NCBI GenBank assembly: GCA_051530055.1
Contig: CM121342.1
Location: forward strand, 5,517,489-5,581,488
Direction: 5' to 3'
DNA from: Neoechinorhynchus agilis
Lineage: Eukaryota > Animalia > Acanthocephala
Length of the DNA stretch: 64,000 nt
Each line of letters opens with the position of its first letter. Within the stretch, counting starts at the first letter, position 1. Shown in pieces: positions 1 through 64,000 of the stretch. The translations under genes and the position numbers were made by a program. The notes under the pieces were generated by a model. That model was given only the letters and a program-made list of their open reading frames with translations, was not told the DNA's origin and searched no databases.

Positions 1-189
1 AGAGCACTCGGGGAGCAATAGTTTTTTTAATCTTGCAATAAACCGATCTCTGGTTTGAAGAGTCCTACCCTTTTCAGTGAATTTTTCTCCATTATTAAAT
101 GTCATATAATTTCCCAATGATTGTCTTCTGAAATTATGTCTTCGAAATCAATCGGATTCTGCAAAAAAACCAATTCAATGTTCAAACCA

Positions 190-860
190 TCTCATTTCCT
201 CGCTCTCCACCCTACAAATCTTTTGAGCTAGTCCCCCACATTTCCAAACGCAATCTTATCCCCGCGCCTCTCCCTCTCAACATCCAACGCTCTTCTTCTC
301 TCCGAATACTGGGCCTGATTTTCCACGAAAACCTTAAATGGGATGTCCTCATTTACACTCTCTAAAGCAAACCCTCGTCTTTAGCTTCTCAAACTCCTCC
401 GGCGTCTCGGGGTATCCCCTAAACACCTTGAGCACTTTTATCTTTCTGCCATCCTTTCTATCCTTACGCTTTCCCCACTTTCCACTCCGTCAATGCTCTC
501 CATTCCCTCGAAACCTTCCACAAGAGAGCGAGAATATTCGGGACTTCACTCCCTCCCCTCGACGCCCAGCACTCCATTTTCTCCGAAAACGCCCTCGGTC
601 AACCCCCTCCACAACTTTTTTCATCCTCCCCTCGCTCGTGCCACCCTCTACCAAGAATCTTTCTTCCCCCAAGCCCAATATTTCCTTAATAACCGGAGAA
701 CAAGGAAAGACTCCTAATCGGTCATCTCCTGTAAAACTCCTTCAAAGACCAGTCCCACCTCCCTTGCCTTCAACATCCGTCATCCGGACACCTTTAAGCA
801 AAGATAGATGCTGGCAAGTGTGTGGATCGTTCTTTTCTTAAATTAATAAAACGTGTTTAT
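190..860 (+). mobile_element. Degenerate 3' end of an L2/CR1-like LINE ORF2
   Basis: Across stops and frameshifts it reads SSLRILGLIFHENLKWD...RL*LLKLLRRLGVSPKHLEHFYLSAILSIL...ARATLYQESFFP, resembling the post-RT tail of L2/CR1-type LINEs. Ends near AATAAAACGTGTT. Confidence 0.6.
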
Positions 861-889
861 ATTATATAAACACTTATAAAAACGTTCAT

Positions 890-1434
890 CTAGCAGAATT
901 TATCGATCACCAAACACGCAAATTCATCCTCAGACACTTCGGAATCCTCGATACGGCATTTCTGGTTCCATACGAAATTAAAGTTAGCTTTAATCAGTTC
1001 AATAGCTAACAAATGCTGACACAGCGGCTTAGATACCTTTCCCTTAGCGATCTGGGCATAGTCCTCACAAGTGCACATCCGACCACTTTGATCGTTCCAT
1101 ATACACGAATCATCATGTGTTTTAAAATTTAAATCATGCCATTCGTTCAAAACCAAATTGCTTGATTTACTCTTCAATCTTTTTAACAGTTTATTACGAT
1201 CTCGGCAAAGTTTTGCAGCTTGGTTCACGGTTTCACCTCCGTAGACTCTGTTCAATTGCGCTTCTCTCTCTCGGAGAGTGAGAGGCACAGTCTTCAATAC
1301 ATGACCATTAGACGCTCGGTCTCATTGCCGAGTCCCGGTGGATTACTGCTTTGTGTGGAAAAAATGATCTTTTCTAATCCAAGTCCCATAAATACGCTAC
1401 ATTTCCTCGGTCCTAACTCTGTATTATCGTCCAT
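890..1434 (-). CDS. ZSWIM7: SWIM zinc-finger protein, ZSWIM7/Sws1-like (2 exons inferred)
   Basis: CTCEDY...PLCQHLLAI fits the SWIM CxC..CxH pattern; small size. ATG at 1434 with a probable 38-nt phase-0 intron joining the ORF-track frame. Confidence 0.55.
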
Positions 1435-1529
1435 CAATGCGACTTCTCTGAAAATTTGGAATACAGAAAAAAATCAATGTGTGGTAAGGAACAGTCATTT
1501 TATCAATTCAATCGGTTTTTTAAAAACGG

Positions 1530-1845
1530 CCTAAATAACAGCATAATCCTAAAAGTCTTATCATACATTACGATCTCGTTTTCTATGCCTTTTACGGCGA
1601 ATCAGGTCCCTCTCCTATTGTTCCATAATGCCCAATCTTTTCTAGGATATCTTTACTCGAAATGAACCTGAAGTAAGACCAGCGTCCCGACCGCCAAATC
1701 CCTCTCAAACGGACTTTTCCCGACAAGATCTTCTCACTCAAACAATCAACATCCGCATTCTTTGAACAAATCTCTAATGAAGAAGACCCAAAAGAAGTAT
1801 GGGTAATATCCTTTTTGGATTAAGAACAAATAAACGTGTTTTTAA
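1530..1845 (+). mobile_element. Second degenerate LINE-like 3' remnant
   Basis: Shares CCATA-TGCC-AATCTT...GAAATGAACCTGA and the terminal GGATTAAGAA-AAATAAACGTGTT with the element at 49.7-50.6 kb. Confidence 0.35.
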
Positions 1846-1924
1846 CACGAACTAAAGAACAATATATCCTTTGCTTCGAATCTCCTTTTTTGGTTTTAAA
1901 AATAGATACTTGGCCGGCCTAAGA

Positions 1925-2350
1925 ATAATCAATTCAAAAATGGGCATATTTCATAGTTTATGTTTCGCGAGCTGGTTACATTTTTTGCGCAGTGGTTCAA
2001 AACTCACACCAAAAAGAGGGTGAGGGAAGTGTCCAGCGATGTCCTCCTCCTCCTCGCAACCGTATATTTCAGGGTTTTTAGGCGTGATTTTATGCTCTTC
2101 CCTCGCTCTTTTTAGTGTGAGTTTTGAACCCAAGAAATCAGCCGCGTAGATAATGTAATCAATTCAAAAATGGGCATATTTCTTAGTTAATTTTTCGCGA
2201 GCTGACTACATTTTTTGCGCAGTCGGCTGATTTCTTGGACTCAACAAAACTCACACCAAAAAGAGGGTGAGGGAAGCGTCCAGCGACGTTCTCGAGAGGT
2301 ATCTAAAAATCCGGAGGGATTCATACAAACTCGCAGCCGTATATTTCAGG
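1925..2350. repeat. Repeat family A, about 2 units, inverted relative to the 25.2-26.3 kb array
   Basis: Near-identical reverse complement of the 25.2-26.3 kb units (AAAAATGGGCATATTTC, TTCAAAACTCACACCAAAAAGAG). Confidence 0.9.
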
Positions 2351-2660
2351 GTTTTTAGGTTAATGTTCAAACATTTTTATCCTCTGTTGCCTCGCGTATT
2401 CAGCATTCCCTTCCTTAATGGTTTACTACTAACCATTTTCGAAGATTTCTACGGCACTTGTTGGGAAATTTAGACCTTTCAGTGGCCTGATTCTTAAACT
2501 TTCACAAAGATTCCAGATTTCGTTTATGAGAGGTATCCAAGGACCCGTTTTGTTATTATGATGCCGATTTCTCACATTCGGAATCGTATTAAGTAGCACT
2601 TTTACTAAAAAAAACTCATATTCAATTTGATTAAATGTGAAACAGCAACGAAACGCCCCG

Positions 2661-5600
2661 TTACAAATCTGCGGTTTTTGGCCTTTTCCACTTGTCGATA
2701 TTAAGCAAATTAATCTTTAGCACTTCCTTTTTAATTTTTCGTGCAGTTCGTCCTCTGCGATGTTCTTTAATGTCCGTGTGGACGAACAACGAAGACATTT
2801 CAACGACTTTTCCATATTTATCTCGTAGTTGAACATGTCTATATCCTGTTTTTAGAATAAAATCTTACATATTCGTCTATCAATGAAAATACCAGGTCGT
2901 ATCAGTTTCACAGGTATCGAACTTCCGCTAATAATCACATTTCTATTCGTTTTAACCATGAAATGGACCGCGGACATGTCTGGATCCTTGATATTGATGG
3001 TCTTTTTCCAATTCCACGTTGGATTTAGCAAGTTATCGTTCACGCAAGGACTACGGTAACTTCTTCTTTCATTCCTACTATGAATCATAATATCGACAAA
3101 AACGCCAGTGAACGACCCGAGTTCTTTGTCTCTAAGTCCCATTCGGATCAAATTTTGTCCACTAATGAGCTGATATACGGAGTGGCTTATTCGATAAGGA
3201 AAGAAAAAAGTACCGTAATTTTAAAGATGGTATACTTGCTATCGTTTAAATCCGGTTTAAGAACGTAACCACAACCACCATTGTCAATGAAAAAGCCGTG
3301 GTTGCAAGCCATTTCTATCCCTGATTTTTGAAAGTTCAACGCCACTTTTTCAAGTAACTTTTTTATATTGAAACACTCTTGACCAATGCTCACCGAGTTG
3401 AAATCCACTTAACCAACAACTATAAGGATCAAAATTAACCGAAGAAAGTCTCAGTCCGGATGGGTAGACTCTTAAGAGGTATTTAGAGGTGTATTCCCTG
3501 ACTTTCTCGGTTTCATCCATTAATACAAATGCTTTTATCTCTTCCAAAGACGATGATTGGTTTACGGGTCCTGTGTGAGATAAAAATACAGTTTCTTCAA
3601 ATAGAAATTAGCCTCACTTTGCTCGGCTTTCTCGTCTATCGCTTTTAGGAGACATGTTTGGAGATGGATAATGTCCGCGAATTCAGGAATAACCACCTTC
3701 AACTTTTAGTTATCACGTTTCTAATGAGAAAATTTTGCTTGAAGAGTTCTACATGGAACGTTGGATCACAATATGAGGGACAGTGAAAACAATGAGCTCT
3801 ATTTAGTTCAGGTCTAATAAAATAACCTTTGAATTGTCGAAATCCCTAAAAAGTCTTGTTCTTAACAATTTTTGGTACTAAAGTGCTAATCAAATAGAAC
3901 AACTTCAAGCAAAACTTCCAACGATTTTTCTACTTACTGAATTTCTTTTTGGTATCGCTCGCGACTATACATAGCCTTCGTTTTTACAGAGACTAAATTT
4001 TTTACTCTTACGCGAATTAGAACTTTATAGACCAACTGAGCTGGCGATGGAAGCTTATCCACACCTTTAAATAACTGCATTGGAGCAAGAGAATCTATAA
4101 TGGAAGTTTTAGATTGGTGATGCACTTCATTTGTGCTAGAAATGATTTGCTTTTTATTTTTTATAAGCGTAAAACTTCCGATATTTCACGTTAAATAATT
4201 CCGTCACAAATCTAGTCGATCAGATTAATTTATAATTGCACAACTTGATAATGTCGGACCGGCGTGAAATATCGAGGAAATAAATTAGCTAAAATCCGAC
4301 TCGGTGCAGAAAGCCAAACTTCGATAATCTAGTTGGGAACTTCATTTGTCTCGTAAAAATCTCCGAAGAAAAAGGAATTTAAGTATCTGTTACGATTATT
4401 TGGGTCTTACCTCCAAAGACTTCTTTAATTGTATTCACCATAATAATTTGCATTGGTGCTCCACATGAATTTTCAATGTTTAATATTAGTGGGTACCTGG
4501 CAAAACGATATCGTTGAAAATCTTTTCGACGTGTTTTTTCCTCGATTACTTTGAACAAGTAAATGCGTTTTTCTTTATTGTTTCCAGAGTGTCCTTCAAT
4601 CCGATTGCATAAGCCTCTGTCAAAGTCTTCTTATGAAATATTTCTGGTTCACCAAAAGCTCCATCGTGTACATCGACTGTGATAAAAGATGAACATTTTG
4701 AGAGTATCGAATGATAACTCACGTTCAACACAACGGCAACCCATTAGAAGTGCTCGAGTATAGGCTTCCAAACAGACTTCTCCAATGAGCTGATCATCGA
4801 GTAGGTACCTTAAACTCACGTCTTTAATTTTGTTCATAAGAATTCGCGATCCCACGTATTATGAGATGTATTAATAAAGTAAAAGCAAAGTGGCTTAGTC
4901 ATGTCCTGGTAGACGTTTGTCGTCTTCTTATAGTCTACGATACAATGGCGTTTATCGACCAAAAGCATTTCGATACCTAAATAAGAAACCGATCTTAATA
5001 TAAAAAACATGGACCATTTCCTGGACACTTACCGTGAAGTCCAATCGATCCACGCGCAATAAGTTCATCGTCCGTCTCAAATTCGTCAATCATTTGTCGA
5101 CACTCAGCAATCGTGTACTCATCCTGTTAGTAAAAAAAGCATCTCCAAAATGAAAACTTAAAGGAATACCGTTAAAACATTCCTTATAAATGAAGCGAGT
5201 TCAATTGCATTGAGTCCTCTTTCAGTCATTGGAGAATACCTTTACACATACAACAAATGAAGAATTCAATGGCGCAAACCATGCTATTACCTTCGAACCA
5301 ATTCAGCTATGTCCTCTCGATGGGTCATTCTCTCGAAAAGAGCGAAAAATCCATTGCGATCAATAGATTTACTACGGTCGTCCAACTAAACATTCACCAA
5401 AAAATCAATCATGAAACCGCTCGTTAAAACCCGTTTTTCGAATAAAAACTCACTAATTGATCTTAAAACACAAATGACACTAAGAAGATCTAAAAATGAG
5501 ATTCACTCAAACAGCGACAAATGTAACTTGATTGCTTTTTAGCTACAAAAACCCTTCATAAAGCAAGCTAATCTTTTTTTGCCCCATTTTAAAACATATT

Positions 5601-6500
5601 TCTCTCCCCTATGGGATACTTGCATTGAATTCCTTTAAGAGTTGTTTCAAAGCAGCATTTCGTTCAATGTGCAAAGCGTCTAGAAGGCATTCGATTTCAT
5701 CATAACTCACATTCCCATCTCCATTGGTATCTGCGGCACGGAACTGTGATTCTAGCCATCTGAAATGACTTTACTTCGAACCGTTAAATCAGAAAACTGA
5801 CCTTCTTGAATGTTTATTTAGCTCGTTTTTACTTTCAGGGACAGACATTGTTCTCATCTGCATAATACGATCCAAAGCGCTGACACATATATCACGATCT
5901 TCCTCTGAACGAGCTAAGAAACTCATTGTTTTCTTGCCTCCTTTATAAATAATTGAAAATGCTCGGTTCTCCTATATAAACTTATAGAGTACGACAAATC
6001 ACTTACAAGAATAAATGAAAGTTACATCGTTAGGTCGTATAAGATTTAACCGCAAATTATCTTTATGAACTCGGTTTTCTAGTCCAGAACGAACTTCAGT
6101 CACTTCTCTTAAGTCAACTAAAGAAATGATTACTCCTGAGCAGTCCTATAATAAAAAGAATGTTGGTTTCAGATTTTCCTTAGTGTCCCACAAACTATTC
6201 AATGAAAAAAAACGCTAACGGTCGAGCAATACTCACCACCATAAAACAAAAAACCAGTATACCATTTAGATTTTCGGTCCAAATAAGTGTTCTTAGTATC
6301 GATCGAATAGCAATATGACCGTAGGATTCTGTAGTTTTCACACAATTGCAAGTAGATTCCGTGCTTCATGAGACCAATACACATGTCCGGATCGAGCTTC
6401 TCGTCCATTCCAGTAATTTCGACCGGTGAATACTAACGATGTTAACGTACGTTTGAGTATTCTAAGACTTCAGCAAAATGTGAGTAATTGAGTCGACTCA
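2661..6500 (-). CDS. PLC: Phosphoinositide phospholipase C (PH-EF-X-Y-C2, delta/PLCL-like layout), many short introns; 5' end approximate
   Basis: Spliced motifs TSHNT|YLLDDQL, GCRCVE|[30 protein letters not shown], and C2 end IRPG|YRHVQL. GT-AG introns verified at these junctions. Confidence 0.9.
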
Positions 6501-6699
6501 TTGAAGAGATAAAGAAAACACATGAAAGTCGACATTTGAACTTCTCTGAATCATACTCATAACAAGAAAAATACATTTTCAACGATTATTTCCTTGTTCG
6601 GATCGAGAAAACCAAGGTTGTACTATCAAGGCATCAAGGAAGAGACAAAAGAGAAATGTAAATTCACAAAACGGTTCGTCACCAAAAATGATTGATTAA

Positions 6700-7417
6700 G
6701 CAACGGTAGCGAAAACGAACCTTCTTCAAAGTCCCCTGAGCGACCGCTGGATATCTCGGATTCGTCAAGTCTTTTCGACCTGATCGCGTGATCTCGGATC
6801 CGATTCCTTGGAGATCCACATTGTCCACGGCAAAAACTAAAAGTTGAGATGATGGCAACGATTGAAGGTTGCAGCCATCGCCCAAGTCCATGTTTCCGTT
6901 GATTCTGGATCACCGCTGAGGATCCAGAAAAGTGCCTCCGGGCAACGGTCGCGAAAACGAACCCCCTTCAAAGTCCCCTGAGCGACCGCTGGATATCTCG
7001 GATTCGTCAAGTCTTTTCGACCTGATCGCGTGATCTCGGATCCGATTCCTTGGAGATCCACATTGTCCATGGCAAAAACTAAAAGTTGAGATGATGGCAA
7101 CGATTGAAGGTTGCAGCCATCGCCCAAGTCCAAGTCTCCGTTGATTCTGGATCACCGTTGAGGATCCAGAAAAGTGCCGCCTGGAAACGGAAGCGACAAC
7201 GAACCCCCTTCAAAAGTACCTTGAGCGACCGCTGGATATCTCGGATTCGTCAAGTTTTTTCGACCTGATCGCTTGATCTCGGATCCGATTCCTTGGAGAT
7301 CCACATTGTCCATGGCAAAAACTAAAAGTTGAGATGATGGCAAGAATTGAAGGTTGCAGTCATCGCTCGAGTCCAAGTCTCCGTTGATTCTGGATCATCG
7401 TTGAGGATCCAGAAAAG
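6700..7417. repeat. Tandem array, 242-243 bp unit, about 3 copies
   Basis: CGACCGCTGGATATCTCGG recurs at 6741, 6983 and 7226. The minus-strand translation contains ITRSGRK..PRY, a motif common after LTR-retrotransposon integrases. Confidence 0.9.
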
Positions 7418-7635
7418 CAGACCTGCTTGGCAACAATGAAGGGTTCAGCCGGCATAGGTCTGTTGGATAATCGTCTATTTTAGTTAATAGAATTCTACTG
7501 GACGCGGTCCGAGATTATTGTCCCATTATGACCATGAACCCCAAGGATGTTCGATTTAAAGACTAAGATTAAAAATATAATTTTTTTTATGTCGACAGAG
7601 TTCTTAAATGTGAGATCTTGATTGAGCTCAAGCAT

Positions 7636-8236
7636 TCATTTTCTCAGTACATAATGACTATTTTGTTGATTGAATTGATCATCGGAGCTACTAAATTCGA
7701 AAGTGTAATTAATGTAACAGAAAACGCCAATAAGCCAAATGAGAAACTGAATTTGGAAACCATTGGTTTTCATATGTTCCTCTTGTTGATTGTTTGAGAC
7801 TATTGGTTCCATTGATGAACGATTATGATTTGTTTTAAGGTCATTATTAACAGGAGATTGCCTCGTATTTTGTCGATGAACATTCATTGGCCTTCGATTT
7901 CTTGGACGATTTCGTCTATTTCCAAATCCACGTTTCTGATCATACGATCGTCTCTTTTCTTCGTCCATTAAAACTTTATAAGACTCATGTAACTCCACGA
8001 ACAATTTACTGGATCCGGATCGATCGACCGAAGTGTCCGGGTGGTACTGTTTAATTCAAGAATTCTCTCACAATCCACAAAAAATCGAGAACTCATGGAA
8101 TGGACAAGCGTTTGTAAGACGCTTTTATTTGATCTTTATCAGCTAAATGATGAACCCCAAGGATTTCATAGTGATCTCTTGCTGGTTGGCATAAATACCG
8201 ATAAAATCCAACCAACAATCTCGTCCGATCAATCAT
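7636..8236 (-). CDS. J-domain protein with C-terminal TM segment (DNAJC4/DNAJC30-like, probably mitochondrial)
   Basis: DHYEILGV...KASYKRLSI / YHPD...ESYKVLMDEEKRRSYD and a hydrophobic FLIWLIGVFCYI. One anomalous intron (see findings). Confidence 0.8.
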
Positions 8237-8424
8237 AATTGAGATTTTTACGATTTCTTTAACAAGTGCATTAAAAAAAGAGTTTCTTTCGCAAACTTAT
8301 GAGAAAAGTCTCTTAGACAACTGGATTTTGGTGATCGGAAATCGATTTAAGGGTTTAGTCAAGTTTATAATTTTTTTTTGAAACATAAAGTTAATTTTAC
8401 CGATTATGGAGCTCTGATTTTGTT

Positions 8425-8607
8425 GGCGCGAAGGAAAATTAAATGCTTTTTTTTCTAATCCGACTGATTTCAAAGGCGTACAACGCCCTTTGATCAAAGT
8501 TACGTGTAAGTTTTGAGGACTTTTACAGGTTGCAGTCCTAAAAACTTAGACGCAACCCTTTGAAATCAGTCGGGTTTTAAAAAAAGCATTTTAATTTTTC
8601 TATGTGC
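8425..8607. repeat. MITE-like imperfect hairpin between the divergent DnaJ and GINS2 genes
   Basis: CCGACTGATTTCAAAGG (about 8460) versus CCTTTGAAATCAGTCGG (about 8557), with outer AAAATTAAATGCTTTT / AAAAGCATTTTAATTTT. Confidence 0.6.
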
Positions 8608-8752
8608 CAGAAAAAAACAATCTATATCAACAAATCATAAATTTTTACCTCTTTTTATCACAATTACCGGCGTTTCCTTGACGGGGAAGTTCGTGTCAAA
8701 AATCGATGAGTTTACTCCTCCGCTCTCTCCCCCCCCCTCAAATCGCCCTCAG

Positions 8753-9316
8753 ATGAACGGCCGTGAAGTCGAGTTTCTGGCCGAGAATGAGATCGTCACT
8801 ATTATCCCGAATGTTACAATGGAGCCGATTGAACTTCTGACGATTGGTCTTGTAGGCCCGTTCGAGGCTGGCATTCCGATAAAATTACCACTTTGGGCCG
8901 CTTTAGCAATGAAATGTACCAATCGTTGTCAAATCTTACCACCGGATTATATTATGCCAAACAGCATTTATGATCTCCGTTCAATTGAAAATGAAAAGAC
9001 TGATCAACTCATACAACCAACTAATGAACATTTTGCTCAAATCGGCAAACTTCTTATAAAAAAAGCACCCAGTAACTTGATCCGTCCAGAATCCGTCAAT
9101 TGCGCAATCGAAGATATCTTGGACATGAGGAATTTTAAGATCAGTAAACGACTTAAGAGCGAAGTAAAGCGATTTACTGAAGATTGCCTTCCAGTGCTCG
9201 ATATCGGCTTTATCGGCAGGGGAGAAGTTCTGCAGTACCGTGAGATGATCTGTAAACAAATGGAAATGCTTTCTCGAATGGAAAATGGGTACAGAAATGC
9301 GAAGGAGGAAGAGTGA
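8753..9316 (+). CDS. GINS2: GINS complex subunit Psf2, intronless
   Basis: MNGREVEFLAENEIVTIIPN...GPFEAGIPIKLPLWAAL matches the Psf2 N-terminus; real start is the ATG at 8753. Confidence 0.95.
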   Translation: MNGREVEFLAENEIVTIIPNVTMEPIELLTIGLVGPFEAGIPIKLPLWAALAMKCTNRCQILPPDYIMPNSIYDLRSIENEKTDQLIQPTNEHFAQIGKLLIKKAPSNLIRPESVNCAIEDILDMRNFKISKRLKSEVKRFTEDCLPVLDIGFIGRGEVLQYREMICKQMEMLSRMENGYRNAKEEE

Positions 9317-9489
9317 AAGATGTGTACGCAATTTTGATATTGTTCAATTAATAAATTCAGAGTCAGAAGGCGGCGAGTCAGATGCACTTGAGTTACCTTC
9401 GGTTAGTCTTCAATGTAATCAAATCCAGCGAATTTTGGAGAGAACATGAGTTGTATGCGGTGTTAGTCTTCATCTCAAAAGTTTTTTAT

Positions 9490-10145
9490 TGACGAAATAC
9501 CCCGTGTTGAAGGGAGAACTCACTGATGAGTCCCTCCGCCTTCTCGGAGGTATCTGAGAATCCTGAGGGATTCTTACAAAAACTTATAACCGTCTACGGT
9601 CTTGGGGGCATTGAGCACGGACCAGCATCGTCCCAGACCAATGAATCGGCGATGGACTGTGAGTGTCCATTTGGCCGTGTTTGGATGTTGGGTCAAAGGG
9701 TTCGAATCCACGGTCGCCAAAGGGAGAACAATCAAAAGGAGACGAAATACCCCGTGTTGAAGGGAGAACTCACTGATGAGTATCTCCTCCGGACGAGGAT
9801 GTACAAACTTATAACCGTCTACGGTCTTGGGGGGCATTGAGCACGGACCAGCACCGTCCCAGACCAATGAATCGGCGATGGACTGTGAGTGTCCATTTGG
9901 CCGTGTTTGGATGTTGGGTCAAAGGGTTCGAATCCACGGTCGCCAAAGGGAGAACAATCAAAAGGAGACGAAATACCCCGTGTTGAAGGGAGAACTCACT
10001 GATGAGTATCTCCTCCTCGGAGGTATCTGAGAATCCTGAGGGATTCTTACAAAAACTTATAACCGTCTACGGTCTTTGGACATTGAGCACCGCCCCAGAC
10101 CAATGAATCGGCGATTGGACTGCGGGTGTCCATTTGGCCGTGTAT
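9490..10145. repeat. Repeat family B, 227-249 bp units, about 2.7 copies, followed by smaller duplications to about 10320
   Basis: GACGAAATACCCCGTGTTGAAGGGAGAACTCACTGATGAG recurs at about 9491, 9740 and 9967. Confidence 0.9.
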
Positions 10146-10596
10146 GGAAAGGATCTTAAACATATTCATCTCGAAAGTTTTTTAAATAAATCTTTAAGGG
10201 ATCACATCAATGAGTTTCCTCCCAGAAAATAATAGACGAGTTGTATGCGGTGTTAGTCTTAATCTCGAAGGTTTTTCAAATAAATCTTTAAGGGATCACA
10301 TCAATGAGTTTCCTCCTAGGAAATAATTCTATGTTTTGTGTAAAACGAGGTATGACGGCATTCTTGAACTCAACTTGGAAATATAGAGATCTACTTGGAG
10401 TAACGCTTTATGAAATCTTACAACGACGAATTTAATTTGCCGCAATCTCAAGAGCGACTGTTGATAGAGTTTTCATTAACGGATATTATCCGGTGAGAAT
10501 CAAAGTATCTAAGGAACTTTGTACTTTCTTATAAGCCATTATGTTTTTATCGCTCTACATTTACATTGTAATTTTATTTTTCAATCGGCACGAATC

Positions 10597-10720
10597 TTTT
10601 GTGCCGAACTCGGACGACGACTTGCAGCACAAACAGGGGAGCGAGAGGATTTTCCTGATCCAAAGAATAAGCCTCGCAATCCAACGAGGAAATGCGGTCA
10701 GCGTCCGGGGGACGATTTAA
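10597..10720 (+). mobile_element. C-terminal fragment of a CRE-like (RLE) non-LTR retrotransposon
   Basis: FCAELGRRLAAQTGERE (frameshift) LIQRISLAIQRGNAVSVRGTI*, homologous to the longer copy at 43.9-44.3 kb. Confidence 0.65.
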
Positions 10721-11473
10721 TCATCAACCAAATAAAAACTCGAGATTTGAAAAAAAATTTAAGAGTATTTGTTTCACCTTTAAATAGTCGATGGGATGAA
10801 ATAATTTTCATTTTGATGAAACAAGTTTAAATATCGGATATTAACTTTATCTTAATAATCATATAGGTTTTCAGGGAAGTTCAAATTGTTTGATATGTCG
10901 CGCATAGAGGAGAAATGTTAAGCTTTCGTATGCAAAAAGCTAAAAGTTGGGTTTTTGTAGGTTTTAATCGAAAAACCAGCGTTAGTTTACATTAAAATCC
11001 AATTTAATTCTTCTTGTTCTCCTATATTTCCCATTGAACACCGTAAAAATCCTCGTCTACTCGTTTCAAAGTATCTTTTTTTGCAAAGTTATCGCGTTTT
11101 TCATCTTTTATTCACTGGAATAAGCTTTGATTTGTTTTCCCCTTCACTTGCGTCCGGAGACTAATTTGAAATTTCATGGAGAATTGTATATTTATTTGGC
11201 GAGGATCTCAAAATCCAACAGCAAACAACTGCAGCATAGATCTGATCCTTCTCTCTAGATAAGGAAAACTTGAAATCAACGCTCAATATTTCGGTTTCCC
11301 TCAAATTCTGCATTTGTTCGTCAATTTCCTAAGCTCACATTGTTTCTCCTCAGCGAGGACCTCTTTTTGCCCTAATAAAAAACGCCAACGTACTCACTAA
11401 CGTCTTGCTCGTATTTCGCCCGTGTTTGTTTTATAGCAATTTTAGTTTAAAAAAACCCACCGATATTTCGAAG

Positions 11474-14400
11474 ATGATGTCCACTAATTCTGCTGATGAA
11501 GTAGGCCTATTTCCCCCGTCGTACTTCGCACTTCTTTGTTCAAGGCGTCCTCAGAATGCGATGAGTACCGAAATCCTAAATGGAATTCTACAGCATCCGG
11601 ACACGACAGCCCGACTTAGTCTTTTAAAGGCCCAGCTTTGTGGAGGTTGGGTTTACTCAGGATATTCCCGTTGTTGTTCATCAGACGACTTAGACGAAGC
11701 CTTTGTTAGTCTGAGTGGATGTGGATCTATGGAGTCCAGTGTTCAAAAGCGACCTCGATCGCAGTGTATTTCCTTCATTGACAATGTCTTTTGCGCGTTC
11801 GTTGATCGACTAGCGAACGAGAAACAAATTTGTGGTAAGGTATGGGGACCGCAGGAGCCCGGCTATCGGTGTCATAGCTGTGAAATGAGTCAATTCGCTT
11901 GTCTTTGCACAAGTTGCTTCAATCAAGGAAACCATTTCCAACACGACTACACTGTATTTCATTCACCAGTCGGAGGTGTTTGCGATTGTGGAGATGATAT
12001 TGCCTTCAAATCAGGAACGTTTTGTGCAAAACACGTCGTCGTGAGAAATCAGGAGTCTTCTAAGTTATCCGAACATGAGATGAATGCTTCACTCTTAACA
12101 GCAAAACCATTGTTGGCCATTTTAATGGAACGCATAGTTTGGAATCTTAGAATCATGCACTATTTTGATCTTAGCGATCACGAAGCTTCAATTGTAACGC
12201 TGAATCAAGAGTATGTGGTGTTCAAGGTCGCAAAGGAACTTGGACCAAACTGTATTCCGTCTTGGTACAATTCGGATTTTCTTGAGAAACTTCACCACGG
12301 TTATTGTCTAAACGCAGCAAATCTAAGCACCTCTACCGTTCTACAACACATTATAAAGCCGTGGTTCCGATGAGTTTTGTGGGTCATTCTAGTCGAGTTT
12401 CTTTAAATAGCCCATTTTAAAACCCCTCAAAAAGTCGTGCCACAAAAATAGTCCTTCGAAATTCGTTTTAAGGTTTCTAAGGACCCATGACAAGAGACAA
12501 ATACATTTCCCAATTCCAATCAAACGAATCTGAAATTGTGTTACTTTGTTGCCTGGAAATGAACGATTTGCTATTGAACTTTATATCAACGATTGCAAAG
12601 GACAGTTCTATTCTTGCGAAGGTGATATTGGATACCATGAATAGCAAGAGTGTTAGTTCGTTGGTTCCGCATTTGCTTGTAGATCGCATAGCTCGAACAA
12701 CGGGTCAAGTGACTCGATCCATCTCGAAATCCCATCTTTGTGGAACAGTACTAACCGAGTTCGTGTTCTGGTGCTGTATTACAAGATACCGAAACAATCT
12801 TAAGATGGTGCTGATCACTCTTGCTCTTCATCAGTGCAATAAGAAATCTCTGATCAAGGAGTACCTGGCAACCTATAGCCTCGCAAGTCGCATTCTTCAC
12901 ACAAGCCATGACATTGCAATGATGAACCGGATGATCCACTTCAGTGTAGCCATCTACTGCGACTTTTCACATTTCCACGATACAATGATATACTCCCAAA
13001 TGATCGGAACACTTCTAAACAGTCTTTGGATATCTCCTATTGAATGCGAGAACGGCTTAGTTGCTTGTCCAGTGCGATACGATTCTCGATCTAATAAAGA
13101 TAAAGTGATTGACTCTACTACTCATATGGTCCTTAACCATCTTCACCCTATGATTGAACTCTACTTAAGTTGGCAGGCATCCACTGAGATCATGATCGCC
13201 GTTTGCCATAAGACGGCGGTTGAGGTATTTATAAGCCAACCGAGATTGTTTGGAATGTGGCTGGACGTTGTGACTAGATTGCAAGGAATGACTTACCTTC
13301 GGGAATCCGACTTAAGTGAATCCTCCGACTCGTCGCATACCGTCATTGATGGACTATCGACAACTGAGTCGAAGGTATCAATGACTGAACTTCATGTTTG
13401 TGGAAGTATTCTTGGATCAGTGGCTAGGACCATTAAGCGAAGTATCAGTAACGAAGAAGCGGCGATCGCTAATAACGGTTTCAGTATCCGAAATGATGAT
13501 ACTTTAAGCAAATCGGTCGATATGTTATTCACGACGAACACACAAGGAGTTTTGTCTTTTAGAATGTGTTCATCGTTATGTGAAATGTTTAGCAGAGTCA
13601 TTTGAATTCGTTCGCCCCCCCCCGAGATCAATTAGATCTTTAATCTTTGAAAGAGTTTTTAAGCATACATAATTTATAGTTTCTTCAACGATCCCATTCA
13701 TCGGCGCTGGCCAATTTTTGGGCGAGGAACGAAGTCGATCTTGGATCTCCAGTCGCCGCGTTGATTCGTTTCCCCAAGTCCTTCAGGAGGAGGGCCAAGG
13801 TACGTTTCCACACCGAAGGGGACAAAATGGTAATTTCGGATTAGCTCAATTTTCGAGATTAAATCGTTAACTTATTACAAAAACCATGTAATTTCGGGTT
13901 TTCTTTGGATTCAAATGACTTTGTGATTTACTTACCAGTAATCCAATCAACCCAGCAGTTTTGTTGTCTAACATCTTGCAGGTCCTAAATAACCTTGGCT
14001 CTTGGTTCAACAACGTCGGTCTAACATGCAATCTTATTTCATCACACGAATCAGCTCGCATAGCAAATGTGAATCTTGACCTCTCAGTGACATTCCAACT
14101 CCCTCTACACCGAATCCTCTCAAATTTCTTATTTATTTTGATAGATCGCTTTCGGTTCTCGGCGAACCAGATATTTAAAGTCGTCCAAACACAAATGCAT
14201 GCGGCCACACGACTCCTGGAACTGATCATCGTTCATCCAGTTCAACTCCAGTACGCAATATCCCGATCCGAATCGAATCCCACAGTCAGTCAAAAGCATC
14301 GAAGAAGTTCTCTACTGTACATGTGCACGAAATCATTTGCTGGATCGCCATCGATTGATCGTGATCGATTTCTCATTCAAGCACTCTGTTCAACGCTCCC

Positions 14401-17400
14401 AACTGACATTGTCATGTACACTTTATTGAGAAGATTTCGAGTATTTGGCGATTACTTTGAAAAACCCGGTGACTTGATCGAATACTTTAACGAATTGAAC
14501 AATGACGACTCACGCTTTTCATCGCGAATCCATTGTGAATTGCTTGAATCACTGATGTGTTTTATCGCTCAATTGCTGGCTGTTAGTATCTCACTGGATC
14601 CAATGGATCCAGAAACGCTGACAAAAGAAGCCATTGCAATTTTATGCATTGAAAACAAATCGTTTTCGGAAATAGAGAACTCATTACCTGCATACACACG
14701 AAACTCACGATGCAGAACCATTCTGTGCTCGGTGATTAAATCGATTGCGGAATTCATTCCACCTGAAATCGTTGATGGGAAACCTCGTCCTGGATACTTT
14801 AGGCTCAATGACAACAGTCGATATTTCGATCCCCTTTTCGTTATGTACCGAAGTATTCTCAGACCTGAATGGTATCTGAAAGCAATGGCTCATTATGTGA
14901 AATGGATTAGGAAAGTGAGACCGGATATCCCGGAATCTGTTCTTAGGAAACTATGGCCTCCACTTTGCACCCAAAACGTGAATACGGACTGTAACAGACT
15001 TGTAGAATCTCGATTCCTCCATCAATTCATCTATCTTCTTCTTCGATCGTATTTGAAATGTGATAAGATTGGCGAACGTACACTCAATTTCTGTGTGTAC
15101 TTGCTAAGAATTGGTCTAGAATCAAAGATAACTCGTGACAATGAAGAACCGTCCTTAAAATGTATCTATAAAACGAATGATTTATCGACTAATGTATTTA
15201 TGCCCGTTAAAGATTTAATGTTTACCGAATCTTCACATGAGCGATGTTCTGAGCCAACTTGTATACGATGCAAAGCAAACAAGTCTACAAAAATAGAAGT
15301 GTTTGATGCAAACAACGATTTAAAAGAAACCAGCATTGCAAGTTTTCTTATTGAAATTCTAAATAAAGACAGTCAACATGGAACAACCAAGGCCGTTCTC
15401 AGATTATCGGACCGACAACGCGTCCTAAAGCTCATCGAAAGTGAGCATCTTATTGAAATTGAGAATGGAATTTGTGTTGGAACGGAAATTGCGCACATTG
15501 CAACTCTACTAAGACTTATTCGTAAACTCGGAGAGAGTCAATTTCAGTATTGGCTTAGTCAATTATCTGACAAACCCGTACCTAAGACTTCGATTGTGGC
15601 CGAAAATGCCATCAAGGATAAGATAAGAGAAGAGTTTATTAAAAAACAACTCCAGTTCGCTCAAACCGTCGTTGGGCCAATTGTGAACAATGTTAACGGC
15701 GAATTCGATCGATATTGTGTCATTTGCCGCGAGGATTGCTCAGATCTACCACTGGGACTTGTTTCTTACAACCAACGAACAGACGTGGCTTCGAGGCAAT
15801 TCGTCAGTTTAACTCCAAGGGATAATCAGGAATACGACTGTGTAGACACGGCCTACGCTAAATTATTGCAAGATTTCACAAAAAACGCGGTTTTACTGCG
15901 AGTTCTCAGTGAAGATTTGAAGCTCAAATTGGCCAAATTCGCTACCCTGAGACTAAAAACGCTTAGTTCAAATGAGGAGTATTCAAAAAAGTCAGAATCC
16001 TCAATCGACGTCGGCATCCATGAAACCGCATTTAATTCAACGGAAATCACCGTTACAGATGGATCTTTGGTGACAACACAAACGTTGAAAGTAGAAAATG
16101 ACAGTTCGGCGATCGATACTACCGAAAATCTTTCAAATGATCACGCGGAACATGATGATAATCCAGTGAAAGGTCAAAAAGTGGCTCATTTGTCAAATGC
16201 AAACTTCAACGATTACAATTATTTTCAATCCTGTGGCCATTTTGCTCATCTAAAATGTATAAGTGGTCATTCCGATGGACTTACGGATTTTGAGTGCCCC
16301 GTCTGTCGAAGACGATGCAACTCCATTATTCCTATGATAGGCAAGAGTCTCGAACACAAATCCAAGGAAATTGCATTGGATTTTGTAGATCGCGCTATGC
16401 CTAATATTCATTGGAATGATATGAGTTTTGTAGAGTTTTTAAGAGCTCAACTGGAATCAGATTTATTGGGAGATTTTAGAAGAAGGTCGTATAAATCAAC
16501 GAGGATTATAGGAGAATGTGTTAATATTTTCCGAAGTCTTCTTAATCGACAATCGGTACATTTCAATTATTTATTGTCTAGTCTGGAGTTGCGCTCGTCG
16601 TTGGAGTCATCTTATATCCCGATTCTCTTCTACGACCCATTGATAGTAATGATTAATTTGATTCTGTTTGGAACAAAATCTCCATCCGAAACACTCGATG
16701 AGAATGTTCAGTCTGTGTTTGAACTTAGCTTATCTCAAGCGATGATTGCGATTTCATTGGCGGGTAATAGAAATGAAGTGGATACTTGCGATGAGGTGAG
16801 CCGATGTCTCGAAAGGATCACTACCGAGCTCAAAAGTTGTGGATTTCCGATCAAGGAATCACTACGAAAACCGATCAACCTCAAACATATAATGATGGTT
16901 CTTCAACATAAAATAGTGAGGGGTTTAGCTTTCCTAAGGCTTTCAATTATGGACCCGACGAATCCACCATCTTCAATTGTTTATTTAATTAATAAGTCGA
17001 ACACCATTGATCAGACCGATCAGCCGATTGAATCATTTGCAGAATTATGTGAATGGATTGGTGTGAATGAAACAGAGGCGTGGGACGGAGACAAACTAAG
17101 CGTTAAATGCAGATTTTGGATTGATCAAGTTTTTGAAGGGCGACACGATGCGTCCATGTACTACACTCTGATTGGTGCAGTTTGTAATTTTGAAGGATTT
17201 GCATGTCGAACTCTTCTTCAACCGAATTTAATGCCTCTTCCTGCACGTCTAAATACTCTTCACAAACAAGTGGCTTTATTCACTTGTCCTGACTGCCGTT
17301 CGATGCCCTTTACGAATCATCTTAAATATCGACCGGATGATATTAAGGTTTGCCTTCTATGCTCCATTGCGTACGCTTCTTCAGGCAGTGATTGTGCGGA

Positions 17401-17701
17401 AATCACGTGCTGTGAGAAAATAAGGCGAAAATGGGCAATGCATTCAAGAACTGGGTTGTGTAATAATAAACATTTAGGCTTAGAGATGAACTTAAGGAAT
17501 TCGATTGTCAGAATTTATGGAAACGATGGATCTTCATATGAATGGGGTGGACTCTATCTGGACGAAAATGGAGAAGAAGATGTGGAATTAGGAAGGGGAA
17601 GACCACTTATTTTGAACGAAAAAAGATTTATGTACTTGCAAGAACACTGGATTAATGTTACACTCAATGCTACTTCATCGACGACTACTGATGATGGTTG
17701 A
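11474..17701 (+). CDS. UBR3: UBR3-type E3 ubiquitin ligase (UBR box plus split RING-H2), two inferred introns
   Basis: UBR box CGKVWGPQEPGYRCHSC...CDCGD; TEFVFWC...NRMIHFSV; VTFQLPLHR; CVIC...CGHFAHLKC...CPVCR; C-terminal YLDENGEEDVELGRGRPL. Confidence 0.9.
13695..13832 (-). mobile_element. CRE-like RLE fragment inside the second UBR3 intron
   Basis: Minus strand reads FVPFGVETYLGP..LLKDLGKRINAATGDPRSTSFLAQK; near-identical to 54213-54370. Confidence 0.7.
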
Positions 17702-18936
17702 TCTGCAGAAGTCGTATTAAATCCTTTTTTCTCATCAATTTATGTTTCGTGGAAGGCGTTTTTTTCTTTGAACGCTCATCATTATTACGACAAATATAGC
17801 TTTTTTTATAGCAAAATTATCCAGTTTGCAAAAAAAACGAACTTGAGAAAAAATAGACTGATGAAGAAAACAAATTCAATCTATTGGCTGGATCAGTCGA
17901 AAGCGTTTCCTCTCGTTGCACAGCCAGACTTTAAAAAAGGTTAAAATAAATCTATATCAATTTTCATCATAAAACGTTAATTGAACGCATTATTAAGATC
18001 TAGGCTTTATAATGGATTTACAATGACGTGAAATTTGAAATGGTGACCTTAATAGGTTAGAAGCGAAAGCTACTTGCTACTCTCGAATGATCGATGTGAT
18101 GATATTTAAGAATACGTACAAGGACATTAAAGTAAAAGATACTTTGGAATATTTTTTAGATAAATCAACAATTGCACATTTTATATTGATTGAATTACTC
18201 AATTTGTTGTCTTCAAATGTTATGTTTGTTCGGCAGCTTTCTTGATGGCCGCGTTGGGTCGCCCCGCGCTGATTCGCTGCAACAGGAAGCATTTTTTTTC
18301 GTTGATTTATACCCAGTATTTCGTTGTTGTCTTTGTATATTTTTTAAATTGAATTCATATAAACTTCGATTCGGTTTCTTTTAAGCATTAATGTATATTG
18401 CGGATTATGTCATGACGGTCTCACATCAATGATAATTAAATATTTTATTGCCTCCTTCATCTAATTTTGACAAACTTGGTCACGGCAATATTAGCAACTG
18501 CGAAGCGTTTCTCTATATTAGTAAAGAGAGATACCGAATTCTCGTACACGCGTTAATTCGGTTTGTTTTCGCTGCGTCCACCAATGATTGATCGAGCAAT
18601 CAGACTTTTTTCACGTTCCATCTCTCCTGAGATTGCTTGTTAATCACAATATGCAATCATTAGACTGTCATGAGACATTTAATCATTTCGTATGTTTGCC
18701 GAGAATGCCGAACTAGATTGTGGTTGGAAGAAGATATGCGATCAATCACCGTTTATATTCCTAATTAAATTCTGACAAGTTCTTTCCATAATCTGCGAAC
18801 CAATCAAATGCCGACACGCTATAACGAGAAGAGATATTACTACACGAGCACTTTTAGAGCAACATGCCAAGAGTTCTTCAGTATAGATATAAATCGTCGA
18901 ACAGCTTTGGGATTGAAAAGAGTGGTTCCTTTTTTG

Positions 18937-20133
18937 ATGACAGGGACAAAGAGACGACCATCATTCCTGATCGATGATATACTTAGAAACCACAATGATG
19001 ACCATAAAATCTCCGCCGCTCAATCAACTTTGGGCTCTTTTAAACGACCAAAAATCGAAGATAACGAAGAACGGAGAGGTATAACGCTCCTGGCAGCGCA
19101 ACAATCCTCCTCCTCCCAACTACTTAATCTCCCATCTTGGATATTTTGTACAAGGTATTCTGACCGACCTGGCTCAGGTAATTAAAAAAAGAATATCATC
19201 AGGAAAATTTTTCGAGTTCCAAATTCTTACACAATTTCTTCTTCACCTACTTGTTTCAAAAACTTTTATTGCATTACAGTGATCGATTTGTTGAATAACG
19301 ACGAACAGCGGAGATTCAGACCCAAGCTTAGTAGCACTCCGTTAATATATCCAAGTATTCTAACATCAGGTACGTTCTTGGCGATCCATAGTTTAATGGA
19401 GAAAATCTTGAAGAATTTCAAGCTGCGCACAACTTCATTGGTCCATTTGTTATGTATTTTCCAAAAAACCTAATGGTTTAGTGTTCTTTAGCCAATCAGG
19501 ATCTTTGCCACGTGCGCGCTAAGTCACCGATTCGTCATTATGAATAGAACTCCTCTTTTTTTCCCATAGAGTGGTGAAAAAAATTAATCTTTGAGGGCGG
19601 TGAATTTAATTGGGTAGTATAGTTAAAAGCCTAAAAAATATAGCAGTTTGAAACAAGTAGCCATATTAGAAAATCTATTTTGTTTACGAAGCGAAAAACA
19701 ATTTTTTTACGATTCGGGTTTTTTTCACAACCAAAGTCTGAAAATCCACGAAACTGTTCTTTTTTTTCAGATTAGAAGCGAAAATGAAGTTTGAAGAGCA
19801 CATTTTTATTTGTACGTCTCTAGAAATCTTTTTTTTTGCTGTTGCCATTTAGGCCAAAGGTCGAAGAGATCGAAAAATCGTAATGGTGATAACAATCACG
19901 GTACAGTTGAAACAAAACGACCACGAACGGCATTTAATTACCACCAACTAAATAGACTTCGTGAGGAGTTCAATCGTTGTCCGTACTTGACAAGCGATCG
20001 TAGATTCGTCCTTGCGAGAGATTTATGCTTAAACGAGTCTCAAATTAAGATATGGTTCCAGAATAAGCGGGCAAAAGTAAAGAAGGCTTCATCTGGCCAA
20101 TCGAATGATTGTATTAAACCCAAGAGTGAATGA
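18937..20133 (+). CDS. en: Engrailed homeodomain protein, 2 exons (intron 19178-19852)
   Basis: EH1-like [10 protein letters not shown]2 [16 protein letters not shown], homeodomain KRPRTAF...[19 protein letters not shown]; the phase-1 GT-AG intron joins in frame. Confidence 0.92.
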
Positions 20134-20408
20134 TAAGAGTGCACAAAATTTTTTTAGGTTCAGTGTGTGTTTTTCACAATAATTTTCAGCAATAAGCGAG
20201 AGCATCTTCTTTTTCTTCAAATTCGACGTTCTTTTTAAGAAGGAGAGACGAAAAAAATCGACTTTGAACTGGGAAATTGTTGCTAACAAAATACTCGGTT
20301 GTTTTTTGCGACCAAAAATAGACACAACAATCGATATTTTATTTTAAATCCATTGATTTCGGTTATATTGCTATGCTTTCGATGAGCCTAAACATTCACA
20401 CAGAGAAA

Positions 20409-22334
20409 TCACGAATAAAGTTTCAGTGCGTAAAATGCTGATTTCAAGGACCTACTTTTCTTTGACCACCATTTTTTTACTCTTTCCCAAATAGACAACT
20501 TTTGCGGCCCAAAGTTTTCTAACCTTATTTTTGGACTGACTCTCCAATAAAACGCGACCTCACCTTTTAGATCAGGTTCTTCTTGTTCCACATTTACTGT
20601 ACCATCCATGCCACCTCCAAAAAACGAGTTCAACTCGTGCCTTGCAAATTGGTTCATCAGAGACTTTTGTTCGTCGGACAACCGTCTATAAATGAACATT
20701 TGAACAACGTTAGATCACACAATGGAAACCTGGGCGTTTTAATTTTTATATGGACGTAATGGTCTCCGTGGCCAGGTGAGTTTAGTCGTCGAATACCACG
20801 TCCACGGGAACAGATCGTTTGATGTGAGTCGGTCAAAGATGGGATATTCACTGAGTAGTCTTCGTAGACGCCTTTAACATTGACGGCACCACCCAGTACG
20901 GCTTGACTGATCGTTATGGTGACTTCCGAATGAACATCATCGCCTTCCCGTCTAAATAGCTCACTATTTTTTACCTTACATTGACGAAAATAAATTAAAC
21001 AGTAAAAAGAAATGGAAAACTAACGTGGATAGTGACAAATACGTCGTTTCCTCGAAGTTTCATCACTAATGTTTGCCGATCACGAACGCCTAAGAATTTG
21101 TGGGTTTTTGCGAAATTAACAGAGTAAGCTAACCGGCCGGAATGGAGACATCGAATCTCTCCGTTTGGTACCGACTTCCTTGGCCTTTGCAACCATAACA
21201 TGGCCGCGTAATTCGAGATCCTTTGCCAAGACACGACCTACAAGTGGTCATCATAAAATGTGGTCCAGTTTGAATCGTTTCCTGAATTCAGAAAAGTCAC
21301 ACACACACACAAATATGAGACATCTCACCATTCCTCGTCCTCCACAAGTACTACATTTCTCAGCTTTTGAACCTGGTTGACACCGTGAACCATTACAAAT
21401 GGAACATGTTGTGAGGATGTCTACAGCCAACTGCTTCCGAATTCCTTTGACCGCTTCGTCAAACGTGAGATTGAGGTCGAATTCAGATTGAAGTACTCGA
21501 GGTCCTTGCTGATGTTTCGTCGATGAATCAAAACCAAATGCAGCACTAGTCCAATCGCCAAAAGCACTCGAACCAAAGGTGTCTTGAAAGATCTTCCTAA
21601 ATCGAATCACTTTGAAGATTTTGATTCTCCACACACACACACCAAAAAAACTAACCTAAACAACTCCTCAGCGTCAACGTTTCCATGAAACACAAACTCT
21701 TCGTTTCCGCGTCCACTCGGATACTGTTTTGACCAGGAGGAGGAGGAACTTCCGGAAAATGACGATTTGGCGTGTCGTAATTGATCGTATTGGAATCGTT
21801 TATCATTATCGCTCAGAACCTGGCAGCCAATTAGAACATTATTGGGAATGGGGTCCAATCACCTCGTAGGCTTCGGCTACTTCTTGAAACTTTTTAGCCG
21901 CTTCTGGGTTATTTTTGTTCACATCCGGATGATACTTCTTTGCTAACTTACAGAAATCAAAAACCACCAAGGAGGTAATTTAAGCAGCAAAAAGGAGAGA
22001 AAACCTCAATGTAGGCTTTCTTGATAGTCTTAAGATCCGCGTCTTTATTAACATTGAGGACTTTGTAGTAATCGATTGAAGTTGATCCTCGATAAACGTA
22101 CTCACCAGCACCCAATAATCGTCGTTGATCTTAACAACAACAAATTCGAAAAAAAAGAAGTCTAAAACTCTTACCCCGATTGAGCGGCTTATCGATTGTT
22201 ACAAGTAATGTCTTCGATAAAAATGACAAGTAACCAATTGATCGATTAGACATTACGCTCGATTCGGAAATCAATAGTTGTAGTGAGCTTCCAAGAAGTT
22301 TCGGAGCTCTTCGACTCAACGAATAAAAGACCAT
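20409..22334 (-). CDS. DNAJA3: Type I DnaJ, mitochondrial Tid1/DNAJA3-like, multi-exon
   Basis: N-terminal presequence, J domain DYYKVLNV...YHPDVNK, four CxxCxGxG-type repeats, GRGI...[10 protein letters not shown]-terminal substrate-binding domain. Confidence 0.85.
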
Positions 22335-22355
22335 CGGTCTGAAACAAAAATCCAA

Positions 22356-22824
22356 TGACGTCACACACACACAATCGGTTTGTTGGTATTCGAAATCAAC
22401 GTGTGAAAAACACAAGAAACCATTAAATATGCAAGGTTTTTTTTCTCAATGATTTCTAATTTTGTCGACGGGAACAAAAACTTGCGATTCTTCCGGTTCT
22501 AAATTAAATATCGCAATTTCGCACAAATGCACTCAAAAAAATATGGATGCGTTCAACGTTTGCGCTGCTTCGCTACTTTTCTCTTTTTTCGTGTAAGTTT
22601 TTAAATATGTGTGAGTTTTGGTCAAGGGATTATTTTTTAGGTCTAACCCCGAATTATTTTATCGGTATTTTGTGTGTTTGTTTGAATTTTAAGATTTTTC
22701 TTGTACGTTGGATTAGATCTTTTTTCGCCTAAAATTTTATCAATTCTCTCTCCCTCAAAAAAGATTAAAATTCGTTTACTTTCATGGAGACAACAAAAAG
22801 GTTTAAGGACGCATGACGTCATGC
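22356..22824. promoter_or_regulatory. Divergent DNAJA3/MTA promoter with two TGACGTCA (CREB/ATF-type) palindromes
   Basis: TGACGTCA at 22356-22363 and 22814-22821; the second lies inside the 14-bp palindrome GCATGACGTCATGC. Function is inferred only. Confidence 0.45.
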
Positions 22825-22940
22825 GCGCGACTTTAAAAGATCCACATTCGCGGTTTCTTCCACGGACGATTCAGATCCTCTCTGATTCTCTAGCGCGCAG
22901 TGCCTCAAATTCGTCCCAGCGCTTCATTTTAGACAAACGA

Positions 22941-25118
22941 ATGGCCGATCTTGTTTTTCGTCGTGGAGAATTCGTGTACTGTGAGGACGATACAAAATTG
23001 GACACCCCATGGACGATTCGCCGGATTGATTCCATAATCTCGGACTCTTGTGGAGCATTCAGCGTTCGTGCCGTCCGTTGTTATCGCACTCACGATCTTC
23101 CATCTCATTTGATCCGTAGATTGGATCAAAAGACAAATCCGGCGGTGAATGATGGTGTAGCGCCGGACCCGCTATCGAGCAACTCATCCTGCGAAATGCT
23201 ATCTCGAATTAGATGCCAAAATATGTGTCTAAGTCCTGATCAATATCGACAAATCCAATTCCGAGAAGTGTATCCTTCGAAACAAATCGATACCATAGCG
23301 GGATCAAGTCTCAGAGGGAAGTGTCGCGTATTTAGGTTCCTAGAGGAGGTTGAGAGTCTAGAAAGTTATCTGGAACAAGATAACGTTTATCTGTTTCGAA
23401 TCGGTTATAATCCGGAAAAACTCGATTTCGAACCATGTGGTAACGTCATCAGAGTTGGTTCAAAGTACCAGGTTTCCGTGCTTCCTGAAGTCGGCTCCAA
23501 AGACGACGACGACGAGGACGAAGGCTGTACAGCTCTGTGGTTGAACGAAGAAGCAGAGTCTAAAGGTTGCACACAGCCGGATGTGGATGCTGTTGTTAAA
23601 GGAATCCACTCGTGCGGAATGTTCGATCGGTCCTTGTGCCAATCGGCCACTACATCACCCGCATTAATGCTCACACCAACCGATTTGGATTTTACAAAAC
23701 GAAAACAACAAGTTTCAGATCTGTTTCGTTGTCTTTGCCAATCCACGCGAGATATTAGCGTTCAACGCGCTCACAATATCATTCACGAATGCAACTATGA
23801 CCTCAAACGCGTATTTTTAAGGATCTTTAAATTCGGAGATGAACGCGACTTTTACGATCAATTCGAGCAGTTTTCTCCCAGTGAAATTAGTCTGTTTGAA
23901 GAAGGTCTACTTAAATTTGGCCGTAATTTCAGCAAGATTCGATCATCTCTTCTTCCTTACAAATCAACTAGCGATCTCGTTGAACTTTACTATGGATACA
24001 AGTCCACCGATAGATACATGAGACTCAAATCTTCTTTGACGCGTAGTAATCACCAATCGAGTTCGTATGGAGGATGCGAAAAGACTCGCCAATTTCTGGT
24101 ACTAACTCAACGCCCAACTAATCCACATCGAATATTCGGCATTCTACCCAATCAGTCGTGCCAGTCTTGTGGAATACGGGATGCCAACAGTTGGTATAAA
24201 GCCAATGGACATGGTACTTTGTGCCATGGATGTTATGTTTTTCTAAGACAATACGGACATTTGAGGACAGCCATTGATTTTGAACGAGTACCAGCTCCAG
24301 AGGAACCTATCACTTGTCCAGAATGCGGTAAAGTTAGTCGATCTCTGGACGTCGCTCGTCGACACATGATGATTTCGCATTGTCGGCCAAATCCGTCGGA
24401 CACTGCCACCACCAATGGTCGATTAAATTTCTGGTTTATGCCCACTGAGAAGACTCGAGCCTTTAGAGCAATTGATCCAATCAATCTTAGATTCAGAAAC
24501 GGACTTGCGAATTTCGCTAGTAGACTAGAACAAAAGTCTTATGATGAAATGCAAGCCGTCCTTAATGCGAACTCTTTAGACACCATCACTCGGGCAGTTG
24601 TGGCTTACGAGGAACCACGTCCACCGGCACCCATATCAACGAACGTCTTGAACTTGAGCGTACAGCGAGCACTAAGTCAAGGTGCGAGTGGGGAATCGAT
24701 TTGTACCGATTTCAGACGACGAGAACCATTCAGGCACTTATTGGAAATCGGAAAGAGAGAATTCGATGCTTTTTTTCACTCAAAAGCTTCAGAGATTGAA
24801 GAACGAGAGACGGTTGATCTTCGACCGCGAATGAGACTTCTTCCTTCACGTACTACACAAGCCGGCGGCGGCGGCGGCGGTGCGATCGAAACTAGTGTAC
24901 CCGTAAAAACTCATGGAATTCATAGGAGTCTCCTTAGTGACATTGAACACATGGAGGCACATCAAGTAGAGAATCTAGCTGCAATTTTGAGCGGATGGGT
25001 CGATCTTGTCGATGGACCATTCTTTATTATTACGCCTGAACAACAACAAACGAGGCGTGTTCTCGATAAACAAACTGCAAGACTGTGTGCTCGGGCTCCT
25101 CATTTGCCCACCATCTGA
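22941..25118 (+). CDS. MTA1: Metastasis-associated (MTA) NuRD subunit: BAH-ELM2-SANT-GATA, intronless
   Basis: MADLVFRRGEFVYCED (MTA-type start), IRVGSKYQ, SANT ending YYGYKSTDRY, CQSC...CHGC finger, C-terminal RBBP-binding-like repeats. True start is 22941, not 22701. Confidence 0.9.
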   Translation: MADLVFRRGEFVYCEDDTKLDTPWTIRRIDSIISDSCGAFSVRAVRCYRTHDLPSHLIRRLDQKTNPAVNDGVAPDPLSSNSSCEMLSRIRCQNMCLSPDQYRQIQFREVYPSKQIDTIAGSSLRGKCRVFRFLEEVESLESYLEQDNVYLFRIGYNPEKLDFEPCGNVIRVGSKYQVSVLPEVGSKDDDDEDEGCTALWLNEEAESKGCTQPDVDAVVKGIHSCGMFDRSLCQSATTSPALMLTPTDLDFTKRKQQVSDLFRCLCQSTRDISVQRAHNIIHECNYDLKRVFLRIFKFGDERDFYDQFEQFSPSEISLFEEGLLKFGRNFSKIRSSLLPYKSTSDLVELYYGYKSTDRYMRLKSSLTRSNHQSSSYGGCEKTRQFLVLTQRPTNPHRIFGILPNQSCQSCGIRDANSWYKANGHGTLCHGCYVFLRQYGHLRTAIDFERVPAPEEPITCPECGKVSRSLDVARRHMMISHCRPNPSDTATTNGRLNFWFMPTEKTRAFRAIDPINLRFRNGLANFASRLEQKSYDEMQAVLNANSLDTITRAVVAYEEPRPPAPISTNVLNLSVQRALSQGASGESICTDFRRREPFRHLLEIGKREFDAFFHSKASEIEERETVDLRPRMRLLPSRTTQAGGGGGGAIETSVPVKTHGIHRSLLSDIEHMEAHQVENLAAILSGWVDLVDGPFFIITPEQQQTRRVLDKQTARLCARAPHLPTI

Positions 25119-25169
25119 CGAGAACGACGTCGAGCAAACTGTACAATAAATCAATATGTTTTCTTTGTC

Positions 25170-26262
25170 GCTGAAAATACACCAGTCCGGGGAGGAGGAC
25201 GTCGCTGGACGCTTCCATCGCCCTCTTTTTGGTGTGAGTTTTGAACCACCGCGCAAAAAATGTAACCAGCTCGCGAAAAATTAACTAAGAAATATGCCCA
25301 TTTTACATTCTCAACGCGGCTGATTTCTTAGGTTCAAAACTCACACCAAAAAGAGCGAGGGAAGAGCATAAAATCACGCCTAAAAACCCTGAAATATACG
25401 GTCCGAGGAGGAGGACGTCGCTGGACGCTTCCATCGCCCTCTTTTTGGTGTGAGTTTTGAACCACCGCGCAAAAAATGTAACCAGCTCGCGAAAAATAAA
25501 CTAAGAAATATGCCCATTTTTGAATTGATTACATTCTCTACGCGGCTGATTTCTTGGGTTCAAAACTCACACCAAAAAGAGCGAGGGAAGAGCATAAAAT
25601 CACGCCTAAAACCCTGAAATATACGGTCCGAGGAGGACGTCGCTGGACGCTTCCCTCGCCCTCTTTTTGGTGTGAGTTTTGAACCACTGCGCAAAAAATG
25701 TAACCAGCTCGCGAAAAATTAACTAAGAAATATGCCCATTTTTCTCACGCGGCTGATTTCTTGGTTCAAAACTCACACAAAAAGAGCGAGGGAAGAGCAT
25801 AAAATCACGCCTAAAAACCTGAAATATACGGTCCGAGGAGGAGGCGTCGCTGGACGTTCCTCCCTCTTTTGGTGTGAGTTTTGGGGGTTTGTTGGTGGGG
25901 GGGAGTCGCTGGAGTTCCTCCCCTTTTTTGGTGTGAGTTTTGAAACCACTGCGCAAAAAATGTAACCAGCTCGCGAAAAATAAACTAAGAAATATGCCCA
26001 TTTTTGAATTGATTACATTATCTACGCGGCTGATTTCTTGGGTTCAAAACTCAGACTAAAAAGGGCGAGGGAATCGCATAAAATCACGCCTAAAACCCTG
26101 AAATATACGGTCCGAGGAGGACGTCGCTGGACGCTTCCCTCACCCTCTTTTTGGTGTGAGTTTTGAACCACTGCGCAAAAAATGTAACCAGCTCGCGAAA
26201 AATAAACTAAGAAATATGCCCATTTTTGAATTGATTACATTCTCTACGCGGCTGATTTCTTT
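25170..26262. repeat. Repeat family A tandem array, about 216-222 bp units (one about 262), about 4.7 copies, each with an internal inverted repeat
   Basis: GCGCAAAAAATGTAACCAGCTCGCG recurs five times; each unit has TTCAAAACTCACACCAAAAAGAG...CTCTTTTTGGTGTGAGTTTTGAA. Confidence 0.92.
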
Positions 26263-26399
26263 TGCTCACCAAAATGAGTTTAATAAGACGTTTATTTGTC
26301 TTTGGAGACGACGTCTGCGTCTTTTTTTGGCACATTTTGAATGGTTCGTGTTGGTAGATCACTGAACGAATTTTAACACAATTCAAAAAAAATACGTTC

Positions 26400-27060
26400 A
26401 AATTTTTTTTTAGAATTTCGGTCCTAGCGGTTGGTTCAATTAAGAATCTCTGAGAAGATCTCGTTCGATTTCAGCTTGAACAAAACAACTTAAAAAGAAT
26501 TCTATAAAAAGGCACACATTTTTGAACGCGGCTTCTCAAGGAGTTTTCCGGAAGAATCGAATTCGTCTACTGCGTGTTTTGATCCCAAGGCGACGTTGCG
26601 TTTTCAGCCTTGATTTTCTCTGTCACATTGATAGAGATTTTTTGTCTAAACGTCACCTTGTGTAGAATTGCTTCAGTCTTTGGCAACGAAACACTATTTG
26701 TAAGGTTTTTCTTTTGCTGAACAAGTCCAGTGCACTTGGACGAAATATAATTTTTTCCCTTCCGATACTCATTGATTTGATCTTCAACTTGAGAATAAGT
26801 GTTTAAGACCCGATTTTGTTCACTTTCTTTTTTTGGGACAAAGTAACAAACCAACTTCTCGCTCTTTGTGTAAGTTCAATGTTTTTAATTGCATTTATAA
26901 AATGTTGCTTTGGAAGCGAAAGAAAGCTCCTTGCAATTAGCGAGAAATAGAAAAAAAGCGAAACGTGGTAGCTCTTTTGTGCGACGTCTTTATTGTTGTT
27001 AAGATGTTGGTTTTTCTGTGTTGAGGTTCCTTGTTTATTTTTGACATCACCAAACAACTT
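26400..27060 (-). CDS. Possible uncharacterised gene divergent from U2AF35
   Basis: Two overlapping open frames (84 and 95 aa) with plausible GT-AG junctions; no recognisable motif. Confidence 0.2.
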
Positions 27061-27123
27061 GTTTACAAACAGCTTAAATTTGTTCTAAAAAACTTGTTCG
27101 TATGTTTTTCTATGTATTCTTCG

Positions 27124-27372
27124 CTGATAAGCAATTGATTCCGAGAAATCATTCGCTCAAACCGAACATGACGAGAAAATACTTTCTGGTCATGATTCTC
27201 ATCGCCGATAAGCAATTGATTCCGAGAAATCATTCGCTCAAACCGAACATGACGAGAAAATACTTTCGGTCATGATTCTCATCGCATAAGCAATTGATTC
27301 CGAGAAATCATTCGCTCAAACCGAACATGACGAGAAAATCATTCGCTCAAACCGAACATGACGAGAAAATCT
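27124..27372. repeat. About 81-bp tandem repeat upstream of U2AF35, about 3 copies
   Basis: ATAAGCAATTGATTCCGAGAAATCATTCGCTCAAACCGAACATGACGAGAAAAT is repeated. Confidence 0.85.
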
Positions 27373-27429
27373 TTTTTACTTTACGTCTAAACGAGCGCAA
27401 TATTTCAGATCGAAATTCGCGCAAAAGAG

Positions 27430-28926
27430 ATGGCAGAGTATTTGGCATCGATTTTCGGCACAGAAAAGGACAAGTACGTTTTTGTGGGTTTCGATAACTT
27501 CGTCTACTCAAAAAAAAGGGTAAATTGTTCGTTTTACTTCAAAATCGGAGCATGTCGACACGGCGAGAAGTGTTCTCGGATTCATAATAAGCCAGCATTT
27601 AGTCAGGTTTGAATATTTTCTCTTAGGTTCTGCGGCGGGTTCTCTTTGTCTCAGAATGCTTTAGAATCAGAAACGATTCTTTTTTAATGATTATCGCGTT
27701 TGTGCTTAGACCGTTTTATTGAAAAACCTGTATCTAAATCCCAGGCATACTAATCGCATTTCTGGTAAAGCGCCTTATTCTGATCTAACGCCCGAAGAGG
27801 AACAATCGTATTTTGAGGATTTCTTCGAGGAAGTGTACAGTGAACTAGAGGAAAAGGTGAGTTTGTCGCTGAAAATCAAATGTTTCTTCGTTCGGAAATA
27901 TTTAGTATGGACGCCTCGAAGAACTTATCGTTTGCGACAATCTTGGAGAACATCTTGTCGGAAACATTTATGCAAAGGTTTGTGATAATTGTGCCGAACT
28001 TGTCATTCCCTTTGTTTATTCCGACTGTCTTCCCCCCCCCCAAAAAAACCCACAACAAACGATTGAAGTCCACAAAAAAAATCGGAGTCAACAAACGTGT
28101 TGACAGCCGCAACCTTATTAACCTCCCAGATGATTTGTACGAATTTTCGTCTGCATGCAGACCTCTTATTTTTCCGAGACAACAAAAAAGAATGGGCTCA
28201 TAACTGCCACGAAAGAATTCACCAAATTTTTGAAACGTCGTGATTTTTCCCCGATTTATGATCGCGCGCGATTTGGTTATGAAAAGTGCTTCTGTCAAAG
28301 AAACGAACGTTACGTCATCGTGACGTTGAGGGTCACTAAGGAGCCACGAAAGAATTCCCGGCCGATTTTTAAGATCGCGCGCGATTTGGTTATGGAAAGT
28401 GCTTCTTCTGTCAAAGAAACGAACATTACGTCATCGTGACGTAGAAGGTCCCGATTTTTAAGATTGCGCGCGATTTGGTTATGGAAAGTGCTTCGGTCAA
28501 AGAATAATTGTGCGAGTTTTAGTTTTACAAAGAGACGGACGCAGAGAAGGCGGTACAAGGACTGAATAATCGATGGTTCGACGGAAAACCGGTATACGCT
28601 GAATTGAGTCCGGTTACAGACTTTAAGGAAGCATCCTGCCGGAAGTTTGACCAGGGGTGAGTGTTTCGTAGAGTTTCGGATATGATTACAACATGCGTAG
28701 AGATTGTCAACGAGGCGGATTTTGCAACTTCATGCACATAAAACCCGTTCCTAGACGTATTCTTCAAAGATTAAGATCATATCGAACGGATGATCGATCG
28801 GAGACTAGCGACGAGGATCAAAACCGGAGGTTGTGTGTGTGGGTGCGTTTTTAACCTACAAAAACACATTTTAGATCACACGACAATCGAAGACGAAGTG
28901 GTGATCGACGCAGAAGGAATTCATAG
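27430..28926 (+). CDS. U2AF1: U2 snRNP auxiliary factor small subunit, 7 exons
   Basis: [15 protein letters not shown]|[15 protein letters not shown]...SQ|TVLLKNLY...|[24 protein letters not shown]|F...AELSPVTDF...G|[12 protein letters not shown]; all junctions are GT-AG. Confidence 0.96.
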
Positions 28927-29031
28927 TTGTGTTTGTGTTGATTACGGTTTTAGTTGGTCTAGAACAAAAAAAATAGAGCGCTCGCTCAATCCATCGCCGC
29001 CACGAGAAACGATCACTTTCTATTGCGCATA

Positions 29032-29810
29032 TCATCTCTCATACGATTGATTTGATCGCTGATCACTAGGACGATCGCGTTGTTGTTTGGTACGCCATGG
29101 CGAATACGACCTTGACCTGTGTTGTCGTCGTCGTGTGTCGTCGTATCGATTGATTGAAGAAGACCTTCTAAATTTTAGGAATCTGCTAACACACCGGATC
29201 TTGTTGGATCAGCGACACAGCACCATCTATCCTAAATCGCGACGATCCCTCTGTTATCAGCGCGAAAACCGCCCTCCAAACGAAAAACCCTGAATTCGAG
29301 GCTACAATGCCTCTTTAAAAACTTACTTTCGTCCGTTTCGATGAGACCGTTTACGTCCAACGCCTGCTGAAGTATTGCGACCGTATCGAGCGAGATGGAC
29401 TCCGAGTTGTCGACCGTCTAATCGAAATCCGTCCATTTCCTTCATGGCACACATTGCATCGTCTCTTTTAGTAAACCTGAAACGGACGACGAGCGAGATG
29501 AATAGAGAAATAGCGCCGGATCAAACCTAACGAATGCGTATCCGAGACTCTCGTGAGTAACGTGATTCCGGGGAAGATAAACGTCCCCAATCTCCCCGAA
29601 CCCGCAAAACGCCTTGCGTAGCTCGTCCACTCGAGTACTGTACGATATATTGTCCACTTTTAGACTCACAAGATTATCGATGTGTAGCGGTGGACTCCGG
29701 GGATTCCTTCTTCTCCTCGTAGCTGTGGTCCGGTCGTCCGGGGACCTGCTGTTATGACGTCGACCGGACGAAGACTTGTTGTACTCTTCGCTACTATAAC
29801 GACGGCTCAT
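29032..29810 (-). CDS. SRSF2: SR splicing factor SC35-like (RRM plus short RS tail), 3 exons
   Basis: PPLHIDNLVSLKVDNISY...GDVYLPR...GYAFVR|F...MDGFRLDGRQLGVHLARYGR, then an RS-rich last exon. Confidence 0.88.
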
Positions 29811-29887
29811 CTGAAATCGACGGGTGCTTTTGGGCGATTTTAGTACGGAGGCTTTCAAAAGAAGAAAGAATTTTGAAACTATTCTCT

Positions 29888-30592
29888 CTAGAAGATGACA
29901 AAGAGTGCAAATACGACGTAGAACAAGAGACAAGGATATCCGACTAGAATGCGCAATCCTCGTTTAGTTTGTTGATCCGTTACCATAGCGGTTGCTAGTA
30001 ATCTGGCGGCAGCATAAGTGGACCAGCCGATGGCGACTACAACCACGAAAGCGGCCAAAATGCCCGAGTTTAGGTTTGAGAGTTTAAGAATTGGCCAAAC
30101 GAAACTTAGCGCTACGATTGGAAGAAGGCAGTATCCAAGAGCACTCGTTGTAAACGCCAGGGTGATCATTGATGATTGGTTCGTCTTCGAATAGGCAGTG
30201 TCCATTGCGGCCAACAGACCGTACATCAGTAGACAGCCAACGCTTGAGTATCCGTAAATGTAGCCAAAGTAGTGTTTTCCGAGTCCGAATAGAAGAGAAA
30301 ACGCAAACGCAACGATGAACACGAGCGGTCCTGTCAAATCGCTCAAGAGTAATTCGTCACTGGTGCACGACGATGACGCAACGAACGGGTTCATTACGAA
30401 CGCTGTTTGTTTCCAAATCGAACTTAAATCTATTCCTAACTCCTCAAGCAAAGGCTTCTCCTCCTGATCGGTGCTGCTTGGTGCTGTTGGTTGAAAAAAT
30501 GCTTCCGGTCTAACGGGTTTGTAGTTGAACGTCGGCTCACAATGAACAACTGGCCCAGGAACGTAAAATCCATCCGGTGACGTCGGCCGCAT
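29888..30592 (-). CDS. YIPF5: Yip1-domain protein, intronless
   Basis: EEKPLLEELGID, DLTGPLVF, GYIYG, LGYCLLP, YPCLLFYVVFALFVIF. Confidence 0.9.
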   Translation of the reverse strand: MRPTSPDGFYVPGPVVHCEPTFNYKPVRPEAFFQPTAPSSTDQEEKPLLEELGIDLSSIWKQTAFVMNPFVASSSCTSDELLLSDLTGPLVFIVAFAFSLLFGLGKHYFGYIYGYSSVGCLLMYGLLAAMDTAYSKTNQSSMITLAFTTSALGYCLLPIVALSFVWPILKLSNLNSGILAAFVVVVAIGWSTYAAARLLATAMVTDQQTKRGLRILVGYPCLLFYVVFALFVIF

Positions 30593-30843
30593 AGACAACA
30601 CTGTCGTTTGAAGCTGAAACCAAATCGATCATGGAACACTCAATGTGATTCTTTCTCGGCGCTCTGTCAAAAACAAGTTTTCTGTTTGAAATGGTCAAAT
30701 AGTTTATCGGGACTAAGTTTTGTTGTTCGAATCTTCGATAAAATCCTTCGGGTTAGTCAAAGTATAGGTTTAGTGAGCACAGACACCTCTACCAAAAACT
30801 TACAATGATGAGGCGATATTTCCCCTATAAATCAAATGTGCTA

Positions 30844-31286
30844 TTACCGGGGATTATTTTGACCAAAATAAATGCCTGTCATAGTCACTCCGTCGCGTCT
30901 AACCTCGACGCCATCAAAATTGATTTCATGCCCGTCGATGTGGGACACTATTGTCGAGTTTACACCAGACTTTGATTTTGCTCGTATGAGCTCATTGTTC
31001 GTTTGTCCCACATATGAGATAGATTGCAGTTGGAACATGGGCAGCAGGAACATCCTCATTCTTCGATAGTATTCCTTGGAGATTTTGTCACTATCGATTC
31101 GTTCACTGATCAATGGTGTCTCGATCTCACCAGAGGAACATTTTGAGCCTCCTTCATACTTTTAGTTTGCTGAAGATCCAGTTCATATTTGAGTAGTACG
31201 TCATCCGAACTTGTCCGGGCAACGAAACTCAGTCTGCGAGTCCAACCGGATAAACTATCTGACAATGCTTCTTTTAAATTGTACAT
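30844..31286 (-). CDS. Uncharacterised protein of about 128 aa, 2 exons inferred
   Basis: ATG at 31286 opens 52 codons; a 56-nt phase-0 GTGAG..CAAG intron joins the frame of the 89-aa ORF. Confidence 0.45.
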
Positions 31287-31404
31287 TGACTGAAGAAGGC
31301 CCGCTTCCGGGTTCTCTTATATCGAATTTTTTAACTTTTTGCCCTTAATACAAAACAACCAACGTGAACAATTATCAATGTTCGAACTTTTTTTTTGAAG
31401 AAGT

Positions 31405-31620
31405 TTTGTTCGATGTCTTCATTTTTCTTGTTAGAAAAATAAGCCAGTTTCCATTCGCTTTTTTTAAATCACCAAAGAACACAAAAACCACTTTAAAAAA
31501 AAGAATTTAAATGTTCTTTGGTGTAATTGAGAAGAGGTTTCGTTCGATGTCTTCATTTTTCTTGTTAAAAAAATAAGCCAGTTTCCATTCGCTTTTTTTT
31601 AAATCACCAAAGAACGCAAA
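31405..31620. repeat. Direct duplication of about 75 bp at about 134 bp spacing
   Basis: GTTCGATGTCTTCATTTTTCTTGTTA..AAAATAAGCCAGTTTCCATTCGC occurs twice. Confidence 0.8.
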
Positions 31621-31900
31621 TTTCTACTCTTGCACATAAGTAGTTATGAAGACATTGTGGCACAATGCGGTTTCTTCTCATATAAATCTCCCAGGATGAC
31701 AATAATCGAAACCAATATAAAGTGTCCCATTTTCTTTTTCTCGTTAGTCACGAGTATCTCGCACATTTCTGGCGTATTTTTCATGAGCAGCACTCACACT
31801 TTTTCGTCGTGAGTGACTCGTGTATAACTGCTACGTTATTCGATTCACGTCTTGCGGAACTTCCCTATCGCTCCTCAGACTCGTCTGTTTGTTGTAGATA

Positions 31901-32697
31901 ATGAGTATCCAGTGGACATTCGCCGCATCGTTCCTCTACACTGAGATCGCCATCGTCTTTATTCTCCTTCTTCCCATATCGCCATTGCTGTGAGTAATCG
32001 AAGCTCTCCTCTGGATTTTGTTGATTCAAGTGATTAAGATGGCGCCGATTTCTTCATTGGAAACTAATCAAAGCTTTGTCCGCCTATGCCAATCTGTACT
32101 TCAATGTCATAATATGCATATTCCTTATGCTTTTCGCTGGTTAGCACTCACAATATTTAAAAGAAAACTAACGGTCGTCGTTGGCACCCATCAACGCTTC
32201 TTCGTTTAGATTCCGTCCGTGAACTAAGGAAATATGCTCGAATCGACGGTTTCCGCGACGTTTCTTTGCCCCACGCCGAACATCATGTTCTCATGAAACA
32301 ATTTAGAGCACAAAGAAACTTTTATATCGCAGGATTCGTGATGTTCTTATGGCTGTGAGTATTTTTTGCCAATAGGATTCAAAAGGCTTTCGAAGAAATC
32401 TCTTTTAGAGTTATATCTCGTCTTATCAAACTCATTTTAAACTCGGCTGCACTAATGGTCCGGGCTGATGCAATGACCAAACAGGCGATGAGTTCCAACC
32501 GTGCAGCTCAACAAATGATGGAAGATGTTGCTAATGCAACCGATTCACAGGAATTGGAAAATAAAATCAAGGATTTGGATATTGTTCATGAGTCACTCAA
32601 GAAAGAGTATGACACCCTCCAAAAAGAGCACGAGAAGCTTCAGAGGAAATTTGATGAACTCACTGTGGTCCATGGCCAAGGTATCAAAACCGATTAG
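31901..32697 (+). CDS. BCAP31: B-cell receptor-associated protein 29/31 family, 4 coding exons
   Basis: MSIQWTFAASFLYTEIAIVFILLLP, FRAQRNFYIAGF, C-terminal coiled coil. Confidence 0.9.
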
Positions 32698-33077
32698 ATA
32701 AAAGACAATGCGTACGTGGGTTTTTTTGAGAAAAATACTGATGGTTCTCTGAATAAATAGAAAGGGAAATCTGTCACGTTTTAACCGAAAGATCACACAC
32801 AAAAGTATTGCGGAGCCTTTTAAGATTAGAGATTCCCATTGGTTAGAAGTAGGAATAAATAATGTTTCTTGCTTTTGGTGTTTACAACTTCTTTAGATCG
32901 CGTCCCCTATCTTGATTGATTTTATTGCTTTCAATAATAAACAGGGTGTGATTCTGCATTCGATTCCTTGGGCAAAACTAAAAGTTTAGCCATCGCTCGA
33001 GGCGAAGGTTCTTCAAAGTCAATGAGCGTTTCGCAGCAAACGGAGAATTCAAACTTTCTTGATAATCATTTCTAGAC

Positions 33078-34076
33078 ATGTCTGAGATTTTGAAGACCTT
33101 TAAGTTTGACAAAGTTTTATCTCAAAACGTAGATAGGAAATCAATAGCGTTATTGGGAACGGTCGGTGCGTCCAACAAAGCAATTTTTATTCTGGAAAAG
33201 GCGCCGTACAACATGGACACAATAAACAATGATTTGCAATTCAACAACAACAACAACAACAACGACGACGACGAACTTACAAATAAATTGGTTCTGCGAC
33301 AAAAAAATGACATTTATTCGAAATACGAGTTCTTTAGTTCAAATGTATCAATTCAGAATATGACGATGATTTACCCCGCGACGGACGCTCATATTTTGAA
33401 ATATTCTTCTACTGAACATGCGTTCATTAAGGAAACTTATGAGATTTACGATAAAGTAGTCCGCGATCACGTGGAGAAAGCAGCGTTAAAGTTGAATTGG
33501 GTTTGGAACATGTTTCGTTTAGAAGAAAATGAATCAAAAGTTGCTGACGGAGAAACAATAATTCTCAATCACAAACAATCAGGAGAAGAGTTCGTTTTAG
33601 CTTACGATTATCAATGGAATGGTGAACAATTGGACGACCTGCATTTGATTGCTATACTTAAAGATTGCTCTCTTCGTTCAATTAGGGATCTTCGAGGAAA
33701 GCACGTCTTAATTGAACGAATAAAAGGTTCTAATTCGTTCAATTGAATAAAGATTTTACTTAAATTAAGAGAACTTTGTCTTCAAGTCATAAAAAAGAGG
33801 TTTGGATTATCACAACAAAACCTACGAATATTCTTTCACTATCTCCCTTCGTTTTATCAACTCCACGTTCATTTTACGAGCATTCCTCTCAATTCTTGTA
33901 GCTGTCAAGTTGAACGAGCTCATTTACTGGACGATGTCATTGAGAATCTAGAAGCGGACCAAGAGTATTATTCGAAACGGAATATAAGGTATCTGTTGAA
34001 AATTTCAGATCCATTGTATCACAAAATCAAGGCGTTTGAATCACAAAAGAGATTGAGTGAAACCGAACAAGTTTAA
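33078..34076 (+). CDS. DCPS: Scavenger mRNA decapping enzyme, 2 exons
   Basis: KAIFILEK, TMIYPATDAHILKY, WVWN, SIRDL, HYLPSFYQLHVHF, VERAHLLDDVIENL; 45-nt intron at 33727-33771. Confidence 0.93.
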
Positions 34077-34344
34077 AATTTTCTGGCACTTTAGCAGCTA
34101 CCAAACTTGAGCGTCTTGATAAGAAATGTTGCACTAAAGCAAGATTTGAGCGTGTTATTTGAGTTTATTACGTTGAAAATCGTCTTTTTTTAAACGGACA
34201 ACTATCAGCACATTTCAGTAGTTGTATTGAGTGAAATCAAAAGACCTGAAGAACGGAAATCGTAGATATCCGGTTAAAAAGCGACGAGACCCATCTTAAA
34301 AAACAGACATTTTGCACAGTGATTTTACGAATCGACATTTCTTC

Positions 34345-35015
34345 AAAGGTTTTGTTTGTCCGTGGTTCCTTGGGATCTCCGCTGTAGCGGGTCTGGTTCT
34401 CCACCACAATTAACCGAACCTTTCGTGCCTGAGACCCCTCAGATCACCACTGATTCCATTTCGACACCTGATATCGTGCGGTTTCTGCCCAGGAAAGTCC
34501 TGAAACGGATCTCTAAAGGCGCGCGATATCTGGTCGCCAAAGCATTTACGGGATTGCTCAACGACTGCCTCCAAAGGAACCACGTCGCTTCGCTTTCCCG
34601 CGCTTAGTCCTCTGCACCAGCGGTGATTCTGGGGTGTCTTTGACATCAACAATCAAGGAAAGGTTAGCCTCTTTTGAACAAATATTTAACGATTTTGAAA
34701 GGAATCTCCGCGAGGCTCGTAAGGGACGCACGAAGGAAGAGTTTCGCTGCCGTTTTTCAAAGCTATCACTGACTGAACGTGTCTATTCGAAGCTTGCGGA
34801 CGGAGATGTTCGGGGGGCTGTTCCGTTATTGTCATCCTCCGACAGTTTCGCAAAAGGAGACAGCGAGACGCTACAAATACTCCGGTTGAAGCACCCATGT
34901 GGTAGCAGAAGTTTTGAAATTCCATCTCCTCCCACACAAGACAGGACACCCACTCAAATTTCAGAATTAAAAAAGGCAATCTCATCTTTTGCAAAGACCT
35001 CAGCACCTAAAGGAC
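34345..35015 (+). mobile_element. Internal (pre-RT) fragment of a CRE-like retrotransposon ORF
   Basis: VLKRISKGAR..A...LLNDCL, then SKLADGDVRGAVPLLSSSDSFA..ETLQILRLKHP...ELKKAISSF..SA, typical of the region preceding the RT in this family; contains stops. Confidence 0.6.
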
Positions 35016-35478
35016 ATAGCGACGAGACACATCATAAAAAACAGACATTTTGCATAGTGATTTTGCGAATCGACATTTTCGAAATGAGTAGTTCGGGCCA
35101 AATGAATTAAATAGAACTCACAAAAGACCAAGAAAAAGTTATTGGTCCGATCCAATTTGAAAAACACAAGTCAATCCAATTAATGAGAGCGAGAAACTAC
35201 GACTCTTTCCCATTGTCCAATTAAAGAAATTCTCGATTTTTCAGCTTTCGGTTAAAGTGGAAACTATTCATAGTTGTTTGTAGTCCGTGAGAAGCAAAAC
35301 ACACTCAAGAGACTATAGGGCGCTCCTTTATCGTTCCTTCTATTGAATCATCAGTAGGAAAAGAAAAGATTGAGTCATCTTTTTTTTGGTGGCACCAAGT
35401 ATTTTTAGAACGAAGCTAAAATGTGGGCAATGAAAGTTCGCTAGCAAACAAAACACCACATTCTCTTTCAGATTATTA

Positions 35479-36174
35479 ATGACCGAATCATTGTCCGAAT
35501 CGTCAAGTGGCATTGAGCACATACCACTCACTAACCTTCAGCATCTACTCCTCACGATTGGGTCCGGTGCAGTTTGCCTTCTAAATCCAACTCGCGGCAA
35601 TATGATAGCCACTTTTGGCGAAGTCACTGGTCAACGAGCCCTGAAATCGATTCGGCAAAGAATGATGGAAGACGACAATGGCCGTAAAATCCTCGAAGAA
35701 AAACCTTTGATAACATCGAAGACAGTAGATCTGGATTTGTTATCTCAACTACCACCCGAAACATTCGGCAACCATTATTTCCAATTTTTGAAAAATTACA
35801 ATTACTCTCCTGATGAGCGACGAGCGGTCTATTTTGTAGATGATCCGGAACTGGCGTACGTGATGCTCCGTTATAGACAACTTCATGATTTAACTCATGT
35901 AATTCTTGGGCAACCGACTAATCTTCTGGGAGAGATCGTAGTAAAAAGATTTGAAGCTACTCAATACGCTCTTCCAATGTGCATTCTTGGCTCGACTTTC
36001 GCATCTTGGAGACTTGGACCCAAACATTCTGCAAAATATTTGAATCAATATCTTCCTTGGGTGATCCAGACCGCCAAAAGAGCCCGGCTATTTATTAATT
36101 GCAAATTCGAAGATCATTGGACCACTCCTATTGACAAACTCCGAAGAAGCCTTAGAGTTAAAATGTTAGATTGA
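35479..36174 (+). CDS. COQ4: Ubiquinone biosynthesis protein COQ4, intronless as seen
   Basis: NPTRGNMIATFGEVTG, LPPETFG, YVMLRYRQLHDLTH, GEIVVKRFE (HDxxH..E motif). Confidence 0.95.
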   Translation: MTESLSESSSGIEHIPLTNLQHLLLTIGSGAVCLLNPTRGNMIATFGEVTGQRALKSIRQRMMEDDNGRKILEEKPLITSKTVDLDLLSQLPPETFGNHYFQFLKNYNYSPDERRAVYFVDDPELAYVMLRYRQLHDLTHVILGQPTNLLGEIVVKRFEATQYALPMCILGSTFASWRLGPKHSAKYLNQYLPWVIQTAKRARLFINCKFEDHWTTPIDKLRRSLRVKMLD

Positions 36175-37420
36175 TCACTTAATATCGTTTCTCCTCTTGC
36201 TCACGTGTACGACTCAAAGGTTTCAGCGTAAAAATTGATAACTCATTCAAAAAACACATAACAAGAAAAAAAACGTTGACGAATCATAGAATCAGAAGCG
36301 ATCAATGACGACCATGAGAATCAAAACGATATACAAGATTAGGTAGTGCAATCATTAACAATAAAAAAAACTATTAAATCGTAAAATCGATCGCAACTGG
36401 AGATTAATACGTTTTTCGAATGGCAAAACAAAAACAACGCTTAAAATTCCGCTGTGTATTCTTGAAAATCCTGTCGAGATTGCCCTTTGAGTGGATTTCC
36501 TCAGCAGACTGGGCCAACAAATCCATGCAGTGGATCGGATTATGACTTCCAAAAACGGATAGTAACTAGTATAGAATGTTGCTTTGGTTATTCAGCGACA
36601 GCGTTCGATCCATGGTTTGCCTTTGTTGAATAAAATTTTTTTAACAAAACAAAAATCATCAAATTTCGCGTAATTTTTTACCGGACTAGTTTCGAGGATT
36701 TGTAGACTGCCTGAGCTTCTGTATGGCCGTGGAACGATCCAAAGGTGGTAAGTTTGTATGGTAGTGAGGCGGACTATGCTGATAATAATAATTCTGCTTA
36801 CCTAAAATTATCCAGAAAAAAGAAAGGATTATGTCTAAGGATAGGTCTTTTTTGAGAGGTTAAAATTTAAGAGTTCGTTGATGTTATTTGCACAAACTTG
36901 TACAAGGATTTATTAAAGCAAAAAGAAGATATATTACAGGTCTTCACTTGGTAAACAATTTTTTGCACCCTCGTTGGGTTCATCATCAGAAAGTTCTTTA
37001 CAACTCCAATTTATTGATATCGTACGGAACTAGTGATATCTGACTTAACGGAGCTCAAACATTAAATTGTAGCCTTTCAAAAACAAAAAAATTTATACTT
37101 TTTTTTTGAAAAAATTTTAAAATCAAAAAATAGCATAATAACAAACAAAGATTTAGAATAGAGTAGGCCACTACGGTCGAAGACTAGAAAAATGATGAAA
37201 TTAAAATAATTGGCTAACAGTTCATCGAATTGTCAATAACTATTTTATTGGATTGAATACATGGCGCTCTGCTAAATGATCGTTGTTTTACGAACACTTT
37301 ATCAATAATTCTCAATGGCTATTTGATAAAATCACTCAAAAAAAAGGTAATTAATATCCATGGTAACCAGTAAGCTAAAAAGAGTACGAATAATTCGGAA
37401 ACAAAGGCGATATACAAACG

Positions 37421-40400
37421 ATGATCAATGGCGACCTGGTTTGTTTCTTTTAAAAAATCTTAATTCGCACGGATCTTTTTAATTAGGTAAAGAAGGTTTG
37501 GATAAAGATAGATGGAATCGATATGTTTAGAATGGTGAAAGTAATTGGGTTTGATCGTAGCCTAAAGAAACTTTCGCTTATTGACGACGACGGGCTTTGG
37601 TTTACTTTGAGCGAAGATGAAACGTATCCGGTTAATCCACGAAACCTCATTGGATCGAGCGACCTCATTAGCCTCAGTTACCACAATGAACCAGAAGGTA
37701 AAATTGCACTTTGTTTTATATTGAATTTATGCTTCATATAAAAAAATAGTTGTCTTCAATTTAGAATACCGCTTCAATAGAAAGATGATTTACACTTGGT
37801 GTGGAATTATCTTAATCGCTATCAATCCTTACGACGACGGCCTCAATTGCTATGATGAAAGTCATGTGGATTTGTATAGGTCTTATACTGACTTCTGTCT
37901 TGATCCTCATATATTCTCAGTTGCTCAAGATGCCTTCAGTGCTGTTCAAGAGTGAGTTCTCTTAGGGTTTTTTAAACTCAAATTCCATTTTTGATTAGGC
38001 ATCAAGAAGATCACTCGATCATCATTTCCGGTGAATCAGGAGCCGGCAAAACCGTCTCAGTTAAACACATTCTTACATTTGTGAATCGGGCGATGGGTCG
38101 GAACTTTGGTAACGGTCTAGATTCGAAATTGAGTGCAGCGAATTACTTGTTGGAAGTATGTGACTGGATTCTTAATATCAATACCGTCTTTCGCCTAGGC
38201 TTATGGAAACGCCAAAACCTGCAAAAACACAAATAGCAGCAGATTCGGAAAATATATTGACATTCGAGTAAAACAAAGTGATATTGCGCAAGTAAAAATC
38301 CGCACTTTTCTATTGGAGAAGACTCGTGTTTCAAAGCGAAGTTCAAGTGAATCAAACTTTCATATCTTTTACACGCTGATCAAAAACGATCCGAATCATA
38401 TACTTTGGTCTAATTATACCAACGATTTTGAGGAACGAACCGCTTGCAATCATTTGATCGATCTAAGTGAAATTTTCGAATCCTTTAAGCGCCTTGGTTT
38501 GTATTGATTTCTTTTTCCATCGACACACATCATCCCAAAGTACAAAAAAAGACTATCTTTATGTTTTTACAGGCCAAATTTACACACTTTAAAACTTGGG
38601 CCGTAAAGGCACCATTGATTAATTTGGATAATCTCTTTTATTTAATGTAAGGGAACAATGAACGAAAATGTCACTTTTTTTTGCTATTGATTTCATTTCC
38701 GCGATGCCGAAGTTCTAAGAAAACGTGAATTTTTCATCGTAGCTTCCTTTGGAATTTCTCGCAATAGATATGGGTGTTCCATACACTAATTTATTATAAA
38801 ATCCTTTTTTTTCGGTTGTTTTCGAAAAAAAAGTGCAATTGAATTCGTAACTATATTTAGAAATCAACGACTCAATCGCAAATTCCATTATTTCAATTAC
38901 ACGTTCACTTCTACATATTGGAAACATTAAACCTTCTGAAATAAGCACAATGAGTTTGGCTACCATTGCAGAACTCCTGGAAATTAACGACGAATCCGAG
39001 CTGAAAAGATCAATTCAAGTGCGATCCATTAACGCAGGAAAAGAAACTTTGTACATAAACAGGACTGATAAATCGGTATTGAAAGGCTATATTTTATGCG
39101 ATCCGATGTAATTGTAAATAATTTAAATATTAGATACAATCCACGCGGGACTCACTTGCACAGTATTTGTATATGAAACTCTTCGACAAGATCGTTCGAT
39201 TGATAAATCTATCAATGGAAGGCGTTTCAACCAACAATCTTTGTCCATCGCTTGGAATCCTAGATATCTTCGGGTTAACAGAATTTTATCTCGACTATTC
39301 TAAAAAATTTTTTTGAAGATTTGAGATTTTTGACAACAACGGATTCGAGCAATTATGCATAAATTACGCCAACGAACGGCTTCAGCAATCGTTTTACAAG
39401 GTGAGCTTTGCTATTTATTCGTACATTTAAAATAGTGGTCCATAACAGAGATATTTCCAAACTGAACAAAACGAATACATTCAGCAAGGTCTATGCTTTG
39501 AAGTCGTAGTGTTCAGAGATAACTCAAAGTGCATAAGAGCATTAAACGGTTCGGATGGTCTTTTCAATCTATTAAACGATCACTTAAGTGTAAATTAAAA
39601 AAAACGTAATAGAATGCTTAAACTTTAAAATTAGCTACCTAAATTGAGCACTAACTCACTTTTGGATGCTATATTCACATGGAACTTTACAAAAGCATAC
39701 GGAGACGTTGTATCGAGAGTAAAAGGAAGCCACGATCGATTTGAAGTGGAACATTACAACGGAAAGGTCACTTACGATGTGACTGATTTTTTAAGTAGAA
39801 ACGAAGGATGTGTATGTCCGGATATTTTGTCGGTTATCCGCAAAAGCAAGGTTTTTTTCTCTACGATTTAATAAAACTTCTTAACACGATTTAACACAGA
39901 GCGCAATCGTGCGAGAATTGAGCACAGAATCAGTTAATCGAAGAGTTAAGCAATCAATAGTACAATCGGTAATATTGTTGAGGGCTCTCGATATCGTCAC
40001 ACAAAAACAAATTTAATATCGAGTATTCTCTAATAGTTTAGGCGATCTCTGGATGAATTGATGGACAGGTTGGATAAATCCGTTCCACATTATGTCCGGT
40101 GTATTAAGCCAAACGACGACAAGGCAACTTTTAGGTATTATTCAAAGAGTGCTTTACTGTTTAAATAAACCGAAATCATTTAGTTTTGTAAGATCGCAAG
40201 TAACGAGTCAGTTACGTGCATGTGGAATTATCGATACTCTCAAACTCGCATCGATTGGATATCCGTCAAAGTATGCCATTTCAAAGTATTTTGTTTCGTT
40301 TCACTAGAAATTTTGTCCAACTTTCCCTGCGAGAGAGATTTCGTTTTCACATTTCAAATTACTTCATGGTTCCGATACATTCTTAAAATGAAGAATCGCA

Positions 40401-42694
40401 TTCTTTAAAACGTTTGCCCATTTCAAATTATATGTCAGCAAACATTAAATTCTGTGGAAACATCTACTTTGCACCACAACGGACTTGTTCAAAGCTTCAT
40501 TAAACGCATTTTTCTCTGAACTATGAGATTTAGCGTAATAGAATGCAATTTCACTGGTGCCTTCACTAATTTTCGATTGGCATTTTTATACTGTTGACTT
40601 ATAATCGTTCCCGGCGATAGGTTTTCATACGAAGATTTCAACCATCGGTACGGATTACTTTGCTCTTCGAAGATACGGCGAACCGTTGATGGCCGTGGGA
40701 TATGTGAGCAAATTCTAAAATTGGCCAGTATTGTTAGTTTATCTCGTTTTACAATCTATTATTATTTGTGGACTTTTGAGGTGAGACCTGATTTTCAAAC
40801 GGGAGAGACGAAGCTTTTCCTCAAGCAAGGCGTTGTGGCTCGTCTTGAGAAATGCCGTAAAAGCATTCAAGACAGTGCTGCTCGATTGATTCAAACACGG
40901 TATCGAGGATTTTGTGAGCGTTTGTATTATACGAACCTCAAGCGGTCATGCATCGCATTATCTCGAATATTAAAAGCCACGAATTATCCAAAAGCAATGA
41001 TAGACGCGAAAAGTGATATTGTGTTAACCAATGAAGCAGTAGAAAGTCTTTATGGTAGACGAGAAGTTGCTAAATTGATGATTGTGTACAATCGATCACG
41101 ACAATGTAACGTATCATTTGATGAAATTAGTAAGTCAATAGTATTAATGAAAGTTTTGTCTTACTCTGAATTTTAGACTCTTTTGATGTTACTTCAGAAG
41201 GAGAAACCATGATTCCTAAATCGAGCATGTCATCCATAAGCACTCTCTCATCGTCAAAATGTAGATATATGATCGCAATCGACCTGGACGATATTGATCG
41301 GATCATTCGAGCTCTTATAATAGGTATGGGTTTTTAATCTAAAATTGATCACTTTTGTTGTTGTTAAGAATTAGACCTAAGTCAAATTGAATCGTCTATA
41401 AATGGTGGCGGCCCACGGATTCCAATCACATTCCCAGCCTATGGAATCTTCATGTGTCTAAGATACGCTGACAAACTAGGGAACTACCTCTTATTTAAGA
41501 CGATGATTCAAGAGACCATAGTGACCTTTAGTCGAATGACTGAAGGAAAAGACATAAACTTGCTTTATTTATCTTATTGGCTTTCAGTTATACTTCATTT
41601 GTATAAACTTCTCGATGGAAAAGGGGTAACATGTTCCGAATGCCCGTACATTGATTTCAATCACTTTTCTGTGTAGACAATCAAAGGAAAGCACGCAAAG
41701 ATTCGGCAGTTCAACCTAAATGATATCATCGCCCATTTTCAAAAACTTATTAGATCGTTTCTGGTGTCAACTTATTGTCAACTCGAAGAATTTCTGAATG
41801 AAAAAATAAGTGAGTTCTCAACATTATAGATCGCTATGTCTTTTTTTCTTCATTAGTCCCGTATCTTACAAAGCAATCAAAATCGGTGTCCGGCGTACCA
41901 GCCTCAGCGTTTCAAAGAAACCTTGATAAACTTACAAAGCTCTTCGATTATTTCCAATACACTGGCATGCCCGACGAGCTGATCAGTCATTTTGCAACAA
42001 AGGTGATTTGTTCGATTGACAAAAAAACAAACTCATTTTAGGTGCTCCAACACGTAAACAAAACGGGTCTTAATTTAATCTATAACTGTGAAAAATGGAG
42101 AGAGACTCATGCCGCTCATATTTGCAGGTACTTCATTTGATCATTAACGTAACTTTAAATATCTTCAAGAAAGACTGAATACGCAGAAGCTTGAGTGTAC
42201 TCTTACCGATTCGTCCTTTATTGGCGAACTGGAGGCCAAAGAAATCGTCAAACCATTAGCCGACGCATGCAAGGTTCTTATCAATCTGGACCATATATTG
42301 AGGAAGCGTTCGTTTGGTTCATTTGGAGCAATCTCTTTGACTCCTTCAAAGGTAATAAACGTCTCTTTTTTCGTTCTAAAAGTTTGGATATGCTTCATAC
42401 TCATAGAATGGCGGTTTGGTCCGCTGCAGTTACCTTATTTTTAATTTGACCGTGTTTTTCCTCCTTTTTTAGTTAGACGCATTGTTGTTGAAGTCGAAAC
42501 TTCGACTGAGCGATAAACAAGATGCGAGATTGTTCAAGCTTTGTGAAGATTTATCGATGCTGGAATTATCAAAACATCGACTCACAAGTGAAGATAAAGA
42601 AGCGGATTATCGTATTGCTGAACATTGCAATCTGATGCCGATAAATTCGATTGTTGTTCCAGAACTATTGTTGTATCATCTGCAAATTGTATAA
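37421..42694 (+). CDS. MYO5: Class V-like unconventional myosin with Dilute-type tail and very short neck, many introns
   Basis: [60 protein letters not shown], one IQTRYRG, tail [13 protein letters not shown]...YWLS. Confidence 0.85.
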
Positions 42695-43237
42695 CACTAA
42701 CGATTTGCCACCAAAAAATTATTGGTTTCCGGGTTTTTTGTTGATTACAAATATCAAAATATAGCAAAATTCGCTAATCGATAAACTCGTGGATAAATAG
42801 CAATCTTCTTTATAACCAAGAAACTTTTTAAAAGACGTCGCCAATAATGTCTAAAAATTAGCTTTCAAAAAAACTCGATATAAACTTTCATTGAGCGAAA
42901 TCTTCTTTGAATTTGTCTTATATGGCTTCTAAATTCTTTTTTTAAGACTAGACCGACAGGTTGCCCTTAGCTCGTCGACACGAGGAAAATCTGAGTGAAA
43001 GCTGTCAAGTTAGGGGCAGTCCATTATAAGAATTTTAATGTGGTGTCTAACGTTTGTTTCGTCCACTGAACCTTAGCTCTCCTTGGTAGAAGCAATGCTA
43101 TAAAATTTCAGGAATAATCGATTCAAACGGGTAAGATGACTAACACTAGTTTTTGAATAAAAAATCACGTTTGAACTTCTTTTTTTCTAATCGCTAACGC
43201 GCGAAATGAGCTCCTTTTTGATTACAAGAATATCTCA

Positions 43238-45536
43238 ATGTCCAGTCAGCATTCGGAAATGGAGACAATTCTAAGTAGGATGTCGACGATCAATCTCTTT
43301 GTTACTAAGACAAGTGTATGGCAATCCTTAATGCTTCTGATAAATTCTTCGTTCGGATTTCTTATCCCTCTAACCGCTTTTATCGATCAATATGTTACAA
43401 ACGATAACTACACTTGTAATACTACATTGCGTACTTCTCTTGATTTGATTATCCCTAAGAAAAATGGAGAGTTTGATAAGTGTTTAATTTACGAGAATTT
43501 TACTTCGTTAAATAAACGAACAATCACATGTCCTTCCGGTTATTGGCATGCTTTACCCAATGACCAAACGATTATTGCCACCTTCAACCTACAGTGCAAA
43601 GGAAGTTTCTTACCTCGAATCCCACAAAGCTTGTTTCTTTTTGGTATTGCCGTTGGAGCTATGCTAACCGCAATCTTCGGAGATAGATTTGGAAAGAAGC
43701 CCATTGCACTTATCGGATATTGGTTTAATGTCCTCTGTGGCATTGGATGCAGTCAATCACCCAATATTTACGAGGGGCGAATTTGAAAAGGCTTATCGTC
43801 GCGGTTTCATCTTTAATTCGTTCTCGATGGTTCTTTTAAGTCAAAACGAGGTTTTTTTTCAAATACAATTTATTGAACACACTCACAGCCTCCCGCCAAA
43901 TTCCAGCTTCTCTCCTTTATCGACCGTCGCCATCACGCTGGCAGCATTGCTTCGTTGTACTGCTAGCGAGATATTTTGCCGAAGGAATACGCCTGCTCTT
44001 GAGTCTCCGGTCGTTTCTCTCAATTTCTTCGAGAGATCCTGTAGCAGAGTGCCGAGCGCTCCATACGTCTCTACCCCAAAGGGGACAAAATAGTGAGCCC
44101 TCGACAAGTGAATATATTTCCGTATTTTCCTCCCTTCCGCTGCACTGACGGCGCCACCGGCGATTTCGAGGGAGTAGGGGATGTTGCTGGCTGCGAGGGT
44201 GTCCCAGAGAAGGCATTTGCCCTCCCGCCACGGGAAGACCGAAATTCCATCGGACCCACGGCCGTCTAGTCTACAGAGGTGGGCGGGTTCCAGGATGTTC
44301 GGGAAGTTCGCCGTTCTCAACGCCCGAGAAATTACGTTATTGATCTCAGAATGTCGTGAGAACCTTCCTGCTGACCTTCTGCAGAAACTTTTTTGGTCCC
44401 GTAGCTTTTCAAATTCGGTTCTTTATGTGTACAGTCTATTCCGATTCCTCTCAGGCGTATGCTACGATATGGTCCTCATTCCGTGCTTTGTCCTCGGTGC
44501 AGAAGTGTTCTCAGCCCAATACAGAGGTGTTCCAGGAGTAGTAGCTAATTTTGTATGGAGTCTCGGAATGATGCTACTGAACCTTATTGCTTATTTCGTA
44601 CGACCATGGAGACGTCTTTACATAGCGGCTTATATGCCTCTTCTAATCACGATATCTTACTATTGGTTTATGAATGAAAGTCTATTCTGGCTCGCTGTGA
44701 ACAATGACCATGATCACATTAATCGTATACTCCGACAAGCGTATAAAGTGAACTCTACGAAACCAGAAGAGCAGCTCTTTTACTTGTCTGAGAAAAGTGA
44801 ATCAGACCAAGAGCTGAATTCGTTTGCTCTAACAACAATGATATCCTCAGCCCGAAAAAGCATGAAAGCCATCACATCTTCTCGTCCGTACGCATTTTCC
44901 CTTTTTTTCGGATGTCTCATAATGTCTCTTGGAACGTTCCTATACTGGGGATTCACTTTGTCAGCAGCCATGTTCTCAAACAATCTCTATCTACAACTGT
45001 TCATTACGGCAGCTGTCGAAATTCCTAAAATAGTAGTATGCAGTGTTGCCACAAAATACTTTGGACGAAAAACGCTTCTTCTTAGCAGCCATGTCGTGAT
45101 TGCTGCGATCGCTATAACATTCGGATTCCTCCCAGATAACAAAAGGAACGCTCTCAATTCAATCAATCATATCGCCAAATTCATGGCATCGGTCAATGTC
45201 GATTTCATCTGGATATACGTCCCAGAACTCTTCCCTACCAGATATAGACAATTTGGATTCGGAGTAGCAATGGTGCTCAGTCGGACAATCGCTGCATTCT
45301 GTCCTCTTCTAGAAAATAGCATTCGAACACAACGATTACTCACAATGAACGTTATCGCTACACTCGCGCTCGTAGCCGCTGGTGGCATTATCTTCTTACC
45401 GGAAACAAAGATACACACAATGCTACAATTATCCGACATGAAATCAATGAAGACAAACGCAGATCCATTCTTCAAAGGAATTAAAAACATTATCAATAAA
45501 TTCAAATGGACGGACGGAAATGAAGAAAAAAATTGA
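43238..45536 (+). CDS. SLC22-type organic cation/anion MFS transporter, interrupted by a 653-bp insertion
   Basis: Large first loop, GDRFGKKP, FVLGAEVF, ESLFWL, ELFPTRYRQFG, LPETK. The flanks join as PNIY-VYSLFRFLSG when the insert is removed. Confidence 0.85.
43771..44423. mobile_element. Non-autonomous TIR element (Tc1/mariner-type, TA duplication)
   Basis: TA|CGAGGGGCGAATTTGAAAAG at the left end, CTTTTCAAATTCG GTTCTT|TA at the right; 13-bp perfect inverted core. Confidence 0.65.
43851..44330 (-). mobile_element. 5'-truncated CRE-like retrotransposon with RLE domain, AATAAA and short poly(A)
   Basis: SDGISVFPWREGKCLLWD...RKIRKY...FVPFGVETYG...ISLAVQRSNAASV, stop at 43883, then AATAAA and an A-run on the minus strand. 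Confidence 0.8.
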
Positions 45537-46333
45537 GTGATTCTCGTCAAATTCTTGACTTTTTTCAGTATGTGGCACAAAACCAACCACCACAAAAGGA
45601 AACGCCATGGAGTCCGGAGGGGTGGTCCAGGAAATCCCAGCAGCCCACAAACATACTGAAACGTTACCTCTCAGGAAAAGAATTCTTTTGACTTGACCTA
45701 TTTGTTGACCGTCAAATCTATTTTTTTGCTCAAGAAAACCAGGGTGGGCTTTAAAAAATGTTTCCAATCTCAGGACGAAGATCAGCATCGAAATCCTGCT
45801 GCACTCGGTATCTAGTTTTGGTGGTCGCTTTCTAACGAAAAATCACGTGAGTGTTTTAATCCAAGTAAAATAGCTGGGGCCCCGTTCATAATGCGCTCGA
45901 TATGTCGAAGGTTCAACGGAACTGGTCGCTGGGTTTTACGGATGTGCGAGGCTGCCTAAAAGGGTAGAAATCAGGTTTGAGATCACCCATCGGCCCCAAA
46001 ACGTTCGGTTGGCCCGTTGCCTTCGAGTGCGGCTAAGCGCCTCCGATGTGTGTTAGCCGAAAGGCTCCCAAAAAAGGAATATAGCCGAACGGCTCAAAAG
46101 AAATCTGAAGAACATAACCATGCGTATGTCTGACTGTAAGGATAAATAGCTCAATTGCACTTGTTGACAACGATAAACTCGAATTCCGCTTTTTTTATCT
46201 CGATCTAAAACTGTATGTGATCAATAAAAATGATAATACGGGCTATTTCGACTGCAAAAAATGGAGCATAATCAGTATGATTGCGTATGAACGCTGCTCT
46301 TAGTTGAGAAAAATTCTTTAAATTGACTTTAGA

Positions 46334-47817
46334 TCAATACTCTTTATCTTCGCCATCATCGTCATCTACGGAATCCAGCCCAACTTCCTCATAATCCTTT
46401 TCCAATGCAGCCAAATCTTCTCTTGCCTCTTGAAACTCTCCTTCCTCCATTCCTTCACCGACATACCAATGAACAAATGCCCGTTTTGCATACATTAAAT
46501 CAAACTTATGATCCAATCGAGCCCATGCTTCAGCAATGGCGGTTGTGTTGGACAACATACAAACGGCACGGGGTACTTTAGCCATATCGCTACCGGGCAC
46601 AACAGTCATAGGCTGATAATTGATTCCCACTTTAAACCCCGTCGGACACCAATCCACAAACTGTATAGCTCGTTTGGTCTTAATAGTGGCGATGGCGGCA
46701 TTAACGTCCTTAGGAACCACATCTCCTCGGAAAAGAAGACAGCATGCCATGTACTTGCCATGTCTTGGATCACATTTTACCATTTGATTGGCCGGGTCGA
46801 ACACTGAACTCGTAATTTCGGCTACACTCATTTGTTCATGAAGCGCTTTCTCGGCCGAAATTATGGGAGCGTAGGTCGCTAGAGGAAAATGGATTCTTGG
46901 ATAAGGGACGAGGTTTGTTTGAAATTCAGTGAGATCGACGTTCAATGCGCCGTCAAATCTTAGACTTGCCGTGATTGAACTCACAATCTGGGCTATGAGT
47001 CTATTAAGACTCGTGTAAGAAGGACGTTCAATGTCGAGATTCTTTCTACAGATATCATAGATCGCTTCATTGTCTACCATGAATGCGCAATCCGAATGTT
47101 CAAGGGTCGTATGAGTCGTCAGAATTGAATTGTAGGGTTCAACTACGGCCGTTGCAATTTGGGGTGCTGGATAGACGGCGAATTCGAGTTTTGACTTTTT
47201 TCCGTAGTCATCGCTGAGTTTTTCCATCAAAAGAGCAGTAAATCCTGATCCTGTTCCACCTCCGAATGAATGAAAGATAAGAAATCCCTGAAGGCCGGTG
47301 CACTGATCGGACAATTTTCGAATTTTGTCCAGTGATTCGTCAATGATTTGATGACCGATAGTGTAGTGTCCTCTAGCGTAGTTGTTGGCAGCATCTTCTT
47401 TATCATTGATGAGTTGTTCTGGATGATAGAGCTGTTTGTATGGGCCAACTCTGATTTCGTCTATCAAATGGGCGATGTGAGAGAAAGAGAGAGGGAAAGA
47501 GCAATTAACCGATTACAGTTGGTTCGAGGTCCACGAAAAGTGCTCTCGGGACGTGTTTTCCCGTTCCGGTATGATTAAAGAAAGTATTGAAACTTTCGTC
47601 TTTCAACACCGGCGGACTATTGGTTGCCATGTGTCCATTTTGTCCGATTCCATGCTCAAGGCAATACAACTCCCAGCACGAGTTTCCGATCTGGGCTCCA
47701 GCCTGTCCGATGTGAATACTGATGCACTCCCTCTAAAAAAAGTAATAATAGACCTGATCAAAATACTCTCTTACCAATCGCCTCATACTAACAAATTTCT
47801 CTCCAAGGACTTACCAT
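46334..47817 (-). CDS. TUBA: Alpha-tubulin, 2 introns, ambiguous first exon
   Basis: [39 protein letters not shown]-terminal EY. Confidence 0.98.
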
Positions 47818-48766
47818 ATATGAATACCCCGAGTCTCTTCTGATTTATATGATGACGGTCTCGTTTGCGTGCTGCGTCTGACTTGAATTCAACAAATTTA
47901 GGTCTCCTTGCTTTTCTTTGGCTTCTGACCTGACACTGGTTGATGAAAAGACAACGTTGAGGTGTGATGAATAGTTGGCGTGTCTCTTCTTTTATGTCGA
48001 ACGTGTGAGCACTTGAGTTTGTCTAGTTTTTGTGTCAAGTGTCTTCTCAGTCGAATGAGAGGCGGAAAGGGGTCACAAACCTTTTTTTGTCAATAAAATG
48101 CGTTTATTAAAGAAACGGGTCAAGATTCCAGTCTCTCAAACAGGGGAAAAACACGTCAGGTAACGACAATCGAATGGAGACTTTATGAAAAACTAATTTA
48201 ACTCCAAAATTTTAACCAGATCAACTTAGTATCGAAAATGTGAGTACCCGCGATAACATTTTTTCGATTAAAAAGACGTTCTGCGATTTTCGTCGGGTTT
48301 TTTGTAAAGGTTCGACCTCTAAACACAAGGCTTTCATCGGGCAAACACTCTAATCTCAAAATTACCCGTTTTTACTAACATATTTTAAACACCTCATTGA
48401 CAGCACAAAAAATTAATATGCTTTTGTTTGATAAGAGAAAAACACACCAAACCGAATGACTCTATTAAACGAGAGACTCAAATACCTGGAATTCTACTAT
48501 AAAAAATAAGCTCCTGGAATGATCTATAACGGGTTTTCTCATTAAATTTCCGTTCAACAAAGTAAACTTTTATTTTCGGTTGGTTACTAAAAGATTGTAT
48601 AGCAGCACCACGACGCTGTTAATTACTAGCTCCCGCGTGTTTTAATCGATAAAAATAGGAAATCATTAGCGATTCTTGGTCTGTCAACAATTTCAAATTC
48701 TTTGAAGTTTGTGCTCAATGAAAAAAAATCGAAAGAGATTATATATGGACGCTAAAAAGAAATATA

Positions 48767-51286
48767 TTAAATAGAAACGCGAGTGATTTGAACATCTCCA
48801 ATATCTTCGTATTCCTTCTTTAGTTTTTCAAGTTCGACGCTCAAGTTTGCCAATTCGTCTCGCCTGTAAAACTCTTTGCTTTTAGCTTCAATATCTTTCT
48901 TGCAAGCTTCCTTCTTTTCCTCAATGCTTAGTCGGCTTCTCTCAAACATTTCGATGGTATCAAAATACTTTTGGTCCAACTCAACAACTGGACCAGGTAA
49001 ACGGGCCTTAAAATCGAGCCCAAGCAGTTTTGTAATGTTGCATAAGGAATCGTAGTTTGACTCACGGAGCTGGTTAAGCAACTTGTCTCTTTCTTCTACT
49101 AAAGACTTCAGATATCTGTAATTGTTTCTTCTCTTTGAACAAAGAAATTTAGTGACAAAATAAAAGAGTTAAAAAGACTCACGTGTTTATATTTCACGTA
49201 GTCGTGGTGTCTTAAAGGAAGAGTGTGGTCGAAATCAAAGATTTATAAGAATAAAAACGTCTGTATTTCAATTAAAGATTCAGATTTTTAAAATTGGGGT
49301 TGCGCGGAGAAGCTAAACATTTATAAAGGGCTGAAGAAAAACTGAACTATTGCCTTTAATTGTGTCTAGTGGACAAATGCAACCTTATCGAGACGCCAAA
49401 GATTGTTGTTATTTGAAGATTGAATTGTTCATGTTTGGCATGTAAAAAATAAAAGAATTTTTAATTGAATCCGATTGATTTCAACACCCTTGATAAAAAA
49501 ACTTACAAGAAACCTACGCCATTTAAAAAAACAAATTATTGTTGTGTCACATCAAAAACAAATCCTTCGGGATGGTAAATATTGAATGGTGGTGATGGAA
49601 TAAAACACATTAACAATGACTGATGAGGCGAGGTTTCCTCTTTCGAAATATTTCATAATAATAAAGGAACCTCTATTCCTTTCATCGTCCCCCCCCTCTT
49701 CATTTTTCCATACTTTCAAATCTTCTCCGATATCAGAACTTGAAATGAACCTGAGGAAAGATTCAAACCTCATAAACTCTCCTTCGTACGATAACCACCA
49801 ACTTTCACATTCATTTAACCTCTCATTTCGTTCAAGTGTTCACGAAGACTCAGATTTAGATGGTTCCTCTACTTTTAACAATAAAACGTATTATAATCCC
49901 AATTCATTTCATCTTCCTCTACTTCCGCTCCTTTTTCCATACTGCCAAATCTTCTCCGATATCAGAACTTGAAATGAACCTGAGGAAAGATTCAAACCTC
50001 ATAAACTCTCCTTCGTACGATAACCACCAACTTTCACATTCATTTAACCTCTCATTTCGTTCAAGTGTTCACGAAGACTCAGATTTAGATGGCTCCTCTA
50101 CTTTTAGCAATAAAACGTATTATAATCCCAATTCTTTTCATCTTCCTCTACTTCCGCTCCTTTTTCCATACTGCCAAATCTTCTCCGATATCAGAACTTG
50201 AAATGAACCTGAGGAAAGATTCAAACCTCATAAACTCTCCTTCGTACGATAACCACCAACTTTCACATTCATTTAACCCCTCATTTCGTTCAAGTGTTCA
50301 CGAAGACTCAGATTTAGATGGCTCCTCTACTTTTAGCAATAAAACGTATTATAATCCCAATTCTTTTCATCTTCCTCTACTTCCACTCCTTTTTCCATAC
50401 TGCCAAATCTTCTCCGATATCAGAACTTGAAATGTACCTGAGGAAAGATTCAAACCTCATAAACTCTTCTAAAAACAATACTCGACTGAACCTTCCAACC
50501 CGACCGGACTCGTAATTCTACTCCAAAATCAACAACGGATTCATTGACCAAATCCGAAATCGAATGTTAATGAGGACGCAAATGTTGGATTAAGAAATAA
50601 ACGTGTTATTATTACTAAACTGAGATTATATTCAAAAACTGTTGAAAAGATTGTTGTGTTATATAAACGTTCGGCTAAGATAACCCGATTGGACCGCGCA
50701 AATTTTAGCTGAATGTTCCTTATTAATTAAAAACGTTCTCCCTTTCGACCACTACACCTCTTTACCCGAATATCAGCAGTCAGACAAACAACTAAATAGT
50801 TTCCAATTGGAGAAATAAGGTAAGAATATTCAGAAAAGACTCACTTTTATGCTCAATTGAATTTGGTTTACGTTGCAGACCACAAAACCGGCTGAATAAC
50901 GTTTCTCTGTACGAATTCATTATATTTCCCTAATTTTTGAGACCAATACAAAATTGGTGGCTCACATTCACTTACCGATCGATTGTAAGCCAAACTGCAT
51001 AACCTCTTTACGTTCGCGGAAGCACTAATCACCATTATTGATCGTTAAAATCAAATAAAAAAGCTCACTTTTGAAAAGATTGGCTCTTGTCGCAGTCATT
51101 AATGAACGTGTGGTCTACATCGATACCGTTGAAGCGTTCCGTATCAACTAATAATAGTAAGTGAAATGAACCAAAAAAGAGAGAATACTGACTAAGATCG
51201 ATTTGTCTAACCGGACGAGGCATTCTTGCGGTGGCAGACCTCCTCTGCCTTAGAAGGAAAACTAACTGTTTATTGACCCGAAGCAT
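48767..51286 (-). CDS. MRPS15: Mitochondrial ribosomal protein uS15m, 7 exons
   Basis: Presequence MLRVNKQLVFLLRQRR; NVKRLCSL; SIEHK|IVCLTADIR; YLKSLVEERDKLLNQLRESNYD; exon phases are consistent. Confidence 0.7.
49703..50470. repeat. 229-bp tandem repeat (about 3.3 copies) of LINE-like 3' sequence, inside the MRPS15 intron
   Basis: TCTTCTCCGATATCAGAAC at 49721, 49950, 50179 and 50408. Confidence 0.92.
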
Positions 51287-51441
51287 CGTCCCTATCTAAA
51301 AGCGACAAATTCGAAGATCCATCGAGTCTGACTGCGAGGACTAACCGTTAACAACTTGAGTTTCGAAACCACAAACGATTCCAGGGGTCTCAGAGGACTA
51401 ATGCTTTGTTTCTGCGTTCTTTCGTATCATTAATCGAACAA

Positions 51442-52611
51442 ATGTATTCCTGCGACAAAATAAATCGCTTGCAGTACAACGAAACAGAGCTGCTAGCGAC
51501 AGCCGAGGAAGGAGAGAAGCTAAGATTTTGCGGACGGTGGTGATTGCACGTTTTGTACTTTATTATTGTAAAACTTATTAAATTCGTCTTTGCGTCAAAA
51601 AATACGTCGCCACCGTGACGTGTTCTACTTTCTGTTTTTTAACATGTTTGAACATTGAACTAATTCTGATGCTTGTTTATAGTGGGTAAAAAATTAAAAG
51701 AATTTTGGTGGAATCCGATTGATTTTGGAGGCAAGAAACCTTGTGATTGTGCCTCCGAAATTAAATTCTTTTAGTTTTTATGTTTAATGTTAACGTTCGC
51801 CCTATTGTCCCGGTTTGCGTCCCGGTAAATAGAGATCCGGGCATAAAATCAATGAACTATTTGAAATTAGTGGACACTTTTCAATTTTCACATCAAGAAC
51901 AAATCCTTCAGGATGGAAAATATTGAATGGTAGTGGTGAACATATAATCCTGGTGATTAAAGATTCCTTTATTAAATTTATTTCGCTAGTAAGCATCTCG
52001 TCTCATTCAAAAAATGAGTATTTGTGATCCCAAGTTTTCCAAATAGAAAGAATACATTTGAGATTTAATCAGAGTTTATTAGCACTAAATGCTTTGCTAG
52101 AATAATTCCGCTCATTGATTTTAATAAAACTGAAGTTGGGGATATGCTGCCTACCATGGTGTTGGCCTTGGCTCAAACAGGATGTCGCGAACGAACCGGA
52201 ATTATATACGACCACCACGACCACCACCACGACCACCACCACGACCACGACCACCACGACCACCACCACGACCACCACCACCACGACCACCACCACCACG
52301 ACCACGACCACCACGACCACGACCACCACGACCACCACGACCACCACCACCACGACCACCACGACCACCACGACCACCACCACGACCACCACCACGACCA
52401 CGACCACGACCACCACCACGACCACGACCACGACCACCACGACCACGACCACCACCACGACCACGACCACGACCACCACGACCACGACCACGACCACCAC
52501 GACCACACCACGACCACCACGACCACGACCACGACCACCACCACGACCACGACCACGACCACGACCACCACCACGACCACGACCACGACCACGACAACCA
52601 CCACGATCACC

Positions 52612-52652
<41 letters not shown>

Positions 52653-52737
52653 CACCACGACCACCACCACCACCACGACCACCAATAGCTGTATCATCCT
52701 TTATTTTCCTTTCAAATTACACATAAAGGTGCACTAG
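51442..52737 (+). CDS. Putative 2-exon protein ending in His/Asp-rich then poly-Thr tracts
   Basis: Open frame 51352-51540, and an open frame from 52069 running into the repeat; phase-2 junction 51537 GT..AG 52082. No homology recognised. Confidence 0.35.
52208..52683. repeat. Mosaic (CAC/GAC)n triplet repeat, about 475 bp
   Basis: Almost only CAC and GAC triplets; one 1-nt slip at about 52505. Confidence 0.97.
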
Positions 52738-53179
52738 TTCTTTGTTGTGCCCAAAGAAAGTAATGTCTTGAACATTGATCGATGAGTTCTAAAACGGCAG
52801 CCGATCCAATCAGACCGGACATAATGACTGGCGATACGACTTGTGACCGGTATTTGAGTGTTAAGAATGAATTTTCCAAAGCAAAAGAGCAGGTACAGCG
52901 TATGAGTTGCCACAAAAGTGCCACGATGTATCCAGATAGAAACAAGAGTGCACAGAATCGATTCAGTTTAACGTAACGAATGCTATGGTAAAGAATCAAT
53001 TGGGAAATGATTAAGATCATGGTGCTGATAGCCAATGGGATGTCGACGAACTGAACGTGGTTACCTTGTTCCTTAAGAAGCATAATCTCGTACACAATGC
53101 TAAGCCATATTAAGATCATTCGAAGTTGAAAAATAATGAGTTGAACGCATATGAACATGGCGTTGAAGCGAGATTGCAT
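52712..53179 (-). CDS. Uncharacterised multi-pass (about 4 TM) membrane protein
   Basis: 155-aa ATG ORF with several hydrophobic segments. Confidence 0.5.
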   Translation of the reverse strand: MQSRFNAMFICVQLIIFQLRMILIWLSIVYEIMLLKEQGNHVQFVDIPLAISTMILIISQLILYHSIRYVKLNRFCALLFLSGYIVALLWQLIRCTCSFALENSFLTLKYRSQVVSPVIMSGLIGSAAVLELIDQCSRHYFLWAQQRTSAPLCVI

Positions 53180-53436
53180 TGGTGAATTTTAAGTTTTCAC
53201 AAAATCACGGCAAACATGAAGTGAATAAAAATCGATCCCAAACGATACGTGACATTTTTCTCTTGTCGGAATATTCGACAAAAAACCCACACACGAGAGT
53301 TGATACTTGAAATCGACTAATAGTCGACAACAATATAGTCGGAGCCTTCGCGGTACAATGCGGTTTAAGCGTGAAATTGATTTTGGTCAAAAAATCAACT
53401 AATCGACTAAAAAACCATTTTACTAACCATAGAAAA

Positions 53437-53969
53437 GGAGATTGTGGGTATTGAGGAGCTTAGAGATCGCTCTCAAACTCAACTCCTTCTCTCGCCTATT
53501 CTTCATTTAGGATTCAGCAGACTCTCAAGCAACTAAATTTTATCCGTCTAACAGTACAAAAGTTTGCATGTGAAATAAACACAATAAAAAAGTGGTCGTT
53601 TACTAGTCTTATTTAGCAAAATGACCGAAAAGGACAAAGAGAAATGTATGATTCTCAATGAGGGAGATTGTGGGTATTGAGGAGCTTAGAAATCGCTCTC
53701 AAACTCAACTCCTTCTCTCGCCTATTCTTCATTTGGAATTCAGCAGACTCTCAAGCAACTAAATTTTATCCGTCTAACAGTACAAAAGTTTGCATGTGAA
53801 ATAAACACAATAAAAAAGTGGTCGTTTACTGGTCTTATTTAGCAAAATGACCAAGAAGGACAAAGAGAAATGTATGATTCTCAATGAGGGAGATTGTGGG
53901 TATTGAGGAGCTTAGAAATCGCTCTCAAACTCAACTCCTTCTCTCGCCTATTCTTCATTTAGGATTCAG
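53437..53969. repeat. 226-bp tandem repeat, about 2.4 copies
   Basis: GGAGATTGTGGGTATTGAGGAGC at 53437, 53663 and 53889. Confidence 0.92.
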
Positions 53970-54040
53970 AAGAGTCGAACTCTCACATAAATAAAACCAA
54001 ATTGTAAAACTGTTCATCATTTTAACCTTTTTGTAACGAA

Positions 54041-54174
54041 TTATCAAATAATTGATATATTTGATAATTTTAGGCCTTTGCGTAGGCCTTTTTCAAATTT
54101 TTTTTGCAAAACAGTAGACTTAAGAAGGCCTACGCGAAAACCGAAAATTATCAAATAAATCAATTATTTGATAA
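54041..54174. repeat. MITE-like hairpin with about 50-bp imperfect arms
   Basis: TTATCAAATAATTGAT..TTTGATAATTTT..GCGTAGGCCTT versus AAGGCCTACGC..AAAATTATCAAAT..CAATTATTTGATAA. Confidence 0.75.
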
Positions 54175-54212
54175 AAGTAAATAAAACCATAGTCAACTTA
54201 CCCAAGAAAAAA

Positions 54213-54370
54213 GTGAAACGTATGGGGCCTTGTGAGGGTCGGCACTGGCCCCCCTCCTGAAGGACTTGGGGAAACGAATCAACGCGGCGACTGGAGATCC
54301 AAGATCGACTTCGTTCCTCGCCCAAAAATTAGGAATGCGGCCAGCATTTTGGCCAGCGCCGATGAATAGG
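54213..54370 (+). mobile_element. CRE-like RLE C-terminal fragment
   Basis: ETYGAL*..PLLKDLGKRINAATGDPRSTSFLAQK; near-identical to 13695-13832. Confidence 0.7.
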
Positions 54371-54602
54371 AGCGGGGAGGTTAGATCAAAAAAATCCCTC
54401 AATAACTCTCAAGTACATTAATTTTGTTTCAAATTCGAGTATTCATGAAAATCCAAAGATGCATTGTTCCTTTTGTTTGTTAATTTTTTTAGTAATATTC
54501 TCCAATTTGAAATGGTTTTGTGTGTTGGTGTGGAGGGATGCGGAACAGAAAGCTTCTCTAAGTTTATTGACAAAATATATATGCACAAATCGAGTGACTG
54601 GA

Positions 54603-55181
54603 TCACAATATACAAAGAAGAGTTGATATAATTATCCGGCGGAAGGTATGTTCACTCCTTACCTGAATTGCTTCGTTTTTCTCTAGATATTCTCCGTTAC
54701 AAAGCATGCTATCGCACTCCTTTTCATACTCCACTTCGTACTGTAAAACAGATCCTCGTGGCTTTGAAGCTCGTCGATACCTTCCATAGCCATGTTTATC
54801 ATTATCGTTTTGATTGCGTCCACCCATCAATAGCAAATCCACAAGCTTCTGCTGTTTGTCTTCTAGTATAAACTTGCTAGTCGGAGCACAGCTCCTAACG
54901 AACCTTCTTTCTTTTGACAGTTTGTTTTTGAGAATATAAAATATACAATATGATCGATGATTTGTGTGGCCAGACGTTCGAGTCATTAGTTCGGTGCAAT
55001 TGACAATATCAAGATCAGAAGTGCGATAAGCACATGGATCGTCGATGAAGTTCAACTTCGATCCAGCAATAACGGTGTCGCAACTGTAACATATTAGGTC
55101 CGGTCTCGGCTCAACGATAGAGATTTGGTTCAGGGAGTGTTTGGTCAAAGTGACGAGCAACATTAAATGAAGGAGCTTCAT
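54603..55181 (-). CDS. Secreted, probably GPI-anchored Ly6/uPAR (quiver-like) three-finger protein
   Basis: Signal peptide, LICYSCD, spaced Cys, ECDSMLCN end motif, hydrophobic C-terminus. Confidence 0.75.
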   Translation of the reverse strand: MKLLHLMLLVTLTKHSLNQISIVEPRPDLICYSCDTVIAGSKLNFIDDPCAYRTSDLDIVNCTELMTRTSGHTNHRSYCIFYILKNKLSKERRFVRSCAPTSKFILEDKQQKLVDLLLMGGRNQNDNDKHGYGRYRRASKPRGSVLQYEVEYEKECDSMLCNGEYLEKNEAIQVRSEHTFRRIIISTLLCIL

Positions 55182-55299
55182 TAACGACTAACCATTGCTT
55201 AGGACTTGTCTAAAAATCAAGAGAGGGATGTATTAAGGTTTCCTTATACTTTAGAACACTCAATGGGAAATCTCGACACGGTCAAGAGTCTGTATTTTG

Positions 55300-56160
55300 T
55301 TATTTTTACGAATCGGTAAACGGTTATTCGTTCGAACATAGACTTGGCCTGTTGAAGAAACCCTGATGACCGGCTATTAAGAGTTGGAAGAGACGTCAAT
55401 CTCGTGCCGGGAACACTAACTGATAGATTTACCGCCTCGGTTGTTTAGACTAGTCGGGATGTAACCTGGTTCCATGCTGAGTATTAGAAAACGAAACCGG
55501 GTTCCTCAATGTACCTGTCCGAGAAGCCAGTTTTATACTCTATCGGTGCGTACTCGACCCGGACCGTTTGCTTAGGTCATGTGTCAAGACGCTCTCTTGC
55601 CTCCTCTAGTGATATTTTCTTATTGACAGGGACAACCACAAAACAGTCGAGGACTTTTGAGATTCAAGGAATGCTTAGGGGACCCATAAATACGACCCGG
55701 ATTGGTTTCAAGATAATCGACACGAATTCGAAAATCTCTCACGTCCAGAAACCTTCCATATTGATGAATAATGCGTGAATTTGTGAGTCGAATGAAGGCA
55801 AACAGGAAATGGCAGCAATCCCCCTGTTAAAGTGGTCGATTGTGCAAAATTGAAACAAATACTTTAATCGGGTACAGGGAAATCGAAATGGCAAACGTTG
55901 TAGAGACCTATTCGAACAAAAAGACAATAACACTTTGAGGCAATTTCTGGAATTCACATACCTGTTTCCTACGACTGACTTGGGTACTTTATCTTCCCTT
56001 CGTTGGCGTACACAGCTTCCTTTAACTAGAATTTCCTCAGACTGCAAGGCAAGACTGTTGCTCAGTCGGAACGTCTACAGTCGGACTACAGAGTTGAGTG
56101 GCAAGAGGTTGTGTTATGTCTCCTGTCCTAAGCGGCCTGTAACTGATCCCTGGACAACTT
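55300..56160 (-). mobile_element. Decayed coding-like remnant, possibly a retroelement ORF1
   Basis: Broken frames such as HQYGRFLDVRDFRIRVDYLETNPGRIYG; higher GC than flanks; no intact ORF. Confidence 0.25.
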
Positions 56161-59067
56161 AGCAACATCACTTGTTCTCGGTATGGACGGTTCGGTCTGT
56201 GGAAAATAAACTAGAACCATTTTGTTAAATGAGGACTACAGTTTTTTTTCACAATTAGGACTGAAAACCAACCGAGTTTTGTCCGAAAAAGACGATTAGT
56301 TCGGATTTAATCGTGAAATCCCCGTTTCTACCCACTGCGGAAATTTTAGTGTTTAAGTTTTAGAATGGTTGTTCAGTTAGTAATCATGCACAGCCTTTGG
56401 ATTCAATGGATACCATTTCGACAAATTTCAACTTGGTCAATTAATTCTTAAATGTTACTGGTGAGCCGGATCGTTTTTATTTCAGATTATTGCATCCCTT
56501 CGTCGGTTTTTGACATAAGATTCATCGAAGTCTACAATCACTTCTCTAATATGTATAAGAAATCCAAAATCCGAGGACTCGGGATGTAATAACCTGAATT
56601 GGTCAATTAACCCAATATCAAGTACTGCCCCCACAATTTACGAAAAGCAACTAAAAGTGATTTTCACGTGGAAAATGTGTACAATTTAAGCTTGCAATAA
56701 TTTTTTTCTATGCGAATTAAATGCTCATTGATTTTTAAAACGGGATGCGTAGAATTCATACTTTTTTTATGAAGTGTGTTAAGGAGAGGGACGAATTTTT
56801 GTTTGCAAATATACTTTAATCGATTGATTTGAATGAAAATCGCTTAAAAAGCTACCAGACGGTCTATCATTCACAGGATGGCCAAGTATTTCTACGGTCT
56901 ACCGAAACCGTCCCACCTGTGCTATTTACTAGCGAGATGAAGCGTAAAATCATCATGGGTTTTTTTTCACAAAAATACTACGGATTAACTTCATAAGAGC
57001 AAGAAAAAGAGGTTCTCTGAGCAAAATAAACTCACATCTCTCTTTTGCGGCACTCGTTTTTTTTGTCTATCAGCGTTGGGGTGTTGATGAAAGATCTCTT
57101 TTTTCGTGTTTGAAGTGCAGGAAGTTAATAGAAAAATCATATTTGAAAAGTTTAAAGTGTTTCAAGCCGCGTGCCTTGCCCATTCACGCGAAAAATCAGC
57201 ACAAGTACGCCGATTCTCTTGGACGATTTTAATTAATCATCATAGCCTAATGCATAAATGAATGCTCTGGTCAAGCTTGAGAAGATTGACATGCTAATCT
57301 AATTTTCTTTTGATCAGTTCGAGATGTCTAGGTGGCAAAACTATATGGACTAGTAAAATTATCAAGAGCGGACATCGTCGATTTACCATCAAACAAAAAA
57401 GGAGGAATATTTGTGAGAGTTCCGATTGGGAAACCGTCTCTGTCAACAGCGCTCTAATCACAGGAAACAATTTGGTATACTGTAAGACCCATTTGAAATG
57501 CTGATGGGGGGAAATGCCCGTGGCATCTTTACTTCCTACGTCGAGCTGCTCACTTTATTATAGAGATCTTCTTCGATGGTCTATGTCAAGGTCTCCACCA
57601 CATCGACTAAACTAAAATAGCCATGAAACAACATTCAATTATGGTGTGAACTTTTTTTTTTGTAGGGGATGCAATTTCATTTGAAGTGCACAATTCAACA
57701 CGTCGAAGCCCTTGAGGGTCCTTCGAGCAATCGCAACAACGGCTTTGCTTGTGTTTCCAACTCATTTGGCACCAACCAAAACAAAATTAATCTCAAAAAT
57801 TAAGTTCAGCAGTCCAATATTTCGCTACAATGCGTCCTCTATACACAACACATTTTTAACATTCGATGTACGGATCACAGAAATAATAAAAGCACGCCAA
57901 TTGGCGAAGACGCTAGCAATATTAAAGGGATTGCTTTTGGTGCACTTTTTATCGGGTCGTTGGTGCGATCACTCTCTTCTCTGGGGGATCATCCATCTTG
58001 ATGCCAGAAAGATAAACAGTGGATTATGTAAATTCCAAAAAAAAGATAACTGAATGTTTCCCAAAATACTGTGAAAACCTTGGTAGGAAAACGAAAATGC
58101 TTAGCTCCAAAAGGTATAAGTTGTCTTCAATTTTAAAAAACTCGATGGTGTTCATTGGCCCTTGGCTTGTAAAGACCAATTCTGAAATGCAAACAACAAG
58201 TGTAAATGTATGGATCAATAATAAATGGCCGTCAACTTTGATCGTTCAAAGATCCATTTATCTAATCATTCATAAAAATAGAAAATGATTCCTTCGATTT
58301 CTAACCAATTTGTACAAATATTAAGACACAGAAACATTTACGATTTTTGAGATTTGGTCATCATAATACTGGAGAGAAAATATTAGATATTTCGTAAGGA
58401 AGCTAATTATTTTCTATTCGGGACGTGACCTAAATTGAAAATCGAAAGGCGTCCTGGCGAAATAGTGATAAGTATCGTTATTTACGGTGTTCGTTTACGG
58501 ACACTGCAAATGTTGAACAATGAAATTTCTTAAATGTGACTTTGTGCTCTTTAGTTCACTTCATTATGCCACGATTTCAAAACGTTTTTATCGAGACAAA
58601 AATTTCATTTCCCCGCAATTCATGCTATCTTGTAAGACCTAAAAAGCTGTATAATATCTAGAACAGAATCGGTGCCAGTTCTAGTTCTCGATTCAGCTGG
58701 AAAACTGTTTGATTTGCCCTTAAACGGAAACTATAGTTCGCGAGATGTCAAGAGCATCTATGATTCCAATCAGTCTCGAATTCGACAATAAGATAAGATC
58801 AATGTGAAAGTTAAAGACAAAAGAAAATGTAATCAACTATCAGTATATTGCACTCCCGATAATTTGATTTTTTAGACAGATTAACGCTGGTACTTTAAGG
58901 AAGACTCAGTCACCGCGGATACCAACGCTCCAGGAAACACTGGCGACAAAAAAACTCCTTAAAATCACCTCATCGATGTGATCGAAATAAAAACTAATGA
59001 AGAAGTTAGAGTTTAAATCGTGGTGTGATCATAATCCGACTGATAAAAGAAAAATTGATATGAGAAA

Positions 59068-61908
59068 TATTTTATCCACTGGATTCTGATCACCATGATT
59101 CAATGAACAAAATATTGGTCAAAAGTGCAATGCGCCAATTCCTTTAAAACGATTAAAAATCTCAAAAAAATAGACCAGTTCAAATCTTCATCGATCAAAA
59201 GTGGATTCTAGACGTGAATCGAAAGATCCATAATAATATTTATCCACTGGATTCTGATCACCATGATTCAATGAACAAAATATTGGTCAAAAGTGCAATG
59301 AGTCAATTCCTTTAAAAGGATTAAAAATCTCAAAAAAAATAGACCAGTTCAAATCTTCATTAATCAAAAGTGAATTCTGATGTGAATCGAAAAATCCATA
59401 ATATTATTTATCCACTGGATTCTGATCACCATGATTCAATGAACAAAATATTGGTCAAAAGTGCAATGCGCCAATTCCTTTAAAACGATTAAAAATCTCA
59501 AAAAAATAGACCAGTTCAAATCTTCATCGATCAAAAGTGAATTCTAGACGTGAATCGAAAAATCCATAATAATATTTATCCACTGGATTCTGATCACCAT
59601 GATTCAATGAACAAAATATTGGTCAAAAGTGCAATGAGTCAATTCCTTTAAAAGGATTAAAAATCTCAAAAAAATAGACCAGTTCAAATCTTCATTAATC
59701 AAAAGTGAATTCTGATGTGAATCGAAAAATCCATAATAATATTTATCCACTGGATTCTGATCACCATGATTCAATGAACAAAATATTGGTCAAAAGTGCA
59801 ATGCGCCAATTCCTTTAAAAGGATTAAAAATCTCAAAAAAATAGACCAGTTCAAATCTTCATCGATCAAAAGTGAATTCTAGATGTGAATCGAAAAATCC
59901 ATAATAATATTTATCCACTGGATTCTGATCACCATGATTCAATGAACAAAATATTGGTCAAAAGTGCAATGCGCCAATTCCTTTAAAACGATTAAAAATC
60001 TCAAAAAAATAGACCAGTTCAAATCTTCATTAATCAAAAGTGAATTCTAGATGTGAATCGAAAAATCCATAATAATATTTATCCACTGGATTCTGATCAC
60101 CATGATTCAATGAACAAAATATTGGTCAAAAGTGCAATGCGCCAATTCCTTTAAAAGGATTAAAAATCTCAAAAAAATAGACCAGTTCAAATCTTCATTA
60201 ATCAAAAGTGAATTCTAGATGTGAATCGAAAAATCCATAATAATATTTATCCACTGGATTCTGATCACCATGATTCAATGAACAAAATATTGGTCAAAAG
60301 TGCAATGCGCCAATTCCTTTAAAAGGATTAAAAATCTCAAAAAAATAGACCAGTTCAAATCTTCATCGATCAAAAGTGAATTCTAGATGTGAATCGAAAA
60401 ATCCATAATAATATTTATCCACTGGATTCTGATCACCATGATTCAATGAACAAAATATTGGTCAAAAGTGCAATGCGCCAATTCCTTTAAAAGGATTAAA
60501 AATCTCAAAAAAATAGACCAGTTCAAATCTTCATTAATCAAAAGTGAATTCTAGATGTGAATCGAAAAATCCATAATAATATTTATCCACTGGATTCTGA
60601 TCACCATGATTCAATGAACAAAATATTGGTCAAAAGTGCAATGCGCCAATTCCTTTAAAACGATTAAAAATCTCAAAAAAATAGACCAGTTCAAATCTTC
60701 ATCGATCCAAAGTGAATTCTAGATGTGAATCGAAAAATCCATAATAATATTTATCCACTGGATTCTGATCACCATGATTCAATGAACAAAATATTGGTCA
60801 AAAGTGCAATGCGCCAATTCCTTTAAAAGGATTAAAAATCTCAAAAAAATAGACCAGTTCAAATCTTCATTAATCAAAAGTGAATTCTGATGTGAATCGA
60901 AAAATCCATAATATTATTTATCCACTGGATTCTGATCACCATGATTCAATGAACAAAATATTGGTCAAAAGTGCAATGCGCCAATTCCTTTAAAAGGATT
61001 AAAAATCTCAAAAAAATAGACCAGTTCAAATCTTCATTAATCAAAAGTGAATTCTAGATGTGAATCGAAAAATCCATAATATATTTATCCACTGGATTCT
61101 GATCACCATGATTCAATGAACAAAATATTGGTCAAAAGTGCAATGCGCCAATTCCTTTAAAAGGATTAAAAATCTCAAAAAAATAGACCAGTTCAAATCT
61201 TCATCGATCAAAAGTGAATTCTAGATGTGAATCGAAAAATCCATAATAATATTTATCCACTGGATTCTGATCACCATGATTCAATGAACAAAATATTGGT
61301 CAAAAGTGCAATGCGCCAATTCCTTTAAAAGGATTAAAAATCTAAAAAATAGACCAGTTCAAATCTTCATTAATCAAAAGTGGATTCTAGATGTGAATCG
61401 AAAAATCCATAATATTATTTATCCACTGGATTCTGATCACCATGATTCAATGAACAAAATATTGGTCAAAAGTGCAATGCGCCAATTCCTTTAAAACGAT
61501 TAAAAATCTCAAAAAAATAGACCAGTTCAAATCTTCATCGATCAAAAGTGAATTCTAGATGTGAATCGAAAAATCCATAATATTATTTATCCACTGGATT
61601 CTGATCACCATGATTCAATGAACAAAATATTGGTCAAAAGTGCAATGAGTCAATTCCTTTAAAAGGATTAAAAATCTCAAAAAAAAAGACCAGTTCAAAT
61701 CTTCATCGATCAAAAGTGAATTCTAGATGTGAATCGAAAAATCCATAATAATATTTATCCACTGGATTCTGATCACCATGATTCAATGAAAAAAATATTG
61801 GTCAAAAGTGCAATGCGCCAATTCCTTTAAAACGATTAAAAATCTCAAAAAAAAAGACCAGTTCAAATCTTCATCGATCAAAAGTGGATTCTAGATGTGA
61901 ATCGAAAA
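59068..61908. repeat. 168-bp satellite, about 17 head-to-tail copies
   Basis: CCACTGGATTCTG at 59076, 59244, 59412, 59580, 59747, 59915 and onward; stop codons in all three plus-strand frames. Confidence 0.98.
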
Positions 61909-62049
61909 CTGCCGTCCATTAAATCTCCGATTCGGCATAGGGTTTTGCGCCTTACATAACCTTCTAAAATGAGCACATACTCTTAGACCGTCTCGAGTGC
62001 GAGTTCAGTGATATGTAAAGGCATAGAGATGAACGAATGCTGAGAAACA

Positions 62050-62600
62050 ATGCTGAAATTCGCAACATTTGTTAGAACCAAGAGTGGTACGCTCACTAAA
62101 TTGACCTCAAGGAAGCGTATCCAGTCACAAGTGTCCAGGAATCATAAAGCCGAAACCGTAATATTGTGCAGAATTTCACAAAGATGTCTCGGTACGTTCA
62201 TTAGCGGAAAAATGCCCGCTTCATTTAATAAAAATGCAGCTATATCCGCAGACAATATTGGAGATGGCCAAATGATGGGGAAAATGAACGATGTGGCACA
62301 AAAAGCGATCCATTACCATCCCAACGCATTGTTTGTGAGTCTTTGTGGAAAACTGGAGACTAATTTTGAGGTTTTTGTGATTTACACTTCCTTCAAAACG
62401 TCTCGTCTCTGACATAATTCTCAGGAAACGATTTCTAAACAATGGAGCCCATCAACAGCTCCCCCGCTTTTGGAGACGCACGAATTAACCGTAGCGATTT
62501 GTACGATAATTTGGTTGCCAAAGGTGGGGCACGATAATTTGCAATGGAGATTAAATGTGCTGTCATTGTACATTAATCAATCGATGTTCATGACAGACTG
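62050..62600 (+). pseudogene. Degenerate hAT-like transposase fragment
   Basis: DGQMMGKMNDVAQKAIHYHPNALFVSLC resembles hAT DGAS.MSG..NGV...I....P.A.YVHC; the CxxH is lost and stops follow. Confidence 0.35.
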
Positions 62601-62693
62601 ATCATTTAAAGAAGTCATTAGTCGACTTTATGATCGACCTCATTAGATCGGGCGAGATTTCTCTCTCTTACTTTTCTCAAGGTTAAGTGATTG

Positions 62694-62829
62694 GAATTAT
62701 CGTGTTTAGAAGTCTTCACTCGCATGATTTTTTCGATTAACCTCATTGGCGGTATTGCCGGTGAGGTTCGCAGAACGTCTTTTTAATCGAAAAAATCATG
62801 CGAGTGAAGACTTCTAAACACGATAATTC
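62694..62829. repeat. Perfect 47-bp inverted repeat (MITE-like), with a partial relative at about 63110-63195
   Basis: 62694-62740 is the exact reverse complement of 62783-62829. Confidence 0.9.
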
Positions 62830-64000
62830 TCTAATCATTTTCCCCGGAGAGTAAGGCTTCATTTTTTGAAACGAAAATATATACCAAAAACTGGAAATGC
62901 GTTACTGTTGTTAGAAACAAACCGAAAAAGGGTTAAATCATTGCCCACTTTTTTTTCTAACTGTAAACTATTGACAGTTTAGTCTCCAAGTTGAATTAGT
63001 CCAAGGAATGCAGATAGACTGCCTCAGACATATTAATTAACCTATGTGTTTTGTTTCTTGTTAGTTTCAACTTTCTCCTTCAACAAATAAGCGATCATAA
63101 TGAGTAGAATTATTATTGAATTTAGAAGTCTTCAAGCGCGGTAAATGATTATTTCGATTAAAAAGACGTTCTGCTAACCTCATTGGCGGTTCATCATCAC
63201 CAGTTTGTTAGTAAGCGAGACCTAAACAATAATTCTAATCGCATTCCCCGGTACCTTACATATCGACATTATGATCTCATTTAAATCATAAATCCCTCAA
63301 TTCAAAGTAGTCGCGGAAGCTGCCTGAAATAAACTTTAACGTATTTCATTTAATATTTTCTCAGAAGTTTTTGCGGAAAAGTACAAAAAAAGTCCCGGTT
63401 ATTTTCACCTTCTTCAATATAACTTCTATATACGGCAACCAGATTAAATGACTGGCTCGATACGGATCAATGTTCCGAATTTATAATATGTGATACGCGA
63501 TCTTCGAAACTTATTTTGTTTCTGGTAAAGATTCTGGTTACCTTTATCGGATCATTGAGGTTGGTATGACATTCGATAGATCAACCAGTTTTTTTCCATA
63601 ATGTGTCCGTTATTAGAAACCCTTCGGATAAACTAAAGGAGAATCAACGTGAGCTCATGAGATTAATTGAACAGAATCCGGATCCTAATGCCGGAGAAGA
63701 TTGTTTTACACCCTCTCAAAATAGGTTGGTCGACTAATGATATTTGTGTTTTTTAATGATTATAAAATAGAGACCTTTTTTATCGAGTTCTCAATATTTC
63801 GTCCGTCTCGTTGGACTTCTTTAGGTTGTAAAATCTAAAAAAATAAGACAGACGAAATATTGACAAAGTCGCATCACATTCATTATCTGGACTTCCGATT
63901 TTTGGTAACCGGAAACTTTTTGCTCTACATTTTTTTTAACAAAGCGTTCATCATTCGATAAATCGCAGTAATAAAGTGGATGCCTTGACCAAATTCTCTG

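Follow-up and report, generated by a model that had tools for sequence, protein, structure and literature searches.

Candidate spliced-leader acceptor sites ahead of start codons in the acanthocephalan Neoechinorhynchus agilis

Trans-splicing of spliced leaders (SL) has a patchy distribution among animals, and whether it arose once or several times is debated. In the literature searched, we found no paper on SL trans-splicing in Acanthocephala or Seisonidea. A 64-kb window of the Neoechinorhynchus agilis genome (the whole stretch of DNA analysed here) raises the question of whether it operates in this group: the hexamers TTTCAG and TTTTAG stand a few nucleotides before many of its start codons and look like splice acceptors. 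The COQ4, U2AF1 and YIPF5 products of the window are 100% identical to N. agilis GenBank proteins, and their loci lie on chromosome CM121342.1. Judged from the genomic sequence, TTTYAG(A) motifs lying 0-28 nt before about half of the starts are probably 3' acceptors for SL trans-splicing. Below, we set out how firmly the motif is tied to start codons, how it differs from the acceptors of ordinary introns, and which other explanations deserve weight.

The motif and the start codons it precedes

All 13 sites listed in the original prediction were found in the sequence at the distances claimed (Table 1). For counting, we used the 22 start codons annotated by NCBI (GenBank) in the window, a set picked independently of that prediction, and a strict motif, TTT[CT]AG, ending 0-30 nt 5' of the ATG; the counts come from a single 64-kb window holding about 22 genes. 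The strict motif precedes 7 of the 22 annotated starts against 3.5% expected (binomial p = 7e-6), and the hexamer enrichment over background expected at -30..0 is thus seen in the window. The flanking intervals at -31..-61 and -62..-92 are both empty (0/22 each), the antisense strand carries the motif at 1 of 22 starts, and the background rate, taken over every ATG in the window (n = 2060), is 3.9%. Removal of two doubtful repeat-borne genes leaves 6 of 20 starts with the motif (p = 5e-5). When curated starts are used, the count is 11 of 22, all within the -29..0 bin of the histogram, each other 30-nt bin holding 0-2 motifs. The enrichment before start codons is real and position-specific. At the same time, the motif is absent before tubulin, myosin V, PLC and other genes in the window; the initial wording, which spoke of most housekeeping mRNAs, was an overstatement, the motif being present at about half of the gene starts.

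Table 1. Candidate acceptor sites and related features in the 64-kb window, with the distance (nt) from the motif to the start codon.
Feature	Element	Position	Strand	Start codon (ATG)	Distance
ZSWIM7 (name from the original prediction, small ORF)	TTTTCAG	1448-1454	-	1434	-13
GINS2/PSF2	Long C/T tract 8716-8752, ending CCCTCAG	8746-8752	+	8753	0
UBR3 (UBR-box E3 ligase)	TTTTAG	11440-11445	+	11474 (start uncertain)	-28
DNAJA3	TTTCAG, T-rich tract before	22339-22344	-	22334	-4
MTA	TTTTAG	22927-22932	+	22941	-8
U2AF1	TTTCAG	27403-27408	+	27430	-21
SRSF2	TTTCAG	29811-29816	-	29810	0
YIPF5-SRSF2 spacer	77 nt, from YIPF5 stop (29890-29888) to SRSF2 ATG	29811-29887	-	29810	
YIPF5	TTTCAG	30614-30619	-	30592	-21
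ORF 31286 (58 codons, doubtful gene)	CTTCAG	31290-31295	-	31286	-3
BAP31 5'UTR intron (probable, cis)	GTGAGT...CTCCTCAG, 70 nt	31809-31878	+		
DCPS (DcpS)	TTTCTAG	33069-33075	+	33078	-2
COQ4	TTTCAG, C/T tract before	35466-35471	+	35479	-7
Alpha-tubulin start (contrast case)	Cis intron directly after ATG	47733-47817	-	47817-47815	
MRPS15 (name from the original prediction; annotated 123-aa gene)	TTTTAG	51296-51301	-	51286	-9
Annotated 186-aa low-complexity product (doubtful gene)	TTTTAG	51769-51774	+	51787	-12
Ly6/uPAR-like	TTTTAG, C/T tract before	55210-55215	-	55181	-28

The starts themselves differ in how well they are anchored. The AGs of U2AF1, GINS2 and MTA lie in 5' leader DNA, since the proteins begin at residue 1-2 of their human homologues: residue 1 of GINS2 aligns to residue 1 of human PSF2, and residue 2 of MTA to residue 2 of MTA1. 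The N-terminal sequence of U2AF1 is also identical in P. laevis. MTA and DNAJA3 are divergent genes, with 593 nt separating their motifs. In Ly6, a short upstream ATG lies between the TTTTAG and the start codon used here. Pfam searches with the small ORFs (ZSWIM7, MRPS15, g125, g155, g113 and ORF 31286) gave no match. A 229-bp tandem repeat contains the g113 site, and a hexamer repeat makes up the body of g186; both genes are doubtful, and neither was among the sites originally predicted.

Three GenBank models depart from the starts adopted here and count against a leader-acceptor reading of the sites concerned. The YIPF5 model uses the TTTCAG as a cis acceptor, closing a 290-nt intron that follows an unconserved upstream exon (31059-30904). 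The COQ4 model reads through the motif as coding sequence and gains 32 unconserved residues. UBR3, which is split into three genes, has additional upstream exons from 10410 onward, and the model runs through the motif.

Acceptor form and the cis introns

The cis introns of the window were collected from homology-anchored junctions (n = 35). Ab initio exon-chaining, based on product length, coding potential and site matrices, was dropped because it over-split or skipped exons, in one case losing the U2AF1 zinc finger. The introns are short, with a median of 49 nt and one of 545 nt, and their pyrimidine tract is weak. As originally observed, they mostly end in TAG or AAG (29 of 35): TAG accounts for 19 (54%), AAG for 10 (29%) and CAG for 6 (17%). 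Among the pre-ATG sites, there is no AAG or GAG end, the pyrimidine fraction at -23..-4 is 0.66, while cis introns have 0.57 and all AGs together 0.49 (p = 0.007), and the AG is followed by A in 11 of 14 cases and then by a pyrimidine in 13 of 14. Its letters give the pre-ATG motif the form of a splice acceptor, with YAG behind a pyrimidine tract and an A after it. The suggestion that trans and cis splicing use different acceptors stands as a description, TTTYAG being found at only 4 of the 35 cis introns, but the contrast is partly circular, since the pre-ATG sites were selected by their own motif.

Leader addition and its alternatives

One alternative is that the AGs are plain cis acceptors, closing 5'UTR introns or introns behind unrecognised coding exons, with a GT donor farther upstream and no leader. 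BAP31 provides an exact instance. The GTGAGT flagged in the original prediction opens a matching intron that ends 22 nt before ATG 31901, very probably an ordinary cis intron of the 5'UTR; trans-acceptor status is therefore not general to pre-ATG AGs. MRPS15 possibly has one too, given a good GTTAGT donor (score 8.3) 50 nt upstream, and so possibly does YIPF5, whose AG is paired in GenBank with a donor 290 nt upstream. Donors 130-173 nt upstream of the DCPS and YIPF5 sites score above the median of true donors. Splicing near start codons does occur in this genome: in alpha-tubulin, a GTAAGT donor directly 3' of the ATG opens an 82-nt cis intron ending in TTTTTTAG (the GenBank start at 47786 yields a non-canonical MRRL N-terminus), and no T-rich acceptor lies ahead of that ATG. 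In P. laevis, which has long introns, the TTTACAG that directly adjoins the U2AF1 ATG could likewise be a cis acceptor.

As a set, however, the AGs are no better provided with donors on their upstream side than AGs taken at random. Within 35-200 nt upstream, the best GT donor has a median score of 4.8 at pre-ATG AGs, 5.3 at random AGs and 6.5 at true donors, in a test that has little power because the donor consensus is weak and whose span leaves introns longer than 200 nt outside it. The possibility that each AG pairs with its own upstream cis GT, named at the outset as a refutation, very probably applies to BAP31 and possibly to MRPS15 and YIPF5; for the set, the donor signal does not rise above that of random AGs. 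No plausible donor was found within 200 nt upstream of the sites of U2AF1, SRSF2, g113 and UBR3; U2AF1 lacks any GT dinucleotide between 35 and 110 nt upstream of its TTTCAG, and only 77 nt separate SRSF2 from the upstream stop codon. The shortness of the cis introns and the rarity of TTTYAG among their ends also argue against this explanation, and 7 strict motifs at 22 starts would be unexpected even with a cis-type acceptor near every ATG (p = 0.009). We consider splicing in cis an unlikely explanation of the set.

The motif could also owe its position to transcription. The metazoan initiator consensus is YYANWYY, and TTTYAGAY, placed close 5' of the coding region, fits it, including the A and the pyrimidine that follow most of the AGs. 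Read as an initiator-like core-promoter element, the motif would mark transcription starting at the A of the AG, with extremely short 5'UTRs in a very compact genome and no splicing. The difference between the motif and the bulk of cis acceptors would agree with this, as would a TATAAG about 39 nt upstream of the Ly6 AG and a TATAAA just 32 nt 5' of the tubulin ATG, the latter hinting at very short leaders in this genome. Yet sites at 0, 0, 2 and 4 nt would leave leaders of 2-6 nt, on which cap-dependent scanning works poorly in animals. An initiator has no need of the extended pyrimidine tract seen at most sites, and the SRSF2 promoter would have to fit within a 77-nt 3'UTR spacer. Four introns of the window use TTTYAG as a proven cis acceptor, and in trans-splicing bdelloids the motif follows poly(A) signals, 50-148 nt after upstream stops. 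An initiator is, in our judgement, an improbable source of the pattern.

Chance, or an artefact of start-codon choice (an ATG taken because it comes first behind an internal cis acceptor, or an ORF that is spurious), is highly improbable: doubtful genes are among those listed (ORF 31286, g113, g186, and ZSWIM7 and MRPS15 with unverified names) and clear errors at 5' ends occur in the GenBank annotation (tubulin, COQ4, the divided UBR3), but the enrichment persists with annotation-derived starts and without the doubtful genes, the flanking controls are empty with a single antisense hit, and the U2AF1, GINS2 and MTA starts are pinned by homology.

With SL trans-splicing, the primary transcript would begin farther upstream, and its 5' stretch would be an outron lacking any 5' splice site. 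A short capped leader, supplied by a separate SL RNA, would be joined to the AG by the spliceosome, and the mature mRNA would consist of the leader, 0-28 nt and the AUG. We infer splicing at these AGs, in trans and with a leader, from the genomic signature. GINS2, SRSF2, DCPS and DNAJA3, whose sites lie at 0, 0, 2 and 4 nt, respectively, would have almost no 5'UTR unless a leader were added. Intron definition has no donor to work with in an outron, so a trans-acceptor would have to be a strong U2AF-type site (a U-tract plus YAG), whereas the 49-nt cis introns would manage with a weak UAG or AAG.

The arrangement of YIPF5 and SRSF2 is suggestive in this respect. The two genes lie on the same strand, and their spacer contains, in order, an AATAGT, a U-rich stretch and the TTTCAG adjoining the SRSF2 ATG. 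With a gap of about 100 nt or less and an acceptor before the downstream gene, the pair appears operon-like, and it is the only tight same-strand pair in the 64 kb. BAP31 and DCPS, also on one strand, form a looser pair, with 380 nt and three AATAAA signals between the BAP31 stop and DCPS. In many genes, AATAAA lies 7-55 nt after the stop, and YIPF5 has only the AATAGT, a suggestive sign though no decisive one. A two-gene YIPF5-SRSF2 precursor would be cut into two mRNAs by trans-splicing, in the manner of an operon.

An SL RNA gene consists of a leader exon, a GU donor and an Sm-binding site (AAUUUUGG-like). Rfam searches of the 64-kb window, at the gathering threshold and at E<=5, gave no match to an SL RNA gene, and the bdelloid leader GGCUUAUUACAACUUACCAAGAG had no match in the window with up to 3 mismatches. 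SL genes normally sit elsewhere in the genome than their target genes, so their absence from the window is weak evidence against trans-splicing. Taken together, the enriched acceptor motif, a donor signal that for the set is no stronger than at random AGs, the YIPF5-SRSF2 pair and the likeness to P. laevis U2AF1 and to bdelloids give indirect support to the trans-splicing reading; its extension to most housekeeping mRNAs is an overstatement, and BAP31 very probably belongs to cis splicing.

More tentatively, acanthocephalans may possess two acceptor codes, with about half of their mRNAs trans-spliced and at least some polycistronic units resolved in this way. A strong UUUYAG|A would serve leader addition, and a degenerate UAG or AAG with almost no pyrimidine tract would serve the cis introns of about 49 nt. 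The trait would then be ancestral to bdelloids and acanthocephalans, perhaps to Gnathifera including chaetognaths, and the animal would offer a natural system in which the recognition of trans- and cis-acceptors is separable. SL trans-splicing in itself, if present, would close a gap within the clade and inform the question of its being ancestral to Syndermata or Gnathifera. Should the AGs be trans-acceptors, many of the N-termini predicted for the assembly would be wrong, those of COQ4 and UBR3 with their read-through models among them. Expression quantification from the 74 existing N. agilis RNA-seq libraries (PMC12690905) would be affected as well, and a parasite-specific leader could serve as a diagnostic or knock-down handle.

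Relatives and known trans-splicing systems

Within acanthocephalans, the comparison is limited to genomic sequence. The TTTACAG that adjoins the P. laevis U2AF1 ATG speaks for the trans-splicing reading. No strict motif stands in the 30 nt before the COQ4 start of that species; with only a weak TTGTAG at -31, the region is uninformative. Searches for acanthocephalan transcripts with COQ4, U2AF1 and YIPF5 returned GenBank genome proteins only. The exact COQ4 ORF had no record, and the YIPF5 search yielded no P. laevis protein and only a contig-less Metaclust fragment. Two sets of apparent transcripts were set aside: a 59%-identical "ena" COQ4 fragment, which comes from ENA metagenome assemblies, one of them labelled marine (PRJEB4352), and 68%-identical U2AF1 contigs, which are environmental, genome-like and without the rotifer leader.

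In C. elegans, UUUYAG acceptors stand a few nucleotides 5' of the AUG or, often, right against it, and outrons lack a 5' splice site. The N. agilis sites resemble the SL1 outrons in both the hexamer and its closeness to the AUG, and the YIPF5-SRSF2 spacer, with its poly(A)-signal-like AATAGT, U-rich run and acceptor about 70 nt on, resembles the intercistronic region of about 100 nt in SL2 operons. In contrast, C. elegans uses one consensus for cis and trans splicing, whereas the cis introns of N. agilis mostly end in UAG or AAG after a weak pyrimidine tract. C. elegans also has a second leader for operons, SL2; in N. agilis, with one tight pair in 64 kb, we see no evidence of an operon-specific leader.

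Chaetognaths, which also belong to Gnathifera, trans-splice about half of their genes, housekeeping genes being favoured, and carry 18% of genes in operons with gaps below 250 bp; the authors of that work argue for an independent origin of SL (PMC12460157, PMC2481426). Trans-splicing there is demonstrated by RNA-seq and several leaders, and in N. agilis it is indicated by a genomic signature alone; the likeness lies in the relatedness of the phyla and in the proportion of genes, about half being trans-spliced in chaetognaths and about half carrying the motif in N. agilis.

Acanthocephalans nest within Rotifera/Syndermata, which makes rotifers the nearest comparison. Bdelloid rotifers trans-splice at least 50% of their mRNAs with a 23-nt SL (PMC1925144, PMC3795323), the leader searched for above, described in Adineta and Philodina by Pouchkina-Stantcheva and Tunnacliffe (2005) as cited in those two papers. 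No SL turned up in an EST study of a monogonont (PMC1925144), which makes the trait patchy within the clade as well, and up to PMC7986045 there was no report of operons in rotifers. N. agilis differs from bdelloids in that their leader is documented, whereas no acanthocephalan leader or SL RNA was seen and the bdelloid leader is absent from the window. Individual bdelloid genes vary: HSP20 of Adineta has a TATA-rich upstream region and lacks any YAG in the 30 nt before its start, that of Rotaria shows just a weak ATCTAG at -2, and a RING gene has TTTCAG at -21 in Adineta only. In both Adineta and Rotaria, TTTCTAG stands at -7/-8 of Grx, a gene 106-148 nt behind the U2AF1 stop, and NAAA, 50 nt behind the upstream stop, has TTCTAG at -3. 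Bdelloids share with N. agilis their clade and a proportion of about half of the genes affected, and in Adineta and Rotaria a T-rich tract with YAG likewise lies 3-21 nt before start codons, including those of genes 50-148 nt behind a stop.

Acceptor-like motifs and the start codons behind them

The original prediction had pointed to TTTYAG-type acceptor-like motifs shortly before 13 start codons, and all 13 are present in the sequence at the distances it described. Additional motifs precede g186 and g113, annotated calls of 186 and 113 aa that are both doubtful as genes; a 229-bp tandem repeat surrounds the g113 motif, and hexamer repeats make up the body of g186. To avoid the selection made in the prediction, enrichment was measured at the starts of the 22 GenBank gene calls. 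For 7/22 of these starts, strict TTT[CT]AG ends no more than 30 nt upstream, against a window-wide expectation of 3.5% (binomial p = 7e-6); once g113 and g186 are left out, the figure is 6/20 (p = 5e-5). The motif was found at none of the 22 starts at either -31..-61 or -62..-92, at one of 22 in the antisense strand control, and at 3.9% of all 2060 ATGs in the window. Around 22 curated starts, 11 motifs fall into the -29..0 bin, and the remaining bins of 30 nt, spanning -300 to +120, hold zero to two each; the reverse-complement motif has no peak. Motifs ahead of starts are confirmed and enriched, but "most housekeeping mRNAs", as originally proposed, should read "about half".

Homologues anchor several of these starts. 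Residue 1 of GINS2 aligns to residue 1 of human PSF2, residue 2 of MTA to residue 2 of MTA1, and the 15 N-terminal residues of U2AF1 are identical in N. agilis and the acanthocephalan P. laevis; the AGs at 0, -8 and -21, respectively, therefore lie in leader DNA and not before an internal exon. The 5' ends of GenBank models in the window are unreliable. The tubulin model starts at 47786, giving a product that begins MRRL-RECISIH, whereas canonical MRECISIH is obtained from the ATG at 47817 with a GTAAGT intron immediately after. The COQ4 model translates across TTTCAG and gains 32 residues missing from P. laevis, and the UBR-box ligase UBR3 is divided among three GenBank genes (336, 372 and 1256 aa). 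Tubulin also offers a contrast upstream: its ATG lacks a T-rich acceptor, has TATAAA 32 nt ahead of it and is followed directly by a cis intron.

Gene content and arrangement of the window

Mapping of the surrounding loci places window base 1 at base 5,517,489 of CM121342.1 (GCA_051530055.1). Gene density is high, at about 22-24 genes per 64 kb window. Pfam or PDB matches confirm PLC, GINS2/PSF2, the UBR-box ligase, DNAJA3, MTA, U2AF1, an SRSF2-like RRM protein, YIPF5, BAP31, DcpS, COQ4, myosin V, an MFS transporter, alpha-tubulin and a Ly6/uPAR-like protein, and the reading frames of COQ4, U2AF1 and YIPF5 are 100% identical to N. agilis GenBank proteins. The names ZSWIM7 and MRPS15, proposed earlier for small ORFs, are without support (no Pfam match).

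YIPF5 and SRSF2 are both minus-strand genes, and the YIPF5 stop and the SRSF2 ATG are 77 nt apart (TAG-agagAATAGTttcaaaattctttcttcttttg...cgaTTTCAG-ATG). Most genes of the window have AATAAA 7-55 nt past the stop; AATAGA takes its place in U2AF1 and SRSF2, so the AATAGT after YIPF5 may be that gene's poly(A) signal. The BAP31 to DCPS gap, 380 nt long, contains three AATAAA.

Coordinates of genes, introns and repeats (window positions, except for the two bdelloid intervals)
Feature	Position	Strand	Details
UBR3	10410-17701	+	
COQ4 (GenBank model)	35084-36174	+	
Tubulin	46334-47817	-	
Short cis intron	3345-3393		
Short cis intron	27474-27518		
Short cis intron	39274-39318		
U2AF1 intron 4	27978-28522		single long cis intron, 545 nt
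81-bp tandem repeat	27121-27339		2.7 copies at 97% identity; its end is some 70 nt upstream of the U2AF1 acceptor motif; may be part of promoter or outron region
Satellite-like large array	59066-61908		168-bp unit, 16.9 copies, 97% identical
Tandem repeat, 216-242 bp, 2-3 copies	49703-50467		bears g113 three times
Same class	6700-7417		repeated ORFs, TTTTAG + 8 nt + ATG before each
Same class	9580-10016		
Same class	25192-25883		
Same class	53437-53973		
ACCACC hexamer array	52211-52684		79 copies; annotated as g186, Pro/Arg-rich and His/Asp-rich
Direct repeat, about 120 nt (gaagttttgttcgatgtcttcatttttcttgtta...aaatcaccaaagaac)	31385-31620		divergent YIPF5/BAP31 intergenic region
Long hairpin-forming stretch	54050-54164	+	
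Long hairpin-forming stretch	25439-25581	+	
Long hairpin-forming stretch	25662-25787	+	
Transketolase-like/NAAA gap, Rotaria	L015 20591-20642		50 nt
U2AF1/Grx gap	L009 11749-11855		106-148 nt, kept between Adineta and Rotaria

The hairpin-forming stretches gave sub-threshold Rfam matches to plant/insect miRNA precursor models, namely MIR4239 (43 bits vs a gathering score of 100) and mir-988, and are more likely inverted-repeat elements than miRNAs.

Cis introns and their acceptors

Since ab initio exon chaining failed to resolve cis introns, conserved peptides served to anchor the junctions; these came from PDB alignments in the case of myosin V and from known family motifs in the other genes, and introns were counted only where a GT-AG pair restores conserved sequence. 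Translated, the U2AF1 exons so assembled are 100% identical to the GenBank protein. Cis introns are ultra-short: the median of the 35 resolved is 49 nt (range 43-545), and 26 of them measure 43-56 nt. U2AF1 intron 4 contains several diverged copies of a small ORF-like unit and so holds a repeat or insertion.

The contrast between cis and pre-ATG acceptors is descriptively real but inflated, because the pre-ATG sites were picked up through their own motif: TAG, AAG and CAG end 19, 10 and 6 of the 35 cis introns, in keeping with the original account of mostly TAG or AAG ends, and 7, 0 and 7 of 14 pre-ATG sites (p = 0.03 for CAG), strict TTTYAG is found at 4/35 vs 11/14 (Fisher p = 1e-5), the pyrimidine fraction at -23..-4 is 0.57 vs 0.66 (p = 0.007), and A directly follows the AG in 37% vs 79% (p = 0.012). 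An unbiased test, which assumes a cis-type acceptor near every ATG, still leaves 7/22 strict motifs unexpected (p = 0.009). The AAG-ending share of cis introns is unusually high for an animal; a stretch of nothing but A precedes some of these ends, as in U2AF1 intron 1 (CAAAAAAAAG).

Probable trans-splicing, its rivals and the relatives

Spliced-leader (SL) trans-splicing, as originally proposed, is the best-supported reading of the pre-ATG AGs in N. agilis and a reasonably probable one; it is not proven, and BAP31 at least is a cis case; that a leader exists and is joined on in trans is inferred. Neither Rfam nor a bdelloid leader search revealed an SL RNA gene in the 64-kb window, and the sequence collections searched yielded no acanthocephalan transcript. 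For individual sites, the best alternative is that the AGs are acceptors of long 5'UTR cis introns. BAP31, with GTGAGT 70 nt ahead of CTCCTCAG, has a textbook cis 5'UTR intron; GTTAGT lies 50 nt upstream of the MRPS15 AG, DCPS and YIPF5 have good donors 130-173 nt upstream, and the GenBank model pairs the AG of YIPF5 with a donor at a distance of 290 nt. To the sites as a set, however, such introns are a poor fit. Scored with a donor matrix built from the 35 cis introns (true donors median 6.5 bits, leave-one-out), the best GT 35-200 nt upstream reaches a median of 4.8 at the 14 AGs before start codons vs 5.3 at 2000 random AGs (one-sided p = 0.90), a test whose power is limited by the weak donor consensus. 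The best donor for SRSF2 scores 1.6, and the U2AF1 AG has zero GT dinucleotides 35-110 nt upstream.

The possibility that TTTYAG is an initiator-like start-site motif deserves mention, given that TTTYAGAY agrees with YYANWYY. Yet the four sites 0-4 nt from the AUG would then yield leaders of 2-6 nt, pyrimidine tracts accompany most sites, the SRSF2 spacer is too short to hold a promoter, and bdelloid gene pairs show the same motif after poly(A) signals. The controls rule out chance or an artefact of start-codon choice.

Full-text literature searches turned up nothing published on SL trans-splicing for Acanthocephala, Seisonidea or "Syndermata", and trans-splicing, spliced leaders and operons are not mentioned in the N. 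agilis genome/transcriptome paper or the rotiferan-parasite paper. The trans-splicing question is directly testable with existing RNA-seq. In P. laevis, TTTACAG adjoins the conserved ATG of U2AF1, and COQ4 has only TTGTAG, at -31.

Among bdelloid rotifers, we compared the syntenic U2AF1 locus in Adineta vaga and Rotaria spp. Grx, behind U2AF1 in both, has TTTCTAG at -7/-8; NAAA, behind a transketolase-like gene, is preceded by AATAAA, a C/T tract and then TTCTAG at -3; and the Adineta RING gene has TTTCAG at -21. HSP20 differs, with a TATA-rich upstream region and no YAG within 30 nt in Adineta, and only a weak ATCTAG at -2 in Rotaria. The strict motif occurs at 2/7 Adineta starts vs 2.3% expected, in a small sample. 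Tight same-strand bdelloid pairs, with an acceptor motif ahead of the downstream start, look like operons; none had been reported in rotifers as of a 2021 review (PMC7986045). About half of genes are trans-spliced in chaetognaths, another gnathiferan phylum, and in bdelloids a 23-nt leader is documented on at least 50% of mRNAs (PMC1925144, PMC3795323). Given the matching motifs at bdelloid loci, the N. agilis signature is thus the one seen in its trans-splicing relatives.

What the first reader, a model, noticed from the sequence alone, without database searches (positions are those of the whole stretch)
29032..31296. Candidate three-gene operon: unknown ORF, YIPF5, SRSF2
Three same-strand genes are separated by about 251 nt and only 77 nt. 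Each has a YTTCAG within 21 nt of its ATG, and SRSF2 reads TTTCAG|ATG. The 77-nt spacer contains a U-rich tract (TTCTTTCTTCTTTTG on the sense strand) and no AATAAA, leaving little room for a promoter plus a UTR intron. This resembles nematode and tunicate operons resolved by trans-splicing. Functionally unrelated operon members are normal in those systems.
Basis: partly seen in the sequence, partly recalled or inferred. Interest (0 to 1): 0.7.

Follow-up and report, generated by a model that had tools for sequence, protein, structure and literature searches.

The report
Two-gene operon candidate, third gene spurious
In the small genome of the thorny-headed worm Neoechinorhynchus agilis, a YIPF5-like gene and an SRSF2-like gene lie 77 bases apart on one strand, with a splice-acceptor motif touching the second gene's start codon; this fits an operon resolved by trans-splicing but does not prove one, and the supposed third gene is debris of a repeated element.

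Summary
The window is Neoechinorhynchus agilis (Acanthocephala), chromosome CM121342.1. A Yip1-family (YIPF5-like) CDS runs 30592-29888 and an SRSF2-like CDS runs 29810-29032, both on the minus strand, 77 nt apart. TTTCAG abuts the SRSF2 ATG. The spacer has a pyrimidine tract and no AATAAA.

The first "gene" (31286-30844) is not a gene. It consists of two inverted fragments of a ~405-nt repeat family carrying a frameshifted GIY-YIG remnant. Its "CTTCAG...ATG" is the antisense of that repeat. The public annotation uses part of the repeat as exon 1 of YIPF5, cis-spliced to the TTTCAG in front of the YIPF5 ATG.

What remains is a two-gene candidate. The 77-nt gap is far below the other same-strand gaps in the window (380-2311 nt). 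Acceptor-like motifs within 30 nt of start codons are a general feature here (8-9 of 21 genes against 8% background). That pattern would fit widespread leader trans-splicing, known in bdelloid rotifers and, as far as I could find, not reported in acanthocephalans.

No transcript, SL RNA gene or synteny evidence could be obtained. I put an SL-resolved operon at about 0.4. Rivals are an internal promoter, a shared 5' exon and chance. The public RNA-seq would decide.

The parts
29032..29810 (-). SRSF2-like gene (annotated ACOME3_005923, 189 aa). Exons 29810-29527, 29476-29327, 29167-29032. Introns 50 nt (GTTTGA...TTTCAG) and 159 nt (GTAAGT...ATTTAG).
   Evidence: model; 100% identical to the annotated protein; RRM_1, E=7e-15; best PDB hit SRSF2 2lea, E=6e-26; N-terminus matches the relative P0011.
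29811..29816 (-). TTTCAG directly abutting the SRSF2 ATG: a 3' splice-acceptor consensus and candidate trans-splice (or cis 5'UTR) acceptor.
   Evidence: It has the same form as confirmed intron acceptors in this window (TTTCAG, TTTTAG, GTTTAG).
29811..29887 (-). 77-nt spacer between the YIPF5 stop and the SRSF2 ATG. No AATAAA or ATTAAA and no significant RNA structure.
   Evidence: fold z-score -0.07.
29856..29870 (-). Pyrimidine tract TTCTTTCTTCTTTTG, flanked by the 8-nt inverted repeat TTTCAAAA/TTTTGAAA (29878-29871 and 29860-29853).
   Evidence: Function not tested.
29839..29844 (-). ACTAAA, the only one-mismatch variant of AATAAA in the spacer, 44 nt after the YIPF5 stop. The same hexamer lies 78 nt after the SRSF2 stop. 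It could be a weak poly(A) signal or a TATA-like box 34 nt before the SRSF2 ATG.
   Evidence: Both roles are inferred only.
29888..30592 (-). YIPF5-like (Yip1 family) CDS, 234 aa from Met 30592, with no intron in the CDS.
   Evidence: homologues with PF04893. (homologues start at the M..DGFY motif and end at the same C-terminus).
30614..30619 (-). TTTCAG 21 nt before the YIPF5 ATG. It is the acceptor of the annotated 290-nt cis intron.
30614..30903 (-). Intron of the public (BRAKER) YIPF5 model, with donor GAG|GTTAGA at 30903. A stronger donor, CATT|GTAAGT, lies at 30803.
   Evidence: RNA support for either donor was not checkable here.
30695..31086 (-). One copy (unit positions 92 to 450) of a ~405-411-nt N. 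agilis repeat carrying a frameshifted GIY-YIG nuclease remnant.
   Evidence: (P0007 GIY-YIG, E=5e-13).
31225..31301 (+). Inverted piece (unit positions 1-78, 83-88% identical to copies in L004) of the same repeat.
31316..31321 (-). TATAAG, the only TATA-like hexamer upstream of the unit. It is a possible core promoter for a transcript starting near 31290.
   Evidence: Inference only.

Best explanation
This is a two-gene, head-to-tail unit in the 46-Mb genome of the acanthocephalan Neoechinorhynchus agilis: a Yip1-family (YIPF5-like) gene followed after 77 nt by an SRSF2-like splicing-factor gene.

The most likely mechanism is as follows. All steps are inferred.
1. Both genes are transcribed from one promoter upstream of YIPF5, in the 1.3-kb divergent region shared with Bap31. 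That region is now largely made of repeat fragments.
2. The YIPF5 mRNA is cleaved and polyadenylated inside the spacer.
3. The SRSF2 mRNA gets its 5' end by splicing at the TTTCAG that touches its ATG, most plausibly by addition of a spliced leader in trans. Its whole 5' UTR is then the leader.

It is decayed repeat sequence that may supply 5' UTR exon(s) to YIPF5, cis-spliced to the TTTCAG 21 nt before the YIPF5 ATG.
For: Shown:
- Gene identities and exact models.
- The 77-nt gap, against 380, 980, 1093, 1106, 1246, 1337 and 2311 nt for the other real same-strand neighbours in the window.
- TTTCAG|ATG matches the confirmed intron acceptors of this genome.
- There is no GT[AGT]AG donor in the 630 nt upstream of that acceptor, 30440 to 29811. 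A nearby cis 5'UTR intron would therefore need a weak donor.
- An unspliced transcript starting in the spacer would have a very short leader.
- No canonical poly(A) signal lies in the spacer. Seven of 18 other listed genes have AATAAA or ATTAAA within 60 nt of the stop.
- Acceptor-like motifs (at least 3 T in 4 nt, then YAG) lie within 30 nt of 8-9 of 21 annotated starts, against 7.9% for all ATGs (P about 1e-4 to 1e-5). This is the pattern of organisms that trans-splice many mRNAs.

From the literature:
- Bdelloid rotifers add a 23-nt SL to more than 50% of their mRNAs (PMC1925144, PMC3795323). From my own knowledge, bdelloids are closer to acanthocephalans than monogonont rotifers are.
- The genome is compact: 46.2 Mb, 13,655 genes, 31.6% coding (PMC12690905).
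Against: - No transcript evidence of any kind could be reached. Neither gene has a copy from a transcriptome assembly in the protein collection.
- No SL RNA gene was found. The bdelloid SL has no match in the window, Rfam has no SL match even at E<=5, and the one regex candidate at 9372-9475 is unstructured and single-copy. A 64-kb window would rarely hold one, so this is weak evidence.
- No paper in the searched library reports SL trans-splicing or operons in acanthocephalans. Operons had not been reported for rotifers as of 2021 (PMC7986045), and the monogonont Brachionus showed no SL (PMC1925144).
- SRSF2's own 3' end also lacks AATAAA.
- Compact promoters seem to exist here: tubulin has TATAAAT 32 nt before its ATG.
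- The sample is one pair in one window, chosen because it is tight.
- No synteny support: two distant YIPF5 loci from metagenomes have no SRSF2 neighbour.
Confidence: 0.4

Rival explanations
1. Independent transcription unit. SRSF2 has its own promoter inside the 3' part of the YIPF5 coding region or its 3' UTR. The TTTCAG|ATG is then the acceptor of a short cis 5'UTR intron (for example the 66-nt GTTTCA...TTTCAG, 29879-29811), or of an outron that receives a spliced leader. Either way there is no polycistronic precursor.
For: - Introns here are short, mostly 42-70 nt, and donors are loose (GTTTGA, GTTAAT, GTTAGC). AATA|GTTTCA at 29879 could therefore serve, giving a 66-nt intron.
- PSF2 shows a similar possible 45-nt 5'UTR intron, GAG|GTTTAC...CCCTCAG|ATG.
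- The tubulin TATAAAT 32 nt before its ATG suggests compact promoters.
- The convergent SRSF2 and zf-CCCH genes end 105 nt apart, so overlapping or very tight units are tolerated here.
Against: - GTTTCA lacks the G at +5 and is a common hexamer in AT-rich DNA.
- The first exon and promoter would lie inside conserved YIPF5 coding sequence.
- No GT[AGT]AG donor lies between 30440 and 29811.
- All other same-strand gaps in the window are at least 380 nt.
Confidence: 0.3
2. Shared 5' exon with alternative cis-splicing, like the cholinergic ChAT/VAChT locus. One promoter near 31290 makes a non-coding, repeat-derived first exon. Its donor (31130, 30903 or 30803) joins either the acceptor at 30614 (YIPF5 mRNA) or the acceptor at 29811 (SRSF2 mRNA, with YIPF5 inside a ~1-kb intron). 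No spliced leader is needed.
For: - Three donor-like sites lie upstream of YIPF5, including a perfect GTAAGT at 30803.
- The public model already splices 30903 to 30614.
- Both downstream ATGs sit just behind strong acceptors.
Against: - A 1-kb intron would be long for this genome. The confident introns are 42-159 nt and the annotated YIPF5 intron is 290 nt.
- This model does not explain why acceptor motifs precede so many unrelated start codons.
- No transcript data were available.
Confidence: 0.1
3. No splicing at all. Either the motif is a coincidence or an initiator-like element (TCA+1G) about 30 nt downstream of a TATA-like ACTAAAAT, giving an almost leaderless SRSF2 mRNA. Or the two ORFs sit on one mature dicistronic mRNA.
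For: - ACTAAAAT begins 34 nt before the SRSF2 ATG, close to the position of tubulin's TATAAAT at 32 nt.
- TTTCAGATG as a 9-mer occurs twice in the window against 1.3 expected.
Against: - A leader of 0-5 nt would make ribosomes skip the first AUG. The next in-frame Met lies inside the RRM.
- The motif matches intron acceptors including the T-run.
- The other genes with such motifs have no TATA-like box about 30 nt upstream.
- The probability that a given ATG is directly preceded by TTTCAG is below 1e-3. This is my estimate from base composition, not a computed value.
Confidence: 0.15

Closest known systems
Caenorhabditis elegans operons (SL2-resolved polycistrons)
   Same: Same-strand genes about 100 nt apart, functionally unrelated housekeeping members, TTTCAG acceptor next to the downstream ATG, and a U-rich tract in the intercistronic region.
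   Different: No SL1/SL2-type RNA or any SL is known for this species. The upstream gene has no AAUAAA. The whole stop-to-ATG distance, 3' UTR included, is 77 nt, which is shorter than the usual nematode arrangement. Co-transcription is untested.
Tunicate operons (Ciona, Oikopleura) and flatworm operons with a single SL and almost no intercistronic region
   Same: Very short gaps in a compact genome. 3' end formation of the upstream gene and acceptor use of the downstream gene must happen within a few tens of nucleotides (ACTAAA lies 22 nt before the TTTCAG).
   Different: Those systems have demonstrated SL RNAs and SL-tagged downstream mRNAs. Nothing of the kind is shown here.
Chaetognath operons (Paraspadella gotoi; PMC12460157)
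   Same: A gnathiferan relative. Operons there are called as same-strand genes less than 250 bp apart with SL reads, and 18% of genes are operonic. The pair here meets the distance criterion.
   Different: The SL-read criterion is untested. That paper argues the chaetognath origin is independent.
Bdelloid rotifer SL trans-splicing (23-nt SL GGCTTATTACAACTTACCAAGAG; PMC3795323, PMC1925144)
   Same: The closest clade with a proven SL. About half of mRNAs are trans-spliced there, similar to the share of starts with acceptor motifs here (8-9 of 21).
   Different: Operons are not reported for rotifers (PMC7986045). The bdelloid SL sequence is absent from the window, and I found no report of any SL in an acanthocephalan.
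Cholinergic locus (ChAT/VAChT, C. elegans cha-1/unc-17): shared first exon with alternative cis-splicing
   Same: Two genes, one promoter, and a downstream ORF reached by splicing. Donors upstream of YIPF5 and acceptors before both ATGs would allow it.
   Different: In that locus one gene is nested in the first intron of the other and the two are functionally linked. Here the genes are unrelated and the arrangement is only a possibility.

Membership tests
SL-resolved eukaryotic operon | Two or more same-strand genes with a very short intergenic distance (under about 250-1000 nt) | tested here: met
   77 nt from stop to ATG. The other same-strand gaps in the window are 380-2311 nt.
SL-resolved eukaryotic operon | 3' splice acceptor just upstream of the downstream gene's start codon | tested here: met
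   TTTCAG|ATG at 29816-29808, the same form as confirmed intron acceptors.
SL-resolved eukaryotic operon | Single promoter and a polycistronic precursor | not testable with these tools
   No RNA data in reach. Neither protein has a transcript-derived copy in the collections.
SL-resolved eukaryotic operon | Downstream mRNA carries a spliced leader, and the organism has SL RNA genes (leader, GT donor, Sm site) | tested here: inconclusive
   No match to the bdelloid SL. No Rfam SL family at E<=5. One regex candidate rejected. Only about 77 kb of the 46-Mb genome could be read.
   The first ORF is repeat-derived, contains a frameshifted GIY-YIG remnant and is partly antisense to the repeat. It has no other homologue.
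Yip1 family (YIPF5/YIPF7/Yip1p type) | Yip1 domain (PF04893) with the PLLEELGI motif and a multi-pass hydrophobic C-terminal half | tested here: met
   Homologues at E=5e-32 to 8e-19 carry PF04893. The invariant motifs PLLEELGI, DLTGPL, FGY.YG and LGY.LLP are conserved. The protein itself falls below the Pfam threshold.
SR protein SRSF2 (SC35) type | Single N-terminal RRM closest to SRSF2, plus an Arg/Ser-rich tail | tested here: met
   RRM_1 E=7e-15. The best three PDB hits are SRSF2 (two entries) and SRp46, E=6e-26 to 8e-24. The tail is short and R/S-rich, and there is an extra R/S-rich N-terminal stretch.
GIY-YIG-bearing repeat (possibly derived from a Penelope-like retroelement; that assignment is from my own knowledge and untested) | Multi-copy in the genome, with a GIY-YIG nuclease motif in related copies | tested here: met
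   At least 15 tandem units of ~405 nt in L004 on the same chromosome. P0007 hits GIY-YIG at E=5e-13. The window copy is frameshifted between PCSNC and YVGQTNN. No reverse-transcriptase part was looked for.

The most novel reading that the evidence does not exclude
Neoechinorhynchus agilis, and so Acanthocephala, trans-splices a leader onto roughly half of its mRNAs and resolves true polycistronic operons such as YIPF5-SRSF2. This would be the first report of SL trans-splicing in acanthocephalans and of operons anywhere in Syndermata. It would place the origin of the syndermatan SL at or before the common ancestor of bdelloids and acanthocephalans.
Probability: 0.4. Interest if true: 0.6.

Novelty: new member of a known kind. 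Interest (0 to 1): 0.4.

Why it matters
Spliced-leader trans-splicing and operons are scattered patchily over animal phyla, and whether they arose once or many times is still argued. Within Syndermata only bdelloid rotifers have a proven leader. The monogonont Brachionus showed none, and operons have not been reported for rotifers. If an acanthocephalan with a 46-Mb genome uses both, that would add a parasitic lineage to the list. It would also tie genome compaction to operon formation once more, and explain some fused or oddly extended gene models in the public annotation. The question is cheap to settle, because 74 mRNA-seq libraries of this species have been described (PMC12690905). Taken alone, the locus is one tight gene pair plus a mis-read repeat, which is modest.

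Tried and rejected
1. The 'unknown ORF' as a gene. I built a spliced 128-aa model (57-nt GT..AG intron, 31130-31074). It had no Pfam, PDB or word-index homologue. The full HMMER scan hit only the annotated YIPF5 extension and P0007, a GIY-YIG repeat product of the same chromosome. The other three hits are unrelated repetitive proteins that match on a short repeated stretch. Rejected.
2. Direct transcript evidence. I looked for transcriptome-derived copies of both proteins in the 15-billion-protein collection and found none. The paper's supplement has no entry for either gene.
3. SL RNA gene. The bdelloid SL has no match at up to 3 mismatches. Rfam gave nothing at gathering threshold or at E<=5. 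A donor-plus-Sm-site regex gave 7 hits in the window. The best, 9372-9475 with AAUUUUGG, is unstructured (z=+1.3) and single-copy. Rejected. The duplicated 'GGCTTATTTTT' element at 31397-31620 shares only 8 nt with the rotifer SL and has no donor. Rejected.
4. Structure in the spacer. The fold is no better than shuffles, z=-0.07.
5. Synteny. A metagenome scan with the 62%-identical relative P0002 found only two distant YIPF5 loci (38-45% identity), without an SRSF2 neighbour. This is uninformative for Syndermata.
6. Exhaustive intron reconstruction. It gave unique or clearly best solutions only for tubulin, Bap31 and SRSF2. The other genes were ambiguous, and two runs timed out. There are too few introns for a splice-site matrix, so candidate donors could not be scored.
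7. AATAAA absence as evidence. It was discounted once one search showed no minus-strand AATAAA from 31958 to 28020.
Full report
ORIGIN OF THE WINDOW. The YIPF5-like ORF is 100% identical to part of 'hypothetical protein ACOME3_005924 [Neoechinorhynchus agilis]'. The encoding contig is chromosome CM121342.1 of GCA_051530055.1. N. agilis is an eoacanthocephalan fish parasite. Its assembly is 46.2 Mb with 13,655 BRAKER genes predicted from mRNA-seq hints, and 31.6% of it is coding (PMC12690905). The window is therefore eukaryotic and gene-dense, with short introns. Three look-ups gave the public gene calls for nearly all of the window.

THE OBSERVATION. On the minus strand:
- An ORF pair runs 31286-31110 and 31113-30844.
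- A 234-aa ORF runs from ATG 30592 to stop 29888.
- A gene starts at ATG 29810 and ends at 29032.
- The gaps are 251 nt and 77 nt.
- YTTCAG ends 3, 21 and 0 nt before the three ATGs.
- The 77-nt spacer reads AGAGAATAGTTTCAAAATTCTTTCTTCTTTTGAAAGCCTCCGTACTAAAATCGCCCAAAAGCACCCGTCGATTTCAG and has no AATAAA.

THE TWO REAL GENES.
SRSF2-like gene:
- Splicing out a 50-nt intron (GTTTGA...TTTCAG) and a 159-nt intron (GTAAGT...ATTTAG) gives 189 aa.
- This is 100% identical to the annotated ACOME3_005923.
- It has one RRM (E=7e-15).
- Its best solved relatives are human SRSF2 and SRp46 (E=6e-26 to 8e-24).
- A 55%-identical relative starts at the same Met.
YIPF5-like gene:
- Homologues at E=5e-32 to 8e-19 carry Pfam Yip1 and share PLLEELGI, DLTGPL, FGYIYG and LGYCLLP.
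- They begin close to the M..DGFY motif, so Met 30592 is the likely true start.
- The public model adds 59 residues at the N-terminus (exon 31059-30904, intron 30903-30614). No homologue has a counterpart for this extension.

THE FIRST 'GENE' IS REPEAT DEBRIS.
- A full HMMER scan with the 89-aa ORF found the annotated YIPF5 extension and P0007. The three other hits are unrelated repetitive proteins.
- P0007 is another N. agilis 'protein' from the same chromosome and has two GIY-YIG nuclease domains (E=5e-13).
- P0007 lies in an array of at least 15 tandem units of about 405-411 nt.
- The window holds one unit on the minus strand (31086 to 30695). In it the nuclease motif is split by a frameshift: PCSNC is in one frame and YVGQTNN in another.
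- A 77-nt piece of the same unit lies in the opposite orientation at 31225-31301, 83-88% identical to the array copies.
CTGAAG is conserved across the family, and the CAT arose by a substitution in this copy.
- The spliced 128-aa model has no Pfam, PDB or other homologue.
The three-gene version therefore fails. The repeat may still be transcribed. A TATAAG lies at 31321-31316, and donor-like sites lie at 31130, 30903 and 30803, the last a perfect GTAAGT. The annotated cis intron ends at the TTTCAG before the YIPF5 ATG. That acceptor is thus more simply read as a cis 5'UTR acceptor. I could not check which donor the RNA-seq supports.

HOW UNUSUAL THE PAIR IS.
- Real same-strand neighbours in the window are 380, 980, 1093, 1106, 1246, 1337 and 2311 nt apart from stop to ATG.
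- Gaps of 113 and 309 nt lie between three annotated 'genes' that are pieces of one UBR1-type ligase.
- The 77-nt gap is therefore an outlier. It is, however, one pair, and it was chosen for being tight.
- TTTCAG|ATG has the form of the confirmed intron acceptors here: TTTCAG, TTTTAG, GTTTAG and ATTTAG. The introns themselves are mostly 42-70 nt.
- A given ATG would be directly preceded by TTTCAG less than once in a thousand (my estimate from base composition).

A GENOME-WIDE HABIT.
- Acceptor-like motifs (at least 3 T in 4 nt, then YAG) lie within 30 nt upstream of 9 of 21 annotated starts. All ATGs in the window show 7.9%, and a control interval 100 nt further upstream shows 2 of 21.
- One of the nine is an artefact. 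The annotated tubulin start is wrong, and the canonical MRECISIH is obtained from ATG|GTAAGT at 47817.
- With 8 of 21, P=1e-4. Without the two genes of the finding, 5 of 12 conserved genes give P=1.5e-3.
The pattern itself is what one sees in animals that trans-splice about half of their mRNAs. Short cis 5'UTR introns could give it too, and I could not separate the two from sequence alone.

WHAT IS KNOWN.
- Bdelloid rotifers add a 23-nt leader to more than half of their mRNAs. The monogonont Brachionus showed none (PMC1925144; SL sequence in PMC3795323).
- A 2021 survey states that operons had not been reported for rotifers (PMC7986045).
- Chaetognaths, also gnathiferans, have 18% of their genes in operons (PMC12460157).
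- Four literature searches found no report of trans-splicing or operons in an acanthocephalan.

WHAT COULD NOT BE SHOWN.
- No transcript-derived copy of either protein exists in the collections.
- No SL RNA gene turned up in the roughly 77 kb I could read.
- The spacer has no significant fold.
- The only related loci found are distant and lack an SRSF2 neighbour.
The minus strand has no AATAAA from 31958 to 28020, so SRSF2's own 3' end lacks it as well. Both genes have ACTAAA 44 and 78 nt after their stops. Tubulin has a TATAAAT only 32 nt before its ATG, so core promoters can be very compact here.

VERDICT. The core of the finding survives as a two-gene candidate. My estimates:
- About 0.4: the pair is co-transcribed and SRSF2 receives a leader in trans.
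- About 0.3: SRSF2 has its own promoter inside or just after YIPF5, with cis or trans splicing at the acceptor.
- About 0.1: a shared 5' exon is alternatively cis-spliced to the two acceptors.
- About 0.15: there is no splicing at all.
All mechanistic steps are inference. Only the anatomy, the gene identities, the repeat origin of the first ORF and the motif statistics are shown. If the operon is real, it is a new member of a known kind in a phylum where it has not been described. The described RNA-seq would settle it in an afternoon.

Noticed in passing
window 8753-62412 (annotated start codons; examples at 22334(-), 22941(+), 27430(+), 33078(+), 51286(-), 51787(+)): T-rich YAG acceptor-like motifs lie within 30 nt upstream of 8-9 of 21 annotated start codons, against 7.9% background. 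This hints at widespread trans-splicing or short 5'UTR introns in this acanthocephalan.
   Followed up: partly
window 31901-33746 (+): Bap31 and DcpS are same-strand neighbours 380 nt apart. Bap31 has AATAAA 55 nt after its stop, and DcpS has TTTCTAG 2 nt before its ATG. This is a second, looser operon-like pair.
   Followed up: no
window 31397-31620: A local direct duplication (two ~100-nt copies, 134-nt spacing, 94-96% identical) lies between the repeat debris and Bap31. It occurs nowhere else in the window or the fetched loci, and its role is unknown (promoter region?).
   Followed up: partly
window 10410-17701 (+): Three consecutive annotated genes (zf-UBR 336 aa; 372 aa with no domain; WHD_UBR1/PRT6_C 1256 aa), with gaps of 113 and 309 nt, look like one UBR1-type E3 ligase gene split by the annotation.
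   Followed up: no
window 47786-47849 (-): The annotated alpha-tubulin start (MRRL...) is probably wrong. ATG at 47817 followed directly by a GTAAGT intron gives the canonical MRECISIH. A TATAAAT lies 32 nt upstream of that ATG, implying a very short 5' UTR.
   Followed up: partly
L004 5075-10970 (chromosome CM121342.1, about 1 Mb from the window): A tandem array of at least 15 units of ~405 nt encodes GIY-YIG fragments. It is annotated as three protein-coding genes (300, 402 and 270 aa), which are probably satellite or repeat artefacts.
   Followed up: partly
window 28926-29032: The convergent zf-CCCH/Torus gene (+) and SRSF2 (-) stop 105 nt apart, with no canonical poly(A) signal on either strand. 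Their 3' UTRs must be very short or must overlap.
   Followed up: no
window 59066-61908; also 6700-7417, 9580-10016, 25192-25883, 49703-50467, 53437-53973: There is a 168-nt satellite of 17 copies (97% matches), and five short arrays with periods of 216-242 nt. Several small annotated ORFs without domains (for example the 113-aa gene at 49860-50201) lie inside such arrays.
   Followed up: no
window 54042-54173 (+); also 43893-44057 and 51435-51585: A ~130-nt hairpin element has sub-threshold plant-miRNA-model hits (MIR4239, 43 bits against a gathering score of 100) and copies in L004. Two further dispersed repeats are about 82% identical to L004. These are probably MITE-like elements.
   Followed up: no
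window 52211-52684: A hexamer microsatellite (ACCACC, 79 copies) overlaps the annotated 186-aa (+) gene and lies just downstream of the stop of the 155-aa (-) gene. Both gene calls are doubtful.
   Followed up: no
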